From assembly GCA_044226015.1 (NCBI GenBank), contig JBGAHS010000010.1, positions 64,001-128,000 on the forward strand: DNA of 64,000 nucleotides, read 5' to 3'. How positions within the stretch are numbered: the first letter of the stretch is position 1; every line of letters starts with the position of its first letter. Both the position numbers and the translations under genes were made by a program. The DNA comes from Candidatus Obscuribacteraceae bacterium (lineage in GTDB: Bacteria; Cyanobacteriota; Vampirovibrionia; Obscuribacterales; Obscuribacteraceae). The notes below the pieces were generated by a model. That model was not told where the DNA came from, did not search any database, and saw only the letters and a list, made by a program, of their open reading frames with translations. Of this stretch, positions 1-64,000 are shown piece after piece.

Positions 1-317
1 CAAGCAGGTTGCGTCCAAGAAGAGAAAAGAGCCAGCTAAGTTGGCTTTGAATACTCCGGACGAAGCCAACAACTAGCTGCAGGCATCGGGACCGCAAGCG
101 AGAACTTGTGTGAACCAGAGCCTGTCCGCACAATATGCGTTTTTTGAAGTCTAAAAGATATACGCTCTATATCTTGTGTTTTCGCGCCTGGGCGAAAATT
201 TATGAGTCACCGACCCAACATCCGTATGTATGTCGATTAGTCCTTTATTTGAAGTGGAATAGTTCAAACGAGGTCGGCATCGCTTGACCGATTTACGAAG
301 ACCACTGAGGTAGGATT

Positions 318-1109
318 ATGGCGGCTAGAGCTATCTGGACGGGGATTATCACTTTTGGAATGGTTAGCATTCCGATAAAGCTATACTCAGCTACGGAGAA
401 TAAGGATATTTCCTTCAATCAGTTGCATGTTGAATGTAAGGGACGTATCAAAGAGTTCAAGTTTTGTCCAACCTGTGACAGAAAAGTTGAAACGGATGAG
501 CTAGAGAAGGGCTACGAATACGCCAAAGGGCAGTACGTGATCATCAACAAAGATGATCTAGAAAAAATTCCTCTTCCAACAAAGAACAATATTGCGATTA
601 CTTCGTTTGTTCGCCTGGATGAGATTGACCCTGTTTTTTACGAGAAAACATATTACATCGAACCTGATGAGGCGGCGAAAAAACCGTTTGCTTTGTTCAT
701 GCGTGCGATTCAAGAAAAGGGTATGACGGCTATCGCAAATATTACGATGCGTACTAAAGAGCGTCTTTGCGCACTTCGTCCGATGGACGGTACACTTGTT
801 ATGAATACTTTGCTGTATCCAGATGAGATTCGGATTGGTCGCGGAAAAGCGCTTCCGGATGTTGCTGTTTCTGACAAAGAAATTGGCATGGCTGGAATGT
901 TAATCGACATGATGACACATGAGTTCAAACCTGAGGACTACAAAGATAATTACAGAGAAGCGTTGCTGAAAATTATCGAGGCAAAACTCGAAGGAAAAGA
1001 GATTGCAGAGGCTCCTGCCGCAGCTCAAGCCAACGTTGTGGATCTTATGGATGCTCTTGCTGCCAGCATGGAAAAAATGAAAGCACAGAAAACTGCTGCC
1101 ACGGGTTAG
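318..1109 (+). CDS. ku: Ku protein (NHEJ DNA end-binding)
   Basis: N-terminus RAIWTGIITFGMVSIPIKLYSA, KGYEY, IDPVFYEKTYYIEP and C-terminal NVVDLMDALAAS match prokaryotic Ku; adjacent to ligD. Confidence 0.95.
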   Translation: MAARAIWTGIITFGMVSIPIKLYSATENKDISFNQLHVECKGRIKEFKFCPTCDRKVETDELEKGYEYAKGQYVIINKDDLEKIPLPTKNNIAITSFVRLDEIDPVFYEKTYYIEPDEAAKKPFALFMRAIQEKGMTAIANITMRTKERLCALRPMDGTLVMNTLLYPDEIRIGRGKALPDVAVSDKEIGMAGMLIDMMTHEFKPEDYKDNYREALLKIIEAKLEGKEIAEAPAAAQANVVDLMDALAASMEKMKAQKTAATG

Positions 1110-1127
1110 GATTTTCGTTAGTTAAAC

Positions 1128-4100
1128 GTGAACGACGACGGCAAGGATGACTCAGAACCAGATTCGCAAGCTGCACAGAGCAGCTATGTGGATCTGGTTC
1201 GTTCCATTCAGGGTCTACCTGGGGTGCGCAAGACTGCATTCCCGTCTTACTTCCCTCCCATGCTCGCGAGTCTTGCTGAAAATGCATTCTCTAAGTCAGG
1301 TTGGATATATGAACCAAAAATGGATGGAATGCGTTGCATTGCGTTTATTGATGGAAACAAAGTAAAGCTACTCTCTCGGCGCGGTAAGAATATAACAGCG
1401 CAATACCCAGCTCTCGTTGCATCTTTACCGGAGTTGTGTAAATGCAGAGTTGTTTTGGATGGTGAAATAATTGCCCTCAATGCTGATGGTAAGCCATCAT
1501 TTCAGCTGCTTCAGCAGCGAATGAATCTCTTGAATGTAAGCGATATTTCCAGAGCAGACGCGCGAATACCTGTTCATTTCTTCGTTTTTGATATAGTTTA
1601 TGCCGCTGAATTTAGCCTGGCATCGACATCTCTGGTAAATAGAAAATCTGTATTGCAAAATTGTTTGACGGCATCATCAAACATCGTGATACTCAGGCAT
1701 TTCGAAGAGAACGGAAAGATTGCTTTTGAGGCGTGTATCGAGCACGGATTCGAAGGTATCGTCGCTAAACGAAAAGAAAGTCCCTACGAAACGGGGCGCC
1801 GGTCGCCATATTGGGTGAAGGTGAAAGGCACCAAAACTAGCGAGTTCGTCATAGCTGGATATAGTATGGGACAGGGATCTCGCTCAAACACCTTCGGTTC
1901 TCTGGTATTGGGCTATCACGATGCTCAGGGGCAGCTAGTGTACGCAGGGAGCGTCGGTTCTGGTTTTGATGAAAGATTGCTAGCAGACATGCTTCGCAGA
2001 ATGGATCCTTTGAAAATCAAGGCTTGTCCTATCTTGGGGATCCCCTCCGATAAGCGTGATTCCACCTGGGTGAAGCCAGAGCTGGTGGCAGAAATAAAGT
2101 TCATGGATTGGACTGATGATATGCATCTGCGAAATCCTGTTTTCTTGCATTTGCGGCATGATATCAATCCTGCCGAGGTGAAGGTAGTGAAGGCTATAGA
2201 TCTGTCGGAACTCGATAAAATTTCGGGGCGCTCAGGGAGCGATGATGTCGCGGGGAGCACAGGGAGCGATGCTGTCGCGGGGAGCACAGGGAGCGATGCT
2301 GTTGCGGGGCGCATGGGGCGCGATGATGTTGCGGGGCGCACCGGGCGCGATGATGTTGTGGGGCGCACAGGGCGCGATGATGTTGTGGGGCGCACAGGGC
2401 GCGATGATGTAGCGGGGCGCACCGGGCGCGATGATGTAGCGGGGCGCACCGGGCACGATGATGTTGTGGGGCGCATAGGGCGCGATGATGTTGTGGGGCG
2501 CAGAGGGCGCGATGAAGGTGTGGCGTGTTCCGACGACCTGCCATTTTCCGATGCTGAAAATTCAGAGGAACAATTTGGTTTTGATTTGCTCAAGCCGTCG
2601 GGTGGCGACCCGATCTCCCAACAAATGCTGTTACCTGGTGCTAATGTTGAATCACAGGTTGCTGCCTCTGCTGCAGAGTCTGGATTGCCAGTAATGCATC
2701 CAAGGGCGAAGCCACCGGCTGATCCATCGGTCGTCGATCCGAGTGGTGCCGGAATGGATCCGTGTGGTGCCGAAATGGATTCGAGTGGTGCCGGAATGGA
2801 TCCGTGTGGTGCCGGAATGGATCCGTGTGGTGCCGAAATGGATCCGAGTGGTGCCGGAATGGATCCGAGTGGTGCCGAAATGGATCCGAGTGGTGCCGGA
2901 ATGGATCCGAGTGGTGCCGGAATGGATCCGAGTGGTGCCGGATTGGATTCGAGTGGTGCCGGAATGGATCCGTGTGGTGCTAACACTCTGATTTCCAGCA
3001 AATCGCTCAACGGCACCGCCAGTAGTGCGGCTTCTGGATCGGGTTTGGGACCAGGTTCTGGAGCGGGTTTGGGACCAGGTTCTGGATCCGGTTCTGAATC
3101 AACTCCTGAATCAACTCCTGAATCAACTCCTGAATCAACTCCTGAATCAACCACTGAATCAGCTTGCGAAGCGGTTGTTCCCAATGAAGCATTAGTCCTC
3201 GAAAGAACAATTGAGGACATAGAGAGAGAGTTTCCCCTCTGGCAAAAGCTTGCGCAAAGCGTCATTGGTCAGTTGAGTGGAAAAGAAAAAAGCTATGCGT
3301 TAACTGTGGAGCAGGCGACAATCTCTTTGACAAATCTGGACAAAGTGCTGTATCCCTCGACGGAAAATTATCCTGCCGTCACCAAGAGAGATTATCTAAA
3401 AACGATTGCTTTCTTGGCGCCGTATATGTTGAAGCATCTATACGATCGACCCTTAACCATGATCCGCGCTCCGAGTGGAGTCCGCTCTCGCAGTTTCTAT
3501 CAAAAACACTGGAACCTCGATATTCCTGATTATTTGGAAAACATTCGAACTGAGCCTGATGATCCTACTCGACGAGATCAATTGCTCTGCAACAGCGTGG
3601 CGGGTTTGATTTTCCTTGCGCAAAATAACATTCTCGAATACCACTGTTGGCTTTCGCGCGTGCCTCACTTGGCTAAGCGAGGTGGCGAGCACACGGATTT
3701 GTCCTTGCTTGAAATTCCTGATTTTATGGCGTTCGACATCGATATCCATAGAGATGGCGAAAAGGAAAGTAAGCTGTTAGATCTAGCTCTCTTTGAGAAA
3801 GCCAGGGAAGCTGCATTTAAGCTAAAAGAAACGCTAGATCAACTTGGGCTTCCCTCGTTTTTGAAAACATCGGGAAGAAACGGACTTCATGTTTTCATTC
3901 CGATTATTCGTGACTTGAGGTTTGATGAGGTACGGGTTCTTTCGGAGATGATTGCTAAGCATGTCGAATCGAAATATACGCAAACGATATCTACTAGTGC
4001 GGTTGCGGCAAAGCGGGCTTCAAAAGTGTTCCTGGACTACCAAGCCAATACGAGAGGCAAAACGATCACGCTGCCCTATTCACCAAGATTGACTACGAAT

Positions 4101-4265
4101 GCCACGATCTCAATGCCTATAAGCTGGGCAGAACTTGAGCGGGTATATCCAGGAGATTTCAATCAGCGTGTCATTCAGGAGTTTGTTAATGCGAGAGGCG
4201 ATATCTGGAGCGATATTATGCGAAACCCTGATGATCTTGCAAAACGCTTTCACACAAAAAGATAA
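1128..4265 (+). CDS. ligD: DNA ligase D: ATP-dependent ligase domain, long repeat-derived linker, C-terminal primase-polymerase domain
   Basis: Ligase motifs [38 protein letters not shown]; polymerase motifs [37 protein letters not shown]...PYSPR; no phosphoesterase domain recognised. Confidence 0.92.
2225..2515 (+). repeat. In-frame 27-bp tandem repeat in ligD (about 11 x [13 protein letters not shown])
   Basis: Unit gggcgcgatgatgttgtggggcgcaca visible in DNA and protein. Confidence 0.9.
2736..2980 (+). repeat. In-frame 21-bp tandem repeat in ligD (about 12 x DPSGAGM-like)
   Basis: Unit gatccgagtggtgccggaatg. Confidence 0.9.
3036..3162 (+). repeat. In-frame 24-bp (GSGLGPGS) and 12-bp (ESTP) tandem repeats in ligD
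   Basis: gggtttgggaccaggttctgga x2, then gaatcaactcct x4-5. Confidence 0.85.
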
Positions 4266-4367
4266 GGTAAAAAGCGAGTCGAAATACAAATGCTAGTGTG
4301 CGGATATACGATCGGCTTTTGCAAAATATACCTTCTAGGATAATTCTCTAACATTGTGGGAACCGCA

Positions 4368-4396
4368 TTGACACGGCTCCAGAGAGATTCTAGATT
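4368..4396 (+). promoter_or_regulatory. Sigma70-like promoter of the retron transcript
   Basis: TTGACA (4368-4373), 17-bp spacer, TAGATT (4391-4396), about 30 nt upstream of the a1 arm. Confidence 0.6.
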
Positions 4397-4428
4397 GATA
4401 CGCAGCAGTGAAATTTTGGAGGTGATAA

Positions 4429-4588
4429 GCATCTCTGGACCGCAGCGCGGTTTCGGTTGATGTTTCGTCAACCTGCTTTTACTGGGAATGACACGGGCAT
4501 TCGGTACACGTCTGCTTCGCATCCAGTTCCCTCAGCCCTTCCACCATACAGTACGCATTCCACTTTCAACTCGGAATAGCAGAGATGC
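4429..4588 (+). ncRNA. Putative retron msr-msd ncRNA
   Basis: a1 GCATCTCTG (4429-4437) is the reverse complement of a2 CAGAGATGC (4580-4588); unpaired G4438 follows a1 (candidate branching G); hairpins ACCGC-agc-GCGGT (4439-4451) and GGTTGA-tgtttcg-TCAACC (4455-4473); directly upstream of a retron-type RT. Confidence 0.7.
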
Positions 4589-5463
4589 CGTCATCATCCA
4601 TAGCACTGCCAATTATCAAAACCGAACGAGACCTCGCCGAATTCTTCGCTATCTCTGAATTTGAGTTGAAGCGTTTTTGTATTCGCACACAGGGTTTTTA
4701 TCATAGTTTCGAACGTCCAAAAAAGTCTGGAAAAGGGATGCGGATTATCTCTGCTCCGTCGGAAGCTTTGAAAGAACTGCAGCGCAAGATCAAGCGGGAT
4801 ATTTTGGATTTGCTTGAAACCCACTCGTCATGTATGGGTTATAAAAAGGGATTCTCCATAGTTGATAATGCTGCCCCACATGTTGGACAGCGATTCGTTT
4901 TGAATCTAGACATCAAAGACTTTTTTCAGTCAATCAGTTCTGCAAGAGTTGCGGGGTATTTTTGCTCCTTAGGATACTCAGAGGAAGTTTCTGTTTTGCT
5001 TTCTCGAATATGCTGCTACAAAAATGCTTTGCCACAGGGGGCGCCAACGTCGCCATCCCTGGCTAATTTGATTTGTAGTAAATTGGATAGAAGGCTTTGT
5101 GGAGTCGCCCGGAAAAACGGACTGGTTTATACGAGATATTGTGATGATATCACCATATCTGGTGGTGCTTTTGTTAAGCCGGGTTTGCAGCACTTCATTC
5201 AAGGTATTATTGCGGAAGAGGGGTTTGAGGTCAACAAAGACAAGACCCGTTTGCTCAGTCGCCGTTCTTGTCAGACTGTTACAGGGCTAGTTGTGAACGA
5301 GAAAGTTAGTATCCCGCGAAAGCGCAGGCGATTGATTCGTGCTATCTTGCACCAGTCAGAATTAGGACGCTCGCCTGGCATGTGTAACAACTATGTTTCT
5401 GGGTTACGCGGGTTTATGAACATGGTAAAAGTTCGAAGCTGTTCGGTGGGCTCGGCCATTTAG
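4585..5463 (+). CDS. Retron-type reverse transcriptase (292 aa, RT domain only)
   Basis: RIISAP..LK..Q, region X NAAPH, LDIKDFF, LPQGAPTSPSLAN, catalytic YTRYCDD, region Y VTGL; no maturase, HNH or fused effector domain. Confidence 0.9.
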   Translation: MPSSSIALPIIKTERDLAEFFAISEFELKRFCIRTQGFYHSFERPKKSGKGMRIISAPSEALKELQRKIKRDILDLLETHSSCMGYKKGFSIVDNAAPHVGQRFVLNLDIKDFFQSISSARVAGYFCSLGYSEEVSVLLSRICCYKNALPQGAPTSPSLANLICSKLDRRLCGVARKNGLVYTRYCDDITISGGAFVKPGLQHFIQGIIAEEGFEVNKDKTRLLSRRSCQTVTGLVVNEKVSIPRKRRRLIRAILHQSELGRSPGMCNNYVSGLRGFMNMVKVRSCSVGSAI

Positions 5464-5476
5464 AGTATATTCCTGA

Positions 5477-5558
5477 TAGGCGTTCGCGAAAATCTGCGAA
5501 GCGGTAGGGTCTCGGGAAAATCTGCGAAGCGTTAGGCGTTCGCGAAAATCTGCGAAGC
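5477..5558 (+). repeat. Three 28-bp degenerate units of the GCGAAGCGATAGC element family
   Basis: taggcgttcgcgaaaatctgcgaagcg-like unit x3 fills the gap between the convergent RT and ADP-ribosylhydrolase genes. Confidence 0.75.
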
Positions 5559-6499
5559 TAATTATTCTGAGCTGCTACTATCGTTTCAACGAACTTACTC
5601 AAGAGCGGCTTCACTATTTCCTGCCCGCGGAGTTCCTTTTGCCATCGCTGTGGGATAGCTCTGAGTCCATCCCTGACTCCAGCAAGTCCGCCAGCTATGG
5701 CGGCGGTCGTGTCGGTATCATAACCGAGGCCGATGGCTGCTTTTATGACATCCTCATAAGTGCCTTGCTCAAGGCACCACAATGCGCTGTAAAGGCTATC
5801 TACAACATAACCTGAGCCGCCAGGCGGTTCGTTTCTATGCATGATTTTCTCCAGTTCTTCGCTCAAACCGGGATCGTAGGCGCAGGTCTGTCGAACTGTG
5901 CTAACAGCTTCTTGCCAGGGTTCTACAGCTTCTCTCAATAATTTTCTAGCCAGTATGCTGTAAAGTGCGCAGCATACCTTAGATTGCGCGTGTGCATGTG
6001 TAATACTCGACTGTAGCATCGAGTCACGGGCCAGCTCTGCATCCGTACCGCGATGGAAGAGGGCTAAGGGAAGAACCCTCATCAATGACCCATTCCCGTT
6101 ATCTCTTTCTGTTTTCAGACCTGCGTCTAATGGGCGTACACCTTTTTGAAGACGCGCTATAGCCATTTGGGAGGTGGTTCCCACGTCGAAGACGATATGG
6201 TCCACAGCATTGTGACCTCTCTCGAGCCAATTCACGAGAAGATCAGCGAAGTCACGAGGATCGAATTCATCACATCGTAAAAGCGATTCTAGCAAGCACA
6301 ATGCCTGCGCACCATCGTCAGACCAGGTTCCGGCGGGCACTCCTAGATGGGCTGGTGTGAAATTTTTCGGTGGATCCATTTCAATCAGAGGCTTTTCCGG
6401 GATGTCCTCTGGCGGGCGAAACTCATACGGCACGCCCAGGGCATCACCGATGAGGAGTCCCATAATTCCACCATAGATTCGGTCCGCAAACGTAGTCAT
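5558..6499 (-). CDS. ADP-ribosylglycohydrolase (DraG/ARH family)
   Basis: IGDALGVPYEF, GTWSDDG, GNGSLMR, GYDTDTTAAIAG motifs. Confidence 0.92.
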   Translation of the reverse strand: MTTFADRIYGGIMGLLIGDALGVPYEFRPPEDIPEKPLIEMDPPKNFTPAHLGVPAGTWSDDGAQALCLLESLLRCDEFDPRDFADLLVNWLERGHNAVDHIVFDVGTTSQMAIARLQKGVRPLDAGLKTERDNGNGSLMRVLPLALFHRGTDAELARDSMLQSSITHAHAQSKVCCALYSILARKLLREAVEPWQEAVSTVRQTCAYDPGLSEELEKIMHRNEPPGGSGYVVDSLYSALWCLEQGTYEDVIKAAIGLGYDTDTTAAIAGGLAGVRDGLRAIPQRWQKELRGQEIVKPLLSKFVETIVAAQNN

Positions 6500-6777
6500 A
6501 ATCTGATTTCCGATGAATGCATTGCCTCATGATACTAGCTCACAGAAGATTTTGCGATCTTGACAGGGCTAAACAGCTGAATACTTTCGAGAGTTTCGCG
6601 GCTGACCAGCAAGCATGCTCTTTCACTGAGGCAGGAGAGCCTAACGGCAGTCCGAATGGTCGAGTGAGTCTCACAGCTACAGTTCGTTCAATTTAAACTT
6701 AAAGCAGACAAAATCAGATGTCGGTGCTAGCATCCATTCTTATCGGGTAACTAAATATAGGGCACTTGTGGGGTGTT

Positions 6778-8040
6778 ATGAATAGAACTGCTAAAGCCGT
6801 ATGTTTACTTCTTGTGCTTTGCACGGCTCTAATGCCGGTACTTGCAGGTCCTACGAAAACAACAACTGCAAAAGCACCGGCTAAGGCACCGGTGAATCCG
6901 GCTTTTGACAGCGGTGTTGCACTGTACAATCGTAAGGATTACCGAGCGGCTGCCGTCCAATTTGAGGCAGCTATGAAGACTTCGCCATCCAGTCCTGATG
7001 TCATCTACTATTGTGCTTTATGTAATCAGCTTAGTAATAACCGCTCGCGTGCGAAACAGTTGTTCGAATACATCAGCAATAACTTTCCGACCTCGAGAGT
7101 GGCTCCTATGGCACAAACTGCATTGGGTCAGTTGAATACTCTTTCGTCCGCTTCGCCCGGCTCCTCAGCTGCGAGTGTTTCCAGTTCTGCTTCGAACGTA
7201 GCTGCGAGTTTATCCAATCGTCGTGGCGGAGAATCCGATCTCGCAAATGTTCCTGATGTAGTTAAAATTCCTTTTGAGAAAAGAGGCAACGATATCATTG
7301 TCCAGGTCAAAGTAAACGGGAAGCAGGAGAGTTTTATTCTCGATACTGGAGCGCAAACAATTGCAATTGGAGCCAACCATCTTCGTGATTGGGGGATAAG
7401 TGCCAGTGAAGGACGCGACTCCTATGAAATTGGTGGTGTGGGCGATGGAAAGGCGAAGGGGTGGAATCAGCCGCTCGATATCAGATTGGGTCCAATTTAT
7501 CGCAAAGATTTTGTATGCTCAATTCACGACAATATGCCTGGTGAACCATTACTGGGGCAGGATTTTTTGAAGTCATTCAATATTAATGTCGATGATTCGA
7601 CGAGGTCTGTGGTTCTGGCAAAGAAAGGCTCGCTGGGCGCCAGGGATATTTCTCATCGGAGCTACTATGGAGTGGAGATCCCCTTTAAGCGTTTACCTAG
7701 CGGTCACATGATGGTGGACATAAAGATCAACAACAAACCATTTCCCATTATGTTTGATACCGGATGCGAACGAACATCCTTTGCTGCTAGCGACTGGACA
7801 AAACTGGGTTTTTCTATTCCAGATAGTGCTCAAAAGGGCAAGGCAATTGGCGTTTTAGGAGAGACTACTGCTTATTATTTCGAGACCGAATCAATAAAGC
7901 TGGGACCGATCGAGCAGTCACCCGCTCCAGTAAGTGTGACTGAGGGAAGCCGTGTGTCTCTGCTTGGAATGAGCTTTTACGGAACCAAAAAATACACAAT
8001 TGATACCACTCGTAGTGTAATTATTTTTGACGAAAAGTAA
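6778..8040 (+). CDS. Secreted TPR protein with two retropepsin-like aspartyl protease domains
   Basis: Signal-peptide-like N-terminus, TPR-like helices, two DTG motifs (ILDTGA, MFDTGC) each followed by LLG; ATG at 6778 preferred over TTG at 6766. Confidence 0.8.
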   Translation: MNRTAKAVCLLLVLCTALMPVLAGPTKTTTAKAPAKAPVNPAFDSGVALYNRKDYRAAAVQFEAAMKTSPSSPDVIYYCALCNQLSNNRSRAKQLFEYISNNFPTSRVAPMAQTALGQLNTLSSASPGSSAASVSSSASNVAASLSNRRGGESDLANVPDVVKIPFEKRGNDIIVQVKVNGKQESFILDTGAQTIAIGANHLRDWGISASEGRDSYEIGGVGDGKAKGWNQPLDIRLGPIYRKDFVCSIHDNMPGEPLLGQDFLKSFNINVDDSTRSVVLAKKGSLGARDISHRSYYGVEIPFKRLPSGHMMVDIKINNKPFPIMFDTGCERTSFAASDWTKLGFSIPDSAQKGKAIGVLGETTAYYFETESIKLGPIEQSPAPVSVTEGSRVSLLGMSFYGTKKYTIDTTRSVIIFDEK

Positions 8041-8340
8041 GAACTGCGTGATACTGTTTGCGGTGGCAACTTTAGTCGGCTGCAAATTCTTTTTGTGACG
8101 AAAAGTGCATGCTAATTGGTCTTATTCGGATCCGTGGATAGGCCAAGCAACCTTCCATTGGCACATCTGTCCGGTTCTGCGGTTAAAGACTCGTTACATC
8201 CGTTGTCTCGAAATGCCTGATTTGCGGACATGTACATGGATGTCAATGATAGGCGTTTCTTAGATAAGGCTCTTGCAGATGGAAAAACCATATAATAGTC
8301 AGCTCTTGTTTAGTACTTTTGATGTGTAAGGAGAGCTGCT

Positions 8341-9441
8341 GTGCTCAAAGCTGGAATTGTCGGATTGCCGAACGTTGGAAAATCAACTTTATTCAACGCT
8401 TTGACGGCATCATATCAAGCCGAAAGTGCTAATTATCCATTTTGTACGATTGAGCCCAATGTTGGAATCGTGAAGGTACCAGACACTCGTCTCGACAAAC
8501 TGACTCGGATGGTAAATCCCCAACAAACAATTCCAGCGGCATTCGAATTCGTTGATATTGCTGGGCTGGTTCGAGGCGCAAGCAAAGGCGAGGGACTAGG
8601 CAACCAATTTCTAGCTCATATTCGGGAAGTTGATGCGATAGTGCATGTGGTGCGTTGTTTCGATGACGAAAACATAACTCACGTTGACGGGCAAATTAAT
8701 CCTGTGCGGGATCTCGAAACGATCACCATTGAGCTTTGCATGTCTGATTTTGCTTCAATTACTAAGCGACTTGAGCGCTTGCAAAAACAAAAGCGAACCG
8801 GCGACAAACGTGCCGTTTTGGAATGCAGCATTTTTGAAAAAATTCTTCCGCAGATTGAAAATGCTCAGGCTGTCGATATGAGCCTTTTGACTGATGATGA
8901 AAAAGAAATTGTTCCACAGCTTCAATTGTTGTCAACAAAGCCCTTACTCTATGCTGCAAACGTGAAGGAAGAGCAGCTGGGAAATCCAGATTCGAATCCG
9001 TACATTCAAGAGTTGCGCAAACGAGCTGCTGAAGAGAATCGCGCAGTGGTTATTATTTCGGCTCAAATTGAAGCTGAGTTAGCTGCCCTGGAAGCCGAAG
9101 AGCGTCAATCTTATTTAGAAACGTTGGGTGTGAAGGATTCGGGTGTTAACAACTTAATTCGAGCTGCCTTCGAACAATTAGGCTTAGTAACCTATTTCAC
9201 GGCGGGTGAAAAAGAAGTAAGAGCCTGGCCGTTTGAACGAGGTTTCACTGCTCCTCAGTGTGCGGGGATCATTCATACTGACTTCGAAAGAGGCTTCATC
9301 AAGGCTGAAGTGATTTCTTACAACGATTACGTGAACTGTGGAACAGAAAAAGTCTGTAAAGAAAAGGGTCTGATGCGGCTGGAAGGCAAGAGCTACGTGA
9401 TGCAGGATGGAGATGTTGTGCATTTTCTATTCAATGTCTAA
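8341..9441 (+). CDS. ychF: Redox-regulated ATPase YchF (Obg family)
   Basis: [57 protein letters not shown] aaggag upstream of GTG. Confidence 0.97.
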
Positions 9442-9484
9442 GCGCACTTTGGGTGCAGGCTCTTGGAATGCCTTTAAAAATAAT

Positions 9485-9999
9485 GCTGTTCGCGAAAATT
9501 CGAGTTGGGGCAGAAAAACGCGGAGCGATACCTGTTCGCGAAAATTCGAGTTGGGGGAGAAAAACGCGAAGCGATAGCTGTTCGCGAAAATTCGAGTTGA
9601 GGGAGAAAAACGCGAAGCGATAGCTGTTCGCGAAAATTCGAGTTGAGGGAGAAAAACGCGAAGTGATAGCTGTTCGCAAAAATTCGAGTTGAGGGAGAAA
9701 AACGCGAAGCGATAGCTGTTCGCGAAAATTCGAGTTGAGGGAGAAAAACGCGAAGCGATAGCTGTTCGCGAAAATTCAAGTTGAGGGAGAAAAACGCGAA
9801 GCGATAGCTGTTCGCGAAAATTCGAGTTGAGGGAGAAAAACGCGAAGTGATAGCTGTTCGCAAAAATTCGAGTTGAGGGAGAAAAACGCGAAGTGATAGC
9901 TGTTCGCAAAAGTTCGAGTTGGGGAGAAAAACGCGAAGTGATAGCTGTTCGCGAAAATTCGAGTTGAGGGAGAAAAACGCGAAGCGATAGCTGTTCGCG
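9485..9999 (+). repeat. Tandem array, 46-bp unit x about 11, GCGAAGCGATAGC element family
   Basis: Unit gctgttcgcgaaaattcgagttgagggagaaaaacgcgaagcgata at 9485, 9531, 9577 and onward. Confidence 0.95.
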
Positions 10000-10192
10000 T
10001 TTGGGATTGCAATGAGTAACCAGAAGCTATATCAAAGAATCGTGATTCTGCCTCTCTGCGTTGGTTTTGGGGCGTTACATGGTTTCGATAGCGCTTTTGA
10101 TTAAGTGGCGATTATAAATGAATTTAGTGGTTTCCAAAACTCTCATCGCACCTTGCATAGAATGATCTGTAATTCCCTCTGGGTCACATAAA

Positions 10193-10576
10193 ATGAACGA
10201 AATCACGAAGAGAAAGCTATTCCGAGCATCCTGCCATGCGTCAGCTCTCGTTAGCTGGTCAGTTGTAGTTATTGGTTTGCCAATCGCTGTGCTCCTTCTC
10301 ACCGAAGATCAACTCGCTAAAGACAGCGCTAAAGAAGCCTTGAATTTCCAGTTGAATATGATTTTGTTGACTTTCACTGGCGGGATTCTTTGGCACACAT
10401 TCATTGGCATTCCGCTAGCAGTAATTTTGTTTGCCTATGTAGGTATCGTCTCTCTGATTTGTCCCTTGCTCGCAATTATCTCTGTTTGTTCGAGCCCAGA
10501 AAAGGCGTACAGATATCCGCTTACATTCCGCTTCGTTAACAAGGAAGAACCGCCAAAAATCACCGCTACGTTCTAA
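10193..10576 (+). CDS. DUF4870-like membrane protein
   Basis: AKEALNFQL and YRYP motifs with three hydrophobic segments. Confidence 0.75.
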   Translation: MNEITKRKLFRASCHASALVSWSVVVIGLPIAVLLLTEDQLAKDSAKEALNFQLNMILLTFTGGILWHTFIGIPLAVILFAYVGIVSLICPLLAIISVCSSPEKAYRYPLTFRFVNKEEPPKITATF

Positions 10577-11062
10577 TAGTCGAAACAACCAAATGTGCTG
10601 CTGTGCTTATAACCTCCCACAGTACGTTATTGATTGCTCGATTCTACTGCATCAGGCATCGATCGGAATAATCCAAGGAGTCAGTGTGAGTCTGACTAAT
10701 GTTTGAGGTGCTTAGAACTCTGGAACGGCAGACAGAGCCGCGCAGACAGAGCCGCGCAGGCAGAGCCTCATCGCTTGTTGCAACTGGACCCCAAACAAGT
10801 TCAATTTTGAGCCAAAATCGGCCCGAAGGTCCAAGCTCTAATGCGCAAAGACCACCGACATTTGGCGGAAATCCCTGCTCTTCGCAGAACCGACTATTTC
10901 TAACTTTCAGTCTTTTGGGGGGGAGAATACGAAATCTTTTGACTCAGCTAACAAAACTGCCACAATTCAAACCCATAATTCCATTATTGTGAATCATATT
11001 TCAGATTCGCGTTAAAGCTTGCTATATGGGCAGGCTCGTCGTTTTGTTTCTCCTGGTGATTA

Positions 11063-11647
11063 ATGCCAAAATTCTCTTACCAAGCTCTTTTGTTAGTTGC
11101 TCTACTGTCGTTTCAGGTTGAAGCTCAAGCGGCACCAGGCTGTAAAAACGATAAGAATGAAGTCCTTGTATCAACAGAGAAAAACAAGTTTGGGCATAAA
11201 TCGCTAAAGGCTAGCATTAAGATCAATGCTTCGCCAAAACTTGTGTGGGAGGCTATTACGGCGCATCGAGAATCGGATCCCGATGTAGCATTTAGCAAAA
11301 TTACCTGTATTTCTGAAAACGAAAAGGTCCTTGAACAGAAATATGTGTCGCTTCCTGTTCTAGGCGCCACAACCTGTACGCTCCACCTGAACGAAGATTT
11401 GTACAAACGAATAGACTATCGCCTCACAAAGTCAGACAGAATCAGTGCTTTTGAAGGAAGCTGGATTCTCAGTTCGCAGGATGGCGACTCCACAGAGCTA
11501 GAGCTGTCTAATCATTTGAAGTTGCATATGCCGATTCCTCAAAAGATAGTGGATGCATTCAGTGCTCCCAAGCTGAAAGCCAGGTTAGCTCATGTGAAGC
11601 AGCTCGCCGAAGCGAAGCGTCAATCCCAGATTGCGTCGAGGGATTGA
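11063..11647 (+). CDS. Secreted SRPBCC/polyketide cyclase-like protein
   Basis: Signal peptide; ASIKINASPKLVWEAI and FEGSW patterns typical of START/SRPBCC folds. Confidence 0.65.
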   Translation: MPKFSYQALLLVALLSFQVEAQAAPGCKNDKNEVLVSTEKNKFGHKSLKASIKINASPKLVWEAITAHRESDPDVAFSKITCISENEKVLEQKYVSLPVLGATTCTLHLNEDLYKRIDYRLTKSDRISAFEGSWILSSQDGDSTELELSNHLKLHMPIPQKIVDAFSAPKLKARLAHVKQLAEAKRQSQIASRD

Positions 11648-11753
11648 GATATGAGACCTTTGTGCATATCAGGCATCTATTGCATATCATTTGTTTCCGA
11701 ATCGTTGGATGCGGCTCTTGACGCCAGTACTTTTTACACAGGAGACGATTGAA

Positions 11754-12077
11754 ATGCAGTTACCGTCGGCATTTAACACGCCTGAACTTTATAAAGGGAC
11801 CGACATCCCGTCGATACTGGCTGAAGAACTGCGTAAGAAAGAGGATAAGAACCTGTCTATAGGCGCCGATAAAGAGCGAATTTTGACCGGCTTTAGTTTG
11901 GGCGAAACTGTGAAAATCTCGCAAGCCCAGCATCTGCGCAGGTCACCTTTTGAGACTGTAGCTAAAGCGGAAAGTGAATATGATCTTTTTCCAGAGGTCT
12001 CCAACCAATCATACATTCAAGTAAGAAGTTCTCCGGCGAGTGCGTGCAGTCCTGATTTGGATATCGTTGAATTCTGA
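11754..12077 (+). CDS. Hypothetical protein
   Basis: ORF with SD-like aggag upstream of ATG 11754; no recognised motif. Confidence 0.4.
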   Translation: MQLPSAFNTPELYKGTDIPSILAEELRKKEDKNLSIGADKERILTGFSLGETVKISQAQHLRRSPFETVAKAESEYDLFPEVSNQSYIQVRSSPASACSPDLDIVEF

Positions 12078-12312
12078 GTCTTTAAGATCGTGAATTCTGA
12101 GGCTTTGGTATAGCAGAGGCTTTGGTATATCGTGAATTCTGGGTGGATGCAGAGATTGTTAATTTCGTCCGCTGCAAAATCGAATAGATGGGGTGCCAAT
12201 TCCTACTGGACCTGACTGCTTACTGTATGTTTCTATCTGCAATGTCTTTGGATGCCGATGATTCTGAGTCTTAAGATCGTGAATTCTGAGTCTTAAGATC
12301 GTGAATTCTGAG
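12062..12312 (+). repeat. Dispersed and tandem short repeats built on gatcgtgaattctgag
   Basis: Several copies at about 12062-12140 and 12260-12312. Confidence 0.6.
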
Positions 12313-12489
12313 GTTTTCGTTGTGTTAATGTGCGATTTGAATTAGGTAATTGATTATTTTGAGCGGGTTTTCGTTGTGAGATTGAATTCGACAACGTAAG
12401 ATTCTGAATTAGTGATTGACTTCGAATTCGAAGTCGTTGCGTATCATTGTGGAGTGATTTTGATATTGTTGAATGCGGGTGACGATTCT

Positions 12490-12903
12490 GCTGCCAGTCT
12501 AGAGTATCCGGTGAGACGCCAGTAGCGTTAGCTGCTAGTCTAGAGTATCCAGTTGCGCCATCAGCGTTAGCTGCTAGTCTAGAGTATCCAGTTGCGCCAT
12601 CAGCGTTAGCTGCTAGTCTAGAGTATCCGGTGAGACGCCAGTAGCGTTAGCTGCTAGTCTAGAGTATCCGGTGAGACGACAGTGGCGTTAGCTGCTAGTC
12701 TAGAGTATCCGGTGAGACGCCAGTAGCGTTAGCTGCTAGTCTAGAGTATCCGGTGAGACGCCAGTAGCGTTAGCTGCTAGTCTCGAGTATCCGTGTGTGG
12801 CGCCTGCAGCGTTATCTACTAGTCTCGAGTATCCGTGTGTGGCGCCTGCAGCGTTATCTACTAGTCTGGAGTATCCAGTGGGCGCCTGCAGTGCTAGCTA
12901 GTC
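12490..12903 (+). repeat. Tandem array, 39-42-bp unit x about 10
   Basis: Unit gctgctagtctagagtatccggtgagacgccagtagcgtta at 12490, 12531, 12570, 12609, 12650 and onward. Confidence 0.92.
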
Positions 12904-12950
12904 ATCGGCACGTGCTAAAATTTAGAGTTCCTTCCGGGGTACCCTTCTGT

Positions 12951-13964
12951 ATGCGAATTGGACTCTTTTCTGTAGCAGACCATTATCCGGCAGAAGTTCC
13001 CAGAGAGCTGGCGGAATTCTATAACGAGCTTGAAGAGCAGGCGCGACTGGCTGAAGAAATGGGATTCTATTCGTTCTGGATAGCAGAACACCATTTCCAT
13101 GAGTATGGCGCCGTGCCACGTCCATCAATACTTCTCTCTGTAATTGGTGCGAAAACTAAGGTGATCAAATTGGGATCCGCAGTGGCGGTGCTACCTTTTG
13201 ATAATCCACTTCGCGCTGCAGAGGATTTTGCGATGTTAGACATCATTTCCGGTGGGCGGCTTGAACTTGGTGTCGGCTCAGGATACTTACAGCACGAATT
13301 TGAGGGTTTTGGGATCGATGTACAAGAACGCCGCGAGCGCTTCGATGAATCGCTGTCTATAATTCGTTGCGCCTGGCTGGGCGAACCCTTTTCCGCTGCT
13401 GGAAAATTCTTCACCGTGAATAACGTCAAATTGAACGTGCAGCCGATGAATCCAGAATCCGTCCCCATTTTTATTGCTGTGCTCAGGAATGAGACCGCTA
13501 AATTTGTGGGGCGCCAAAAGTTTGGGATGATGATGATACCCTATGCGACTACTGAACGCATCGAAGAGCTTGCGGATACCTGCGCGATTTACAGATCTGA
13601 ATTCGCCGCCAATGGTGGTGCACCAGAAAATGCGCGTATACAATTTGGGTTGCACTGCTATTGTGCACCCACTACTGAAGAGGCAAGAACATTCGCTCGA
13701 CCATACATGGATCGTTACGTTCGAACACGACTGTACGCAAAACAGCGTTGTTTTGATGAATTGATTGACAAAAACCTAATAGCTGTTGGAGATCCCGAAG
13801 AGGTTTTGCGGGTTGCTCGACTTTACGAGAAGGCTGGTCTGACCGACTTTTTGATGCTTATGAACTTTGGTGGCTTACCTCATGAGCAGGTTAAGGAATC
13901 GATTCGTCTGATTGGCGCTGAGGTTATTCCGCGAATGAAGACCTCTCAAGCTGTTCCGCAGTAA
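12951..13964 (+). CDS. LLM-class (luciferase-like) flavin-dependent oxidoreductase
   Basis: MRIGLF, AEEMGFYSFWIAEHH, NPLRAAEDFAMLDIISGGRLELGVGSG; start moved to ATG 12951 because the upstream extension is repeat-derived. Confidence 0.9.
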   Translation: MRIGLFSVADHYPAEVPRELAEFYNELEEQARLAEEMGFYSFWIAEHHFHEYGAVPRPSILLSVIGAKTKVIKLGSAVAVLPFDNPLRAAEDFAMLDIISGGRLELGVGSGYLQHEFEGFGIDVQERRERFDESLSIIRCAWLGEPFSAAGKFFTVNNVKLNVQPMNPESVPIFIAVLRNETAKFVGRQKFGMMMIPYATTERIEELADTCAIYRSEFAANGGAPENARIQFGLHCYCAPTTEEARTFARPYMDRYVRTRLYAKQRCFDELIDKNLIAVGDPEEVLRVARLYEKAGLTDFLMLMNFGGLPHEQVKESIRLIGAEVIPRMKTSQAVPQ

Positions 13965-13972
13965 TAATATTT

Positions 13973-14908
13973 ATGATTATGCGATTTGTTTTCTTGTGCC
14001 GCATGCTAGCCACAGTGTTTCTTATGTTTTTCTTGCTGCCATCGCTATGTTGTGCATCCAATTTAGATTCAATCCAGCTCGGAACTGCAAACATAGTGAT
14101 TCGTTATGATGGAAGATTTCCGGCATCAACCAAGAATTTTGTAAAACGGTGGGTTTCGGACTCGGCTAAAGCTGTGTCCCAGTATTATGGAAAATTTCCC
14201 GTTAAAGCATGCACTGTTTTACTTCATGCCACTGCCGATGATGGCATCGGTGTTGCCAGTGCGGAGTTTCAAGATGGAAAAGTGGTAGTGGATGTTCCTC
14301 TAGGCGTAAACACTGACGAAAGTACATTTAGTGAGGACTGGATACTAACTCATGAATTAGTGCACCTCGCTTTTCCACTCGTTTGGGACAAAGATCGATG
14401 GCTTGTTGAAGGGATGGCGACCTACATTGAACCCTTAGCGCGTATGCAAATAGGGAAGCTCCCAGCAAAGAGTGTCTGGTCAGATATGTATTTTCGATGC
14501 CCCTCGGGTTTGGCTAGAAATTCCTCAGAGAGTCTTTCACAGAGTCGACGGATTGACCGATTGTATTGGGGCGGAGCGACGTTTTGTCTTTTGCTCGATT
14601 TGGAACTCCGAAGGCAAAGCAATAACAAGTATGGATTACAGAGAGCCCTTTCGATAATCACTAATTCTGGTATCAACTTCAATTCGGATATGGAGCCCAG
14701 GGATGCTCTAGCTGTAGCAGATAAGGCTTTGGGCACGCGGACGCTGGTTGAATTTTATGATCGCTACTCTAATTCTAGTGCGCGGCCCGATTTGAAGAAG
14801 TTATTTTCGGACCTGGGTGTGCTTCCTCTAGGCAAAGAGGTTCGATTTGACGACAGTGCTCCATTAGCGAAAGTTCGAATGCTAATTAACAGCGGAGAGC
14901 AGGATTAG
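13973..14908 (+). CDS. Secreted gluzincin-type zinc metallopeptidase
   Basis: HELVH followed by WLVEGMATY; hydrophobic N-terminus. Confidence 0.7.
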   Translation: MIMRFVFLCRMLATVFLMFFLLPSLCCASNLDSIQLGTANIVIRYDGRFPASTKNFVKRWVSDSAKAVSQYYGKFPVKACTVLLHATADDGIGVASAEFQDGKVVVDVPLGVNTDESTFSEDWILTHELVHLAFPLVWDKDRWLVEGMATYIEPLARMQIGKLPAKSVWSDMYFRCPSGLARNSSESLSQSRRIDRLYWGGATFCLLLDLELRRQSNNKYGLQRALSIITNSGINFNSDMEPRDALAVADKALGTRTLVEFYDRYSNSSARPDLKKLFSDLGVLPLGKEVRFDDSAPLAKVRMLINSGEQD

Positions 14909-15008
14909 AATTTCCTATTCTGACGTGCATTTTTTTTGAACGGGTGTATCACAGAGTTATACGTTATGATATATTGGAAATGGTTTTCATTTCGGATTCG
15001 GGCTTGGC

Positions 15009-15392
15009 ATGAATAAACCTCTTAGCAATTGCATTATTGGGCTGTCGGCACTTATGCTTGTTAATTTTGCAGCTTTTCCTGGGGCTGCCAAGGAGTATTC
15101 CATTGGCATGAGTCACGAATCGAAGATGGTCAACGCTAAGGTCGTTGAGTCTCCCGAGCCTGAAATTCCTTCAGAGTTTCAAGATGAGGCGTTTTCTTCT
15201 GTTGTCACCGCACGGTTTAGAATCCAGTCAGATGGATCTTTTACTGTTGCCCTTATCGAACGCAGTGGCAACGAAGAAATTGACCGTATCGTGCTTAAAA
15301 CGCTGCGTAAGTGGAAATTCCAAGCTGCGACACTGGATGATCAACCAATTGCTTCGACACGAAAAATCCGTGTTGAGATTGAAGTTGAGTAA
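15009..15392 (+). CDS. TonB C-terminal domain protein
   Basis: RSGNEEIDRIVLKTLRKWKFQAA is typical of TonB_C; N-terminal hydrophobic segment. Confidence 0.75.
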   Translation: MNKPLSNCIIGLSALMLVNFAAFPGAAKEYSIGMSHESKMVNAKVVESPEPEIPSEFQDEAFSSVVTARFRIQSDGSFTVALIERSGNEEIDRIVLKTLRKWKFQAATLDDQPIASTRKIRVEIEVE

Positions 15393-15401
15393 GTGTTCTC
15401 G

Positions 15402-15780
15402 GAAAAACGAGAAGCGATAGCTGTTCGCAGAAAAACGAGAAGCGATAGCTGTTCGCGAAAAACGAGAAGCGATAGCTGTTCGCGAAAACGAGAAGCGATA
15501 GCTGTTCGCAGAAAAACGTGAAGCGATAGCTGTTCGCAGAAAAACGTGAAGCGATAGCTGTTCGCGAAAACGAGAAGCGATAGCTGTTCGCGAAAAACGT
15601 GAAGCGATAGCTGTTCGCAGAAAAACGTGAAGCGATAGCTGTTCGCGAAAACGAGAAGCGATAGCTGTTCGCGAAAAACGTGAAGCGATAGCTGTTCGCA
15701 GAAAAACGAGAAGCGATAGCTGTTCGCGGAAAACGTGAAGCGATAGCTGTTCGCGGAAAACGTGAAGCGACAGCTGTTCG
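15402..15780 (+). repeat. Tandem array, 26-28-bp unit x14, minimal core of the GCGAAGCGATAGC element
   Basis: gaaaaacg(a/t)gaagcgatagctgttcgc(a) head-to-tail between convergent genes. Confidence 0.95.
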
Positions 15781-15815
15781 GGTGGACTCTAGTCTTAACG
15801 AACTAGTATATTTCG

Positions 15816-17309
15816 TTAGTCCGGATCGAGTTGCCTAAGCATGTAGGCTGACATTGCTTGCGCAAGACAATTGCCCTTTTCCACCGCCATCGCTTCTTTA
15901 AAGTATTTGCGCTTCTCTTCTTGGTCTTGGGTGAGGATAGCTACGTCCCTCAGAATTCTCGATTTTACATCAGGTTCATCAGCCAACTCAGCACCTTTTT
16001 TAAAAGCAGCTAGAGCTGCGTCGTTGTTTTTTGATTCAGCAAACATTTTGCCGATTCGCCAGTGTGCCTCTGCAAAGTGAGGATATTTTTCAGCGATCGC
16101 TTTGCAGGTTTCCAATCTTTCTTCTACAGGTATTTGCTCATTGTTCGCTTCATAGACAACCATGCAGGCGTCATGATCCATCTTTCCTTCATTCAGCTGT
16201 TTTGCAAGCCAGAGGTCTGAGCGAGATGTTTCGAATCCGGGGCATAATTTTTCAACTTCGTCAAGGTCGTCGATAGCTTCAGCGTATCTCCGTCCTGCTA
16301 GCTTGATATTCCCTGCCATGTATTTTGGTTGAGGACTGTAAGGATCAAGCTGCATGGCTTGTTCAAATACTTTCAGTGCTTCTTCGTAGTTTCCTTGTTG
16401 TGTAAGTTCTCTTCCTTCCCAGCACTTCTGCGAGCACAGGACAAGTTCCAACCTATTGCGCACAAATATAAATTCTACACGCTCACCATGTACCTTTGGA
16501 ATTTCATCTAATTCAAAAAGTTCATCGCCAATTTTCAAAACCACTCTGTGTAAAGGCTCATTCTCTGCGCTGCGGGCATGGTGCCTCCAATTGCTTGATG
16601 TTACCAGCTCGCCTCTATCGTATGCTTTGTTGGCTATAGTATCTGCATGAGCAGCAGCTTTTTTTGAATCACCCTTGTATCGACTTATCTCGTACAAATT
16701 GTGTAAATAGGCTATGCTGGCCTCGTAGTCGCCTTGCATGGTTGTGCATTGCAGAGCTTTTTCGACGTATTCAGAGGCTTTATCCATTTCTCCTTTTTGA
16801 AAGTAGCACTCACCAAGAAATCCCAACGTGAGAGGGAGGAATTTATCTACACCTGCTCCTGAAACTCCGCTTGCCAGATCGAGGCATTGCTCAAGAAGTG
16901 GAATTGCCTCGAGGAATTTCAACTCCTGTTGCATGAGTCCCTTACAGTGCCCGAGTTGTTCTTGCCACTTTTTGCTGTATTCAGAGTCGTCGATGCCTGT
17001 GAGCATGGTCATCAGCTCACCTTTTCCTCTTTGTTTTTGAAAATAGGAGGCAATGACCATCAAACAGTAGGCATATTTGCGCATTGCATCTTTGTCTTGC
17101 TGAATTTCATCAGGAGCTTTTTTCCAATCACTGAAAGCTCTTAAAATTTGAGGCTCGAATTCCTGACAGAGCAATTCAAATTCAGTGAAATGGTTGCGGT
17201 CTATGCAATCGAAAACTTGTGCCTTCAATTCCTCGAAATTCAAGGTGTTTGTGGGCGCTGACGGTTTCTTTTCTGTGTTTTTTTTGCTGAAAAAATCCAG
17301 AATGCCCAT
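15816..17309 (-). CDS. Tetratricopeptide-repeat protein
   Basis: Multiple TPR-like segments (LGECYFQKGEMDKA, GNYEEALKVFEQAMQLDP). Confidence 0.75.
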   Translation of the reverse strand: MGILDFFSKKNTEKKPSAPTNTLNFEELKAQVFDCIDRNHFTEFELLCQEFEPQILRAFSDWKKAPDEIQQDKDAMRKYAYCLMVIASYFQKQRGKGELMTMLTGIDDSEYSKKWQEQLGHCKGLMQQELKFLEAIPLLEQCLDLASGVSGAGVDKFLPLTLGFLGECYFQKGEMDKASEYVEKALQCTTMQGDYEASIAYLHNLYEISRYKGDSKKAAAHADTIANKAYDRGELVTSSNWRHHARSAENEPLHRVVLKIGDELFELDEIPKVHGERVEFIFVRNRLELVLCSQKCWEGRELTQQGNYEEALKVFEQAMQLDPYSPQPKYMAGNIKLAGRRYAEAIDDLDEVEKLCPGFETSRSDLWLAKQLNEGKMDHDACMVVYEANNEQIPVEERLETCKAIAEKYPHFAEAHWRIGKMFAESKNNDAALAAFKKGAELADEPDVKSRILRDVAILTQDQEEKRKYFKEAMAVEKGNCLAQAMSAYMLRQLDPD

Positions 17310-17554
17310 TCTCGGATGCTCCTCTTGCAGACTGCTTCTTGTTAGGATGACTATAATAACTGATCTCAGGTCCTTTCGCTGTTTTCGCGCCCGATGCGAT
17401 TTGTGAAATATCTATACCTTGGAACAGTCCGTCCCAGGTTCTTGTAGTGTCCTTTGGTTTCACCGAGATGGCTGAGAGCTGCGTGCCAGGTTATGTACCT
17501 GTTCTTTTGAATAACACTCAATTGATGTTCGCACTAGCGAACATCAGCAGTTTC

Positions 17555-17644
17555 GGAACCCACCGACTCGGAACCCACCGACTCGGAACCCACCGACTCG
17601 GAACCCACCGACTCGGAACCCACCGACTCGGAATCCACCGACTC
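17555..17644 (+). repeat. 15-bp tandem repeat x6
   Basis: ggaacccaccgactc; preceded by the perfect hairpin tgatgttcgc-acta-gcgaacatca (17523-17546). Confidence 0.9.
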
Positions 17645-17676
17645 CCTTAATTAACCCAAACAGGACCCAAACAGGA

Positions 17677-17702
17677 AACCCCAGATCCGTCGATCTGGGG
17701 TT
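17677..17702 (-). terminator. Intrinsic-terminator-like hairpin
   Basis: aaccccagatc-cgtc-gatctggggtt (11-bp stem); followed on the minus strand by tcctgttt. Confidence 0.45.
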
Positions 17703-17969
17703 ACAACTGTCGGGGCGAGTTGGGGACTCTATCCCCTGAGAATTTATTCGCCTATTCTGGCAGCATGCCTTCCAGCTTTGTATCGGTTCTAAAGTGGATT
17801 CTGCTTATCCGCTAAATGACCGATCGTTGTTTTGATCTTTGGAAATCCAGGCGAATCATCATCAAATGTGGTCAGTTATTGTCCGTGTAAACAGCCAGCC
17901 GCTGCTCGAAAGCGTATAATGTTGCTTCGTTTGATAATTCAGCAATTGTTGTCAGGCGTTGTGGGTGTA

Positions 17970-19190
17970 ATGAAAACGGATCTTCCGAAAGTATCGATAA
18001 AGAAAGGGCGAGAGTGGCACGTCTCGCGCGGTCACCCCTGGCTATTTTCGGGTGGTATCTCGCAGGCTCCGAAGAAAGTCGAAGCCGGCGATCTGGTGAC
18101 GCTGCTTGACTATGAGGGAAGATTTGTTGCCAACGGATATTTCAATGCGAATTGCGATATAGCAGTCCGTGTGATGAGTCGCGATCCTTCCGAGAAAATT
18201 GATACCGATTATTTTGTTTCTGTAATTAAGTCAGCCTGGCAACTGAGACAGCGTTGTTTTGATTTTTCTCTAACTAACGTGTTTCGTTTGATCAACGCCG
18301 AAGGCGATATGCTGCCTGGTTTTATCGTAGATTATTATGCGGGAATCTTTGTCGTGCAGTGCCATACGGCTGGTGCCGATAAGCTCCTACCATTTTTGAT
18401 TGAAGGTATAGAAAAGACAATCGCTCCAACTGCAATAGTTGTCCGTAATGATGTATCCGCACGTTTGCGCGAAGGGCTTGTGCTAGAGGAACCTCGGGTA
18501 GTCTCAGGGAATTTGCCTCATGAAATTCTAGTGAAGGAAAACGGCCATGTTTTCAATGTAGATATGATCCATGGACAGAAGACGGGATACTTCACTGATC
18601 AGCGAGACAAAAGGCTGGCGTTGGCTGCTTATTCCAAAGGGCTTCCTGACGGATCAAAATTCCTGAACTGTTTCAGTTACACTTGTAGCTTCTCGATTTA
18701 TGTCTCATCTACAAATCAGCGAATCAAGACTGTTAACGTAGATCAATCTGCGTTTGCGTTAGAGCAGGGCAAAAGGAATTTTCAACTCAATTCTCTAACG
18801 ACAGAAAATCATGAATTCATTGAAAACGATGCCTTCGCTTTTCTCGATAGGCAGGCGTCTCTCAATGAGCGGTACGAGATGGTGCTTCTTGATCCGCCAG
18901 CGTTTGCCAAAACTAACAAAGACAAACAAAAGGCCTTGAAGGGTTATGCTAGATTGAATGGAATGGGACTTCGCTTAACAAAGCCGGGCGGAATTCTGGC
19001 ACTTTGTTCTTGTAGTGGAGCTGTCAGCATGTCAGAGTTTTTGGATTGCGTGCGAGATTCTGTGGGTGCGTCAGGCCGGGCCACACAGATTCTGGAGACA
19101 TTCCAACACGGACTAGATCATCCAATCAACATGATGGCACCGGAGTGTGCCTACTTAAAGGTCGTATTCATCCGCGTTTTGGATGGTTGA
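17970..19190 (+). CDS. rlmI: 23S rRNA methyltransferase, RlmI/RlmK-like (PUA domain + class I SAM MTase)
   Basis: GHPWLFS, RLINAEGDMLPG, GQKTGYFTDQR, LLDPPAF, LCSCS, YLK; ATG 17970 chosen as start. Confidence 0.85.
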   Translation: MKTDLPKVSIKKGREWHVSRGHPWLFSGGISQAPKKVEAGDLVTLLDYEGRFVANGYFNANCDIAVRVMSRDPSEKIDTDYFVSVIKSAWQLRQRCFDFSLTNVFRLINAEGDMLPGFIVDYYAGIFVVQCHTAGADKLLPFLIEGIEKTIAPTAIVVRNDVSARLREGLVLEEPRVVSGNLPHEILVKENGHVFNVDMIHGQKTGYFTDQRDKRLALAAYSKGLPDGSKFLNCFSYTCSFSIYVSSTNQRIKTVNVDQSAFALEQGKRNFQLNSLTTENHEFIENDAFAFLDRQASLNERYEMVLLDPPAFAKTNKDKQKALKGYARLNGMGLRLTKPGGILALCSCSGAVSMSEFLDCVRDSVGASGRATQILETFQHGLDHPINMMAPECAYLKVVFIRVLDG

Positions 19191-19322
19191 ATAATCCTGT
19201 TTGTAGTTCGAACTTTGTCAACGCTTCGGACTTTTTGCCCGGGGCGTTTTTGCTGGAACCGTAATGCTCGTTGAACGTCTCAAAAGCCAATCGAACATTG
19301 AGATCAAGAAGGAGTTCTGAGA

Positions 19323-19541
19323 ATGAACACAACATACAGCATGGTGGAAAATCCGGAGACTGGAGCTCTTGAGCCGGTCTCAGTTTGGCAAAGAAAATCG
19401 TTTCAACGGCTGGCGCTGAGCGCTATAGGCTTTGGTTTGGTCGCATCGCTTTGTGGTGCCTTTATTCTTAAAGCTGATGTTGACGATTTACAGAAGAACA
19501 AACTTTCTGTCATCGAAAGCAAAGTAGACCAACTCAAATAG
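19323..19541 (+). CDS. Small single-TM hypothetical protein
   Basis: SD aaggag upstream; one hydrophobic segment. Confidence 0.55.
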   Translation: MNTTYSMVENPETGALEPVSVWQRKSFQRLALSAIGFGLVASLCGAFILKADVDDLQKNKLSVIESKVDQLK

Positions 19542-19600
19542 TTGAAGGCTAGTTGAGTCTGGTGATTTGTAATAGTGTGCCCCTCCCGATAAAAAATGGG

Positions 19601-19644
19601 AACCGCTATCGGTTCACGTCAGATTCCGTGAACCGATAGCGGTT
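19601..19644. repeat. Perfect inverted doublet of the palindromic element (REPIN/BIME-like)
   Basis: aaccgctatcggttcacg (19601-19618), 8-nt spacer, cgtgaaccgatagcggtt (19627-19644). Confidence 0.85.
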
Positions 19645-19721
19645 TATATTTTGAGCAGTGAAGCACAAAATTCGAGCCTCTCAACGAAGCTCGATTCAAA
19701 ATATATCTCTTCTAAGTTCTA

Positions 19722-21305
19722 TTACCGCAGAGTCGGAACATTCACATAATGTGGTGAAATGTATTTGGAACTCAGTTGGGAACCTGTTCCGTCACGACAA
19801 GCGAAACTCCTTAATATTTCATCCGCAGATATTTCTGTCTGGTTGGCAATCCAATAATGCCCCAGATAAGGTTGCAGATACTTGCGGCTTATTCTCTTCC
19901 AAACAGTTTTTACTGTATTTTTAAAGTCTTCCGAAATTGCAGTTGGGAAATGTGCCAAATTGTCTATCGGTGTTTTGCACTTACGATACAAGAGTCCAGG
20001 CGCCGATTCGATGAGTCCTTCAAACTCCAACATTCCCAGCGTAAATAGAAGTTCGGATAGGTCTAGTCTCGTTGCATTCAATAGACCCTCTACGTTGGTG
20101 TAATTTCCAATCGACAGAGTTTTGAGAATCAGCTGGCGAATAGCTAATAGTTGCGTCTGAGAATCAGACAGCTCGTTGCAGAAGGTTGACTCATATGGTT
20201 CGCCACTTGGTGCTGCCGTTGACTTTTCAAATTCTTCTGCACCATTTTGTTCACCGTCAGCTTTGTCACTTGGCGTGAAATCAATCCGAAGCGTTTCCTC
20301 TTTGTCCGCATTTTCTTCGGCGCTACGATAATCTGTGTTAATCGAAGCATCGCTTTTGGATTCATCTTGGCTTTGGCTTCTGCCATACAGAGGTTCTTCC
20401 TTGTGCACAACCTGAGCTTTCGTTTCCAATTTTTGTGAGTCGAGTGAATTCTGTTTCAGAGGGGCTTCGATTTGAACTGGGTTGTTATCCATTAGCTCAT
20501 CATCGAAAGATTCAATTTCAATTTTGCCATTGAAATCATTTTCAACACCGTTGACTAAACTATCAACCCCATCGTTGACTAAACCATCAACTCCACCGTT
20601 GACTAAACTATCAACCCCATCGTTGACTAAACCATCAACTCCACCGCTGACTAAACCATCAACTCCACCCCTGACTGCCCTATCAATCTCGCCGTTGAAT
20701 TCACTGCCTATTTGGTCAAGCATGTCTTTTTCTTCCTCTTCAATAATGCTCTTTAGGTCGTTGAAGAATTCCTGATTTATCTGTAGATTGCTCGCTTCAA
20801 AAAGCTCGATAATCTTGTCTATTTCGAATTGCTCTGCACGTGGATGCTCTCGTGCTGGTGTCTCTGTACTCCTTCGTCCAAAGATTTCTGTGAATACACC
20901 AGAATACAGTTCTTTGATAGGCGTCATAAGCTCAGCAAACTTGATAGATATTTTTCTCCGCACATTTGCAGCAGTTGCTGGAGCAACAGAAAAACGCCTT
21001 GCAAGTTCTGCCGCCGAAAAAACTGCTTGTCTGAGTGAGATCCACAATGCAGCAAGCCAGGGTTTGAATTTGCGGATTCCATGAAAGGTGGTCTGCGCAA
21101 AAACTCTAACTTTTCTCAGGCATAATTGACATCGAAAGAAGTTTGGATCTTCTGATCGCTGATAACATGCTACTCCGCACTTTCTGCAAGGTGGAAGCGT
21201 CGAACCACAAATGTCTCCTAAGAAGATCTTGCAAGTTAGATCGTCAGGAAATTGAATGTCGAATTCATCCGCTAATTCAAGAAAGTGATCATTGTTGCTT
21301 GTCAT
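19722..21305 (-). CDS. IS1595-transposase-derived protein (Zn ribbon + HTH, acidic insert, winged-helix-like segment)
   Basis: CxxC...CxxC (PPCRKCG, FRCQLC), TTFHGIR..KPWLAALW, AAELARRFSVAPATA and C-terminal ISRKYLQPYL resemble IS1595 Tnp; DDE motifs and terminal inverted repeats not recognised. Confidence 0.55.
   Translation of the reverse strand: MTSNNDHFLELADEFDIQFPDDLTCKIFLGDICGSTLPPCRKCGVACYQRSEDPNFFRCQLCLRKVRVFAQTTFHGIRKFKPWLAALWISLRQAVFSAAELARRFSVAPATAANVRRKISIKFAELMTPIKELYSGVFTEIFGRRSTETPAREHPRAEQFEIDKIIELFEASNLQINQEFFNDLKSIIEEEEKDMLDQIGSEFNGEIDRAVRGGVDGLVSGGVDGLVNDGVDSLVNGGVDGLVNDGVDSLVNGVENDFNGKIEIESFDDELMDNNPVQIEAPLKQNSLDSQKLETKAQVVHKEEPLYGRSQSQDESKSDASINTDYRSAEENADKEETLRIDFTPSDKADGEQNGAEEFEKSTAAPSGEPYESTFCNELSDSQTQLLAIRQLILKTLSIGNYTNVEGLLNATRLDLSELLFTLGMLEFEGLIESAPGLLYRKCKTPIDNLAHFPTAISEDFKNTVKTVWKRISRKYLQPYLGHYWIANQTEISADEILRSFACRDGTGSQLSSKYISPHYVNVPTLR
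20548..20680 (-). repeat. In-frame 24-bp tandem repeat (GVDGLVND-like x about 5)
   Basis: ttgactaaac(t/c)atcaac units inside the IS1595-like ORF. Confidence 0.85.
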
Positions 21306-21565
21306 ATAGCTGTCCTCTGAGCTCAGTAATTTTAGAAACGTAATTACTTCGAAAAAAGTTCAATTTGTGAGCATTAAAAATTCAAAGAACAGAAATCTCA
21401 CTTACTGAAAATTCCATTCCAAAAAAAGTGTGAACCGGAACAAGAATGATGCATCAAAAGAAGTCACCATGAGCTTCACGCCACGAATGGAAGTGCCTGC
21501 GAACCCTGAGCTGCGCGTCTTATTTAAGGGAGCGGGGGCATTTTCGCTTTCGGCGGTAGAAGATT

Positions 21566-21710
21566 CAAGGCGAGCATGCCGGAAGAGAGAGAAACTCATC
21601 ACCGCTCCAAGGCGAGCATGCCGGAAGAGAGAGAAACTCATCACCGCTCCAAGGCGAGCATGCTGGGAGAGAGAAAGACTGATATCCGCTCCACGAGCAT
21701 GCTCTGGAAG
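21566..21710 (+). repeat. 42-bp tandem repeat x about 3.5
   Basis: caaggcgagcatgccggaagagagagaaactcatcaccgctc at 21566, 21608, 21650. Confidence 0.85.
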
Positions 21711-21766
21711 CTAGAGCGACTTTCATTCAGTAAGCTCTCTAGTCTAGTTCGTTGGCACTTCGCTAG

Positions 21767-22594
21767 CTACCCTCGCAATTCCATCGTGTTTCCTGATTCG
21801 TACTTATTCAGTCCAAAATAGAAAACCGCGGAGCCGATAGTTAGCATCAACAATGATCCTGCAAAACTGCAGCCTGTTAGCAAAAGCGAATGGTGTTTCA
21901 ATGCTTCAACCGGCAAAAAGCTGCAGAATCCTGCTGGAACCAGAGTATATAGCAGCAACTTCGTTCCGTCATTGAATACCGAAGGCGGATAAGTGCTGAA
22001 CGTAATCAGAGCGAAGCGCAACTGTTCGCTGAGTCCTTCAGAATTGCCAACGAAGAATCCCAAGCTTCCTACAAGCACTCCGAAGCCAACGAAGAGAATC
22101 GCAACGCTGATGCAAAGCAAGAGAAACATCATGAAACTCTCTATCGATGGATGAACAAGCAGAACATAGGCACCTATGCCAAAGACAACGTCACCCCAAG
22201 AAGTAACGTGCATTTTTCCTACGAGCAGATGAGGCAGAATTGATCGAGGATAGAGCATCCATGTATCCAGCTGACCTTTAATGATTACTGTGGAAAGAGA
22301 TATGGCATTACCCGCGATACCGTGAGCAATTCCAAATCCTGCTGCCACGACTGCCCACATCGTAACGACATCGCTGGAATTCCAGGAATCAAGCACTGCG
22401 AAACGTTCGAAAAAGTATAGCCAGAAAATGAGCCAGAAGCTATCATTTATGATCATTGCAAGCACCTGGCTTATAAAAGCCGACCGATATTCAAGTTGTG
22501 ATTTGAAATTGAAATGAATGTATGCTCTGGCCAGACTCAGATAACTCAAAAGCTTGTCTACATCTTTGTTGGATTTGAAATTTAGCGAATTCAT
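21767..22594 (-). CDS. ABC-2 family (DUF990-like) permease
   Basis: SQLEYR, IIKGQLDTWMLYPR, six TM segments; SD GGAGGTGA before ATG 22594. Confidence 0.85.
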   Translation of the reverse strand: MNSLNFKSNKDVDKLLSYLSLARAYIHFNFKSQLEYRSAFISQVLAMIINDSFWLIFWLYFFERFAVLDSWNSSDVVTMWAVVAAGFGIAHGIAGNAISLSTVIIKGQLDTWMLYPRSILPHLLVGKMHVTSWGDVVFGIGAYVLLVHPSIESFMMFLLLCISVAILFVGFGVLVGSLGFFVGNSEGLSEQLRFALITFSTYPPSVFNDGTKLLLYTLVPAGFCSFLPVEALKHHSLLLTGCSFAGSLLMLTIGSAVFYFGLNKYESGNTMELRG

Positions 22595-22606
22595 TTTACT
22601 CACCTC

Positions 22607-23404
22607 CTATCCGCCATTTACAAACACACGTCTGTTTGCGAACCTGTAGACGAAGCAAACCAGAAGCGACAGAACTACAAGTCCGAACAGCTGTTTACTT
22701 ACGATTGCCACGAATTCCGCTGATGCGGGTGCAACAAAAAGTTTCGCAGGTCCATAGGTGATCGCGGAGAACGGCAGCCATTCGACGATTTTCCGGAAGA
22801 TCTCTGGGAAGAGTGAAATTGGAAATAACATTCCGCCAAGGATCATGCTCAACCTTGAGTAGATCAGGAAGATCCCGCTCGTATCCTCAAGCCAGAATGC
22901 ACCTAGTCCAATCAAAAAACAAGCCAGAAAGTCTACAACAAAAGCAAGTGGGACTGACAAGCCGAAGAGCAGTAGACCGCTTAATGAAAGTGTTGGAAAA
23001 CCAACCAGGCAGAATGCTATAAGAGATCCAACTGTAAGATTGACAGAGAATCTCACAAGTCTCTCTCCCATGTTGTTAGCCAGGCAGTATAGGGGATATG
23101 AGAGCGGACGTTGGAGGTAGCTTATGAGTGCACCACTTCGCACGTCGAGATCAACATTCGCCGAAACGCGTGGTGCTGAAAGCTGTATTGCTTCGGTGAC
23201 CGTCAAGTACCAGATCATCTGTTCTAAGCTCAAACCTGCCAACTGCGAGCTTGCGGCGTGGATGTAAACTTGTTTCCAGAGTTGCGAAAAAATGTAGAGT
23301 ATGATTCCGAGAAAGACAACTCGGCTCATGACCTCGGTCATATAGGCGAGATTATTTCGCGCACTCAAGTAGACCACGAACAGATATTTTTTTAGCTTCC
23401 TCAT
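22607..23404 (-). CDS. ABC-2 family (DUF990-like) permease
   Basis: DVRSGALISYLQRP, LGGMLFPISLFP, WLPF; SD GGAGGTGA before ATG 23404. Confidence 0.85.
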   Translation of the reverse strand: MRKLKKYLFVVYLSARNNLAYMTEVMSRVVFLGIILYIFSQLWKQVYIHAASSQLAGLSLEQMIWYLTVTEAIQLSAPRVSANVDLDVRSGALISYLQRPLSYPLYCLANNMGERLVRFSVNLTVGSLIAFCLVGFPTLSLSGLLLFGLSVPLAFVVDFLACFLIGLGAFWLEDTSGIFLIYSRLSMILGGMLFPISLFPEIFRKIVEWLPFSAITYGPAKLFVAPASAEFVAIVSKQLFGLVVLSLLVCFVYRFANRRVFVNGG

Positions 23405-23501
23405 TTTGATCACCTCCAGTTAAGTGCACCGCTCATGGTGCTCATTGATTTGTCTGTTAGCTCTTATCTACGCGGAGTATCCTGATTTCTTGAGCATATT
23501 T

Positions 23502-23633
23502 GTGTGGATCCGGTGTGTGTGGATCCGGTGTGTGTGGATCCGGTGTGTGTGGATCCGGTGTGTGTGGATCCGGTGTGTGTGGATCCGGTGTGTGTGGATC
23601 CGGTGTGTGTGTGGATCCGGTGTGTGTGGATCC
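23502..23633 (+). repeat. 15-bp tandem repeat x about 8-9 inside the ABC operon
   Basis: gtgtggatccggtgt between the ATPase and permease genes. Confidence 0.92.
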
Positions 23634-23699
23634 GATTGGTCTTCGGAAAACTCGGATTTTGTAGGATCCGAATTCTCCTGTAAGACTCTCGTTGCGTTT

Positions 23700-24677
23700 T
23701 CATGAAGCCAGATTTGTAGAATCTGATTTCTCTTGAGAATAGATGTGAGCTATCACGTCTTCTAACGGAGGGTCATCGATGCTTATGTCTGCAACTTCAC
23801 CTTGTTTGAGCATGAGCCCAACAAGGTCGGCCACAGGCAGTTTGCGGGTATCAACCTCATATCTTTGCTTATTTGTGAAAGAATCTAATAAGCGCAGACC
23901 TTCAAGCTCCAGTGTCGGCTGAGCCTCGTGAAAAACGACACAAAGGACTCGGCTGCTGAGATATTCCTTTCGGACGTTCTCGACCGAATCGTCCAGCACG
24001 AGCTGACCATGGTTGATCACCACTACTCTTTCGGAAACGGCTTCGATATCGCCTGCATCGTGGCTAGTCAAAAACACAGTTAGTCCTTCTTCTCTGTGCC
24101 ATTGACGGATGATTTGTCTCAGTTCTTGTCGTGCCACCACATCGAGTCCGATGCTTGGCTCGTCAAGAAAAAGCAACTCAGGCTTGTGCAATAGACTAGC
24201 AGCTATTTCCGCTCTCATGCGTTGACCTAGTGACAGTTTCCTTACTGGTACATCGAAAAATTCTCCGATAGATAATCGCTCAACCAGCTCATCTCGGCGC
24301 TTCTGGTAGTCGACCTTTGGTATCTCATATACATGTGCCAACAGATCGAAGCTATCCCTGGCGGGCAGGTGATACCAAAGTTGAGAACGCTGTCCAAAAA
24401 CAGAGCCAATTTTATGAGCGAGCTTTTGACGCTGTTCCCATGGTCTAAGCCCGAGAACGCTCGCCTCCCCTGAAGAAGGGCGAAGGACGCCAGTCAGCAT
24501 TTTTATCATGGTTGATTTGCCGGCACCATTAGGTCCAATCAGTGCAAGCGATTGTCCGGTTGGAACGGAAAGCGACACTTCATCGACAGCGATTACTTCT
24601 TTCTTTGTGCGACGAAATCCACTGCCAAGCTTTAACTCAAAGACTTTTCTAAGTTTATTTACTACCACGGCGTTCAC
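23700..24677 (-). CDS. ABC transporter ATP-binding protein
   Basis: GPNGAGKST, LSLGQRMR, LFLDEP, LTSH; SD AAGGAGGTGA before GTG 24677. Confidence 0.92.
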   Translation of the reverse strand: MNAVVVNKLRKVFELKLGSGFRRTKKEVIAVDEVSLSVPTGQSLALIGPNGAGKSTMIKMLTGVLRPSSGEASVLGLRPWEQRQKLAHKIGSVFGQRSQLWYHLPARDSFDLLAHVYEIPKVDYQKRRDELVERLSIGEFFDVPVRKLSLGQRMRAEIAASLLHKPELLFLDEPSIGLDVVARQELRQIIRQWHREEGLTVFLTSHDAGDIEAVSERVVVINHGQLVLDDSVENVRKEYLSSRVLCVVFHEAQPTLELEGLRLLDSFTNKQRYEVDTRKLPVADLVGLMLKQGEVADISIDDPPLEDVIAHIYSQEKSDSTNLAS

Positions 24678-24701
24678 GGTTTTCACCTCCTTATTTATTC
24701 T

Positions 24702-24738
24702 GAAAAAATTGAGCTCCCCTTTTTATTTGGGAGCTCAA
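24702..24738 (-). terminator. Leader (attenuator-like) intrinsic terminator upstream of the ABC operon
   Basis: Minus strand TTGAGCTCCC-10 nt-GGGAGCTCAA then TTTTTT, just 5' of the ATPase SD. Confidence 0.7.
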
Positions 24739-24769
24739 CACTGTTTGCAAAAATGATTCCTGTATCTAT

Positions 24770-24868
24770 CTAAAGATCGGTTCTTTCCAAGCATGTTGAG
24801 CCACCAGTCTCTGGCGCTGTCGCGAAGACCATTTCAATAAGGCAGTAGCTCTGTGTTTCTTTTCGCAT
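24770..24868 (-). CDS. Candidate 32-aa leader peptide (MRKETQSYCLIEMVFATAPETGGSTCLERTDL)
   Basis: Short ORF ending about 30 nt before the leader terminator and spanning a candidate antiterminator; an overlapping 36-aa ORF (24766-24876) is an alternative. Confidence 0.4.
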   Translation of the reverse strand: MRKETQSYCLIEMVFATAPETGGSTCLERTDL

Positions 24869-25036
24869 ATCTCCATTTTGCAGATATTAGACGAAGTGTC
24901 AATTGAAAATTCTCTTCTGCAACGATTTCGGTTACGGAAATTTCACGAAATGAGTTTAGTTTGGGATCGGGGCTGTATTTCTTTTGTTCGGGTTGTAATT
25001 CATTTCACCACACAGGTTGAACCCGAAGAGGACTTC

Positions 25037-25933
25037 ATGTCAGACAGAGCCGATCCAACGCCAGAAATTAAAGAGCCACAATCGCAGGTCCCAGCACTTG
25101 TTGATCTTGACCAGATGCGGGATTACTTAAGCAGTCAGGCATCGAGCGTAGGCAGTTTGAGCGCAAGAGGAGATTCCTCATCGTCCATTAGCTTTCCTCC
25201 AATTGGGGATGTCGCAAAAGATTCACGGGCATCTCGAGAGCTTGGTGCCATTTCCGATGATGTGAGCAAGTCGCGTGCGCCGGGAGAATCTAAACCGAAG
25301 CTTGCTTTGGCTCCGGGCGGTGAGCTTCTTGTGCCTCCTCTCGAGTTTGCGGCTGCAGGTGCAAGGGCTGCCGCTGAGGCAAAAGATAAGACTGATACGA
25401 ATGATAAGACTACAGATAAGCCACTAGACGTTTCAAAAGATGGCAAGATTGAGATTGGGGAAAAAGACTTTGAGCGAATCGGACCACGTGCCGCAAAGGT
25501 TCTTCGTGATGCTGGAGTTGAAAAAATTACGATTACTAAAGGTAAAGATGGTGATACCTACGAAGCTACACTGAAGAAGCCGCTTGAGATTCCGCAGGAT
25601 CCAGATGTGGATGGCTGCCGTAAACTTAAGATTGGCACTTCATTCAAGGCGGATGTTAAAAAGGGCGATGATGGTTCGTTCACTTTGAGTAATATTGAAG
25701 GACTTAAAGCTGAGTCGAAGATTCTCTTTAAGTGGCAGGACGCCAATGTTAACAAGATTCATCTGAATCAGACTCCGGACGGGAAGAGCGAAATTACATC
25801 CACTGGGTCGTGGAAGAGTTTTAGCAGAGAAAATAGCCGCGTCAAAGAGGGCGAGGTGTTTAAAACCGCCGAACTCTTATTTGGTCGTATGAAAGATATG
25901 ACGGATGCCGCAATTAAAGCTGCCGGAAAATAA
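25037..25933 (+). CDS. Hypothetical protein
   Basis: Long ORF; SD gagga before ATG 25037. Confidence 0.65.
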   Translation: MSDRADPTPEIKEPQSQVPALVDLDQMRDYLSSQASSVGSLSARGDSSSSISFPPIGDVAKDSRASRELGAISDDVSKSRAPGESKPKLALAPGGELLVPPLEFAAAGARAAAEAKDKTDTNDKTTDKPLDVSKDGKIEIGEKDFERIGPRAAKVLRDAGVEKITITKGKDGDTYEATLKKPLEIPQDPDVDGCRKLKIGTSFKADVKKGDDGSFTLSNIEGLKAESKILFKWQDANVNKIHLNQTPDGKSEITSTGSWKSFSRENSRVKEGEVFKTAELLFGRMKDMTDAAIKAAGK

Positions 25934-25949
25934 GCTCTGTTTGCTAATC

Positions 25950-26452
25950 TGCTGACGGAACGTTGGGAAGAAGAAAAACGCGAAGCGATAGCTGTTCGCG
26001 AAATTTGCTGGCGGAACGTTGGGAAGAAGAAAAACGCGAAGCGATAGCTGTTCGCGAAATTTGCCGGCGGAACGTTGGGAAGAAGAAAAACGCGAAGCGA
26101 TAGCTGTTCGCGAAATTTGCCGACGGAACGTTGGAAAGAAGAAAAACGCGAAGCGATAGCTGTTCGCGAAATTTGCCGACGGAACGTTGGAAAGAAGAAA
26201 AACGCGAAGCGATAGCTGTTCGCGAAATTTGCCGGCGGAACGTTGAGAAGAAGAAAAACGCGAAGCGATATCTGTTCGCGAAATTTGCCGGCGGAACGTT
26301 GGGAAGAAGAAAAACGCGAAGCGATAGCTGTTCGCGAAATTTGCCGGCTGAAATTTTGGGAAGAAGAAAAACGCGAAGCGATAGCTGTTCGCGAAATTTG
26401 CCGGCTGAAATTTTGGAAGAAGAAAAACGTGAAGCGATAGCCGTTCGCGAAA
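25950..26452 (+). repeat. Tandem array, about 56-bp unit x9, GCGAAGCGATAGC element family
   Basis: Unit gcgaaatttgccggcggaacgttgggaagaagaaaaacgcgaagcgatagctgttc between convergent genes. Confidence 0.95.
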
Positions 26453-26455
26453 CGC

Positions 26456-28054
26456 TCAATTAATGTGTGCGTTATCAACCAGGAGCTGCTTGACGATTTC
26501 TAGTGTGTCAGCTTCCGCAGCAGGTTTGTCCATTCGCCATCTCAGCATGCGTGGAAACCTGACCGCAATGCCTGATTTATGGCGTGGAGATTTCTGAATT
26601 CCTTCAAACGCCAGCTCAAAAACGAGCTCAGGTTTTACAGTTCTGACCGGTCCAAATTTCTCGATGGTATTTTGCCGAACGAAGTTATCTACTTTGCGGA
26701 TCTCTTCATCCGTCAAACCCGAGTAGGCTTTAGCCACCGGAACCAAACTATCATTGTCCCAAACTCCAAAAGTATAATCTGTGTAGAGACTTGCTCGTTT
26801 GCCACTTCCCCGTTGGGCGTAAATAAGCACCGCATCCATGGTGAACGGATTCACCTTCCATTTCCACCAATCACCACGCTGTCTTCCTACCTTGTAAGGC
26901 GAGCTGAGTCGCTTTAGCATTAATCCTTCAACGTTGTGCGTTCTGGATTGCTCTCGCGACTCTGCAAGTTCAGCCCAGTTTTTTGACTGCACTATAGGTG
27001 ATACCTTGAACCGGACATTGCAGTTCGTCAGTAGCTCTTCCAACCGGCGTCTGCGCACTGATAAAGGTTGTGGGCGCATATCTTCTCCCTGGAATTCAAG
27101 GAGGTCATAGACCATTACAACCACGGGAATCTCGGCCAAGATCTTCTTGGTTAGTGTTTTTCTACCAATCCGCTGCTGAAGTTGCGAAAAAGGCAAAACC
27201 TCTGCTCCGCTCCATGGCAGGATTTCGCCGTCAATTACAGTCCCGTCCGGTAATGAATTGGCGGCTTCAAGTAGCTCAGGAAATCTTTCGGATATAAGTT
27301 CCTCACCACGTGACCAAATGAAAGTTTGACCATCTCTTCTAATGAGCTGTGACCTGATTCCATCCCACTTCCACTCGGCTTGCCACTCGCTGACTTCGCC
27401 AAGATCCGTTGGATCGCCATCGAGTGGATGTGCCAAATAAAATGGATAGGGTCTGCTGATATCCGCGTCTTCAGTCTCTGCTGCAATCAAATTCTGGAAA
27501 AATTCAGGCGATGGATCCCATGTTCCCATGAGGCGGTGTGCTATCGTCGCCGCATCCACCTTATTCAGCTGTGAAAGTGCTCGAATGACTAATTGTTGTG
27601 ATACACCCACGCGAAATGCTCCAGTGAGCAACTTATTCCAGATGAATCTCTGCAAATCATCTAACTCTTGCCACGCCAGGCTAACTCTCTCGAATTGCTC
27701 TTCGTCGCTAGCTCCTTTTAACGGTAGTAGTCGTTGCTCTATCCACACGTGCAGAGAAAGATTAGTCGAAGCCACCGCAGCGGGCAAGAGAAGTGCGATT
27801 GTCTCGGCCATGTCTCCAACCGCGTCATAGGACTCTGAAAATAGCCATTCCGGAATATCAGCAATCGTGAGGGCAAACCTTACGAGCTTTGGCATTTGCA
27901 CCAGTTGCTTTTGCTTTCTCCCGGTAAGAAAGTAAACTGCCCATGCTGCATCAGCTGCTTCTGCGGCTTCAAAATATGAACGCATTGCAGCGACCTTTTC
28001 ATTGGTTTTCGTCGTCTCATCTAGGGCTTGGTACAGTAATGCAAAGTCTTTCAA
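26456..28054 (-). CDS. ATP-dependent DNA ligase (DNA-damage-response ligase type)
   Basis: EWKWDG, IDGEI, YDLL, EGLMLK, WWKWK, AQRGSGKR, AVRFPR. Confidence 0.93.
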   Translation of the reverse strand: MKDFALLYQALDETTKTNEKVAAMRSYFEAAEAADAAWAVYFLTGRKQKQLVQMPKLVRFALTIADIPEWLFSESYDAVGDMAETIALLLPAAVASTNLSLHVWIEQRLLPLKGASDEEQFERVSLAWQELDDLQRFIWNKLLTGAFRVGVSQQLVIRALSQLNKVDAATIAHRLMGTWDPSPEFFQNLIAAETEDADISRPYPFYLAHPLDGDPTDLGEVSEWQAEWKWDGIRSQLIRRDGQTFIWSRGEELISERFPELLEAANSLPDGTVIDGEILPWSGAEVLPFSQLQQRIGRKTLTKKILAEIPVVVMVYDLLEFQGEDMRPQPLSVRRRRLEELLTNCNVRFKVSPIVQSKNWAELAESREQSRTHNVEGLMLKRLSSPYKVGRQRGDWWKWKVNPFTMDAVLIYAQRGSGKRASLYTDYTFGVWDNDSLVPVAKAYSGLTDEEIRKVDNFVRQNTIEKFGPVRTVKPELVFELAFEGIQKSPRHKSGIAVRFPRMLRWRMDKPAAEADTLEIVKQLLVDNAHIN

Positions 28055-28057
28055 TGC

Positions 28058-29086
28058 TTAGCCCTCCGGTTCAGTCTCAGCTTGGAGTTCTCGCGATTCG
28101 CCTTCGAAATGTGTTTTGAAGGAACTTGCATTTAGACCATTTTCACTGAGCCACCTGACCATTTCAGCAGTGTACCCATGAGTGACTATAATCCTGTCAG
28201 CTCCAGTATTCTTGATTACATGCTGCAATTCGTTCCAATCTGCATGATCCGACAGAACAAAGCCGCGGTCAACGGATTTTCGCCGACGCGTCCCTCTTAT
28301 TCTCATCCAGCCAGAGGCGAACCCAGTAGATAATGTTCCGAATGTTCTGGTCCACGGCGTAGCTTGTGCCGATGGTGGCGCAAGAATGAGGGCGCCATCA
28401 TATTTGGTGCCACGCGGCATTGCACCAACATAAGTTGTTTCTGGAAGTTTGACACCACTATCGCGGTAGACTTGTACCAGCTTCTCAACAGCTCCATGCG
28501 AGTAGATTGGACCTATGGAGGGATCTACTCCAGCCAGTAAGCGCTGTATCTTTCCCAGCGCATAACCGTACAGAATGCTTGCTTTGCCTTGTTTTTTGTT
28601 ATTTTGCCACCATGAGTTGATGCTTTCATACACTATCGTGGGATCCGACCATCTAAAAATGGGCAGACCGAAAGTGGATTCCGTTATGAAAGTGTGGCAT
28701 TCTACGGGATCGAACGGATCGCATGTTGGGTCGAATCTGGTTTTGTAGTCGCCCGAGACAACCCAGACCTCTCCCGACTTCGCTTCGATTCGAACCTGGG
28801 AAGACCCCAGAACATGCCCAGCAGAATGAAGCGACACTCGCACTGAACCGATTTGTATTTGCGCACCATAATCAAGCGATTCAACGTTAGCGCGTTCAGC
28901 AAGTCTTGCTTTAAGCAACTTGACACCAGTAGTCGCAGTTAAGTAGGACCGATGTCCCTGCTGGGCATGGTCGGAGTGTGCGTGGGTTATTATCGCGCGG
29001 TCCACTGGAAGCCATGGATCTATATAAAAGCCTCCGTTCTCGCAGTAAAGTCCTGCCTCGGTCAACGTTATCAGGTCTGTGTTCAC
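28058..29086 (-). CDS. Ligase-associated DNA damage response exonuclease (MBL/beta-CASP)
   Basis: ITHAHSDH, AGHVLGS, SGDYK, ITESTFG, LSDHAD, VTHG; 3 bp upstream of the ligase. Confidence 0.92.
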   Translation of the reverse strand: MNTDLITLTEAGLYCENGGFYIDPWLPVDRAIITHAHSDHAQQGHRSYLTATTGVKLLKARLAERANVESLDYGAQIQIGSVRVSLHSAGHVLGSSQVRIEAKSGEVWVVSGDYKTRFDPTCDPFDPVECHTFITESTFGLPIFRWSDPTIVYESINSWWQNNKKQGKASILYGYALGKIQRLLAGVDPSIGPIYSHGAVEKLVQVYRDSGVKLPETTYVGAMPRGTKYDGALILAPPSAQATPWTRTFGTLSTGFASGWMRIRGTRRRKSVDRGFVLSDHADWNELQHVIKNTGADRIIVTHGYTAEMVRWLSENGLNASSFKTHFEGESRELQAETEPEG

Positions 29087-29303
29087 GGTTGTCTTGTCGC
29101 TTGGAAGTTCTAGAGTTGCTGAGTTAATTTATATCTGAGTTCTTAATGAATGACTTCTGCTCAAAATCTGCAAAAAGCGGTGTTATTTTGTCCGTGTGTC
29201 ATATTTTCCTACTGATGTTAGTGATTCTCTGTGAATTAACTGTGGACGAAGCGGCTTGTATCCCAAACACCTTGTAGCCCAAACACCTCAATGGAAGTAA
29301 AGC

Positions 29304-29895
29304 AAAACGCGAAGCGATAGCGGTTGGAGATTGAGCAGAACGCGAAGAGCGGGAAGCTAATCCAGTGGCAGGTGGAAAATAGAAAAACGCGAAGCGATAG
29401 CGGTTGGAGCTTGAGCAGAACACGCAGCGCGGAACAAGCTAATCCAGTGGCAGGTGGAAAATAGAAAAACGCGAAGCGATAGCGGTTGGAGAATGAGGAG
29501 AACACGAAGAGCGGGAAGCTAATCCAGTGGAAGGTGGAAAATAGAAAAACGCGAAGCGATAGCGGTTGGAGAATGAGTAGAACACGAAGAGCGGGAAGCT
29601 AATCCAGTGGAAGGTGGAAAATAGAAAAACGCGAAGCGATAGCGGTTGGAGATTGAGCAGAACGCGCAGCGCGGAACAAGCTAATCCAGTGGCAGGTGGA
29701 AAGTAGAAAAACGCGAAGGGATAGCGGTTGGAGATTGAGCGGTACGCGCAGAGAGGCAGATGCCAGTCAAGTGAGATGTGGAAAGTAGAAAAACGCGAAG
29801 CGATAGCGGTTGTAGATTGAGCAGAACGCGCAGATCAAGCAGATGACAACCAAGAGGAAGAGAAATTTAGAAAAACGCGAACCGATAGCGGTTGG
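29304..29895 (+). repeat. Tandem array, 80-82-bp unit x8, GCGAAGCGATAGC element family
   Basis: Core aaaacgcgaagcgatagcggtt at about 29304, 29383, 29465, 29545, 29625, 29707, 29789, 29871. Confidence 0.92.
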
Positions 29896-30005
29896 CGAAT
29901 TCGCCTGACGAGCTACTTTCCTGAACACACACTTAATCAAAGCTGCTGCCAAGCAGCTGTAGAATTTCAAGAGAAGTTAGCGAATCTCAGTGGTATATGC
30001 GATAG

Positions 30006-32252
30006 ATGTCTGAGCCTGCCAGCGTATATAAGAGCTCAGCGGCGAAGAATAACTCGTCCGACACCGGTTCAGCAGAGTCTGAGCGCTTGAACGGTAGTGT
30101 TGAACGAATTACTTTTCACAGCGAGGAGAGTGGCTTTTGCGTCGTAAAGGTGAAGGTACAAGGGCGCAAGGACTTAGTAACTGTCACGGGGTCCGCAGCA
30201 GCTATCACCACCGGAGAATTCATTGAATGTTCCGGCAGTTGGATTAACGACAAGAATTATGGACTTCAATTCAAAGCACAGAGTCTTGTTGTTGTGCCTC
30301 CGACAACACTTGAAGGTATTGAAAAATATCTTGGTTCAGGCATGATCAAGGGGATAGGACCTCATTACGCGAAGAAGATGGTTGAGACCTTTGGTGCTGA
30401 GATTTTCGAGGTAATCGAATCCGAGCCCGAGCGATTAAACTCTTTACCCCGTTTCGGAAAAAAACGCATCGAAAAAGTGGTTGCTGCCTGGGGAGAACAG
30501 CGAGCAATCAGAGAAATCATGGTCTTCCTCCAATCGTATGGTGTCAGCACCTCACGCTCTGTTCGAATCTATCGAACCTATGGTGATCAAGCTATTTCGA
30601 TGGTGTCAGAAAATCCTTATCGCCTCTCTTCTGATATTCATGGGGTAGGATTTAAATCTGCCGACCAGATAGCTCAAAAGATAGGTATTCCCCGCGATTC
30701 AGTTATCAGGGCACAGGCGGGTGTAAAACATGCACTTCAAGAACTAGCATCTGATGGGAACTGCGCATGTGAAAAATCTGCACTGCGCCAAAAGACATGT
30801 GAACTTCTGGAGATTTCGCCTCAACTCTGTGAAGAAGCCATTACTGAAGAACTGAAACTAGGTAATCTGGTAGAAGAATGTGTCGCTGAAAAAGAGTTGA
30901 TCTATTTAAGCGCTCTCTTCAGAGCGGAACTTGGTGTGGTTGAAAATTTGCTTCGTCTGCTTCAAGGTGAGTCACCATGGGCGATGGTCGATGCTCGCCA
31001 AGCTATCCCGTGGGTCGAAAATAAAGCAAAGATTCAACTGTCCGATTCACAACGCAAAGCGGTCGAGCTAGCGTTGAAAAGCAAAGTGCTTGTAATTACT
31101 GGTGGACCCGGCGTCGGAAAAACTACAATCGTAAATAGCATTCTGCAAATTATGAGCGCTAAGCAGGCGAAAATTGCCCTATGTGCACCTACCGGAAGAG
31201 CCGCTAAACGCCTTTCTGAATCTACCGGAATGGAAGCAAAAACTATACATAGGCTGCTTGAGTTTGACCCTAAAATAAGGGGATTCAAGCGCAATAAAGA
31301 CAATAAAGTAGAGACGAATGTTCTTGTGGTTGATGAATCTTCGATGATCGACATCGTATTGATGCATCAGCTTTTGTGCGCAATTCCAAGCAACGCTGTA
31401 GTGCTTTTGGTTGGAGATGTTGACCAATTGCCTTCAGTTGGACCCGGAACTGTCCTTTCGAGCATAATTGAATCGGGCGTCATCGCAACTGTGAGGCTAA
31501 CGGAGATCTTTCGACAAGCCGCTAGCTCAAAAATTATCGTAAATGCTCATAGAATCAACAAAGGACAGATGCCTTTGAAGCAAGAAAAGCAAGATGAACT
31601 TGTAGATTTTTATCTTGTGCCGGCAGAATCTCCGGAGGACATCAACAAGAAACTTGTTCAAATTGTACAGGAGAGAATTCCAAAACGTTTTGGTCTCGAT
31701 CCCGTCAAAGATATACAGGTCCTCACGCCGATGAACAGAGGTAGCCTGGGTTCGCATTCTTTGAATATAGAGTTGCAGAAAAAATTGAATCCAAATCCCG
31801 AAGTTCAAATCAGCAAGTTTGGCACAGTCTTCGCACCGGGAGATAAGGTACTTCAGACTGTCAACAATTATGATAAGGAAGTCTTCAATGGAGACATAGG
31901 GCGAATTGAAAGTATCGATATGGAAGAGCAAGAAGCGCTCGTTGATTTCGATGGACGAAACATACTTTATGATTTCAATGAACTCGATGAGTTATCCCTT
32001 GCGTATTCTACTTCGATTCATAAGTCCCAGGGATCAGAATATCCGGCAGTAGTGATCCCGCTTGCGACGCAACACTTCATGATGCTTGAGCGAAACCTTC
32101 TTTATACAGCTGTTACTCGAGGAAAAAAACTTGTTGTGATTGTGGGTCAGGCGAAAGCTCTAGCTATGGCGGTGAAAAATCTGCGCTCGAATGAACGAAT
32201 TTCCGCTCTGTCCTATCGCTTGAAAATGAGATCTGAGTCTTTGCCGTTTTGA
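30006..32252 (+). CDS. recD2: ATP-dependent RecD2 (RecD/TraA-like) helicase
   Basis: N-terminal VERITF, HhH region, GGPGVGKT, APTGRAAKR, VDESSM, GDVDQLPSVG, HKSQGSEY, YTAVTR. Confidence 0.95.
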   Translation: MSEPASVYKSSAAKNNSSDTGSAESERLNGSVERITFHSEESGFCVVKVKVQGRKDLVTVTGSAAAITTGEFIECSGSWINDKNYGLQFKAQSLVVVPPTTLEGIEKYLGSGMIKGIGPHYAKKMVETFGAEIFEVIESEPERLNSLPRFGKKRIEKVVAAWGEQRAIREIMVFLQSYGVSTSRSVRIYRTYGDQAISMVSENPYRLSSDIHGVGFKSADQIAQKIGIPRDSVIRAQAGVKHALQELASDGNCACEKSALRQKTCELLEISPQLCEEAITEELKLGNLVEECVAEKELIYLSALFRAELGVVENLLRLLQGESPWAMVDARQAIPWVENKAKIQLSDSQRKAVELALKSKVLVITGGPGVGKTTIVNSILQIMSAKQAKIALCAPTGRAAKRLSESTGMEAKTIHRLLEFDPKIRGFKRNKDNKVETNVLVVDESSMIDIVLMHQLLCAIPSNAVVLLVGDVDQLPSVGPGTVLSSIIESGVIATVRLTEIFRQAASSKIIVNAHRINKGQMPLKQEKQDELVDFYLVPAESPEDINKKLVQIVQERIPKRFGLDPVKDIQVLTPMNRGSLGSHSLNIELQKKLNPNPEVQISKFGTVFAPGDKVLQTVNNYDKEVFNGDIGRIESIDMEEQEALVDFDGRNILYDFNELDELSLAYSTSIHKSQGSEYPAVVIPLATQHFMMLERNLLYTAVTRGKKLVVIVGQAKALAMAVKNLRSNERISALSYRLKMRSESLPF

Positions 32253-32324
32253 TTGCTTGGGGAAAGCTTTGATTGCTTTGGGAAAGTTTTAATTGCTTGA
32301 GCATCACGTATTTCAAGGCTCGCG

Positions 32325-34295
32325 CTATTTTGTTGACTTGAGTAATTCGCCAATCGTCGGATTAGGGAGAATAATCGCTTTCCTTTCTCTCCAAATCTTG
32401 TTTAGCTCTGATTCGAAGGTTTTATTGAAATTAAGTCCTTGAATCTTTTTCTCCTTGGAGTTGGCGGCTCGAATGATTTGCTTGGCAATTGAAGTAGAAA
32501 GAGCTTCCCGCGCTTGATCGTATTCAATTACAATTGAAGCTAGATTTTTTGCAGTATCGAATTGCTCATTTTCCAGTGCGGTGTTTGCCGCAAAGAGCAG
32601 TGGTGCTGGATTGAAATCATTGGGACTCAATTGCGGTATCCGTGACTTGATAAACTCCGTCTGTTGGGGAATAGCCCCAAACTGTTTCAGTCTTAGTTCA
32701 GCATGAATCATTGGCAAGAACATAAAGGCATATCTGGCCCGATCTTTGTCTTTCTTGAGGGACTCTTCAAAACCATTCCAAGCCTGATGATAAGCATCCA
32801 GTGATTCTTTGTATTTGTCATGTGAAAAATAGAAATTGGCTAAGCCGATTTTTTCATCAAGAAAAGCCTTAGCTTGAGAGTTCTCCAGGGCGTATTTCTC
32901 GGCAATTTTGTAACACTCCACCACTTTTTTCGGTTCGTCGTTTCGATCGTAAGCCTCAGCTAAGCGTACATATAATGTGCTCAAGCGCCCAGTCATTTTT
33001 AGCTTGCTGAGGTCTTGAATAGCGGTGCTGAAGTATTTTATGCTTTTCTCCGGTTCTGAAGTACTCATGTATTTAAGTCCGATTTCGTATTTACACATTG
33101 CCGCTGTACCAGGGCGATGTTCTTTTAGAGCGGATTGCTCCGCCAATTTGTATAGTCGGATTGATTCGTCCTTATTTTGTGACCAAGCAGTATCTGCTCT
33201 TTCAACCAATTCGTCTGCTGACAATGAGTTCAAGTGACTGCTCTTTTGACCAACTAAAGACTTGCTGTGCCTCTTATGCAAGACGATTGACGAAGCGTCA
33301 GCCTTGCGCTGCATGATAGATTGAGAGAACAATGCGCAAACCGCTAGCAAAGAAAGAACAGAAAAAATTGTGAATGCCATTTGAGGAATTCGCAGTTTTG
33401 CTGGAGCGGCTTTTACTCCTAAATCTGCTGATTTCAATGCCAGATAAAGGTCATTGGCATTTTGGAATCTATTCTCTGGGGATTTTTCGAGACATCTTAA
33501 AATGGCTTGCTTCAGGTCGGGGCTAACAAGTACGCCAGGTGCAAAATCGATCTTGCTGTTAAGGTGCATGTCCATCAAGACGAGGCTTGAGTCTCCCGTA
33601 AAGGGCTTTCTGCCCGTTACGCATTCATAGAGTACACAGCCCAGGGAGTAAATATCAGAGCGTGCATCTATTATGCCTGAGGTGCATTGCTCTGGGCTCA
33701 TATAATGAGGCGTTCCCACAATAAAAGCAGTTCTAGTGATTCTGGCACTGTCGGTGGTGTCGTCTGTCGTGATTTCTTTGGCGAGCCCGAAGTCGAGTAG
33801 TTTAAAATCTGTTTGTTCATCGTCACCTGCTGTACACATTATGTTTGCAGGTTTAATATCTCTGTGAACAATCCCGAATTTGTGCGCGTGCGAGAGAGCA
33901 TCGGCGAGTTGTAGACCGAAAATGCGAACCTCTTCAAGGCTCATCTTCCTTTGCTGAAGTTGTTTGTCGAGGCTCTCGCCCTGACAGTATTCCATAACGA
34001 GGAAATTCTCATTGTTCGTATTTGTGCCAAATCCAAATAATTTGACTATATTTGGATGTGAGAGTTTTACTGCAAGTCGCGCTTCGCGTCGGAATCGCTC
34101 CTGCGCTGATGGATTGTCGTGAATATCACGCTTTAGAATTTTAATAGCAACTAGTTGGTCCAGCGCCTTGTGCTCAGCTTTGTATACAATGCTGTTTGCG
34201 CCTTCACCAATGATCCCCAAAATGTCGAACCGCTCATCCAGATGCAGGGAGTTTTCCTTCTCATTCGGTTTTCCATTGACGGTAGATTCCATCAT
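32325..34295 (-). CDS. Hanks-type Ser/Thr kinase with TM segment and TPR-like C-terminus
   Basis: IGEGA, VAIK, HRDIKPAN, DFG, GTPHYMSPE, DIYSLG. Confidence 0.92.
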   Translation of the reverse strand: MMESTVNGKPNEKENSLHLDERFDILGIIGEGANSIVYKAEHKALDQLVAIKILKRDIHDNPSAQERFRREARLAVKLSHPNIVKLFGFGTNTNNENFLVMEYCQGESLDKQLQQRKMSLEEVRIFGLQLADALSHAHKFGIVHRDIKPANIMCTAGDDEQTDFKLLDFGLAKEITTDDTTDSARITRTAFIVGTPHYMSPEQCTSGIIDARSDIYSLGCVLYECVTGRKPFTGDSSLVLMDMHLNSKIDFAPGVLVSPDLKQAILRCLEKSPENRFQNANDLYLALKSADLGVKAAPAKLRIPQMAFTIFSVLSLLAVCALFSQSIMQRKADASSIVLHKRHSKSLVGQKSSHLNSLSADELVERADTAWSQNKDESIRLYKLAEQSALKEHRPGTAAMCKYEIGLKYMSTSEPEKSIKYFSTAIQDLSKLKMTGRLSTLYVRLAEAYDRNDEPKKVVECYKIAEKYALENSQAKAFLDEKIGLANFYFSHDKYKESLDAYHQAWNGFEESLKKDKDRARYAFMFLPMIHAELRLKQFGAIPQQTEFIKSRIPQLSPNDFNPAPLLFAANTALENEQFDTAKNLASIVIEYDQAREALSTSIAKQIIRAANSKEKKIQGLNFNKTFESELNKIWRERKAIILPNPTIGELLKSTK

Positions 34296-34600
34296 GTTGC
34301 GCCCTAGGATTCCTGAAACATAAGAAATTCAATACCCCCATTTCTTGGGGTAATTACTTGCGCCGCATCGCAATTTGACGGCGCTCTTTCTTTCATACCT
34401 TTAGCATTCCCTGAAGAGTTGAAATTCATGCGTTAAATTGCTGCCAGCTAGGGGTTTTTAAGTTCCGCCAAAAGGTAACAACGCCTTCGCTCACGTGCAA
34501 ACAAATAGATAATTCTTTTGAGTGGACTCGGAGGATTTTGAAGAAATTGCTCTCCTTTGATGTGCTGGATTTTAATCTTGGAACTGGGGCATTGAGATTT

Positions 34601-34960
34601 GCGAACCGCTATCGGTTCGCGAAAAGAAGCTGTAATGTCGAATTTAACTGATTTTGCTTGTTTATCTTACTTGTCGGAATTTCAAACGACTTGCGGCGAA
34701 AAAATTCGAACCGCTATCGGTTCGCGAAGAGAAGCTGTAATGTCGAATTTATCCGATTTTGCTTGTTTTCTTATTCGACGGAATTTCAAAAACGACTTGC
34801 GGCGAAAAAATTGCGAACCGCTATCGGTTCGCGAAAAGAAGCTGTAATGTCGAATTTATCTGATTTTGCTTGTTTATCTTACTCGACGGAATTTCAAACG
34901 ACTTGCGGCGAAAAAATTCGAACCGCTATCGGTTCGCGGTATTAGCTGTAATGTCGAATT
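34601..34960 (-). repeat. Tandem array, 105-107-bp unit, four perfect-hairpin cores
   Basis: cgaaccg-ctat-cggttcg at 34602, 34707, 34814, 34919 (reverse orientation of the element). Confidence 0.92.
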
Positions 34961-35516
34961 GATTCTGTCGGTTTATCTGCCCTAGTCATAAAATCACTTG
35001 TTCTGGTAACTCAATTTGCTGAAAACTAACCGAATGGTTTTGCAAGCTTATGCAAGAAACAATGTATTTGACTTACTTGAGAACAAAGATAGAAGGGTAA
35101 CTGATTTCCCCACCCCCACGATGGATCAATCAGTTACCGCTTCCGCCGTCCTCTGCTGTTCGGAGCCTGGAACAATTAAAGCGGCTCGTTGTGCGAACCC
35201 CGTGCAAACGAATTTCGAATCTCATTTGTTCAGAGTTTGCATCAATTCAGACCGTTTACCTGAAAAAAGGTGCGGAACGGTTATGATTTCAGCGCACAAA
35301 ACAAATCTAGCCGATCCGAATTGAATATGGACTGGCTCTGACCTGCAGATTCAGATGATTCCTTGTGCTTCTGATGTCTAATCCTCCATTATGCTTAGTT
35401 CCGTCCACGCTTTCCTTGCATAAGTTCTATCGACAGAACTTGTCTTACGCCCCAAGACCAATTAGAGCCACCAGAGAGCTGTCTTGCTTTCATATTTCAC
35501 CTGTTCAAATTTTGCT

Positions 35517-35535
35517 ACTAGACGACCGGTCTAGT
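35517..35535. promoter_or_regulatory. Candidate TetR operator palindrome
   Basis: ACTAGAC-gaccg-GTCTAGT, 45 bp upstream of the tetR ATG. Confidence 0.6.
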
Positions 35536-35580
35536 CCATGCTAAGATTGTATTGTATTGACTCTTATAGGGTGTGAAATC

Positions 35581-36183
35581 ATGGCTAGAACAGCTACAGG
35601 CGAAGAAAGGGATACGAAAGCGCTCCTTTTGGAAGCTGGCATGACCGTAATGTTCGAAAAAGGTTACACGAACACGGGAATTCAGGAAGTTCTCTCCTCT
35701 GTGGGTGTTCCGAAAGGGTCGTTCTATCATTATTTTGAGAGCAAAGAAGACTTCGCTTTGAAGATTATTCGGAATGTTGAAGAGAATTACGTGATTTCAT
35801 TGAATGGATTTCTTCGGGACCCCGCTTTGACTCCTGTTGCACGCTTGCGAAAGTTGTGTGAGACAAAGAAAACCGACTTGGCGGAACAGAGATGTCGTCG
35901 TGGATGTTTGATCGGTAATCTGAGCCAAGAAATGGCTGATCAAAGTGAAGCACTGCGACTGGAGCTTGCCAGAGTCATGGGGCGTTGGCGTGATATTTAT
36001 GCTGCCTGTATAGATGAAGGACAAAATTGTGGCGAGATAAACAAGAAAATGACACCTACAGTGCTTGCCGAGATGTTTTTGTGCGGTTGGGAAGGCAGCA
36101 TCATGCGTGCGAAAACTCAGAAAGATATCCAGCCATTAGAGGCATTTATCGAGGTTATGTTTGGGCAGGTTCTCGTCCCCTAG
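35581..36183 (+). CDS. TetR family regulator (NemR/AcuR-like)
   Basis: GYTNTGIQEVL..VGVPKGSFYHYFESKE, RGCLIGNLSQE, WEG. Confidence 0.9.
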   Translation: MARTATGEERDTKALLLEAGMTVMFEKGYTNTGIQEVLSSVGVPKGSFYHYFESKEDFALKIIRNVEENYVISLNGFLRDPALTPVARLRKLCETKKTDLAEQRCRRGCLIGNLSQEMADQSEALRLELARVMGRWRDIYAACIDEGQNCGEINKKMTPTVLAEMFLCGWEGSIMRAKTQKDIQPLEAFIEVMFGQVLVP

Positions 36184-36458
36184 ATTTGGAAGGATGAAAC
36201 TAGCTGGGGCAATCTCAGAAATCTACCCCAAAAAGGCGCAATTCTTGTTGTCGTTAACACGCCACTTCTGTTGTCGTTGAACGCTTGGAAGGGAGCGGAC
36301 TTTTGTTGTGAACAGAATTTGTTCTTCCAGAAGTTTATTTTCTGAGGTTCGCGTTTGTTCTTGAGGTTCCGACGATCTAGTTCTTAGACTGGGCCATCTA
36401 TTGCACGCAGGTTGCACGTTTAGTTCTTATCATGGACTCCAACGGGTGGAGATCCATA

Positions 36459-37307
36459 ATGGCGAATTTCGAATTGAATCCAAGTAGCGAAAAGTTTGTT
36501 CCGAAAAGTGACGAAGAAACAGCTTCGTTGCATTTAAGAATGGAAGCCTGCGCAATAACAAATCGTGAGATGCCTGAGAACGAACGCTATATCTGGTCCG
36601 AAGATTTTGCTGCAGATTTCGCCAAGAAGTCAGAGAAAGATCACCATTTTACTGGCGCCATAGCCAAGGATTTGAAAGAGCATGGAGCAACTGTTGAACG
36701 GATCGCCACGGTCCCAGAATACAAATCAATTGGCAAGAATTTGAACCAGAGTGATAAAGTCAGAATCACTTTTCCTGAAGCCTGCAAAGGCGATCCTTTC
36801 AGCAATCTGCAAGTAGAAATTGTCCCCCTAGCTGATGGAACAAACGTAAGTTTCAAATCATTAGTCAAGGCGCCTGGCGTTGGTTCACAGCGTTCGTTAG
36901 AAGAAAGCAAGATTACGGTTACTGTGCGTGCAGGTAAGGCAACTCAATCTATCATTGAGTCCGCAGATGGAAGTGTTAAGACTTTGCGCATGGCAAACGA
37001 TGGGAAGCTGGATTCTTTGCTGAACAACGGCAAAGATGGTTCCAAAGATTTTGTAAAATATGATGGAAAGCAAGAGCGTGGAAAAGAGATTCCGATTTTA
37101 GAAATTTTTGAGCCTGCGGATGGAACTCGACAGATAAAGCATTTTGATAGAGGACAACCCATTGAAAAAATTGCAGTGGACGCCCGTAATAAGCTGCTTT
37201 CCTATAATGCTTATGATGAAAAAGGAAAAGAGCTTTCTGCTTACGACTTGAAAAGTTTAACCGGTCGGGCCCTATATCTAGCTCACACATGGGATAAAAA
37301 GGAATGA
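36459..37307 (+). CDS. Hypothetical protein
   Basis: Long ORF; ggag upstream of ATG 36459; no recognised motif. Confidence 0.6.
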   Translation: MANFELNPSSEKFVPKSDEETASLHLRMEACAITNREMPENERYIWSEDFAADFAKKSEKDHHFTGAIAKDLKEHGATVERIATVPEYKSIGKNLNQSDKVRITFPEACKGDPFSNLQVEIVPLADGTNVSFKSLVKAPGVGSQRSLEESKITVTVRAGKATQSIIESADGSVKTLRMANDGKLDSLLNNGKDGSKDFVKYDGKQERGKEIPILEIFEPADGTRQIKHFDRGQPIEKIAVDARNKLLSYNAYDEKGKELSAYDLKSLTGRALYLAHTWDKKE

Positions 37308-37317
37308 CGGCGGAGCT

Positions 37318-37650
37318 GCGAAGAAAAACGCGAAGCGATAGGGGCTGAAAATTTCTGGCGCGAGAAAGTGCAACGCGAAGAAAAACGCAACGCGACGAAA
37401 AACGCGAACCGATAGCGGTTGAAAATTTCTGGCGCGAGAAAATGCAGTGCGAAGAAAAAACGCGAAGCGATAGCGGTTGAAATTTCGGCGCGAGAAAATG
37501 CAGTGCGAAGAAAAAACGCGAAGCGATAGCGGTTGAAATTTCGGCGCGAGAAAATGCAGTGCGAAGAAAAACGCGATCCGATAGCGGTTGAAATTTCGGC
37601 GCGAGAAAGTGCAGTGCGAAGATAAACGCGAAGCGATAGCGGTTGAAATT
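37318..37650 (+). repeat. Tandem array, mostly 55-57-bp unit x6, GCGAAGCGATAGC element family
   Basis: aaaaacgcgaagcgatagcggttgaaatttcggcgcgagaaaatgcagtgcgaag units right after the 37307 stop codon. Confidence 0.9.
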
Positions 37651-37755
37651 TCTCAAGAACATGGTCACTTTGTTTCCATCCTTCTCTTGACGCGCGCTCA
37701 TTTAGCAGAGTTGAAAAGAATGTATATTTTGCTGAACACCTCAGGAAATATTGCT

Positions 37756-39402
37756 ATGGCACGTCGCACCAATTGGCGCTGTTACCCTGCAGTGACCGCC
37801 GTCACTGCAATCCTGAACTCTTTTCTGTTTTGCCCCTCGGTCGACGCGTCAGAGGCTTTGTTCAAGCCCTTATACGCCGAAGGGAAGAAAAATGTCGACC
37901 AGCTAAAAAACTACGCTGAAGGCGAAAGGCTTTTGGAAATGGCTCTGCAGAATGCTGAGCATATTCCGAAAGATTCACCAGAGATGCTCAACCTTCTGAC
38001 TGAGTTATGTCAAGCGTACACTTGTACAGGAAAGGTGACAAAAGCTGAGCCTATTTTGAAAGCTGTCCTCGAAGTTAGAGAAAAATCAAAAAAGAAAGAT
38101 GATTTGGCTCTGTTTCAGACTGTGATGCAGCTCGGGACCGTATATCGTCGCCAGGATAAGTATGCCGAGTCAGAGGCTCTGTATAAGCGGGGACTCAGCA
38201 TGTTTGAAGGAAAGGGACCTATCAAAACCCTGTTTCAAGCACTGGTAATGTACGCACTGGCGTCTTTGTACCTAGATATGAATAAGAATCTAGAGGCGGA
38301 AACCATTATCAATCAGGCTCTTATCCTTCGCAAGCAGAGCATGTTTAGCAAAGGATTGCCAGAAAGCGGACTATATGAAGCACTCGGACGTGCCCTGTTC
38401 CAGCAAGGCAAATACGCTGAGGCAGAGACCAAATATAAATTAGCGCTGGAAACTCTCGAAAAGAAACCTGAAAACAATCGTGATCTTGCTTTCATTGAAG
38501 GCAGCCTGTCCGCTGTATACAAATCTGAAGGACGGTATGATGAGTCCAGAAAACTTCTCGAAGATTCCATCAGAATTCTGGAAAAAACGGATGGACCGGA
38601 AAGCACAAACGTAGCCAATGCTTACAACAAGTTTGCTGAGACGGCGATCGCTCAAGATCGCTACGAAGAAGCTGAAACATATGTGCGCAAAGCGATGGCA
38701 ATTCACGAAAAATTGAACGGCAACGAGCACTCCAATATTGCTAACGACATGTCTAACTTGATCGATATTTACCGGTCACAAGGCAAGTACTCCGCGGCCG
38801 AAACACTCGGCAAGAAGGGGGTGGAAATTTACTCGAAAGTACTGGGTCCTGACTCAGTTATAACCGCAATGGAAATGGAGAAGCTTGCATGGGTGTATTG
38901 CGATCAGGCAAAATACGCTGATGCAAAAACACTATGTAAAAATGCAATTGACATAGTAGGACAAAGGGAAGGACAAAATTCCAACCGAATGCCAAAACTG
39001 TGGCGTCAGCTCGCATTCATAGAGAAATGTTTGAACAACAATGCTGAAGCTGAGCGTTTGCTACTCCAGACCTCGACAGCGCTTGCACAGGACAAGAATG
39101 CCGAGCAAGCCCTCGTGGGGTTCACCTATTCAGAACTCGCAGCTCTCTATGTAGCAGATCATAATCTTGCAGGAGCAGAGGATAGTTCGAAAAAAGCGAT
39201 TGCGGTAGAAGAAAAATTGTATGGAGCTGATCATATACGCCTGCTGGGTGATCTAAATCTTCTATCGCGAATATACGTTGAAGAGAAGCGAGATGCAGAT
39301 GCAGCCGCCATAAAAGCCAGGATAGACACAATCTACGACAAGCATCCCGAATTGAAAAAGCTGTGTCAGTGGCGAAGGTTCCTGCTGCGGCATCACCTGT
39401 AG
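37756..39402 (+). CDS. Secreted TPR protein (kinesin-light-chain-like TPRs), probably the 5' part of a frameshifted TPR-caspase gene
   Basis: Repeated QGKYAEAE-like TPRs; ATG 37756 gives a signal-like N-terminus; the upstream extension lies in repeat DNA. Confidence 0.8.
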   Translation: MARRTNWRCYPAVTAVTAILNSFLFCPSVDASEALFKPLYAEGKKNVDQLKNYAEGERLLEMALQNAEHIPKDSPEMLNLLTELCQAYTCTGKVTKAEPILKAVLEVREKSKKKDDLALFQTVMQLGTVYRRQDKYAESEALYKRGLSMFEGKGPIKTLFQALVMYALASLYLDMNKNLEAETIINQALILRKQSMFSKGLPESGLYEALGRALFQQGKYAEAETKYKLALETLEKKPENNRDLAFIEGSLSAVYKSEGRYDESRKLLEDSIRILEKTDGPESTNVANAYNKFAETAIAQDRYEEAETYVRKAMAIHEKLNGNEHSNIANDMSNLIDIYRSQGKYSAAETLGKKGVEIYSKVLGPDSVITAMEMEKLAWVYCDQAKYADAKTLCKNAIDIVGQREGQNSNRMPKLWRQLAFIEKCLNNNAEAERLLLQTSTALAQDKNAEQALVGFTYSELAALYVADHNLAGAEDSSKKAIAVEEKLYGADHIRLLGDLNLLSRIYVEEKRDADAAAIKARIDTIYDKHPELKKLCQWRRFLLRHHL

Positions 39403-40193
39403 TGTCAGTCAATAAAGCTGCAGAATCAAAACCTGTAAAGAACAAATGGGCATTGGTTGTCGGAATCAGCAATTTTTCCAATCCAGAAATCAATCTTAAG
39501 TTCGCCGCCAAGGACGCGGTAGACTTCTCAAACTTCTTGCTGCATGATGCCCATTTCCCGCCAGATCATGTGAAGGTTCTTACGGATAAGGATGCCACCA
39601 GAGACAATATCATCAAGCAGTTAGGTGATGATTGGCTTGGGCGGCGCGCCGCTCCCGATGACCTGGTAGTTATATATGTATCAAGCCATGGTAGCGTTTC
39701 TCGAAGTGAAGCAGGTGGTGTGAATTTTCTGGTGGCATACGACACAAAGCCAGATGGGCTCCTGAGTACAGGAATCCCGATGCAGTGGTTGTCTCAAATG
39801 ATTAAAGAGCAAGTCCACAGCAACCGCGTTGTCCTTATTTTGGATGTTTGTCACAGTGGATCAAGTTCAGGTGGCGAAAAAGGACTCGTTCGTGAAAACA
39901 CTTTTGACGTAAGTAAAGTTGGGGTGGGTGAAGGTCAAGCAATCGTCTGCTCTTCAGCGCCTGAGCAAGTTTCATGGGAATCAAAGAACTACCCGAATAG
40001 TGTTTTTACTCGCCGATTAATTGAAGGATTGAAGCAAGATAATTCCAAAGTCGATTTGAATAAGGCATTTGCTTACTTGAAAGAGCAGGTGGAATCAGAG
40101 GTCCTTCGCGATCGCGGAAAGTTGCAAACCCCATTGCTTTTCAGTAAGGCATGGCAAGGTACGGCGCCCGTTCTTTCAGTACAAACTAAATAG
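39363..40193 (+). CDS. Caspase-like (peptidase C14) domain
   Basis: KWALVVGIS, His in SSHG, Cys in LDVCHSG, SVFT, QTP; overlaps the TPR ORF in the -1 frame. Confidence 0.85.
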   Translation: MSVAKVPAAASPVVSVNKAAESKPVKNKWALVVGISNFSNPEINLKFAAKDAVDFSNFLLHDAHFPPDHVKVLTDKDATRDNIIKQLGDDWLGRRAAPDDLVVIYVSSHGSVSRSEAGGVNFLVAYDTKPDGLLSTGIPMQWLSQMIKEQVHSNRVVLILDVCHSGSSSGGEKGLVRENTFDVSKVGVGEGQAIVCSSAPEQVSWESKNYPNSVFTRRLIEGLKQDNSKVDLNKAFAYLKEQVESEVLRDRGKLQTPLLFSKAWQGTAPVLSVQTK

Positions 40194-40311
40194 CAATTGT
40201 CCGCGATTCGCCGCGAGAATTTTTGTAGGCAACGCAACAACCAATCAGTGCAGGAAATATACGAAATGCTACTAATCCGTGCAGAGGCAGACACAAAGAA
40301 TCGGCGAACTC

Positions 40312-40640
40312 GCTAATCCGTGGTGTGGCAGAAGCAATGAAGCGCAGCGGCGGACCCGGTATCAGGAAGTGTGTGAAATTTTGCTAGTCCGTGGTGTGGC
40401 AGAAGCAATGAAGCGCAGCGGCAGACCCGGTATCAGGAAGTGTGTGAAATTTTGCTAGTCCGTGGTGTGACAGAAGCAATGAAGCGCAAGGGCAGACCCG
40501 GTATCAGGAAGTGTGTGAAATTTTGCTAGTCCGTGGTGTGACAGAAGCAATGAAGCGCAAGGGCAGACCCGGTATCAGGAGTGTGCGAATTGTTGCTAAT
40601 CCGTGCTGAGGCTGACGCAATGAAGCTGCGGACCATCGGT
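40312..40640 (+). repeat. 71-bp tandem repeat x about 4.5
   Basis: gctagtccgtggtgtggcagaagcaatgaagcgcagcggcagacccggtatcaggaagtgtgtgaaatttt at 40312, 40383, 40454, 40525, 40595. Confidence 0.92.
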
Positions 40641-40641
40641 T

Positions 40642-41007
40642 TCAGGAGTTCGCAAAATGCTGCTGGACTTTGGCGAATCTCTCCGACAAGGATCCACAAA
40701 CCAGATCGCAGAGCTGATAAATCGTCATATCCGCCACAGAGTAATAAACAAAAAGCCCTTGCTTGCGTCTGTTGAGCATCCCTTGATCCGCTAGTAGGGA
40801 CAAATGTTTACTGATATTTGCCTGACTCATGCCCGTTAATTCGCAAAGTTCCTGCACCGAATGCTCTCGCTCCATGAGGTGCTGCAGAATCTCCAGGCGG
40901 GTAGCATCGCCCATTGCACGGAAGCGTGCCGCTACAATTTCAAGAGCTTCTCTAGAAAGTGCCGGCTTCTTGTTTTCCATTGCTTTTACAGTCTTTCGTG
41001 AGACCAT
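40642..41007 (-). CDS. ArsR/SmtB family regulator
   Basis: FRAMGDATRLEIL, SQANISKHL, RRKQGLFVYY; start may be the second Met. Confidence 0.9.
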   Translation of the reverse strand: MVSRKTVKAMENKKPALSREALEIVAARFRAMGDATRLEILQHLMEREHSVQELCELTGMSQANISKHLSLLADQGMLNRRKQGLFVYYSVADMTIYQLCDLVCGSLSERFAKVQQHFANS

Positions 41008-41060
41008 GACCCTTCCCCAGCCAGTTCTTATATACTAACTGTAAAACGTTGTTTCGTCAA

Positions 41061-41089
41061 TTGACTATTTAACTGAATAGCGATATAGT
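41061..41089 (+). promoter_or_regulatory. Sigma70 promoter with overlapping candidate ArsR operator
   Basis: TTGACT-N17-TATAGT containing the palindrome CTATT-taactg-AATAG. Confidence 0.65.
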
Positions 41090-41120
41090 TATTTTATGGG
41101 GACACAAAAGGTGAATTGAA

Positions 41121-41702
41121 ATGACTAAAACTGGAACTGTTGAAAAGCTTAGCCCAAATCAGGTCCGTTCTCTATCGGGCGCTGGCGTCGCTGGGAGCAT
41201 TCAGCTGATCGACGTCCGCTCCCCGCTTGAATTTGATAGTGAGCACATCGAAGGAGCCAAGAACATTCCGCTGGATGAGCTGGGCTTCCGAAGCGGGGAG
41301 ATCAAGAATGATTGCACTACCGTGCTGATTTGCAGAAGCGGTGTTCGTGCGGGGCGCGCAGCCGACTTACTCGCATCCTACGGAATGAATGTTAACGTTC
41401 TTGCCGGTGGTGTAACCGATTGGAAAAAGTGCGGATTACCGTTACTTGAAGGCAAAAAGCGTCTTTCGCTGGAAAGACAGGTTCAGCTGACCATCGGACT
41501 TATTTTACTTTCGAGCGTTTCAGCGGGTTGGCTCATAAACCCTGCCTGGTTTATAGTGCCGGGAATCATTGGCGCCGGGCTTACCTTTGCTGGACTCAGC
41601 GGCTTTTGTGGGCTTGCCGTACTAATTTCAAAAGCACCATGGAATAAGCTAGAGAATACTGGCGCGTGTCAAACTGCTAAGAAGAACAGCTGTTGTTCGT
41701 AG
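41121..41702 (+). CDS. Rhodanese domain + DUF2892 membrane protein (YgaP-like)
   Basis: LIDVRSPLEF..HIEGA, CRSGVR active loop, LERQVQ, GLSGFCG..PWN. Confidence 0.88.
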   Translation: MTKTGTVEKLSPNQVRSLSGAGVAGSIQLIDVRSPLEFDSEHIEGAKNIPLDELGFRSGEIKNDCTTVLICRSGVRAGRAADLLASYGMNVNVLAGGVTDWKKCGLPLLEGKKRLSLERQVQLTIGLILLSSVSAGWLINPAWFIVPGIIGAGLTFAGLSGFCGLAVLISKAPWNKLENTGACQTAKKNSCCS

Positions 41703-41856
41703 AGCACCCTGTCCAAGCCAACGCAGTGTTGTGTCTGGCTTGGATTGGTGCGCCGCGTTCATAAATACGAGCTAACTCCCAATCTGGTTGAAGCAAGGAA
41801 CTCCCAATCCGGTTTTGAACCAAGATCCCATGCGCAGTTAAGAATGCCTTCAATAT

Positions 41857-42978
41857 TTAACGATTGGTTTTATTGTCGCCTGCCAGGTTTTTCAATGTTT
41901 CCAATCTTTTTGTCTGGGCTGCTGTCAAACTTGAGTCGTTAATCGATATTACAGATGGTATCACAACTGAGTTAGTCATCTGTGTCTGCATCCATTTGAT
42001 CAGATGCTCCAATAGGCTTTGTGAAAAAAGTCCTTCCTCCAGTACGAGATGCTCACCTTCCGCGTCAATAAGAAACGTCTTGTTCTTCACTGGAATTTCA
42101 CTGTATAGTCTTGCCACAGCCTGAGGTGAAACGAGATGATCTTGAAGTCCCTGAACAATTAAAACAGGTTTCTTCTGCTGTGTTGCATATCTGTCAGTTT
42201 TGGAAACGAAACTCAGAAATGCGCTTGCTTCGCGTGGAGTTAGTTTCAGTTTGTGTGAATCATCTGAAGTCCAGTGCTTGACCAGTGCACTATCGCTGGT
42301 GGCTTGCTTTACAACAGAACGCCCGGCTGGACCAGGATAGCTATTTTTTAACAAGAATAGCTCCACAACACCTTTTATAGCTGTTTGCTTTACCTTTAGC
42401 AACTTCCAGGCCGGTGCTGAGCAGACGATTCCGTCAATCAGTTCTGGGGACTCCGCTGCTATACGAATCGCAAGAGCTCCACCCATGGATTCACCTATTA
42501 AGAATATCTTGCTCTCAGGCTTTTCTTTTCTAATTGATCTCAACAATGTTTGGACATCGCCTACTGTGTCTAAGCAGTTCAACTTTGCTCTTTCGGCTTT
42601 ATCTCTATCGGGACCAAATCCGCGTACATTTATAGCGAAGCCATCAATTCCAGCGGCAGTGAACTTTTCTGCTAGCGGACTGTATGCTCTGGCACAAAGT
42701 CCTAGTCCGTGAATACAGACAACTGTGACTTTGGTTGGGTTCGGACTTTTCCATTCAAGAATATGCGTGCCTCCGATGATCACGCAAGAAGGGTCTTCTT
42801 TGCATACTCTCCCATATTTTGCAGTATCAACAGTGCATGGCTCTGCACTACAGCTGCTTCCGAGAAATAAGAGCGTGGCTGACAACGACACTAGCTTATT
42901 TACTGCGAGCTTTAACTGCACTTTCTCCATTATTTCCCTCGGGGCTGTCAGCGCACTAATAAAAGTGGGCGTGATCAT
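41857..42978 (-). CDS. Alpha/beta hydrolase (lysophospholipase-like)
   Basis: IHGLG, RGFG, GESMGG nucleophile, QGLQD, GEH. Confidence 0.85.
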   Translation of the reverse strand: MITPTFISALTAPREIMEKVQLKLAVNKLVSLSATLLFLGSSCSAEPCTVDTAKYGRVCKEDPSCVIIGGTHILEWKSPNPTKVTVVCIHGLGLCARAYSPLAEKFTAAGIDGFAINVRGFGPDRDKAERAKLNCLDTVGDVQTLLRSIRKEKPESKIFLIGESMGGALAIRIAAESPELIDGIVCSAPAWKLLKVKQTAIKGVVELFLLKNSYPGPAGRSVVKQATSDSALVKHWTSDDSHKLKLTPREASAFLSFVSKTDRYATQQKKPVLIVQGLQDHLVSPQAVARLYSEIPVKNKTFLIDAEGEHLVLEEGLFSQSLLEHLIKWMQTQMTNSVVIPSVISINDSSLTAAQTKRLETLKNLAGDNKTNR

Positions 42979-43021
42979 ATTTGGTATTTCTTATCTCAAT
43001 TTGACCCGTGCTTGCCATATA

Positions 43022-43050
43022 AGTATATCGTTAAACAGTTGAATAGTAAA
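43022..43050 (-). promoter_or_regulatory. Sigma70-like promoter/operator similar to 41064-41089
   Basis: Minus strand TTTACT-N17-TATACT; 21/26 identical to the rhodanese promoter region. Confidence 0.55.
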
Positions 43051-43408
43051 TGCTTCCAGGGACTGAGAAGCAATCTTTTTCAAGAGATTATTTTGCTGGG
43101 TTGAGTTGAGCGTTGCTCTCGGCTGCCCAGAACAATTCGTGGAAACCGTCTGTTATTCACATGATTTTCACCCTATTGTAAGTATAGTCCTCTCAGGTTG
43201 TAGTACTGGTGTTTGGCATGCGTAAAAGCTCAATTTCGCACTGCGATTTCTCGCGCTCAGAGACTCTTAAATTCGCATTCCTCAGCTGTGTATTTGCACA
43301 GATGCAGCGCTCCGTGTACGGTGAAACGCTATTCATGGGGTACAAGCAGAAGCTTGCGTTTGCACAATTGCTGCGCTCCGCTCATACCGAGGGTGAGTTC
43401 TGCGCACC

Positions 43409-44626
43409 ATGAGTCAAAAGCTTGAATCTGCTGACAGAAATATTTTGAATCCTGCTTTGCCAGAGGAGCATTCGCTTGGTGGCAAGCTGCTAGCAGAAGC
43501 ACGCGATCTCGTTTTCGGTAAAGCGGCGAGCAAAGAAGAAAATGAAAGGCGCATTGAACAAAACGAAGGCCTTTCATCGACGCTTGCAAATATGGCTGCA
43601 TTGGTTCCCACCCGCTCTCGATTTTTAGGAGCCGGTATAAGAACTGCACTTCTTGCTAATCCCGATGAACTCAAGTCGGATCCTGGCAAGTTTTTGATGG
43701 ACTCAGGAAAGCACTTCTTTGAAGGAATGGTGCTGAACACGCTGTCCAGAGTGCTCGCATCTAAGATGAGTTCAGAGATCGATAACCGTGCTATACAGCG
43801 TTCACTGAATGTTAATTTAGAGGGAACCGCATCCAGAACGCCGCTTTCGTGGGGCGTAACGAATCGGCAGATCGCGGAAAACGAATTACTTTCTCTGAAC
43901 GAAGGTGTCAGTTCCTCTTTGAATTATTATCGAATTCGTGCGGACGGCAGCGTTCGGTCGCTTACACAAAGCAGATTCTTGAAAGAGGTAGCAGTTGAAG
44001 CGAGGAGAGCTGATGGCTTAATCGGCTACATTCCAGGCATCAGGCAATCTCCTGCTGAAGCTGCGCGTGATGCGATAGCGGTGAGCAATGGATCCAAACT
44101 CCCGGTAATCACTCTTGACTGGGCGTCAACCAACAAAAGTGAGGAAGGGGTTCTTTCAATTGTTTCCCAGATCAAAAAAGATGTAGATGCATCGACTGCA
44201 AGTCAGGGGTGGATCAACGACAGTGCGAAGACCTTGTTCGAAGGTTTTAGTGGGAGGAAGATTCTGGTTGGTCATAGCCATGGTGCGAAGTTGGCTTTTG
44301 AGACAACAAGAAGACTTGCTCAACAGGAGATCTATTTTGATGGTGTAGCTTTGGCTCACCCACACGACATTTCAGTGGACAACTTGAATTTGTTGAGTTC
44401 GCTTACTAAGAGGGTGACGCTAGTCACGGATCCTTTCGACAGAGCCCTGCGTGCTGAGAGAGGCTTTCTTGGTAAACTTTTTTTCGACAATTTAAGAGCA
44501 CCACAGGTGGACATTCAAGCTCTTGCGAGCATGAATGTGCAGCGACTAAACTTTATTTCTCGACCTGCTCAGGGATGGCTGCGGCACACGCCTGACTTTT
44601 ATCAGCTTGGAACAGCTTTGCACTGA
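43409..44626 (+). CDS. Hypothetical protein with alpha/beta-hydrolase-like C-terminus
   Basis: LDWAS, LVGHSHG, DRAL pattern similar to DUF900-type hydrolases. Confidence 0.55.
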   Translation: MSQKLESADRNILNPALPEEHSLGGKLLAEARDLVFGKAASKEENERRIEQNEGLSSTLANMAALVPTRSRFLGAGIRTALLANPDELKSDPGKFLMDSGKHFFEGMVLNTLSRVLASKMSSEIDNRAIQRSLNVNLEGTASRTPLSWGVTNRQIAENELLSLNEGVSSSLNYYRIRADGSVRSLTQSRFLKEVAVEARRADGLIGYIPGIRQSPAEAARDAIAVSNGSKLPVITLDWASTNKSEEGVLSIVSQIKKDVDASTASQGWINDSAKTLFEGFSGRKILVGHSHGAKLAFETTRRLAQQEIYFDGVALAHPHDISVDNLNLLSSLTKRVTLVTDPFDRALRAERGFLGKLFFDNLRAPQVDIQALASMNVQRLNFISRPAQGWLRHTPDFYQLGTALH

Positions 44627-44689
44627 GCATGCCGGTAGCAACCCATTCGAAGGAGGGGAATCAAAGCTTCTCTAGAGGATCCGATCCAG

Positions 44690-45215
44690 TTGCTTCTGTT
44701 AGATCTGTGGGTTGGATCCGTGCGTTGGATCCGTAATCCATTCCGCTGAAACGACGACGTGGGATCCATTCTGTTGAATCGATGAAGTGGGATCCGTGCC
44801 TGAATCGATGAAGTGGGATCCGTGCATTTGAATCGATGAAGTGGGATCCGTGCATTTGAATCGATGAAGTGGGATCCGGGCATTGAATCGATGAAGTGGG
44901 ATCCGCGCATCGAATCGATGAAGTGGGATCCCTGCCTGAATCGATGAAGTGGGATCCCTGCCTGAATCATAACGGTGGCTCCGTGCATTGAATCGTTGAC
45001 GGTTGATCCGTGCATGAATCGATGAAGTTGGATCTGTGCCTGAATCATGACCGTGCCTGAATCATGACGGTGAATCCGTGCCTTGAATCGTTGACGGTTG
45101 ATCCGTGCATGAAGACGGCGAAGTTGGGATCCGTGCCTGAATCATGACGGTGGATCCGTGAATTGAATCGATGAAGTTGGATCCGTGAATTGAATCGATG
45201 AAGTTGGATCCGCGC
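44690..45215 (+). repeat. Degenerate tandem array, about 26-28-bp unit, roughly 18 copies
   Basis: gaatcgatgaagtgggatccgtgc(att/ct) between convergent genes. Confidence 0.9.
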
Positions 45216-45216
45216 C

Positions 45217-46044
45217 TTAATTAGCAGTAGCCAGCTCGCTGGTATCGTAAGCCGTGGCTTTAGCTGCTGCAAAAATCACATCATAGCCTTTTCTCTGACC
45301 CACCACCCATTTCTTGAGTCCTTCCATGTCCATTATGGGGCGATGTGCTGGATTCGCATAATCCATCTTCATTAAAGTGTTGACGAAAGCTTCAGCTTTT
45401 GATTCTTCCAAATCTGGCAAAGCTGTGAAATTGCAATGCGAATATGGTGCTGAAGTCCAGAGGCAGCTAAATTTGGAATCTGCACCACCGGCGGTTAACG
45501 CAAACCACGTACTTTCTCCGATACAGCCGGCATCAGCTTTACCTTCTTCAAGAGCTAGCAGGACGTCACTCTCGCTTCGTCCTGTATCGCCATGCTTACC
45601 TACATCAGTATTGAACCTCACAGCAGTGAAATCCTTATCTGGAATCATACCTTCCAGTCGCAAGTAGTGCTCTGGCACCACCGCTGCCTGTGCGGAGTCT
45701 TTGCTGCCGAAAGCAACACGTTTGCCTCGGAGATCCGAAAGGACTTTGATTTTGCTATCAGCAGGAACAATGATCTTAGAAGTGAATTCTACATCTGTGT
45801 CTCTCATGGCGAGGATGCGGCTCTCTTTCTTCAGTCTGTTTTCCACTCTAACAAAAGCAAGATTCGTATTCCATGCAATGTCAATGAAGCCATCGAAGAG
45901 CGCCTCTACCTGTGCCTCGTAGTTTGAAAATAGCACGTAGTCGAATGGCACACCCTGGGCCACGAAGAAATCCCGAATACCTTCCCAGATTGGAACCACT
46001 TTTGCATCATATGCTACCGCACCAATCTTGATACTAGATTTCAT
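45217..46044 (-). CDS. PhnD/SsuA/transferrin-fold substrate-binding-like protein without signal peptide
   Basis: IGAVAYD, YEAQVEALFDG.IDIAWN, DLRGKRVAFGSKDS; ATG 46044 with gagg upstream. Confidence 0.75.
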   Translation of the reverse strand: MKSSIKIGAVAYDAKVVPIWEGIRDFFVAQGVPFDYVLFSNYEAQVEALFDGFIDIAWNTNLAFVRVENRLKKESRILAMRDTDVEFTSKIIVPADSKIKVLSDLRGKRVAFGSKDSAQAAVVPEHYLRLEGMIPDKDFTAVRFNTDVGKHGDTGRSESDVLLALEEGKADAGCIGESTWFALTAGGADSKFSCLWTSAPYSHCNFTALPDLEESKAEAFVNTLMKMDYANPAHRPIMDMEGLKKWVVGQRKGYDVIFAAAKATAYDTSELATAN

Positions 46045-46156
46045 TTTCTTTCCTCGTAGTTGAATGAATGCTCGAATTCTTATGATTGCAGCAGATAGTG
46101 CTTGCGCGATTTGCAAACATGTCGTCTGCCATTAAGAAATGGACAGCAGGGATCGA

Positions 46157-47299
46157 TTACATCAGGGGCAATCCTAAAGCGGCGCGACCAATCAAATCCA
46201 ACGCCATATCGTGGGTCGGAGCCATGACAATTCCTGCTCTTGCATCACGCAGATGTCTTTCAATAGAGAGTGCGCTGGAATACGCAATACCACCGCATAC
46301 TTCCATCGCTAGACTTGAGACCTCTACCGCAATTCTACAAGCATGCTGTTTCGCTTCAAGTAGCTTGACCAGGAGATCTGCTTCTTCTTCATCGAACGCT
46401 TTTGCTGCTTCACGACAAAGGGCTACGCTTGCGTCCAGCATAACCTTCATTTGCGCTACCTTATTGCGCAGTACGGGCAACATGGCGATTGATTCATTGG
46501 TGTGTGTGTGTGCGCGGCTCTTAACATGGCTTACGGAGCTTTCGAAAGCTGCCTGAGCTATGCCGTTATAAACCGAAGCGGAGCCCAAAAGAAAGCGCGG
46601 AAGAATGCTGCTCATTTCTATCCCCAGTCCTGCGCCCGCTTCTCCTAATAGTGCATCTGCTGAAACTTCGCAATTCTCAAGCTTCATTGCAATACTCGAG
46701 TTTCCTCTCAAGCCCAATCCGCTCCACTGTCCATTGAAGCTTAGACCCGGTCTGTCTTTCTCGACCACATAAAGTGAGGTGGTGATGCAATCTTCAGCCC
46801 CAGGTGCTCTTGTGCTCACTACGTAACTATCTGCGTGAGAACCTGACGTGACGAAGCATTTGTCTCCATTGAGAGAATAGCCGCCTGCTTTGTTGTCCGA
46901 AATGCTGTTACTGGCATAGAAGTTCGCTCCCGTGCCACGCTCACTGCAAGCTAGAGTCGATAAATGTGCTCCGCTGGCAGCTTGTTTCAACAATGCTTCT
47001 TTGTTTTTGTGGTGTTTTGATATGGTCTCGACCGCTGTGCAATGCATAACAAAAATCATTCCGGTCGATGCGCATCCAGCTGCAATCGATTGTGCTGTCG
47101 CTCTGAAAGTTTCTGCGCTTGCAGACTTGCCACCATATTGATGGGGAATCAATAAACCCATCAGTCCTTCTTTTGCTAGAAGTTCCAGGTTCGCTCTAGG
47201 AAAGGTCCCATTCTTGTCGGTGTCGGAAGCTGTTTTGCTCAGATCATGAGTTAATTTGTTCAAATCAATTGCGGAACTGGAGTCCACCGCTGCATTCAT
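46157..47299 (-). CDS. Acyl-CoA dehydrogenase family protein
   Basis: IPHQYGG, LACSERGTG, LNGDKCFVT, LGLRGNSS, CGGIAY, IERHLRDAR. Confidence 0.9.
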   Translation of the reverse strand: MNAAVDSSSAIDLNKLTHDLSKTASDTDKNGTFPRANLELLAKEGLMGLLIPHQYGGKSASAETFRATAQSIAAGCASTGMIFVMHCTAVETISKHHKNKEALLKQAASGAHLSTLACSERGTGANFYASNSISDNKAGGYSLNGDKCFVTSGSHADSYVVSTRAPGAEDCITTSLYVVEKDRPGLSFNGQWSGLGLRGNSSIAMKLENCEVSADALLGEAGAGLGIEMSSILPRFLLGSASVYNGIAQAAFESSVSHVKSRAHTHTNESIAMLPVLRNKVAQMKVMLDASVALCREAAKAFDEEEADLLVKLLEAKQHACRIAVEVSSLAMEVCGGIAYSSALSIERHLRDARAGIVMAPTHDMALDLIGRAALGLPLM

Positions 47300-47603
47300 T
47301 TTAGAGCTCCTGCTTGGCTGTTGCAGCCCCTGTGGACTGCGATTACTGATGAGGGTCTAATTGTACAACCTTAGAAGACAAGAGTTGTACATTGTGTTCT
47401 TGCTTAAAGAGTAGGTATTGCCTGTACATTGTGTATTGCCAGAACATTGCATTCTTGCTTAACGTTACGCATTGCTTAAAGTTACGCATTGCTTAAAGCT
47501 TGGGTTCTTGCTCAATCAGAACATACTGTCTGTCTAATGGATTCTTGCTCACGCATGCCTGCTCCCCTTTGAGCAAATAGTCAGCGGACTTTATGCTAAC
47601 TAA

Positions 47604-47634
47604 AAGAAAGACGGCTCTTTGAACCGTCTTTCTT
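47604..47634 (-). terminator. Intrinsic terminator after the amidohydrolase
   Basis: aagaaagacgg-9 nt-ccgtctttctt inverted repeat 25 bp past the stop codon. Confidence 0.7.
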
Positions 47635-47659
47635 AAGTGCAAGTCTGATGACCTGCTGC

Positions 47660-49201
47660 TTAGGTGTTGTTTACCAGGTCGATAGAGATCTTGTTGAGTT
47701 TCTCCATTGCTACTGGCAAATCTAGCGTTTCGATATTGCCGTTCTTAACTACAACTCTGCCATCGATTACTGTGTAAGCAGCATTTTGCGGTGTGCAGAA
47801 TATCAGTGAAGCGACAGGGTCTACCATAGCTCCGCCAGAAAATGCGATAGTGTTTGTGTCTACAGAGAAGAAGTCTGCACGCTTGCCTACTTCGAGTGAA
47901 CCAATATCGTCTCTTCCAAGTACTGATGCGCCGCCGAGTGTCGCAATTTCCAGGACGTCACGAGCTGACATCCAGGCTTTCTTATCTTCCGGTGGACCTC
48001 CTGGGTTTTCGCTGAGAAGTGTGCGTGCCAGAAGCATTGCCTGTCTTGCTTCGCCCAGAAGGTGAGAACAGTCATTGCTTGATGAGCCGTCAACTCCGAG
48101 ACCTACTTTGACTCCTGCATCACGAGCTTTTTTAATAGGAGAAATTCCGGATGCAAGTCTCATGTTCGAACATGGGCAGTGAGCAATACCTGAGCCAGTT
48201 TTAGCAAACTTCTGGATTTCCTCATCGTTGATATGCACTGAGTGAGCAAACCAGACCTCTGGTCCTAACCAATCGAATTTTTCCATAAGCGCTACAGGTC
48301 TCAGATTGTATTTCTTGAGCGTGTAGCGTTCTTCATCGAGTGACTCAGCAAGGTGAGTATGCAAACCGCACTTGTGTTTGCGTGCGAGCTTTGCTGATTC
48401 GGTCATCAAGTCGTCGGTAACTGAGAAGGGAGAACACGGTGCTAAAACGATTCTCGTCATGGCACCAGGGCTCATATCATGATATTTGTCGATTACCCGT
48501 TGACAGTCGTCCAAGATAGCTTTTTCTTCTTCTACGCAGCTATCTGGAGGCAGTCCACCCTTTGATTGTCCCAGAGACATACTGCCTCTAGAGGCGTGAA
48601 ATCTGATTCCCATGTTTTTTGCTACGTCGATTGCGTCATCGATTTTGCATCCGTTTGGAAACACATACTGTTGGTCAAATACGGTTGTGCAGCCGGAAAG
48701 AGCTAGTTCTGCTAGACCGACTTGAACTGCCAGTCTTTCGGATACTGGGTTCATCTTCGCCCACATAGGATAAAGAACTCTTAGCCAGTTCCACACATTT
48801 CCGTCCTGACAAGCAGGTACTACTCTGGTCAAGTGCTGATAGAGGTGTTGGTGGGTGTTTACCAGACCTGGTAGAACAAGATGTCCCTTCATATCTAGAA
48901 CTTCTTCCGCGGTATTTGGAAGCTTGCTTGTTTCATCAACTTGTTTGATTACGCCATCTTCGATGTACATACCGCCATTTTTTAATTCGCGACGAGTCTT
49001 ATCCATCGTGACAAGAACTGCAGCGTTTTTGACGAGCATTGTTTTTGGGCGTCCGCCTGCTTTCTTTTCAGCTTTAGCGGACTGCTGCACACCTACAGCC
49101 GTGGCCGCCGAAATAGCGGCTGCTCCAGCGAGAAAAGAGCGTCTGTTCAGTCCTGCGCTCTCCTTCTCTTTTTCCTTATTGTTCTTCGTTTGATCCGTCA
49201 T
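47660..49201 (-). CDS. Amidohydrolase, 8-oxoguanine-deaminase-like, with Tat signal
   Basis: PGLVNTHQH, LAPCSPFSV, HTHLAE, WFAHSVH, HCPCSNMRLASG, GVDGSSSND; N-terminal NRRSFL. Confidence 0.88.
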   Translation of the reverse strand: MTDQTKNNKEKEKESAGLNRRSFLAGAAAISAATAVGVQQSAKAEKKAGGRPKTMLVKNAAVLVTMDKTRRELKNGGMYIEDGVIKQVDETSKLPNTAEEVLDMKGHLVLPGLVNTHQHLYQHLTRVVPACQDGNVWNWLRVLYPMWAKMNPVSERLAVQVGLAELALSGCTTVFDQQYVFPNGCKIDDAIDVAKNMGIRFHASRGSMSLGQSKGGLPPDSCVEEEKAILDDCQRVIDKYHDMSPGAMTRIVLAPCSPFSVTDDLMTESAKLARKHKCGLHTHLAESLDEERYTLKKYNLRPVALMEKFDWLGPEVWFAHSVHINDEEIQKFAKTGSGIAHCPCSNMRLASGISPIKKARDAGVKVGLGVDGSSSNDCSHLLGEARQAMLLARTLLSENPGGPPEDKKAWMSARDVLEIATLGGASVLGRDDIGSLEVGKRADFFSVDTNTIAFSGGAMVDPVASLIFCTPQNAAYTVIDGRVVVKNGNIETLDLPVAMEKLNKISIDLVNNT

Positions 49202-49241
49202 TTATCCTCCCCGTTGATTTTATGTTCGCTCTATTGAGCGT

Positions 49242-51674
49242 TTAATCCAGTGTTTCCAAAAGCGCGTCGAATTCAATGATACTGGTGCGAAGTGTTGCTC
49301 GCAGGCTGTATAGCATTGTGATTCTGTTGTGTATTAGCTTGATTGTTTCCGACCACCAGTGGTGCGCTCTGCCTTCAGCTGATAGTTTTTCGACATTACT
49401 ATTTTTATTTACGTTTACGCCGAGGACCTTCGTACTCTTCCAGTACTGAATCAAAGCTTCCCGTCTGCTACCTGCTTCTGGCACCGTTGGTGATGGCGAA
49501 TTCAAATACCTCACCATAAGAGGCGACAGTGATTTGTATTCTGATTTTTGTCCGAAGACAGCAGCAAGTCCGTTGGGTTCAGCTTTGCTGGGGCGATATC
49601 CACCATGTCTTTCAAGCAAGGCGGTGACAGCCAGGCACGATACCATGAGTCCGGAAATGATATTGATTCTGTTTCCGTCAAGTACATATTGATCGTTTTT
49701 TGACAAACCGAGTGAGTCTGCCGTTACGCCGAGAAGTCCAATCTGATAGAAATTCAAAATGTTAGTCATTTGAATGATCATGTCCCTGGTTCTGATCATT
49801 CGGTCCATCACTTGCTGTTCTTTCAAGATTTGGTGGGAAACAGAATCGCAAGTTGACGCGGTGTCCAGATAACCTTCCAGTACGTCACGTGTTAAATTCA
49901 GTTTTTTTGCGCTGTCTCCAGAACCGCGAATTTCGTCAAGACTATTGGAGACATTGAGAAGTTCTGCCGCTGCTGCTACCGGTTCTCGGTTGCTCACAGG
50001 GCCTGCACCCCTAAATTGATTGTCGGCCGACCAACTGCCCCTGAGAAGTGCCAGTAAATCGCCGTCGAACTGTCCAAAAGTTTCTCTCAGAGAGGACAGT
50101 AATGCAATTCTGTTTCGTACAGTTTTGATGCTGTCCCATTTGCAGCTGGGCATGCTGCCCACCTTTGCCAGTGTGGTTTTGTTGTTCAAATTGACAGTGG
50201 AGACATCTTTTGTTTGCCACACTTCCATCAAGTGCTGTCTTCTCGATTTTCCGTCCTTTGAATGGGTCGAAGGAGAGTTAAGGAAGCTAGTGACTAGTGG
50301 TGAGTATTCGTTTTGCTTTGGATCCCGTAGTTCGAAAAAGTCGGCAAGTGAATTAGGTGGTCTTTGATTTTTCTTCCAGCCTCCGTGCGTTGCTAGCAAG
50401 GATATGGTTGTAATACCTAGCCCTATCGAGTCAGCAATAATAAATAACTCGTTGCCTGCTTTAGGATAGTGGTTTAAGTAGCTCCATCCAGCGCATGCTC
50501 CGAGTGTGCCTGTTTGGATAAAGTTCGCCTCGTATGTTTTTTGCAGGAACTTCCCTCGTCGAGCATTCATCGATGATAGAACTACATCATATTGATAATT
50601 CAATTCTTCCTGGCAGCGATTCACTGCAAGTTTCAACGTGAGATCTCCAGCTAAAATAGCCTCTAGAAGATCTAGCTGTAGCTCTTCTGTTTTTGCGCTG
50701 CGATCTTTTCTTTGCTGAAGTTCTCTTACTACTGATTCAACTCCAAGGAGCTGCGCTGCTTGTGATGCATCTGGAGATAAGCCAGGCAGCTGGACTGAGG
50801 TTTGCCCAGCGTTAAGTGTAGCGAACTGGGTGCCTCTTATCTCTGTCAGCAATGCGAGGATGTCTCTGTCAAGATCTTGAACGTACGTGTAGAGTGACCA
50901 GAGCAGCATCACTCTCGAGTTCAATACGAAAGGCGATTTTGATTTGCCGTCGTCGATACCGCAGAGACTTGATTTGTTTGCGAGATCTGCATGATAACGT
51001 TGTTTCCAGACCGCGTTCATTGCTTCTCGTCTTGTTTGATTTGCACCAGGCGCTGACAGATCGAAATATCGCACCAATAGCGGTGTCAATTGCGAACCGT
51101 CAACTGGCTTACCGTCAATTACTCGTGAAAGAAATTTTGGCGGAGCAAGGTTGTTCGCTTTGGAAAATTTATTGTAGAAGATGCACATTAGGGGCAAGCC
51201 AATACCCAATCCAGCACCAACGCTAGTGCAGACGGCAGATTGTGTGAATTGCTTGTGAATTCGACTATATGGTTCGATTGTGTACAGTATTCCGAACTGC
51301 AGAAAGTTGAAAACATTGAATAGTTGATTGATTGTGTTTGTTTTTCGTTCTTGTCTGGCTATGAGATCATATGCGTAAGCCATCTCGCTTTCGAGTCGAT
51401 TTTCGGTCATCTGCACTTGCATAGACGCATGCATGATCTTTCGCAGGACCTTCCCCCGAAGTCCATTGACCGCCGACATGTCGCTGTTGGAGTTCCTCTG
51501 ACGAATGATGTTTTCTGTTTCGCTCCGGATTCCCAGTAAGTCTGCAGTCTGGGCAGAACGCTCGGACAGTACTGTGTCAGTTCCCGCATAGCATGCTGTC
51601 AGAGGCGTGATTAATTGCGATATCAGCAGACAAGAAAGGATTTTTTTCCACGCAAGAGCTGACGGCGTTGCCAT
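49242..51674 (-). CDS. Large secreted hypothetical protein with three internal homologous modules
   Basis: Signal peptide; recurring NF.Q.G.L, PL...(Y/F)L(N/D)....RR......W, (N/S)R..(L/M)L.SL. Confidence 0.7.
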   Translation of the reverse strand: MATPSALAWKKILSCLLISQLITPLTACYAGTDTVLSERSAQTADLLGIRSETENIIRQRNSNSDMSAVNGLRGKVLRKIMHASMQVQMTENRLESEMAYAYDLIARQERKTNTINQLFNVFNFLQFGILYTIEPYSRIHKQFTQSAVCTSVGAGLGIGLPLMCIFYNKFSKANNLAPPKFLSRVIDGKPVDGSQLTPLLVRYFDLSAPGANQTRREAMNAVWKQRYHADLANKSSLCGIDDGKSKSPFVLNSRVMLLWSLYTYVQDLDRDILALLTEIRGTQFATLNAGQTSVQLPGLSPDASQAAQLLGVESVVRELQQRKDRSAKTEELQLDLLEAILAGDLTLKLAVNRCQEELNYQYDVVLSSMNARRGKFLQKTYEANFIQTGTLGACAGWSYLNHYPKAGNELFIIADSIGLGITTISLLATHGGWKKNQRPPNSLADFFELRDPKQNEYSPLVTSFLNSPSTHSKDGKSRRQHLMEVWQTKDVSTVNLNNKTTLAKVGSMPSCKWDSIKTVRNRIALLSSLRETFGQFDGDLLALLRGSWSADNQFRGAGPVSNREPVAAAAELLNVSNSLDEIRGSGDSAKKLNLTRDVLEGYLDTASTCDSVSHQILKEQQVMDRMIRTRDMIIQMTNILNFYQIGLLGVTADSLGLSKNDQYVLDGNRINIISGLMVSCLAVTALLERHGGYRPSKAEPNGLAAVFGQKSEYKSLSPLMVRYLNSPSPTVPEAGSRREALIQYWKSTKVLGVNVNKNSNVEKLSAEGRAHHWWSETIKLIHNRITMLYSLRATLRTSIIEFDALLETLD

Positions 51675-52060
51675 GGGGATAACTCCGAAAAAGCGATACT
51701 GTTTAATTGGTAAGTCTGCATTACATTGAATGCAGCAGGCTCATCCTAGCACAGTGGATTGAAGGAACAAGTAGTCCGGCCATTTTTAATCTGTTCGGTG
51801 CCTTTGCTTAAAGAACTAATTCAGCCGAAAAGAATTGCTCCTATTGATTTCGGGGGGTAATGCGGGTTCCGAATCGAACTCTGTTGACTTCTGAGTTTGG
51901 CTGCTTCAAATCGAATGCTTTGCAACGCGTTCTGAACCGAATAGTTTTTTTTTGCAAATCACCTTCTGTGATAGTACCGATGTTGGTGCAGGATTAATGC
52001 ATTCGAGAGCCGCGGGGCTTCGCTGGGTCTATGTCGATGCTGGGCTATGCCCTTGGTGGA

Positions 52061-52425
52061 GAACGGTTATGGCTTCGCGTTTTCTTACGCTCTCATGAAT
52101 TTCTCGAACGGCTATCGCTTCGCATTTTCTTTGGGCGCTCATGAATTTCTCGAACGGCTATCGCTTCGCATTTTCTTAGGCGCAGATAAAATTCTCGAAC
52201 GGCTATCGCTTCGCGTTTTTCTTAGGCGCAGATAAATTTCTCGAACGGTTATGGCTTCGCGTTTTCTTACGCTCTCATAAATTTCTCGAACGGTTAAGGC
52301 TTCGCATTTCTCTTACGCTCTCATAAATTTCTCGAACTGCTATCGCTTCGCATTTTTCTTACGCTCTCATAAATTTCTCGAACTGCTATCGCTTCGCGTT
52401 TTTCTTACGCGCTATAAATTTCTCT
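52061..52425 (-). repeat. Tandem array, 45-46-bp unit x8, GCGAAGCGATAGC element family (reverse orientation)
   Basis: gaacggctatcgcttcgc(g/a)ttttctt...aatttctc units. Confidence 0.92.
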
Positions 52426-52514
52426 TTGCTTGGGTGCTATGCCTTCGCTGAGGAGCATGCCTTTGTTGGTGACCATTTCATGAGCGATTATTTGAAATAT
52501 GGTTCAATAATTAG

Positions 52515-55500
52515 GTGCATAACAACTTCCAGAATTTGCTTTCAATTTCAGAACGAGATGTTTTTCTCACGTTCGGAACGCTTGTCGCAAACGAAGGGGA
52601 TGAATACCAGAAAAGTGCTCGAGTTCTTTCTGCTAATCTCTCACCGAATGGCAAAGCTGTGACTGGGGAAGTGCAGGGGAGTGTACTCGACCCTTATTCT
52701 GTTCAGATTCGTGCTGCAAGCGAAGGACTGAAGTGCAGCTGCTCATGCTCAATGCAGACGTATTGTAAGCACAGTGCTGCGTTGTTGTTTGATCTCATCC
52801 GCGGTGGTCGTGTCAATCGTGTAGCAGTTAAGAATGCATTGTCAGCGCAAGAAGAGCAGAAAGGTCTCTACTATATACTTGAACCGCAGAGTAATCCTCA
52901 TCGAGTTGAACTGAAAATTGTGCATGCCGCCAGAACTGCTGCCGGTGCCTGGAGCCTGATTCAAAAGGGCGAATTGTCACGAATCACTCAGAGAAGCGCA
53001 AGTTACATAAGCCAAGATGATTTTGAAATTGCTCGGAGTTTTCTTGCCTCCACTCGCAATGCTAATTGGATTTACAGAAACGCTTTTCCTGACACTGGTG
53101 ACTTGGGCGAGCGCTTATTGAAGCGAATCATTTCGACTGGGCGCGCCTACTGGAAAGAGCTTGGGGCTTCGCCGCTGACGATGGGACCAGAAAAGCATGG
53201 CAAAGTAGACTGGAAAGTTGGAACCTCGGGAAGGCAGATTCCATTTTTCAATACAGGCACCAGAGGTGATATCACAATTTTTGTCGGAGTACCCTGGTAC
53301 GTAAATGCAAGAAACGCCTCTGCTGGCAGCTTGAAGGTTGAAGTCTCTAATGGAACGCTGCGTAGCATTCTAAGTGCTGGTCCGATGGATCCATCGTCCG
53401 CATTGCAATTCTGGCAAACTTTGCTACGAGCGGATAAGAACATTCCGGCTCCAATTAAGCAAGTCGAAATGAAAAAGGTGTTGCTGAAACCATCTATTGT
53501 GCTCAATCTGAACAGTGTTGAGAAGCACGAAAGCCAGACCGATGCGAAGACCGGTGCGCAGACCGATGGACCGACCGGTGCGCAGACCGATGTAAAAGAA
53601 CATCTGTCAGCAGGAAAAGCTGAATTGAAATTCGACTATGGAACCCTGGATTTTCAAGGCAAAAGTGAGAAACGTGTTGTCAAAAACAACGTCGTGACCA
53701 TTTATCAACGTGATTTGGTTTTTGAAAAACAACATATTGCTGAGTTAGAGTCTTGCGGTTTAGTCTGCGCCACCCCACCAGAGGCAAGGGGGAGTGCAGC
53801 AAGCTTAGTCTTCACTGCGGCATCGCCTGTCAGCTGGTTGAGATTTACGCTAAAAGAGTCAAGCAAGTTGAAAGAAAATGGATGGCAAGTCAGAGCAGAT
53901 AGGCCATGCGATTTTAATGTTGTTAAACTTACAGCAGACTGGACTCTTGGTCTGAGTGAGGGGACTGACTTCTGGTTCTCTCTTGACCTTGGAGTGGAAT
54001 TTGAGGGGAATAAAATTCAACTCCTGCCGATAATTAGAAATGCGCTGCGAGCCTTGAAAATGCATTCTGAGCAAGCAACACTCGAAGTGCTATCAAATGC
54101 CAATGTTGACGGAATCTTTTATGCTGAAATTGGAGATGGTCGCTTTTTGGCGCTCCCTTTTGAGCGCGTAAAGATTATTGTGGAGAGCTTTCTCTGGCTC
54201 ATGGAGAATGGCAATGTTGGGGCTAGTGTGCAGATGGGTTCGGGAACTGATGCTGGAACTCAGATTCGAACTGATGCTGGAGCTGGTGCGGGGACCAATG
54301 TGGGAGCCAGTGTGGGAGCCAGTGTGGAGTCCAGTGTGGGAACCATTGAGGGGTCCAGTGGGGGAACTGATGCAACAGCCCGTGAGTCTGTTTCCTTGCC
54401 ACAATTATTCGAGCTATCCTCGAATCTTCAACATATAGCAGGAAGCCCAAATTTTCAATTCAATGAGTGCTTGAAAGAACTTTTGGAGAGAATCCGACGT
54501 CGTACGAATAACCCCACTGCATTGTCGCCGCCGCCTGAATTCAACGCCGAATTGCGTGGCTATCAACTTGAAGGAATGCGCTGGCTTGATTTCTTGAGGG
54601 AGTTTTCACTAGGGGGCATTTTAGCGGATGATATGGGGTTGGGAAAGACCATCCAGGCGCTAGCTCATTTCTGTGTGGAGAAATCGGAAGGACGACTAGA
54701 TAAGCCGGTTCTCGTAATTTGCCCAAGTTCTGTATTACCGAATTGGAAATCTGAGATTGATAGGTTCGCACCACATTTGTCCACATTATCTTTGTGGGGG
54801 ATTGAGCGTTCCAAAAACTTTCCCGAAATTAAGAACGCTGACCTTGTTCTGACCACCTATTCTTTGCTAAGTAGAGACATCGATGTTTTGTCGAAACAAG
54901 CGTGGAAGGCTGTGGTATTAGACGAAGCGCAAATGATAAAAAATCCTGATGCGCAGGTGACGCAAAATGCGTGTCGACTTCGTAGCGAATATAGAATTTG
55001 TTTGACCGGCACTCCGATCGAAAATAACTTGGGTGAACTCTGGTCGCAGTTTAATTTTTTGATGCCAGGATTTTTGCTTGACCGTTCCGAATTTGCTCAA
55101 TCTTTTCGATTTCCAATCGAGAAACATCAAGATCTGGCTAAGCGCCGACTCTTGAGTGACAGGGTTCGTCCTTTTCTTCTGCGACGGACCAAGGAGCTTG
55201 TAGCAAAAGAATTGCCCGAGAAAACTGTTATCCTCAAGAGGGTTGAACTTGAAGGTGCGCAGCGAGATCTTTACGAGACAATACGACTTGCAATGTCCGA
55301 AAAATTGAATCTTGTTCTTGAGAGTAAGGGCTTTGAGCGAAGCAAGATTGTCATATTGGATGCGTTGCTCAAGTTGCGTCAGGTTTGCTGTGACTCACGC
55401 CTTCTAAAAATGGACCAGGCAAAAAGTGTGACTGAGTCAGCCAAGCTGGATGCACTACTCAACATGCTTGATGAATTGCAGCAAGAAGGGCGCAGGGTCT

Positions 55501-55949
55501 TGTTGTTCTCACAATTTACTAGCATGCTCGACCTTATAATCGAGGAGCTTAATAAGCGTAAGATGGAGTTCGTTGAAATTCGTGGAAGCACCAGGGATAG
55601 AGTCACGCCAGTTAAGCGATTTCAGAGTGGTGAGGTCTTTTTGTTTCTGCTGAGCTTAAAGTCGGGTGGTGTGGGACTGAATCTGACTGCGGCGGATACT
55701 GTAATTCATTATGATCCCTGGTGGAATCCCGCAGTCGAAAATCAGGCGAGTGATCGTGCGCATCGAATAGGTCAGGATAAGTCAGTATTTGTGTTCAAGT
55801 TGATCGCGGCAGGCACCATCGAAGAGCGCATTTTGGAATTGCAAGAGAGAAAACGTGTTATCGCTGAGTCTGTGCTAGACGAAGACGCAGACCTGCCATT
55901 CGAGCTAACAGAGGACGATATAGCAAATTTGCTCAAGCCGCTGGTATGA
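52515..55949 (+). CDS. SWIM zinc finger + SNF2-family helicase
   Basis: CSCSC....CKH, LADDMGLGKT, LDEAQ, LTGTPIEN, FSQF, GLNLTAAD, WNP, DRAHRIGQ; contains short in-frame repeat inserts. Confidence 0.92.
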   Translation: MHNNFQNLLSISERDVFLTFGTLVANEGDEYQKSARVLSANLSPNGKAVTGEVQGSVLDPYSVQIRAASEGLKCSCSCSMQTYCKHSAALLFDLIRGGRVNRVAVKNALSAQEEQKGLYYILEPQSNPHRVELKIVHAARTAAGAWSLIQKGELSRITQRSASYISQDDFEIARSFLASTRNANWIYRNAFPDTGDLGERLLKRIISTGRAYWKELGASPLTMGPEKHGKVDWKVGTSGRQIPFFNTGTRGDITIFVGVPWYVNARNASAGSLKVEVSNGTLRSILSAGPMDPSSALQFWQTLLRADKNIPAPIKQVEMKKVLLKPSIVLNLNSVEKHESQTDAKTGAQTDGPTGAQTDVKEHLSAGKAELKFDYGTLDFQGKSEKRVVKNNVVTIYQRDLVFEKQHIAELESCGLVCATPPEARGSAASLVFTAASPVSWLRFTLKESSKLKENGWQVRADRPCDFNVVKLTADWTLGLSEGTDFWFSLDLGVEFEGNKIQLLPIIRNALRALKMHSEQATLEVLSNANVDGIFYAEIGDGRFLALPFERVKIIVESFLWLMENGNVGASVQMGSGTDAGTQIRTDAGAGAGTNVGASVGASVESSVGTIEGSSGGTDATARESVSLPQLFELSSNLQHIAGSPNFQFNECLKELLERIRRRTNNPTALSPPPEFNAELRGYQLEGMRWLDFLREFSLGGILADDMGLGKTIQALAHFCVEKSEGRLDKPVLVICPSSVLPNWKSEIDRFAPHLSTLSLWGIERSKNFPEIKNADLVLTTYSLLSRDIDVLSKQAWKAVVLDEAQMIKNPDAQVTQNACRLRSEYRICLTGTPIENNLGELWSQFNFLMPGFLLDRSEFAQSFRFPIEKHQDLAKRRLLSDRVRPFLLRRTKELVAKELPEKTVILKRVELEGAQRDLYETIRLAMSEKLNLVLESKGFERSKIVILDALLKLRQVCCDSRLLKMDQAKSVTESAKLDALLNMLDELQQEGRRVLLFSQFTSMLDLIIEELNKRKMEFVEIRGSTRDRVTPVKRFQSGEVFLFLLSLKSGGVGLNLTAADTVIHYDPWWNPAVENQASDRAHRIGQDKSVFVFKLIAAGTIEERILELQERKRVIAESVLDEDADLPFELTEDDIANLLKPLV

Positions 55950-56181
55950 GTCTGTGGACGTTTGTTTCATGAGTTCGCGAGCCGATTTCGTTTGCTTGTT
56001 GAATTCGCTCAACATCTCCTGCTGATACAAATCCTCTGGAGGTAATTGAAATTAATCGAAAAATCACAGCGCTGTTGAAAAATCGGTTTTTATGCCTTCA
56101 GCATTTTTTCCTTTGTTTCAGATTGATTTCAGAATCTGTATCTAATATTTAAAACTCATGAAAGTCCGATGAGGGCGGTAA

Positions 56182-57282
56182 ATGGTTGAGTATTTTGATG
56201 CAGAGAATCACAAGACTGAGTGGTCCACCGGACCATCTGTTGATATTCCTGTATTCTTTGCTTCCGATAGAAAGCGAATTAGCTCCAACAAGGAGACTGA
56301 CGGGAAGACTCTTGCGCCCCTACAGTTAGGCGAATGTATTGTGCGGGTGCCCTGTGAGCGTGAGTGGCAATCTTCCGAGACGGAATTGAAGGATGAGCTG
56401 CAGCAGTTGAACTGGGAAATGGAGCTGACAGAGCCTACAATTAAGCCAACTATCGATGTAAGGGGCTACGTTGCCGAACGTGCCCCACGGGCTGCTGTTC
56501 CGGTAGTTGCGGAAAATGTGCAGTCCTTCTGGTCAGACTTACGCTCCGCAGTTGAGAAACAAAAAGAGCATAAGGTTTACGTATACATACATGGATTCGC
56601 TTCTAGCGGTGAGAATTCGCTTTATGCATCGGGTGTTTTGGCTTCTCAGGTTCAGGCTCCGGTGGTTGCGTTCACCTGGCCATCTGCGGGAACTGTGGGT
56701 TTGAAATATCCCCATCTGGCCGGATCAAAAACCACGAGGGCGCTTTTCAAGGCTGACCGAAAGATGATCGATGACCCCCAAGTTGGAAGTGATCTCGGAG
56801 AATTCCTGGCTAGGTTGAAAACGGAGCTTCCGACAAATGTTCAAGTTGAATTGGTTGCACACAGTTTGGGCAACCGGCTGCTAACCAGGCACTTGAAAGG
56901 TTCGGCTCAAGAGAATTTCGATAACGTATATTTTCTTGCTCCTGATGTTGACAAGAAAGTCTTTCTCTCTTCTGTGCCAGAGATCCTCTCAAAATCCAAG
57001 CACGTTTCTGTTTTTATGAATCCACACGATAGGGTTTTGCAAATTTCTGGGCTGAACAATTTGCTTGAGTTTCATTCATGGAAAAAGCTGGGAAAGTCTA
57101 AGGTTAGTGCTGCGGGAATAGATTTCATTGATTATGGAGCAGTCGCCAAACCCAGAGGTATTGGCCACTACATACCGTTTGAACAGTTTGGGAGTCTCTT
57201 GAGAAACCAGAGCTTGTACTCGCCTGACGGGAAGAGGGAGTATATTTTGACCAGGCGAAGCAAAATCGAGAAGGCTGGCTAA
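56182..57282 (+). CDS. Alpha/beta hydrolase (DUF900-like)
   Basis: FFASDR, YIHGF, FTWPS, AHSLG, LAPDVD, DRVL. Confidence 0.8.
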   Translation: MVEYFDAENHKTEWSTGPSVDIPVFFASDRKRISSNKETDGKTLAPLQLGECIVRVPCEREWQSSETELKDELQQLNWEMELTEPTIKPTIDVRGYVAERAPRAAVPVVAENVQSFWSDLRSAVEKQKEHKVYVYIHGFASSGENSLYASGVLASQVQAPVVAFTWPSAGTVGLKYPHLAGSKTTRALFKADRKMIDDPQVGSDLGEFLARLKTELPTNVQVELVAHSLGNRLLTRHLKGSAQENFDNVYFLAPDVDKKVFLSSVPEILSKSKHVSVFMNPHDRVLQISGLNNLLEFHSWKKLGKSKVSAAGIDFIDYGAVAKPRGIGHYIPFEQFGSLLRNQSLYSPDGKREYILTRRSKIEKAG

Positions 57283-57316
57283 ATTCGAAAATCTGCGTGG
57301 GTGAAACGTGCTATGC

Positions 57317-57577
57317 AAAAACGCGATAGCGGTTCACGTTTTCCTATGTGCGGGTGAAAAGTGTGATGCAAAAACGCGAAGCGACAGTGGTTCGCAAATT
57401 TCTTATGCGCGGATGAAAAATGTGATGCAAAAACGCGAAGCGATAGCGGTTCACGAATTTCTCCGCGCAGGCAAAATGTGCGATGCGAAAACGCGAAGCG
57501 ATAGCGGTTCACGAATTTCTCCGCGCAGGCAAAATGTGCGATGCGAAAACCCGAAGCGATAGCGGTACGCGAATTTC
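57317..57577 (+). repeat. Tandem array, about 53-59-bp unit x5, GCGAAGCGATAGC element family
   Basis: aaaacgcgaagcgatagcggttcacgaatttctccgcgcaggcaaaatgtgcgatgcg units between convergent genes. Confidence 0.9.
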
Positions 57578-57713
57578 TATCGTGATCGTATCTTTAATTG
57601 AACCTTCATCACTGATGACAACCGTCTAGGCAAATATTTCATAGATATCGTGTCTCTGAGCTGAATTATATGGTGTCGGAACTTCTTCACCAGTGGCTTG
57701 GATTTTCTTTGTC

Positions 57714-58928
57714 TTAAGGCAAGTCTATTTCCATCAAACTAAGATCAAACCAAAAATGACAGCCACCGCTCTTTGATGGAATCAGGCCGATGTTGCCTTT
57801 ATGCAATTCGATAATCGAACGAGCCACAAACAATCCGAGCCCAATGCCTTCCTTAGGTCGAGCATCGCTCGAATCAAGTTGAGCAAATTTCTTGAACAGT
57901 TTAGGCAGCTGCTCGGGCGGAATACCCGGACCTTCATCGATTACTGAAAAGCGCACACGATCAGTTGTTTCGTGATCAACGACAATCAAAAGAGTCTTTC
58001 CAGAACTCGAATATTTAATCCCATTAGATAGTAGATTAGTGAGCACCTGCGTCAAGCGATCTTTGTCTCCGCGGATAAGCCCCCGAGAAGATAGTTCAGT
58101 CTTTATTTCCACGCGGGCTTCCATCGCCACACCTTTAACATTGGCCAAAGCGCTAGCAACAATTTCTACCGGCGAGAATGTTTCAAATTCCAGATGAATT
58201 GCACCGGTTTCGATTCTTCTAAGATCAAGAATATCGTTGACTAACCTGACAAGCCGATCACAGCTTGAGCGAGCCATGCTGATAAGTTCTTTCCCCTCTG
58301 CCGAAGCTGGATCCACAACCTCATTCTCGAGCAAGCTCAACACACCTCGCACAGAGCTCAGGGGGGTTCTTAGTTCGTGAGAAGTGATTGAATAAAAATC
58401 AGCGACAAGCGATTCGGCAAGCTTTTGCGTGGTGATATCTCGCCCGATAGAATAAACTTTTCCTTCTTCCAGAATCGGTACACCGCTCCAGGAAATCCAT
58501 TTGTACGATCCGTCTTTGCATAGAGTTCTTACTTCGGTGCAGGGATGCAAAATTCCCTCAGCTACATCCTTGAGTCCATCATATACTTTGTGAAGATCGT
58601 CAGGATGAGTCAGCTCCATTATGGAACGTTTGTCAAGTTCCTCACGGGAAAAACCAGTGATCTTGCACTCGACCTGATTTGACCACAGTATTTTTCCGTT
58701 GAAATCAATGATACAAATAATGTCCAGCGAGTTCTGGCAGAGCCGCCTGGCTTCTTCCGAACTGAAAATAAAGGACTCATTGTCAATCGAATATGGTGAC
58801 CCCTCCGACAGGTCGATTGCTGCCGAAACGAGTTTTTTCTGGTCTTTAAGGATGGTTTCTGGTGAGTCCAAATCAGTAGAACCCATATGGGGTGCCATTG
58901 ATAGCGTACCATAGACAAAAGGCTCCAC
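57714..58928 (-). CDS. Cytoplasmic PAS-domain sensor histidine kinase
   Basis: PAS (THPDD, KDGSYKWI), SHELRTPL, NLLSNGIKYS, DEGPGI, GIGLGL; start uncertain; no response regulator adjacent. Confidence 0.9.
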   Translation of the reverse strand: MEPFVYGTLSMAPHMGSTDLDSPETILKDQKKLVSAAIDLSEGSPYSIDNESFIFSSEEARRLCQNSLDIICIIDFNGKILWSNQVECKITGFSREELDKRSIMELTHPDDLHKVYDGLKDVAEGILHPCTEVRTLCKDGSYKWISWSGVPILEEGKVYSIGRDITTQKLAESLVADFYSITSHELRTPLSSVRGVLSLLENEVVDPASAEGKELISMARSSCDRLVRLVNDILDLRRIETGAIHLEFETFSPVEIVASALANVKGVAMEARVEIKTELSSRGLIRGDKDRLTQVLTNLLSNGIKYSSSGKTLLIVVDHETTDRVRFSVIDEGPGIPPEQLPKLFKKFAQLDSSDARPKEGIGLGLFVARSIIELHKGNIGLIPSKSGGCHFWFDLSLMEIDLP

Positions 58929-59163
58929 TAGAACGAATGCATGCTCAGCAGCCTAAGATGCACGAAATATAGCCGTCTTCGGGTGCCATGAGAGGAATAT
59001 TGGATTCTCCTAAGGTTAGCAATCACTTGCTTCTCTTGCCTTGATGTATTAAGTGAGCGCAGGTAGCTGCTGCAGTTTTCCTGCAGTGTCAACTTTCTCA
59101 CACCAAAGTTTTCTCTCCAGTTCTTTCAACGGGTCATGGGTCCTGAAGCAAGAGTCCTACCCC

Positions 59164-59199
59164 AAAAGAAAAGCGCCCCGTTTTCACGAGGCGCTTTCT
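59164..59199 (-). terminator. Intrinsic terminator downstream of the tRNA
   Basis: aaagcgcc...ggcgcttt stem with a T-rich tail on the minus strand. Confidence 0.75.
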
Positions 59200-59213
59200 A
59201 TCGGTCTTCAATT

Positions 59214-59290
59214 TGGCCTGCCCGGCATGATTCGAACATGCGACCTCATGGTTCGTAGCCATGCGCTCTATCCAGCTGGGCTACGGGCAG
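59214..59290 (-). tRNA. trnR: tRNA-Arg (anticodon ACG), CCA encoded
   Basis: Acceptor CTGCCCG/CGGGCAG, anticodon arm CATGG-CTACGAA-CCATG, T arm GCATG-TTCGAAT-CATGC, ends G-CCA; one C-A mismatch in the D stem. Confidence 0.95.
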
Positions 59291-59650
59291 TCAACGGAAG
59301 ATTCATTCTATCACGAGGTTCATTCCTTGCTAGCTTTGCCAACCGACCTTTAACTAAGATTGCGAAATGATACTTGACTACGGTGGGTGCCAGGCACGAA
59401 TCCACGTCCTGCCACTTTAGCAATCGGTCGATAGTCCCTAACCCCTCGCCAATTAAGCAAAAAGCTCCTTAATTTAGTCAAGTGCCGGCAAGTCTTAAGT
59501 CCGCCAAAAATGTTCAAGGAAAAGAGGCGTGTCCCTCGTTGACAAGAAGGGGCTGTTTCTTATCGCATAATGTCAGCATAAAGGAACCCCAAATTCAAAC
59601 TCTGCCTCTTGAAATGGCACGAGAGAGTAGTGATTTCTATTGGAGGAAGT

Positions 59651-59749
59651 ATGGTAATTACTTGGGGACCGAGCATTATTCTGAGCATCCTGCTAAGTAT
59701 CGGCTTGACTATATTGGTGAATGTCATACTGGGAGGTGTTCGGCGATAA
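59651..59749 (+). CDS. 32-aa hydrophobic small protein (not in ORF track)
   Basis: SD GGAGG upstream of ATG; MVITWGPSIILSILLSIGLTILVNVILGGVRR is one TM helix with a basic C-terminus. Confidence 0.6.
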   Translation: MVITWGPSIILSILLSIGLTILVNVILGGVRR

Positions 59750-59878
59750 CTTGGCACACCATCCTCAGTTATGAGCCTCAGTGTTCAGCTTCAGGAATGT
59801 ATGTTGTGTTCGTCAGCGCCAGAACTCATGCTTAAATAGGACGTTCAATTAGTCTGAGTACATCCGTTCCATTCAACT

Positions 59879-60913
59879 TTACTTATGCTGTTCAGCAGTG
59901 GTTTTCTTACCGACTTCCGAAGACTTCGGCTTAGTCTCGTGATCCGGCGAGTGTTTTTCCATGTAGTAGTGCTGAATGATAGCAGCACCTACATCTGCTG
60001 CGCGCTCAAATGCATAAGTTGAGGCGATTGTGCCGAAACCGCCTTCTCCGCCATATTCCCAGGCTAGAAGTTTACTCGTTAGCTTGCCGATATCGAACTT
60101 TTCATTTGATGGAGCTGGTGGCTCGAAATCTGTTCGAGGTACTGACCTGGGTTTGATTTGGAAATCTGATCCTGGAATACGCAGTTCAGTCGAAAGTTGT
60201 TCAACTTTTGGTTTTAACGAGCCCCAGCTATGAGTGGTCTTATACCAGGTTTCATCTCCTGCGCCTGTTCTTAAAACTGATAGTCCATCGCTGGAACTTA
60301 TCAACTTAGATCCGTTGTTGAACTCTCTTACAGTGAAGTTCATTTTCGGCGAGTTTGTTTCGCTCAGTTTTGTCTTGAGAAATGTTTGGGAGTATCCATC
60401 AAATTTGTCTTGGACAGATTCGAAACCATTCATGCCTTTTGCGTCGAAGTGAGAAACCTTTTGACCAGAGATTATTTCACCGAATCTGGTGCCTGCAAGT
60501 TTGTGTTCTGCAAAGTGAGCGCCGACGCCACCAGCGACAATCGCCATCCCGTAATTTACGACGGCATCTCCGATGTTATCACCGAGCCACTTTTTGTTTT
60601 TCTCTAAATTATTTGGATTTTGCCAGGTATCAGCCATAGGGCTGTAAAACCTGTTTGCCAGGTCAACGCCTGCAAAACCTACAAAGGACATCCCGGCGAT
60701 GTGGAGTCCTTTCTGTACCAGATGGTTCGGATTTCGTGACGCCAGCGTGAGTACTGTACCTAATGCCACAGCAGAAACTGCTTCAATTGCAGTTCGTTCT
60801 TTGTGTTGCCATGCGTCATCAATGGCATCGCGAATCCCTTCTGGTACATGCGAAGGCAGACTCAGTAAGAGATCTTTCTCTCGTGATAACTTATTTCCGA
60901 TTGTATCCGACAT
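59879..60913 (-). CDS. Hypothetical membrane-associated protein
   Basis: Long ORF with Gly/Ala-rich hydrophobic segments; ATG 60913 preferred over TTG 60970. Confidence 0.6.
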   Translation of the reverse strand: MSDTIGNKLSREKDLLLSLPSHVPEGIRDAIDDAWQHKERTAIEAVSAVALGTVLTLASRNPNHLVQKGLHIAGMSFVGFAGVDLANRFYSPMADTWQNPNNLEKNKKWLGDNIGDAVVNYGMAIVAGGVGAHFAEHKLAGTRFGEIISGQKVSHFDAKGMNGFESVQDKFDGYSQTFLKTKLSETNSPKMNFTVREFNNGSKLISSSDGLSVLRTGAGDETWYKTTHSWGSLKPKVEQLSTELRIPGSDFQIKPRSVPRTDFEPPAPSNEKFDIGKLTSKLLAWEYGGEGGFGTIASTYAFERAADVGAAIIQHYYMEKHSPDHETKPKSSEVGKKTTAEQHK

Positions 60914-61219
60914 TAGAGCAACCCAAACACCAATAAACTCACGGTACTTCTGATTTGTTTTGGTCAACAATGTTCATTTGCACAGTCACCATGTGGGGGA
61001 GACAGCAGGTGCTATCGTTACCGGTTGGTTATCTTTCAGATTCCGCCCACCGCAAGCTTCTTGCATCCTGAGGCGCGCGCTCGTGGGGAATTTCTTCAGC
61101 CACCAGTTGTGTAAGCTCTTTTTTTGTTAGGCTACTTAACGTTTCATCAACTATGTGAATGAGCTTTGAGTGTTTGTGACCAGATTCCCTTGTTTTGTTC
61201 ACGTTGTTGAATGCACTGT

Positions 61220-61658
61220 CGAAGAAAAACGCGAAGCGATAGCGGTTGAAAAATTCAACTGGTGTCTAAATGGGTGCGAAGAAAAACGCGAAGCGATAGC
61301 GGTTGAAAAATTCGAGCAGGTGCGTGATGGACGCGAAGAAAAACGCGAAGCGATAGCGGTTGAAAAATTCGACTGGTGTCGTGCATGGGTGCGAAGAAAA
61401 ACGCGAGGCGATAGCGGTTGAAAAATTCGACTGGTGTCGTAATGGGTGCGAAGAAAAACGCGAAGCGATAGCGGTTGATGAATCCGAAGGGTGGCGCGGA
61501 TGGGTGCGAAGAAAAACGCGAAGCGATAGCGGTTGATGAATCCGAAGGGTGGCGCGGATGGGTGCGAAGAAAAACGCGAAGCGATAGCGGTTGAAAAATT
61601 CGACGGGTGAGATGCATGGACGCGAAGAAAAACGCGAAGCGATAGCGCTTGGAAAATT
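61220..61658 (+). repeat. Tandem array, 57-58-bp unit x8, GCGAAGCGATAGC element family
   Basis: Core gaagaaaaacgcgaagcgatagcggttga with aaaaac at 61225, 61282, 61339, 61397, 61454, 61512, 61570, 61628; inter-core segments related but variable. Confidence 0.93.
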
Positions 61659-61789
61659 TGCACGCGTATGCCAGCGACTCGCATTGGAAATGCGATGAAC
61701 TAACCTTAACTCTGCCATGGGACTTGCCGCATTGTTCAACGGCTGTCCTCGAACTAGCCTAGAAATACCCCCAAAATAGGAGTCTGAAT

Positions 61790-62554
61790 ATGGAGGACTT
61801 TCGATACACAAAAACAGCTGAAGAGCCCCATCTCAGCGGCTTGCAGGCTGAATGGGTAGGAAATTTCAAGCCCAATATCACAAAACCAACTGATTCTTTT
61901 TTGTCCGTTGTATTTGTCGCAAATGACAAACAAGAAGCAGCATCAGAGAAGAAAAATCTTACCCCGGCAGAGAGAGCGTCAGAGCTGGACAAAGAACTCA
62001 AATCTTTTGCCGACGGAAAAACTGAAGATTCGTCTCGCGAGATTCAGAGATTTCAGAAAGCTGTAGGAAAATTCTGCGACGCAAAAGATAAGGAATCGGC
62101 TTTCGAGGAGTTAGGCGATACTTGGACGCACATAAATGCTCTTTATGATTTAAAGGCAGACGCTCTAACTAAAGAACTCAAGGCAGAGGCGGCTAGCACT
62201 CCTGGTCGGGCAGCTTTGGAAGCGAATCTGAAGACAAAGCGAACTGAATTGGATATCAAAGTTAGATCACTTCCTCTTGAAGAGAGCTTCCGAGTAGCCG
62301 ATGTGTTGATGCCTCAACCTGGCGAAACCAAAGCCGAGCAGGATGCACGCGTGAAGGAAGAGCTTAAGGCGCCGCGTTACAAAGATATTCTTGCTTCCTA
62401 TGACTCAATACGTGACGCTGAAAGACTCATTGAAAAGAACAAGGGACCGAGGGAAAAACAACTCGATTCCATGCGCAATTCGTTGAGTAATGACGCAGAT
62501 AAGATGATTGAGCTCATGGAAAGAGCCTATATCCGGTCAACTATAAAGAACTGA
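61790..62554 (+). CDS. Hypothetical coiled-coil-rich protein
   Basis: SD aggag upstream; charged helical sequence. Confidence 0.65.
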   Translation: MEDFRYTKTAEEPHLSGLQAEWVGNFKPNITKPTDSFLSVVFVANDKQEAASEKKNLTPAERASELDKELKSFADGKTEDSSREIQRFQKAVGKFCDAKDKESAFEELGDTWTHINALYDLKADALTKELKAEAASTPGRAALEANLKTKRTELDIKVRSLPLEESFRVADVLMPQPGETKAEQDARVKEELKAPRYKDILASYDSIRDAERLIEKNKGPREKQLDSMRNSLSNDADKMIELMERAYIRSTIKN

Positions 62555-62756
62555 TATAGCGGCTGAGACAATAGAACCGATTAGCCCTGGTCTGGCTGCC
62601 GCAATGCTTATCCTCCTGGCTTGCGTAAGTGAGACTTATAGATTCACCGGAAATTGGCTCTGTAAAGAGCTGCAAGAAATGTTCTCGACAACCAGCTGCG
62701 AACAACTGGGTCGGCAAATGCCGCTAAGGATGCACGCGACCTTTCACACTCAGTTG

Positions 62757-62905
62757 GTAGTTTACGCCCTCGAACTAATCTTCGAGTTCGCGCCGCCTAA
62801 TCAAGCTCTGGTTTACACCCGCGAACTCAACCTCTGGTTTACGCCCTCGAACTAATCTTCGAGTTCGCGCCGCCTAATCATCCTCTGATTTACCCCCGCG
62901 AACTC
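62757..62905 (+). repeat. Short direct repeats with hairpin between convergent genes
   Basis: tttacgccctcgaactaatcttcgagttcgcgccgcctaatca at 62761 and 62838, alternating with tttac(a/c)cccgcgaactca. Confidence 0.75.
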
Positions 62906-64000
62906 ATCCTCTGATTTTGTTCGTACATTCTCTGCTCGATATCAGCTCATCCAAATTTCTGAAAGGATTATCTTTCTCAGACCATAGAGGCTCAAAGTAG
63001 CTATCCACCCAGCTCCGATCAACTTCTGTAAGTTTGGCAGGCTGCCATTTAGGAGCCTTGTCCTTATCAACCAGAAGTGCCCTCACTCCCTCAACAAAAT
63101 CTGGGTGATGCAAACAACTCTGAACAGACAAATTCAATTCTGAGCGAAATACATCAGGCAGGGACATGCTTTTAGCTCTATTCAATTGCTCCAAAATAAC
63201 ATGAGCTGAGCTTGGGGAGCCAGACTTAAACTCCCTATTACAATCACTGAGCCATGCTGATTTTGACGCGACTGCGGCTACCTCTAACTGTTCCGCGAAA
63301 TGCAACGGGCTGTTCACTCCGGCAAAATCTGAGACGATATTGGCGTGCTCAGCAGCGACTGATTTTAACTTTGTGCCGCTAGCCGATTCTTTTTGCTCTA
63401 GCAAAGCGCTGACGAGCCTCCGGTTCTGCTCGGTGTCTGTCGACCACTTCTGTTTTGCCAATTCTTCAAGGATAGCTCCCTTTAATCCGCTATCTATGCA
63501 GTGGGTCGCCAATCCCAAATATTTTGCATCCGCTCCATTTAATCGCGCGCCAGTCAAGCCGATGAAGGCTCCGAAGCCAGCAGGCATACGATTCAGAAAC
63601 CAACTTGCTCCGACATCAGGATAAAGTCCGATTGCAATCTCGGGCATTGCAAACAAACTTCGTTCAGTTGCAATTCGATGTGATGCACCATTGCTGATAC
63701 CAATACCGCCTCCCATTACGATCCGATCAAGCCACGCAACGATAGGTTTAGGATAGCAATGAACCAGGTAATCTGCCTGATACTCATAGACAAAAAAATC
63801 GATGCAGCCCTGCGCTGGCGGTTCATTTTGTGTAGACTTACCCACTATGATGTCGTGTAATTTGCGCACATCACCACCGGCACAAAACGCTCGCTCTCCT
63901 GCCCCCTGCAGAAAAATACACGCAATATTTTCGTCTGCTTTCCAAATATGCAGAGCATCCAGAAGCTCCTCAAACATCTCCTTAGAAAGAGCGTTAAGCG
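62904..64000 (-). CDS. Enoyl-CoA hydratase/3-hydroxyisobutyryl-CoA hydrolase family (5' end outside window)
   Basis: AFCAGGD, IVMGGG, FAMPEIAIGLYPDVG, DFVEGVRALLVDKD; frame open to the window edge. Confidence 0.9.
   Translation of the reverse strand, partial: LNALSKEMFEELLDALHIWKADENIACIFLQGAGERAFCAGGDVRKLHDIIVGKSTQNEPPAQGCIDFFVYEYQADYLVHCYPKPIVAWLDRIVMGGGIGISNGASHRIATERSLFAMPEIAIGLYPDVGASWFLNRMPAGFGAFIGLTGARLNGADAKYLGLATHCIDSGLKGAILEELAKQKWSTDTEQNRRLVSALLEQKESASGTKLKSVAAEHANIVSDFAGVNSPLHFAEQLEVAAVASKSAWLSDCNREFKSGSPSSAHVILEQLNRAKSMSLPDVFRSELNLSVQSCLHHPDFVEGVRALLVDKDKAPKWQPAKLTEVDRSWVDSYFEPLWSEKDNPFRNLDELISSRECTNKIRG

Follow-up and report, generated by a model that had tools for sequence, protein, structure and literature searches.

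A retron without a linked effector, probably derived from type II-A, downstream of ku-ligD in a Candidatus Obscuribacteraceae bacterium

Background

Retron reverse transcriptases (RTs) are defined by a YxDD motif, an NAxxH motif in region X and a VTG motif in region Y (PMC6868368), and the opposing-G layout of retron RNA is described in PMC7736814. Type II-A retrons such as Retron-Eco1/Ec86 have an NDT and winged-helix effector (Mestre et al. 2020, PMC7736814), and the long msd stem of Ec86 engages its effector (PMC13158370). Orphan retrons are also described: in the Ec107 (Eco5) branch and in clade 11, RT and RNA occur with no associated protein, and the effector is thought to have been lost (PMC7736814). 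Retron-Bth1 is another effector-less case (PMC12548924). The role of such retrons is posed as a question in PMC7736814, with effectors acting in trans or some other function as the possibilities.

Here we describe a retron in a 64,000-nucleotide stretch of DNA (the window) from a Candidatus Obscuribacteraceae bacterium (Table 1). It resembles type II-A retrons in that the Ec86 RT is its nearest solved relative by both sequence and fold, and in its a1/a2 arms, its opposing Gs and an msr hairpin whose short loop is rich in T. Its sister loci (see below) consist of an NDT gene, RNA and RT, as do type II-A loci on viral contigs. However, no NDT is found here in cis or elsewhere in the genome, the promoter is dedicated, and the msd is without a long stem. 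Further differences are a YCDD or YGDD motif in 39 of 43 aligned rows and a chromosomal, vertically inherited location rather than carriage as prophage cargo. Because it has no effector, we regard the element as derived from the type II-A kind and not as a member of it.

The arrangement of RT and RNA without an associated protein is shared with the Ec107 and clade 11 orphans, and the Ec107 RT also has YCDD (PMC6868368). However, the RT scores 244 bits with the RT_Ec107-like model versus 299-307 bits with the II-A and XIII models, and Ec107-like rows, which were labelled by PADLOC best match in a tree that left out Ec107 itself, branch apart. The partner that was likely lost here is an NDT, not a PRTase, and members of the present family occupy two fixed, paralogous sites and have a conserved element upstream. 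Vertical inheritance is a feature in common with the type XIII retrons of myxobacteria (SWIM and ARM proteins), which also give the RT its top PADLOC score by a small margin; yet type XIII rows form their own clade, the RT here has no N-terminal extension, and SWIM-like genes are neither linked to the retron nor co-occurring with it. Finally, G2L4 RT, a domesticated enzyme that acts in break repair (bioRxiv 2022.03.14.484287), is likewise encoded on its own in the chromosome and has an altered residue in YxDD, and by analogy with it we propose a host repair role. Unlike the present element, which keeps a dedicated primer-template RNA, it belongs to another RT class (17% identity, Foldseek TM 0.57).

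In the open-licence literature, we found no paper on this retron family, on retrons beside ku-ligD or on the LexA motif of the lineage. Orphan retrons are already known; the toxin-less variant of this family appears to be new within that literature.

Table 1. Features of the retron locus and its upstream neighbourhood, in window positions
Feature	Position	Strand	Remarks
Putative LexA (SOS) box	219-232	+	YATAC-N4-GTATG palindrome, 1 mismatch; binding inferred
ku (NHEJ end-binding protein)	318-1109	+	TIGR02772, 302 bits; upstream of RT in 16/60 loci
ligD (ligase and primase-polymerase domains)	1128-4265	+	Long repeat linker in this strain
Conserved upstream element	4304-4351	+	ATATAC-like boxes 4304-4309 and 4326-4331 (22 bp apart); block 4338-4351
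Sigma-70-type retron promoter (predicted)	4368-4396	+	TTGACA-N17-TAGATT; conserved among homologues
a1, 5' arm of priming helix	4417-4437	+	Perfect core 4429-4437
Branching G (predicted)	4438	+	Opposite G4579; invariant in 20/20 aligned cores
msr core, predicted RT-recognition element	4439-4473	+	Hairpins 4439-4451 and 4455-4473
msd template (ends predicted)	4474-4578	+	Predicted RT-DNA at most about 105 nt, without long stem
a2, 3' arm	4580-4600	+	RT start codon (4585) inside
Retron RT, 292 aa, unfused	4585-5463	+	Motifs, family models, predicted fold
Three 26-nt palindromic repeats	5477-5558	+	3' of RT; also elsewhere on contig, not retron-specific

Results and discussion

Identification of the RT

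All retron parts claimed in a first-pass annotation of this DNA were found where it had placed them. The RT carries the NAAPH, YCDD and VTGL motifs reported there and scores 248.7 on the NCBIfam model retron_St85_RT (cut-off 235). Among solved structures, its nearest relative by sequence is the Ec86 RT (E 9e-63, 41% identity), with a group II RT at E 9e-8. The predicted fold (pLDDT 87.6) also matches the Ec86 RT best (TM 0.83-0.84), and Foldseek ranks 1-17 are all retrons. In trees that contained retron rows only, without a non-retron outgroup, the RT groups with retron RTs. There is no second RT of this kind in the window's genome, and the nearest named relatives are Candidatus Obscuribacterales and Melainabacteria MAGs.

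The RT itself is unfused, and its homologues were examined for fused forms. The top 105 matches of near-equal length score 345-470 bits, the best longer protein is one 1494-aa record (346 bits), and other longer proteins score at most 326 bits. The 1494-aa protein (P0121) joins a related RT to kinase, LRR and TPR domains, and is possibly a misassembly.

The motifs and fold of the RT, together with the covarying a1/a2 and msr structures and the invariant G described below, identify the element as a retron, as originally suggested. We are highly confident that it is an effector-less retron of type II-A derivation, and by the biochemistry of known retrons its product would likely be a 2'-5' branched msDNA.

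Structure of the msr-msd RNA

The a1/a2 repeat had been given as 9 bp (4429-4437 and 4580-4588). The repeat is present, but the helix is longer than this, at about 19 bp with bulges over the arms listed in Table 1. On its own, the 9-bp repeat is not beyond chance, but the fold of positions 4400-4600 (201 nt) is, with a z score of -2.85 and only one of 200 shuffles as good. Conservation among homologues decides in favour of the a1/a2 structure. The arm sequences vary from genus to genus, yet 75 of 77 a1/a2 cells are paired across homologues, with 11 distinct arm pairs and changes on both sides. The position of a2 was, however, chosen as the best-pairing stretch after a G-C step, and this biases the result toward pairing. 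The locus's own arm is the best partner in 12 of 18 cases and never ranks below fourth; own-arm duplexes have energies of -26 to -37 kcal/mol versus foreign-arm medians of -10 to -19. The sequence TAG precedes a2 in 26 of 31 loci, and the predicted branching G indeed stands directly 3' of a1.

Both short hairpins proposed for the msr are conserved: 98.8% of cells are paired, compared with 22-53% in slid controls, and none of 500 shuffles scores as high. Two-sided changes occur in seven of the 13 pairs, most of them resting on single sequences. Rfam holds no relevant family for this retron RNA and gave two chance matches.

The msd had been described as having short competing stems instead of one long hairpin, and in the window this is correct: the predicted DNA fold has a z score of 0.02, with a longest stack of 6 bp. 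Window positions 4500-4560 of the predicted RT-DNA are single-stranded and rich in purines, with numerous GG runs; this tract occurs in the window's genus only.

An in-frame ATG lies 5 nt into a2 in six of 31 loci, namely the full set of five from the window's genus plus one more. Since the RT start codon is then inside a2, the priming fold would hide the start, and feedback is possible. A candidate displaced ribosome site (GGAGGTGA at 4418) was rejected, because it belongs to the extended a1 arm.

Distribution and genomic sites

RT matches occur in 49 of the 107 genomes of the order. We mapped 60 loci, comprising the window and the 59 matches outside the window's genome, all of which were fetched. 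Group A (16 loci, six genera) has ku, ligD, promoter, RNA and RT, with outer flanks that vary by genus and, in one locus, an extra gene between. Group B (19 loci) has the retron behind gcvPB in a housekeeping block, with gcvPB visible in 18 loci and no ku nearby. The promoter, upstream element and msr core are common to both groups. Group C (19 loci) has longer RTs and is a separate system.

Group C is a second retron-like family within the same bacterial family (L149-L168, e.g., L158:4122-5270 on the minus strand) and is absent from the window's genome. Its RTs, of about 385-400 aa, form their own clade with varied neighbours and are extended at the C terminus by a region with a weak match to WYL (E 0.02). 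A very short conserved element of about 80-100 nt has end repeats, one hairpin and a sigma-70-type promoter upstream. Group C may represent an RT-WYL fusion system that has yet to be described.

A covariance model of the RNA core, a check that the first-pass annotation had suggested, matches 35 of the 107 genomes of the order and none of 120 genomes from other families of the class. Nearly all of its 43 matches adjoin a whole RT, and we therefore rejected the idea that RT-less RNA copies are served in trans. There are four exceptions: one lies next to an RT fragment, another falls at the end of a contig, and two are weak (E about 0.001) and were viewed as sequence only. A pattern scan of metagenomes gave 14 matches, each with an RT behind it: six follow ligD, seven are of the group B type, and one contig is too short. 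The msr pattern gave no match in viral contigs, and plasmid and phage RTs among the matches listed are at most 41% identical.

Maintenance, inheritance and decay

RT dN/dS is 0.01-0.24 in the 11 of 18 pairs that are unsaturated. RT dS, which ranges up to saturation, is similar to the value obtained for ku, ligD or gcvPB from those pairs. YxDD is kept in 41 of 43 rows, and RT subclades follow genera. The GC3 of the RT equals the genome median; its codon use is at the 7th percentile of the genome. Judged from these sequence comparisons, the RT is under purifying selection and is vertically inherited at two chromosomal sites.

Retron relics lie downstream of ligD in five genomes of one genus (L173-L177). 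These loci have kept ku-ligD, the promoter and the arms, and have lost the RT. In four of these five RT-less relics the model fails to recognise the msr core, which is intact beside whole RTs. All five genomes keep a gcvPB-linked copy, as do 8/8 genomes of that genus. The five relics can be arranged as a series of decay stages. At another locus (L156, in G068), some 9 kb downstream of ku-ligD, the RT is degenerate and lacks YxDD; a promoter is present there, but no msr can be recognised. The retron is thus dispensable over long times.

Promoter and conserved upstream element

The proposed promoter is present and matches the consensus at ten of 12 positions. Promoter-like sites are not rare enough for this to carry weight alone (seven seen, including this one, versus 3.3 expected). 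Conservation adds to it: TTGAC of the -35 box is invariant in 15/15 aligned homologous regions. Searching 21 genomes at the DNA level for the promoter stretch gave the window as the sole match and was uninformative.

In 16 of 18 relatives, the proximal ATATAC box is placed 42 nt upstream of TTGAC, and the tandem boxes keep a constant spacing to the -35 box in both group A and group B. The tandem pattern, which was derived from the retron promoters themselves, occurs in 25 of 30 of these and in three of 227 background regions. In its full form, the element is unique in the window's genome. Single ATATAY boxes are found upstream of recA (23/29), recJ (15/30) and ku (13/26), and in 45 of 227 background regions.

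A ribbon-helix-helix protein was considered as regulator of the ATATAC boxes and rejected, since its own promoter has another conserved repeat and the tandem pattern occurs there in 1/30 cases. This highly conserved, ribbon-helix-helix-like protein of 197 aa is encoded in 86 of 107 genomes (L357-L386; G000:C1:168530-169120), and a conserved repeat of TACAA/TTGTA units over its promoter suggests autoregulation.

Contigs from two studies (X1 and X2) cover the ligD end, RNA and RT with zero and two differences; the retron layout is therefore no assembly artefact. REP-like intergenic palindromic arrays with a common TTCGCGAAAAT core occur at window positions 5477-5558, 9427-10012 and 15416-15686.

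The ku-ligD neighbourhood

Both ku and ligD are on the same strand as the retron, and ligD ends 102 nt before the -35 box. A LexA-like palindrome occurs upstream of lexA in 24 of 25 regions (box regions L417-L441), upstream of 18 of 26 ku orthologues and in one of 105 background regions. In the window's genome, it also precedes ssb-like, helicase-like and ribonucleotide-reductase small-subunit-like genes, these names being our reading of the sequences. The gap between ligD and the retron promoter (69-182 nt) contains no terminator-like hairpin in 15/15 loci, and read-through from ku-ligD under SOS control is plausible. The earlier claim that the retron has no co-transcribed effector gene stands for the effector families searched, but the absence of any co-transcription is not secure.

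The 26 close ku orthologues are followed by a whole retron in 16 cases, by RNA at a contig end in one, by a relic in five and by nothing in four. A group A retron is present in one genome that has no ku, while a relative from a metagenome carries the two together. In this bacterial family, genes that neighbour each other in the same direction usually stay together from genus to genus (16 of 21 and 14 of 19 pairs, which are not independent). Given this high background synteny, the ligD junction needs no functional cause.

The ligD gene of the window contains about 300 extra residues of in-frame short tandem repeats between its domains (positions 2190-3200), and a related strain lacks 210 nt of this linker.

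Absence of the effector and origin from type II-A

Four relatives outside groups A and B group with their RTs: MAGs of Myxococcales, Phycisphaerales and Fimbriimonadia, and one genome of the host family. An order-wide search around the Myxococcales sister gave matches in two of 89 genomes. These sisters form one clade with A and B in 285 of 300 bootstrap trees, and in 173 of 300 Ec86-like rows are included too (the short row L169 was left out of the first tree, the second tree consists of 49 selected rows, and L351 was ignored in split counts). The RT_II-A model matches 11 of 14 members, and the XIII and III-A models nine each. In all four sister loci, an NDT-winged-helix (NDT_II-A) gene lies directly upstream of the RNA. 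These proteins are 31-40% identical to one another, and their homologues on plasmids are named 'retron St85 family effector'. In group A, ligD occupies the slot of this toxin gene.

The NDT model matches one of 107 genomes of the order, which is the host-family sister, the genome with a tripartite retron. No NDT was detected in the window's genome with the sister protein, a four-sequence profile or a second model. A type III-A PRTase is likewise not found in the window's genome; it is absent from four of five genomes tested, with one weak match in a giant ORF. The orphan reading given by the first-pass annotation thus holds for the effector families searched. An effector beside homologues, which would have spoken against that reading, is confined to the sister group, where it explains the origin of the present form by NDT loss and does not undo the reading.

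Other candidates were rejected. The convergent ADP-ribosylglycohydrolase gene is beside the RT in one of 60 loci only, and a HerA-like ATPase gene upstream of some gcvPB-linked copies is found at eight loci of a single genus. SWIM-HEAT gene pairs do not co-occur with the retron: SWIM (type XIII-like) proteins are encoded in 20 of the 34 genomes with the retron and in 29 of the 73 without it. Pairs of a SWIM zinc-finger gene and a long helical-repeat gene (G000:C11:905830-910686 and C10:516466-520378) resemble the type XIII effector module and have no RT nearby; the SWIM model matches 49 of 107 genomes in all.

The predicted RT-DNA fold has z scores of -3.8 to -7.5 in all seven NDT-bearing loci (-3.8 to -6.6 in the sisters), and of +1.3 to -4.3 in 18 effector-less loci, two of which are below -3.8. 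The long msd stem goes with the toxin and is weakened or mostly lost in the toxin-less family.

As judged by these comparisons, the retron likely lost the NDT toxin of a type II-A ancestor. We infer loss rather than gain because NDT is also the partner of the next group out, a placement weakly supported at 173 of 300 trees. A simple origin is opposed by the position of the sisters, which are nested within A and B; groups A and B alone form a clade in 0/300 bootstrap trees. However, a single origin of A and B is not rejected in the AU test (p 0.36), and the shared promoter element favours one origin.

A proposed function and its alternatives

We propose, tentatively and by analogy, that the element is a domesticated, damage-linked producer of msDNA that titrates host repair proteins; the whole chain of steps falls somewhat short of probable. 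After loss of the NDT toxin, it would have descended vertically as a two-part host element. Transcription would start from the predicted promoter, and the RNA would fold. By analogy with known retrons, the RT very probably recognises and binds the msr hairpins and starts synthesis at the 2'-OH of G4438, with about 105 nt of msd as template. Expression would rise on DNA damage through read-through from the LexA-boxed ku-ligD operon, and the ATATAC boxes would perhaps add to damage induction. In the least certain step, the bulged, partly single-stranded RT-DNA would titrate MutS, SSB, RecJ or Ku, and this titration would tune repair or mutation rate.

The damage link is proposed because of the LexA-like box on ku, the absence of a terminator before the retron and the ATATAY boxes at recA, recJ and ku. 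A reading based on ku and repair is weakened by the five genomes that have ku-ligD and have lost the RT, by the retron without ku and by the location of group B away from ku. As to titration, mismatched msDNA titrates MutS, but this required roughly 100-fold overexpression (PMC6868368). Other observations that count against the proposal are that the RNA model finds nothing in 72 of the order's 107 genomes, and that the LexA-like palindrome is absent from 30 recA regions and 31 retron promoters. The tandem boxes are rare at recA (1/29), recJ (3/30) and ku (0/26), and when the whole genome was scanned with the tandem-box profile, repair genes were not clearly enriched among the top 50. Also, msd sequence is poorly conserved between genera, and no specific msDNA ligand is therefore implied. 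A broader form of the proposal, in which the retron belongs to a family-wide SOS repair network through read-through and its own operator and its ssDNA product feeds or gates end joining, is doubtful. If true, this would give retrons their first example of a housekeeping role in repair.

The choice between a trans effector and a non-defence role, both raised by the first-pass annotation, leans to the latter. In classic defence, the RT and msDNA would restrain an unlinked toxin of a family other than those searched. Most characterised retrons work this way, Mestre et al. name trans effectors as an option (PMC7736814), an RT without an effector is thought incapable of defence (PMC13158370), and addiction would account for purifying selection. 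Redundancy would also predict that genomes losing one RT keep the gcvPB copy, as the five do, yet these belong to one genus in which every genome has that copy. Because NDT is absent, PRTase is absent in four of five genomes, SWIM proteins do not co-occur and the effector-binding stem is mostly lost, we consider a trans toxin unlikely, though a serious contender. Stand-alone activity against phages is rather doubtful. Here the RT and msDNA would soak up phage SSB, recombination or end-binding proteins, or the RT would become toxic on infection. The msDNA of Eco8 is bound by phage SSB (PMC13158370), and predicted RT-DNA is just about 40% paired in most effector-less loci, but fixed housekeeping sites, core-like dS and absence from viral contigs are unlike patchy mobile defence genes.

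Ku-LigD may instead be an acquired partner, with msDNA or RT feeding or gating NHEJ, for instance by patching or bridging breaks. The occupation of the lost NDT slot by ku-ligD in 16 loci of six genera with differing outer flanks points this way, as do six of the 14 metagenome matches, the lack of a terminator and the correlation between RT and Ku distances (r 0.90 overall, 0.60 between genera). However, the background synteny is high, losses are separate in both directions, and the arrangement goes back to just one ancestral juxtaposition. The link is missing from the 19 gcvPB-linked loci, and ku was not found in three outside sister genomes, whose completeness is not given. We judge such a partnership quite improbable. 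Least probable by far is that the retron is a neutral, slowly decaying toxin-antitoxin relic. Decayed copies do exist (RT lost in five genomes, degenerate in one), and codon use is at the low percentile given above; the low dN/dS and retention of YxDD largely refute neutrality, and the msr hairpins are intact beside whole RTs and decayed in four of five RT-less loci.

Conclusions

In this family, the same RNA core is found in sisters that carry the toxin and in descendants that do not, so that the two can be compared directly and the question of effector-less retrons becomes testable. Toxin loss is accompanied by loss of the long DNA stem and by acquisition of a conserved promoter. For genome editing, too, compact retrons that have no toxin and offer new RT-RNA pairs are direct candidates. 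Selection on the RT implies that the two-part form still does something, and if a repair or stress role is true, retrons reach beyond phage defence.

Follow-up and report, generated by a model that had tools for sequence, protein, structure and literature searches.

The stretch of DNA analysed here, called the window hereafter (64,000 nucleotides), carries a series of loci with a short imperfect palindrome. A search with its 14-bp core, allowing up to 2 mismatches, gave 75 matches, of which 73 sit in ten loci; the isolated matches at 38686 and 44066 were left out as chance. Positions, periods and cores per locus are given in Table 1. A preliminary description, made from the sequence, had reported 11 loci and about 75-80 copies; the ten loci and 73 cores agree with it, but at 5.5 kb, between the genes of a retron-type reverse transcriptase (RT) and an ADP-ribosylglycohydrolase, the copies are only degenerate. 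The unit lengths it gave for each locus correspond to the periods we found, and eight loci do share one orientation (+), two being on the other strand and the site at 19.6 kb forming an inverted doublet. This doublet adjoins a gene, hereafter the partner gene, its cores following the stop codon at 89 and 119 bp downstream. The doublet folds well (z -9.3), and the array copies are poor single-strand hairpins (z -0.9 at 26 kb).

Table 1. Palindrome loci and partner gene in the window.
Feature	Position	Strand	Period (bp)	Cores (search)	Remarks
Degenerate array	5477..5558	+	28		x2.9 (~3 copies)
Array	9485..9999	+	46	11	downstream of ychF
Array	15394..15780	+	26-28	14	
Inverted doublet of site	19601..19644	.		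2	18-bp perfect stem, 8-nt loop; adjoins partner gene
Partner gene, 527 aa	19722..21305	-			also present in independent run X2
DprA-type winged helix	19971..20162	-			carries L-E-[LF]-x-G helix, which touches ComM in Vibrio DprA; PF17782 E 6e-4, below cut-off
Conserved motif upstream of gene	21337..21363	-			TTGAACTTTTT-N12/13-CGT
Array	25956..26452	+	56	9	
Array	29304..29895	+	80-82	8	upstream of recD2
Array	34602..34960	-	105-107	4	
Array	37318..37653	+	55-58 (first unit 74)	6	
Array	52061..52424	-	45-46	7	7-8 cores
Array	57294..57579	+	58-59	4	4-5 cores; related strain differs in unit number
Array	61220..61658	+	57-58	8	

The arrays are real rather than a product of assembly: in an independent run from 2016 (X2), contigs extend into both the 57.3 and 61.2 kb arrays; one contig covers 55900-57459 with no substitution and one gap, this support coming in array pieces, none of those listed spanning a whole array. 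In a diverged strain (run X3), joints leave out 171 bp or step back by 174 bp, which indicates other unit numbers in that strain. The gap orthologous to the 15.4-kb array measures only 9 bp in a relative, G002, and orthologous gaps are empty in relatives without the partner gene.

Flanks around the core are A/T-rich, with no fixed tag (columns -16 to +16 of 41 homologue sites, and unit sequences). The claim that the core is conserved and the rest of each unit locus-specific is partly right: in 8 of 12 tested loci of the window family, the spacer is related to that of another locus (z>4). Spacers are also common to the window family and other site families, contrary to the proposed capture of purely unique flanking DNA, and loci farther apart do not have less similar spacers (Mantel p 0.28-0.96). 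Array units repeat their spacers, unlike CRISPR, and Rfam at gathering threshold matched only a tRNA in the window. The dyads, imperfect and with variable inner flanks, resemble protein operators, in keeping with the look of a protein-binding site suggested before.

The window motif is regional, not genome-wide. Of the 83 matches (≤1 mismatch) in the 8.19-Mb genome, 79 fall within the opening 200 kb of contig C4, and a weight matrix placed 108 of 113 at C4:14-126 kb. A replichore-polarised motif, as envisaged in the preliminary description, does not fit either, since leading, lagging and unclear loci number 11, 1 and 2 in the window family but 7, 14 and 16 in family B. Seven paralogues of the partner gene (E 4e-49 to 5e-38) bring the diverged copies in the genome to eight, and each copy has a CG-N-TA-N-CG palindrome 89-483 bp downstream. 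With this gene-adjacent site as the only seed, we counted the other loci within 100 kb. For five of the eight variants of the site, loci concentrate near the variant's own gene: 9 of 10 loci for the window family, 13 of 13 for another, and 11/34, 6/22 and 3/9 for three more, where about 2% is expected. The three remaining seeds showed weak or no clustering (1/2, 1/2 and 0/3 loci near). Families B, B2 and D include many distant loci, B being partly dispersed. Clustering recurs in two other genera and, less clearly, in three. In G012, 20 of 20 sites lie within 69 kb of three genes, and in G013, whose arrays have a 40-93-bp period, 56 sites were found in 122 kb around the gene versus none in 400 kb of same-contig controls; in G001, G021 and G019 the sites are more scattered, some on contigs without a listed gene. 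The exact 14-bp core was present in 15 of 18 family genomes with the protein and in none of 6 without it, these kin not being independent. The partner gene and the confinement of site variants around their own gene are what we add to the earlier observations.

A palindrome was also found upstream of 41 of 50 homologues (18-64 bp), against 38 of 3000 random windows. Loop-less perfect palindromes reach 64 bp, with compensating changes in the arms, and the central TA is invariant in a CG-N-TA-N-CG core between inverted arms. Palindromes of this kind exceed the needs of a terminator. We regard as improbable a passive origin, in which the palindrome does no more than serve its gene as an autoregulatory operator or terminator, the genes inserted where the DNA was already unstable, and host slippage, retron RT or Ku/LigD repair dispersed the sites. 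This passive origin would account for the preference of multi-copy loci for convergent gaps (27/60 versus 19% background, with crude ORF calls), and a retron-type RT and one Ku-LigD pair do lie inside the window zone, a second pair being about 77 kb from another gene copy. Yet no Ku/LigD is near six of the eight zones, the second RT match is partial and about 107 kb from the nearest gene copy, and the empty gaps of gene-less relatives also speak against it. The RT- or NHEJ-templated addition proposed earlier is likewise not supported: only two RT matches and two Ku/LigD loci face the eight palindrome domains, and no core is seen in the DNA upstream of the retron-type RT.

The product of the partner gene begins with an IS1595-derived Zn ribbon and HTH (about residues 1-125), followed by a family motif, F.EIF.RRS.ETPA..HP..EQ (138-159), a repeat-expanded acidic linker, a DprA-type winged helix (about 382-445) and IS1595-like C-terminal helices; the DDE core is absent. 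Aligned by hhalign with three IS1595 transposases (probability 99.8, E 5e-28, 297 columns), it leaves their catalytic motifs unaligned, the winged helix standing in their place. The four Cys of the Zn ribbon are invariant in 58/58 homologues. PF12760 matched seven of the eight paralogues, one of them above cut-off, with no match listed for the window's own copy, and no intact IS1595 was detected, PF12762 being unmatched in the genome. Upstream of the gene, the motif listed in Table 1, a putative promoter-like element or extra half-site, is found in 8/8 copies here and in 54 of 58 homologues. We found no description of such a gene family or site system in the literature searched, and the gene appears to define an undescribed family, in which a transposase without its cutting domain is joined to a piece of a DNA-uptake protein.

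Spread by a RAYT, considered in the preliminary description, found no support: the genome (92% complete) has no Y1 transposase, PF01797 (HUH/Y1) being unmatched where controls match in 6 of 14. The protein could instead be a new nuclease or recombinase, in which a motif of R148, S149, T152, P158 and E161 replaces the DDE centre and, with a serine nucleophile for example, nicks or recombines the dyad in cis, giving RAYT-like insertion and rolling amplification. We consider this unlikely, though it is the most serious of the alternatives. R148 (58/58), S149 (56/58), E161 (56/58) and T152 (54/58) are near-invariant in a segment located where the first catalytic-Asp motif would be, the invariant TA between inverted arms resembles a cleavage or recombination site, and TnpA-REP models derive tandem addition from nicks (PMC3333891). 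Against it, no nuclease or recombinase fold was matched, in a search where the winged helix filled the list and other parts were barely covered; the homologues have no HUH motif or invariant tyrosine; and the capture and retention of a DprA domain would be left unexplained.

Homologues are present in 18 of 24 same-family genomes (Obscuribacterales-type Melainabacteria), with 0 to 21 matches per genome and widely varying positions and site numbers. Gene copies group by genome, the eight copies studied here forming one clade (support 100), and the gene has expanded lineage by lineage at non-syntenic loci. The closest copies share 65% identity at most, so that no near-identical pair speaks for present mobility. 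With dS of 1.4-2.0 and dN of about 0.3 in four G001 pairs (dS being saturated in two pairs of this genome), the copies are under purifying selection. The gene is inserted between otherwise adjacent host genes, and its stop codon often abuts the next one. IS1595 elements have terminal inverted repeats at both ends and an 8-bp target duplication; neither paired repeats nor a duplication was seen at the ends inspected, which in copies this old may have decayed.

Purifying selection, operator-like dyads with variable inner flanks and the lack of a ParB in this genome (PF02195 unmatched) would also be in line with a domesticated DNA-binding protein of the MatP/matS or ParB/parS kind, which would organise the chromosome into domains of about 150 kb and whose arrays would be selected for multivalent binding. 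However, such a role sits poorly with gene numbers, positions and site numbers that vary widely between relatives, and with the separate expansion of the gene in each lineage, at non-syntenic loci; 38 of 41 genomes, gene-less ones included, have no ParB, and the window domain (C4) is not near dnaA (C6:816 kb). We give it little credit.

In Vibrio, the winged helix of DprA recruits the helicase ComM via L350/E353/L354 (bioRxiv 10.1101/2024.10.21.619469), and YraN is the partner nuclease of ComM (bioRxiv 10.1101/2024.02.06.579203). The winged helix of the partner protein, up to 50% identical to DprA domains of the same bacterial family, keeps the host DprA consensus at 66% in helix 230-237 versus 29% in the rest of the domain; at the interface, L233 is found in 55/58 and E234 in 51/58 homologues, and Q replaces E in the interface helix of 6/58. 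An L..LE..G helix is common in winged-helix folds, so part of this conservation may be structural. The genome has comM, dprA, yraN and comEC, but with comM in 39 and dprA in 40 of 41 genomes of the class, co-occurrence is uninformative. On balance, the chances that this winged helix binds ComM seem to us about even.

Unrelated tandem repeats are also denser near the genes. In this genome their density is 14.7 per 100 kb close to the genes and drops to 3.2 farther away (a 4.5-fold enrichment), and 123 lie within 75 kb, against a permutation mean of 46.9 and maximum of 93 (0/2000). The gradient is modest in G012 (12 in 150 kb vs 10 in 300 kb, p 0.03). In G001 it is not significant at the main threshold (3 versus 1), and G013 shows none (0 within 50 kb).

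This excess suggests more, not less, local DNA processing, which is at odds with a system that would modulate transformation locally, the site-bound protein trapping or redirecting ComM so that the neighbourhood resists curing by element-free DNA, or is favoured for uptake, while arrays arise by host recombination and slippage and are then selected for avidity. According to PMC12378983, comM is often inactivated by mobile elements, which ComM may in turn eliminate; self-protection would fit the cis range, the pairing of each copy with one variant and the purifying selection on every copy; and NIME arrays of Neisseria have been proposed to promote adjacent-gene exchange (PMC1797815). Selection alone, however, cannot put 28-bp sites with common spacers tens of kb apart, and since it cannot place sites at new loci, a copying step would still be needed. 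This makes such modulation rather improbable, slightly more so than a nuclease.

Our preferred, still tentative, reading is that the arrays are cognate sites of a multi-copy IS1595-derived protein, encoded within their own zone, that would load ComM and copy units nearby. Its transposase head would bind the palindrome; binding of the dyad is highly probable, and action mostly in cis is likely. The captured winged helix would then load the host natural-transformation helicase at the sites, where ComM, YraN and RecA might drive strand invasion or cruciform/D-loop migration, a step we hold with the same reserve as the whole. The copied unit would be a doublet, two palindromes around a 40-47-bp spacer, carried to nearby intergenic DNA and amplified there. 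The same process would keep the gene-linked hairpin arms complementary, occasionally move the gene and raise tandem duplication locally. Published ComM/YraN-dependent tracts, from a donor of 6.4 kb, had a median length of 6 kb (bioRxiv 10.1101/2024.02.06.579203), so tracts alone do not give a range of roughly 70 kb to either side of the gene; this range would come from cis action, each gene copy drifting with its own site variant. In its strongest form, which we hold a little less firmly, the partner protein would be a sequence-specific cis loader of the host transformation helicase/nuclease and a non-catalytic mobile element with a domain of about 150 kb per copy, in which the gene would spread sites, move itself and act as a local tandem-duplication mutator.

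The preliminary description was right in seeing a REP-like palindrome with local amplification that matches no described family. The likeness to REP/BIME/REPIN-RAYT systems and REPtrons (PMC3333891, PMC3116915, PMC5581495) covers the short intergenic palindromes, which stand alone, as inverted doublets or in tandem; the transposase-derived gene with its cognate palindrome alongside; the presence of several such genes, each with its own palindrome group; and a picture in which dispersal is followed by local amplification. The palindromes here are likewise imperfect and 20-60 bp long. However, the protein derives from IS1595, has neither an HUH/Y1 motif nor a DDE core, and bears the winged helix of DprA; a GTAG/CGTC tag is lacking; within lineages the gene has multiplied at non-syntenic loci, a genome having up to 21 matches; and variants lie mostly within about 70-100 kb of their gene, where REP doublets have been reported to be randomly distributed extragenically. 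With IS1595 (PF12760/PF12762, NF033547) it shares a homologous Zn ribbon, HTH and C-terminal helices and a multi-copy state, but a winged helix replaces the catalytic core, one long palindrome marks the element, and the copies are old and under purifying selection. A tandem period differing from site to site, held to be unusual, is already known from STAR elements and BIME/REPIN arrays. Staphylococcal STAR elements also have a conserved motif, locus-distinct spacers and loci that expand or contract; their motif appears unrelated, and the abstract of PMC3532100 names no partner protein or regional variants. Neisserial NIMEs alternate 20-bp inverted-repeat cores (dRS3/RS) with 19-214-bp spacer families and have a proposed tie to recombination with transforming DNA; according to PMC1797815, they have one genome-wide core and a phage-encoded candidate recombinase, are Neisseria-specific and show no cis-linked gene per domain. 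A conserved core, locus-distinct (partly common) spacers and a variable unit number are seen here too, but the core differs from the dRS3 consensus given in PMC1797815 and the host is a melainabacterium. As for DprA-ComM(-YraN), the element winged helix keeps the ComM-contact helix (bioRxiv 10.1101/2024.10.21.619469; 10.1101/2024.02.06.579203), but that of DprA sits on a ssDNA/RecA loader and this one is fused to a sequence-specific transposase head. The make-up of the protein and its per-copy domains do not match the defining features of any family considered.

The candidate partner protein described here, with its sites and their sharp spatial rule, bears on how dispersed palindromes that lack a RAYT (STAR, NIME, CGTC-tagged REPs) arise and spread. 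The three occur together eight times in one genome and again in other genera, which makes cis action and site-protein co-evolution directly testable. Should the protein prove a plain nickase, the system would fall back within REP-RAYT logic. If our reading is true, a bacterial transposase would have been domesticated around palindromes for a second time and independently, here out of a DDE family and with catalysis lost, and the zone would be an addressable hot zone of genome change; and if the ComM link is true, a mobile element would be using, not disabling, natural transformation, and would offer a model from nature for building a sequence-specific helicase loader and a regional mutator.

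The REP-like core first noticed in the window was recovered in tandem arrays, with 73 copies (at most 2 mismatches) at ten loci whose periods and orientations match the preliminary description, and the locus placed there at 5.5 kb is a degenerate 28-bp array. The arrays do not result from assembly artefacts, a concern raised at the outset, as an independent run of 2016 yielded contigs that reach into those at 57.3 and 61.2 kb. Most of the partner gene, an ORF adjoining the inverted doublet, is also covered by contigs of that run, and unit numbers in the arrays differ in a diverged strain. A genome-wide spread of the motif was not borne out. The window is C4:64001-128000 of its genome (G000; 8.19 Mb, 13 contigs), in which 79 of 83 matches fall within the first 200 kb of contig C4, and a weight-matrix scan placed 108 of 113 matches at C4:14-126 kb. 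The window motif was not found in the 40 relatives searched; among lineages that share a broader core, it is the variant of one. Nor did the suggested replichore-polarised motif hold: the window family of sites follows the leading strand, and family B, the variant of another gene copy, does not. Multi-copy loci prefer convergent gaps (27 of the 60 classified, a count that leaves out 15 loci inside crude ORF calls and 1 at a contig end).

The partner gene has seven paralogues in G000. An upstream motif is common to all 8 copies, and in 8/8 a cognate palindrome lies 89-483 bp past the stop codon. When G000 was scanned with the gene-adjacent site as the only seed, the other loci found within 100 kb were 9/10, 13/13, 11/34, 6/22 and 3/9 for five copies, where about 2% was expected, and 1/2, 1/2 and 0/3 for the other three. 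The two closest copies, which have seeded few further sites, have in common another long hairpin, placed after the stop codon and before the palindrome. Clustering of all tandem arrays of G000 yielded further palindrome families of regional distribution, whose centre is likewise CG-N-TA-N-CG (see table). This arrangement might also be read as that of a domain organiser, which we hold to be very unlikely.

Positions of the features discussed (window positions unless a G000 contig is named)
Feature	Position	Basis or remark
Partner gene	19722-21305 (-)	527 aa
Degenerate array	5477-5558	28-bp unit
GGTACC-cored family	C1:155-865 kb and C7:555-794 kb	tandem-array clustering
GATATC-cored family	C1:1092-1207 kb	tandem-array clustering
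Other regional families	C6:51-73 kb; C11 end/C10 start	tandem-array clustering
GTTAAC-cored pair		tandem-array clustering
Two closest gene copies	C11:214.2-214.3 kb; C7:474.6 kb	shared second hairpin
GGATCC arrays	2736-2980, 23501-23634, 44736-45221
Ku-LigD pairs	318-4265; C1:1060-1064 kb
Retron-type reverse transcriptase	4585-5463 (+)	PADLOC RT_XIII / RT_II-A, E ~1e-90
Second, shorter DprA-family gene	C2:37484-38104	on 70-kb contig C2

The arrays are mostly laid out as n+1 palindromes around n spacers. Because most of them start and finish with full palindromes, a reading as MITEs with half-sites and TA duplication was dropped. Spacers have a partner elsewhere at z>4 in 8/12 loci of the window family and, family by family, in 11/11, 11/11, 15/16 and 2/4 loci of others; they are also related across families (e.g. 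27 of 192 pairs between the window family and family B), and no decay of their similarity with distance was found. This relatedness suggests that loci and families share one doublet unit, about 62-69 bp long, and that the unit diversifies.

The neighbourhood of the gene copies is also rich in tandem arrays without any family core (n=362 in G000). Their density per 100 kb is 14.7 within 25 kb of a copy, then 9.9, 6.1, 4.2 and 3.2 farther out, and 123 lie within 75 kb, where permutations averaged 46.9 and never exceeded 93 (0/2000). Among relatives, the effect was modest in G012 and absent in G013 (520-660 kb sampled), and doubtful in G001 (400 kb sampled). Separately, 53 of 439 G000 tandem arrays contain two or more copies of GGATCC, against about 2.3 expected, and this hexamer has the highest observed/expected ratio (1.49) among the twelve palindromic ones listed; such arrays possibly come from a distinct process in which methylation or nicks seed duplication. 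An origin of the palindrome arrays by RT- or NHEJ-templated addition, proposed initially, was set aside after the retron and NHEJ loci had been tested. The retron-type reverse transcriptase lies downstream of Ku-LigD and is convergent with an ADP-ribosylglycohydrolase. Both Ku-LigD pairs of G000 are less than 80 kb from a gene copy; chance could account for this, since 100 kb or less separates about 19% of the genome from such a copy.

Homologues of the partner protein (E<1e-22) were detected in 18 of 24 genomes of the same family, one of them as a contig-end fragment only, in 0/16 other genomes of the class, and in 0/300 further genomes of the phylum, a sample without other members of the family. 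A word-indexed search for the protein yielded 23 entries, the sole named one being a hypothetical protein; a metagenome scan with P0002 as query gave no relative, no RNA holder was among those listed, and the nearest protein clusters in the Atlas are from Melainabacteria. The cluster of rank 5, a Spirochaetota hypothetical protein (584 aa, 68% PF12762, score 0.82 to the partner family), might be another IS1595 derivative. The 14-bp core is present in 15 of the 18 genomes with the protein and in 0/6 without it. A TA-centred palindrome of 18-64 bp lies just upstream of 41/50 homologues, versus 38/3000 random windows; its inner arm positions vary, with pairing kept at 85-95%. In G012, 20/20 sites are within 69 kb of three partner genes, and in G013 a 122-kb stretch around the gene has 56 sites (array periods 40-93 bp), versus 0 in 400 kb of controls; clustering is weaker in G001, G019 and G021.

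Copies group by genome, with at most 65% identity between them and dN well below dS. As had been proposed, orthologous loci were compared for empty sites, and these were found. The gap orthologous to that of the window's gene lacks this gene in G002 (126 bp), G007 (281 bp) and G003 (a different gene there), and the gap of the 15.4-kb array is 9 bp in G002. Flank matches were obtained for 47 copies in relatives, and for 5 of these both flanking genes are directly adjacent in G000. By these gaps and adjacent flanks, gene and arrays are both insertions. Passive spread, an alternative account of them, is one that we would hardly expect. At L102 (G007:C89), the gap orthologous to 15394-15780 holds a different 16-bp tandem repeat, in which the 8-bp centre of the window family appears as its reverse complement; no matching palindrome is seen at G007's own gene copies. 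In two genera, a copy lies between the same gene pair (L026 in G015, L054 in G001), which is adjacent and empty at G000:C10:156.7 kb; the locus is either ancestral or a hot spot for insertion.

An alignment of the partner protein with three IS1595 transposases extends over 297 columns (E 5e-28, probability 99.8). It pairs the Zn ribbon, the HTH and the helices of the C-terminus, and in place of the unmatched catalytic core stands a winged helix. Since the catalytic core is gone, this is not an IS1595 element. Pfam gave DprA_WH in 8/8 copies and the IS1595 Zn ribbon in 7/8, mostly below cut-off. Structure searches with the C6 paralogue as modelled by AlphaFold (pLDDT 79, pTM 0.67) matched winged helices only, the VIA matches spanning residues 182-252 alone, and Foldseek gave nothing at E<=0.001. 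All 58 homologues, which come from 18 genomes, keep the four Cys and R148, and few differ at S149, T152, P158 or E161; the window's own gene contains a strain-variable 24-bp repeat. A new intrinsic nuclease is an alternative, but rather unlikely, reading of this protein. Other candidates were rejected. The search for a RAYT suggested in the preliminary description found no RAYT or HUH partner in G000, nor was a ParB found there; intact IS1595 helpers are absent from G000 and its 7 congeners (present in 8/41 genomes overall), and a known RNA was set aside after an Rfam search of the window. Within the class, where comM and dprA are near-universal, ParB_N (PF02195) was found in only 3 genomes out of 41.

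Transposases show a cis preference. The winged helix, encoded at 19971-20162 in the window's copy, resembles DprA domains of the same family, 41 of 58 being nearer to those than to DprA domains of other families; a tree of this domain was unresolved. Over the helix that matches the ComM-contact helix, agreement with the DprA consensus is 66%, as against 29% in the rest of the domain, a conservation that may be partly structural. According to two preprints, the C-terminal winged helix of Vibrio DprA binds and recruits the branch-migration helicase ComM via L350/E353/L354 (bioRxiv 10.1101/2024.10.21.619469), and the partner nuclease of ComM is YraN (bioRxiv 10.1101/2024.02.06.579203). G000 encodes dprA, comM, yraN and comEC, with comM at C1:781 kb. 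This recruitment, the retained helix and the presence of these genes lead us to favour, tentatively, a cis-acting adaptor: the transposase head would sit on the palindrome in cis, the winged helix would bind ComM, and host recombination would copy and amplify the sites. Local control of transformation, which would also involve these functions, seems to us distinctly unlikely. In four genomes a gene copy lies about 11-30 kb from host dprA (G012:C2, G001:C7, G007:C45, G019:C41), and such copies may mark the place of winged-helix capture.

REP/REPIN-RAYT systems work similarly (PMC3333891, PMC3116915, PMC5581495, PMC3733652), but the present system departs from them in enzyme, tag and dispersal alike; STAR (PMC3532100) and NIME (PMC1797815) are similar in array architecture. 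No such protein or system was found among the literature matches listed, with subscription journals, supplements and ISfinder outside the scope. The arrays are real, and part of an undescribed gene-plus-site system.
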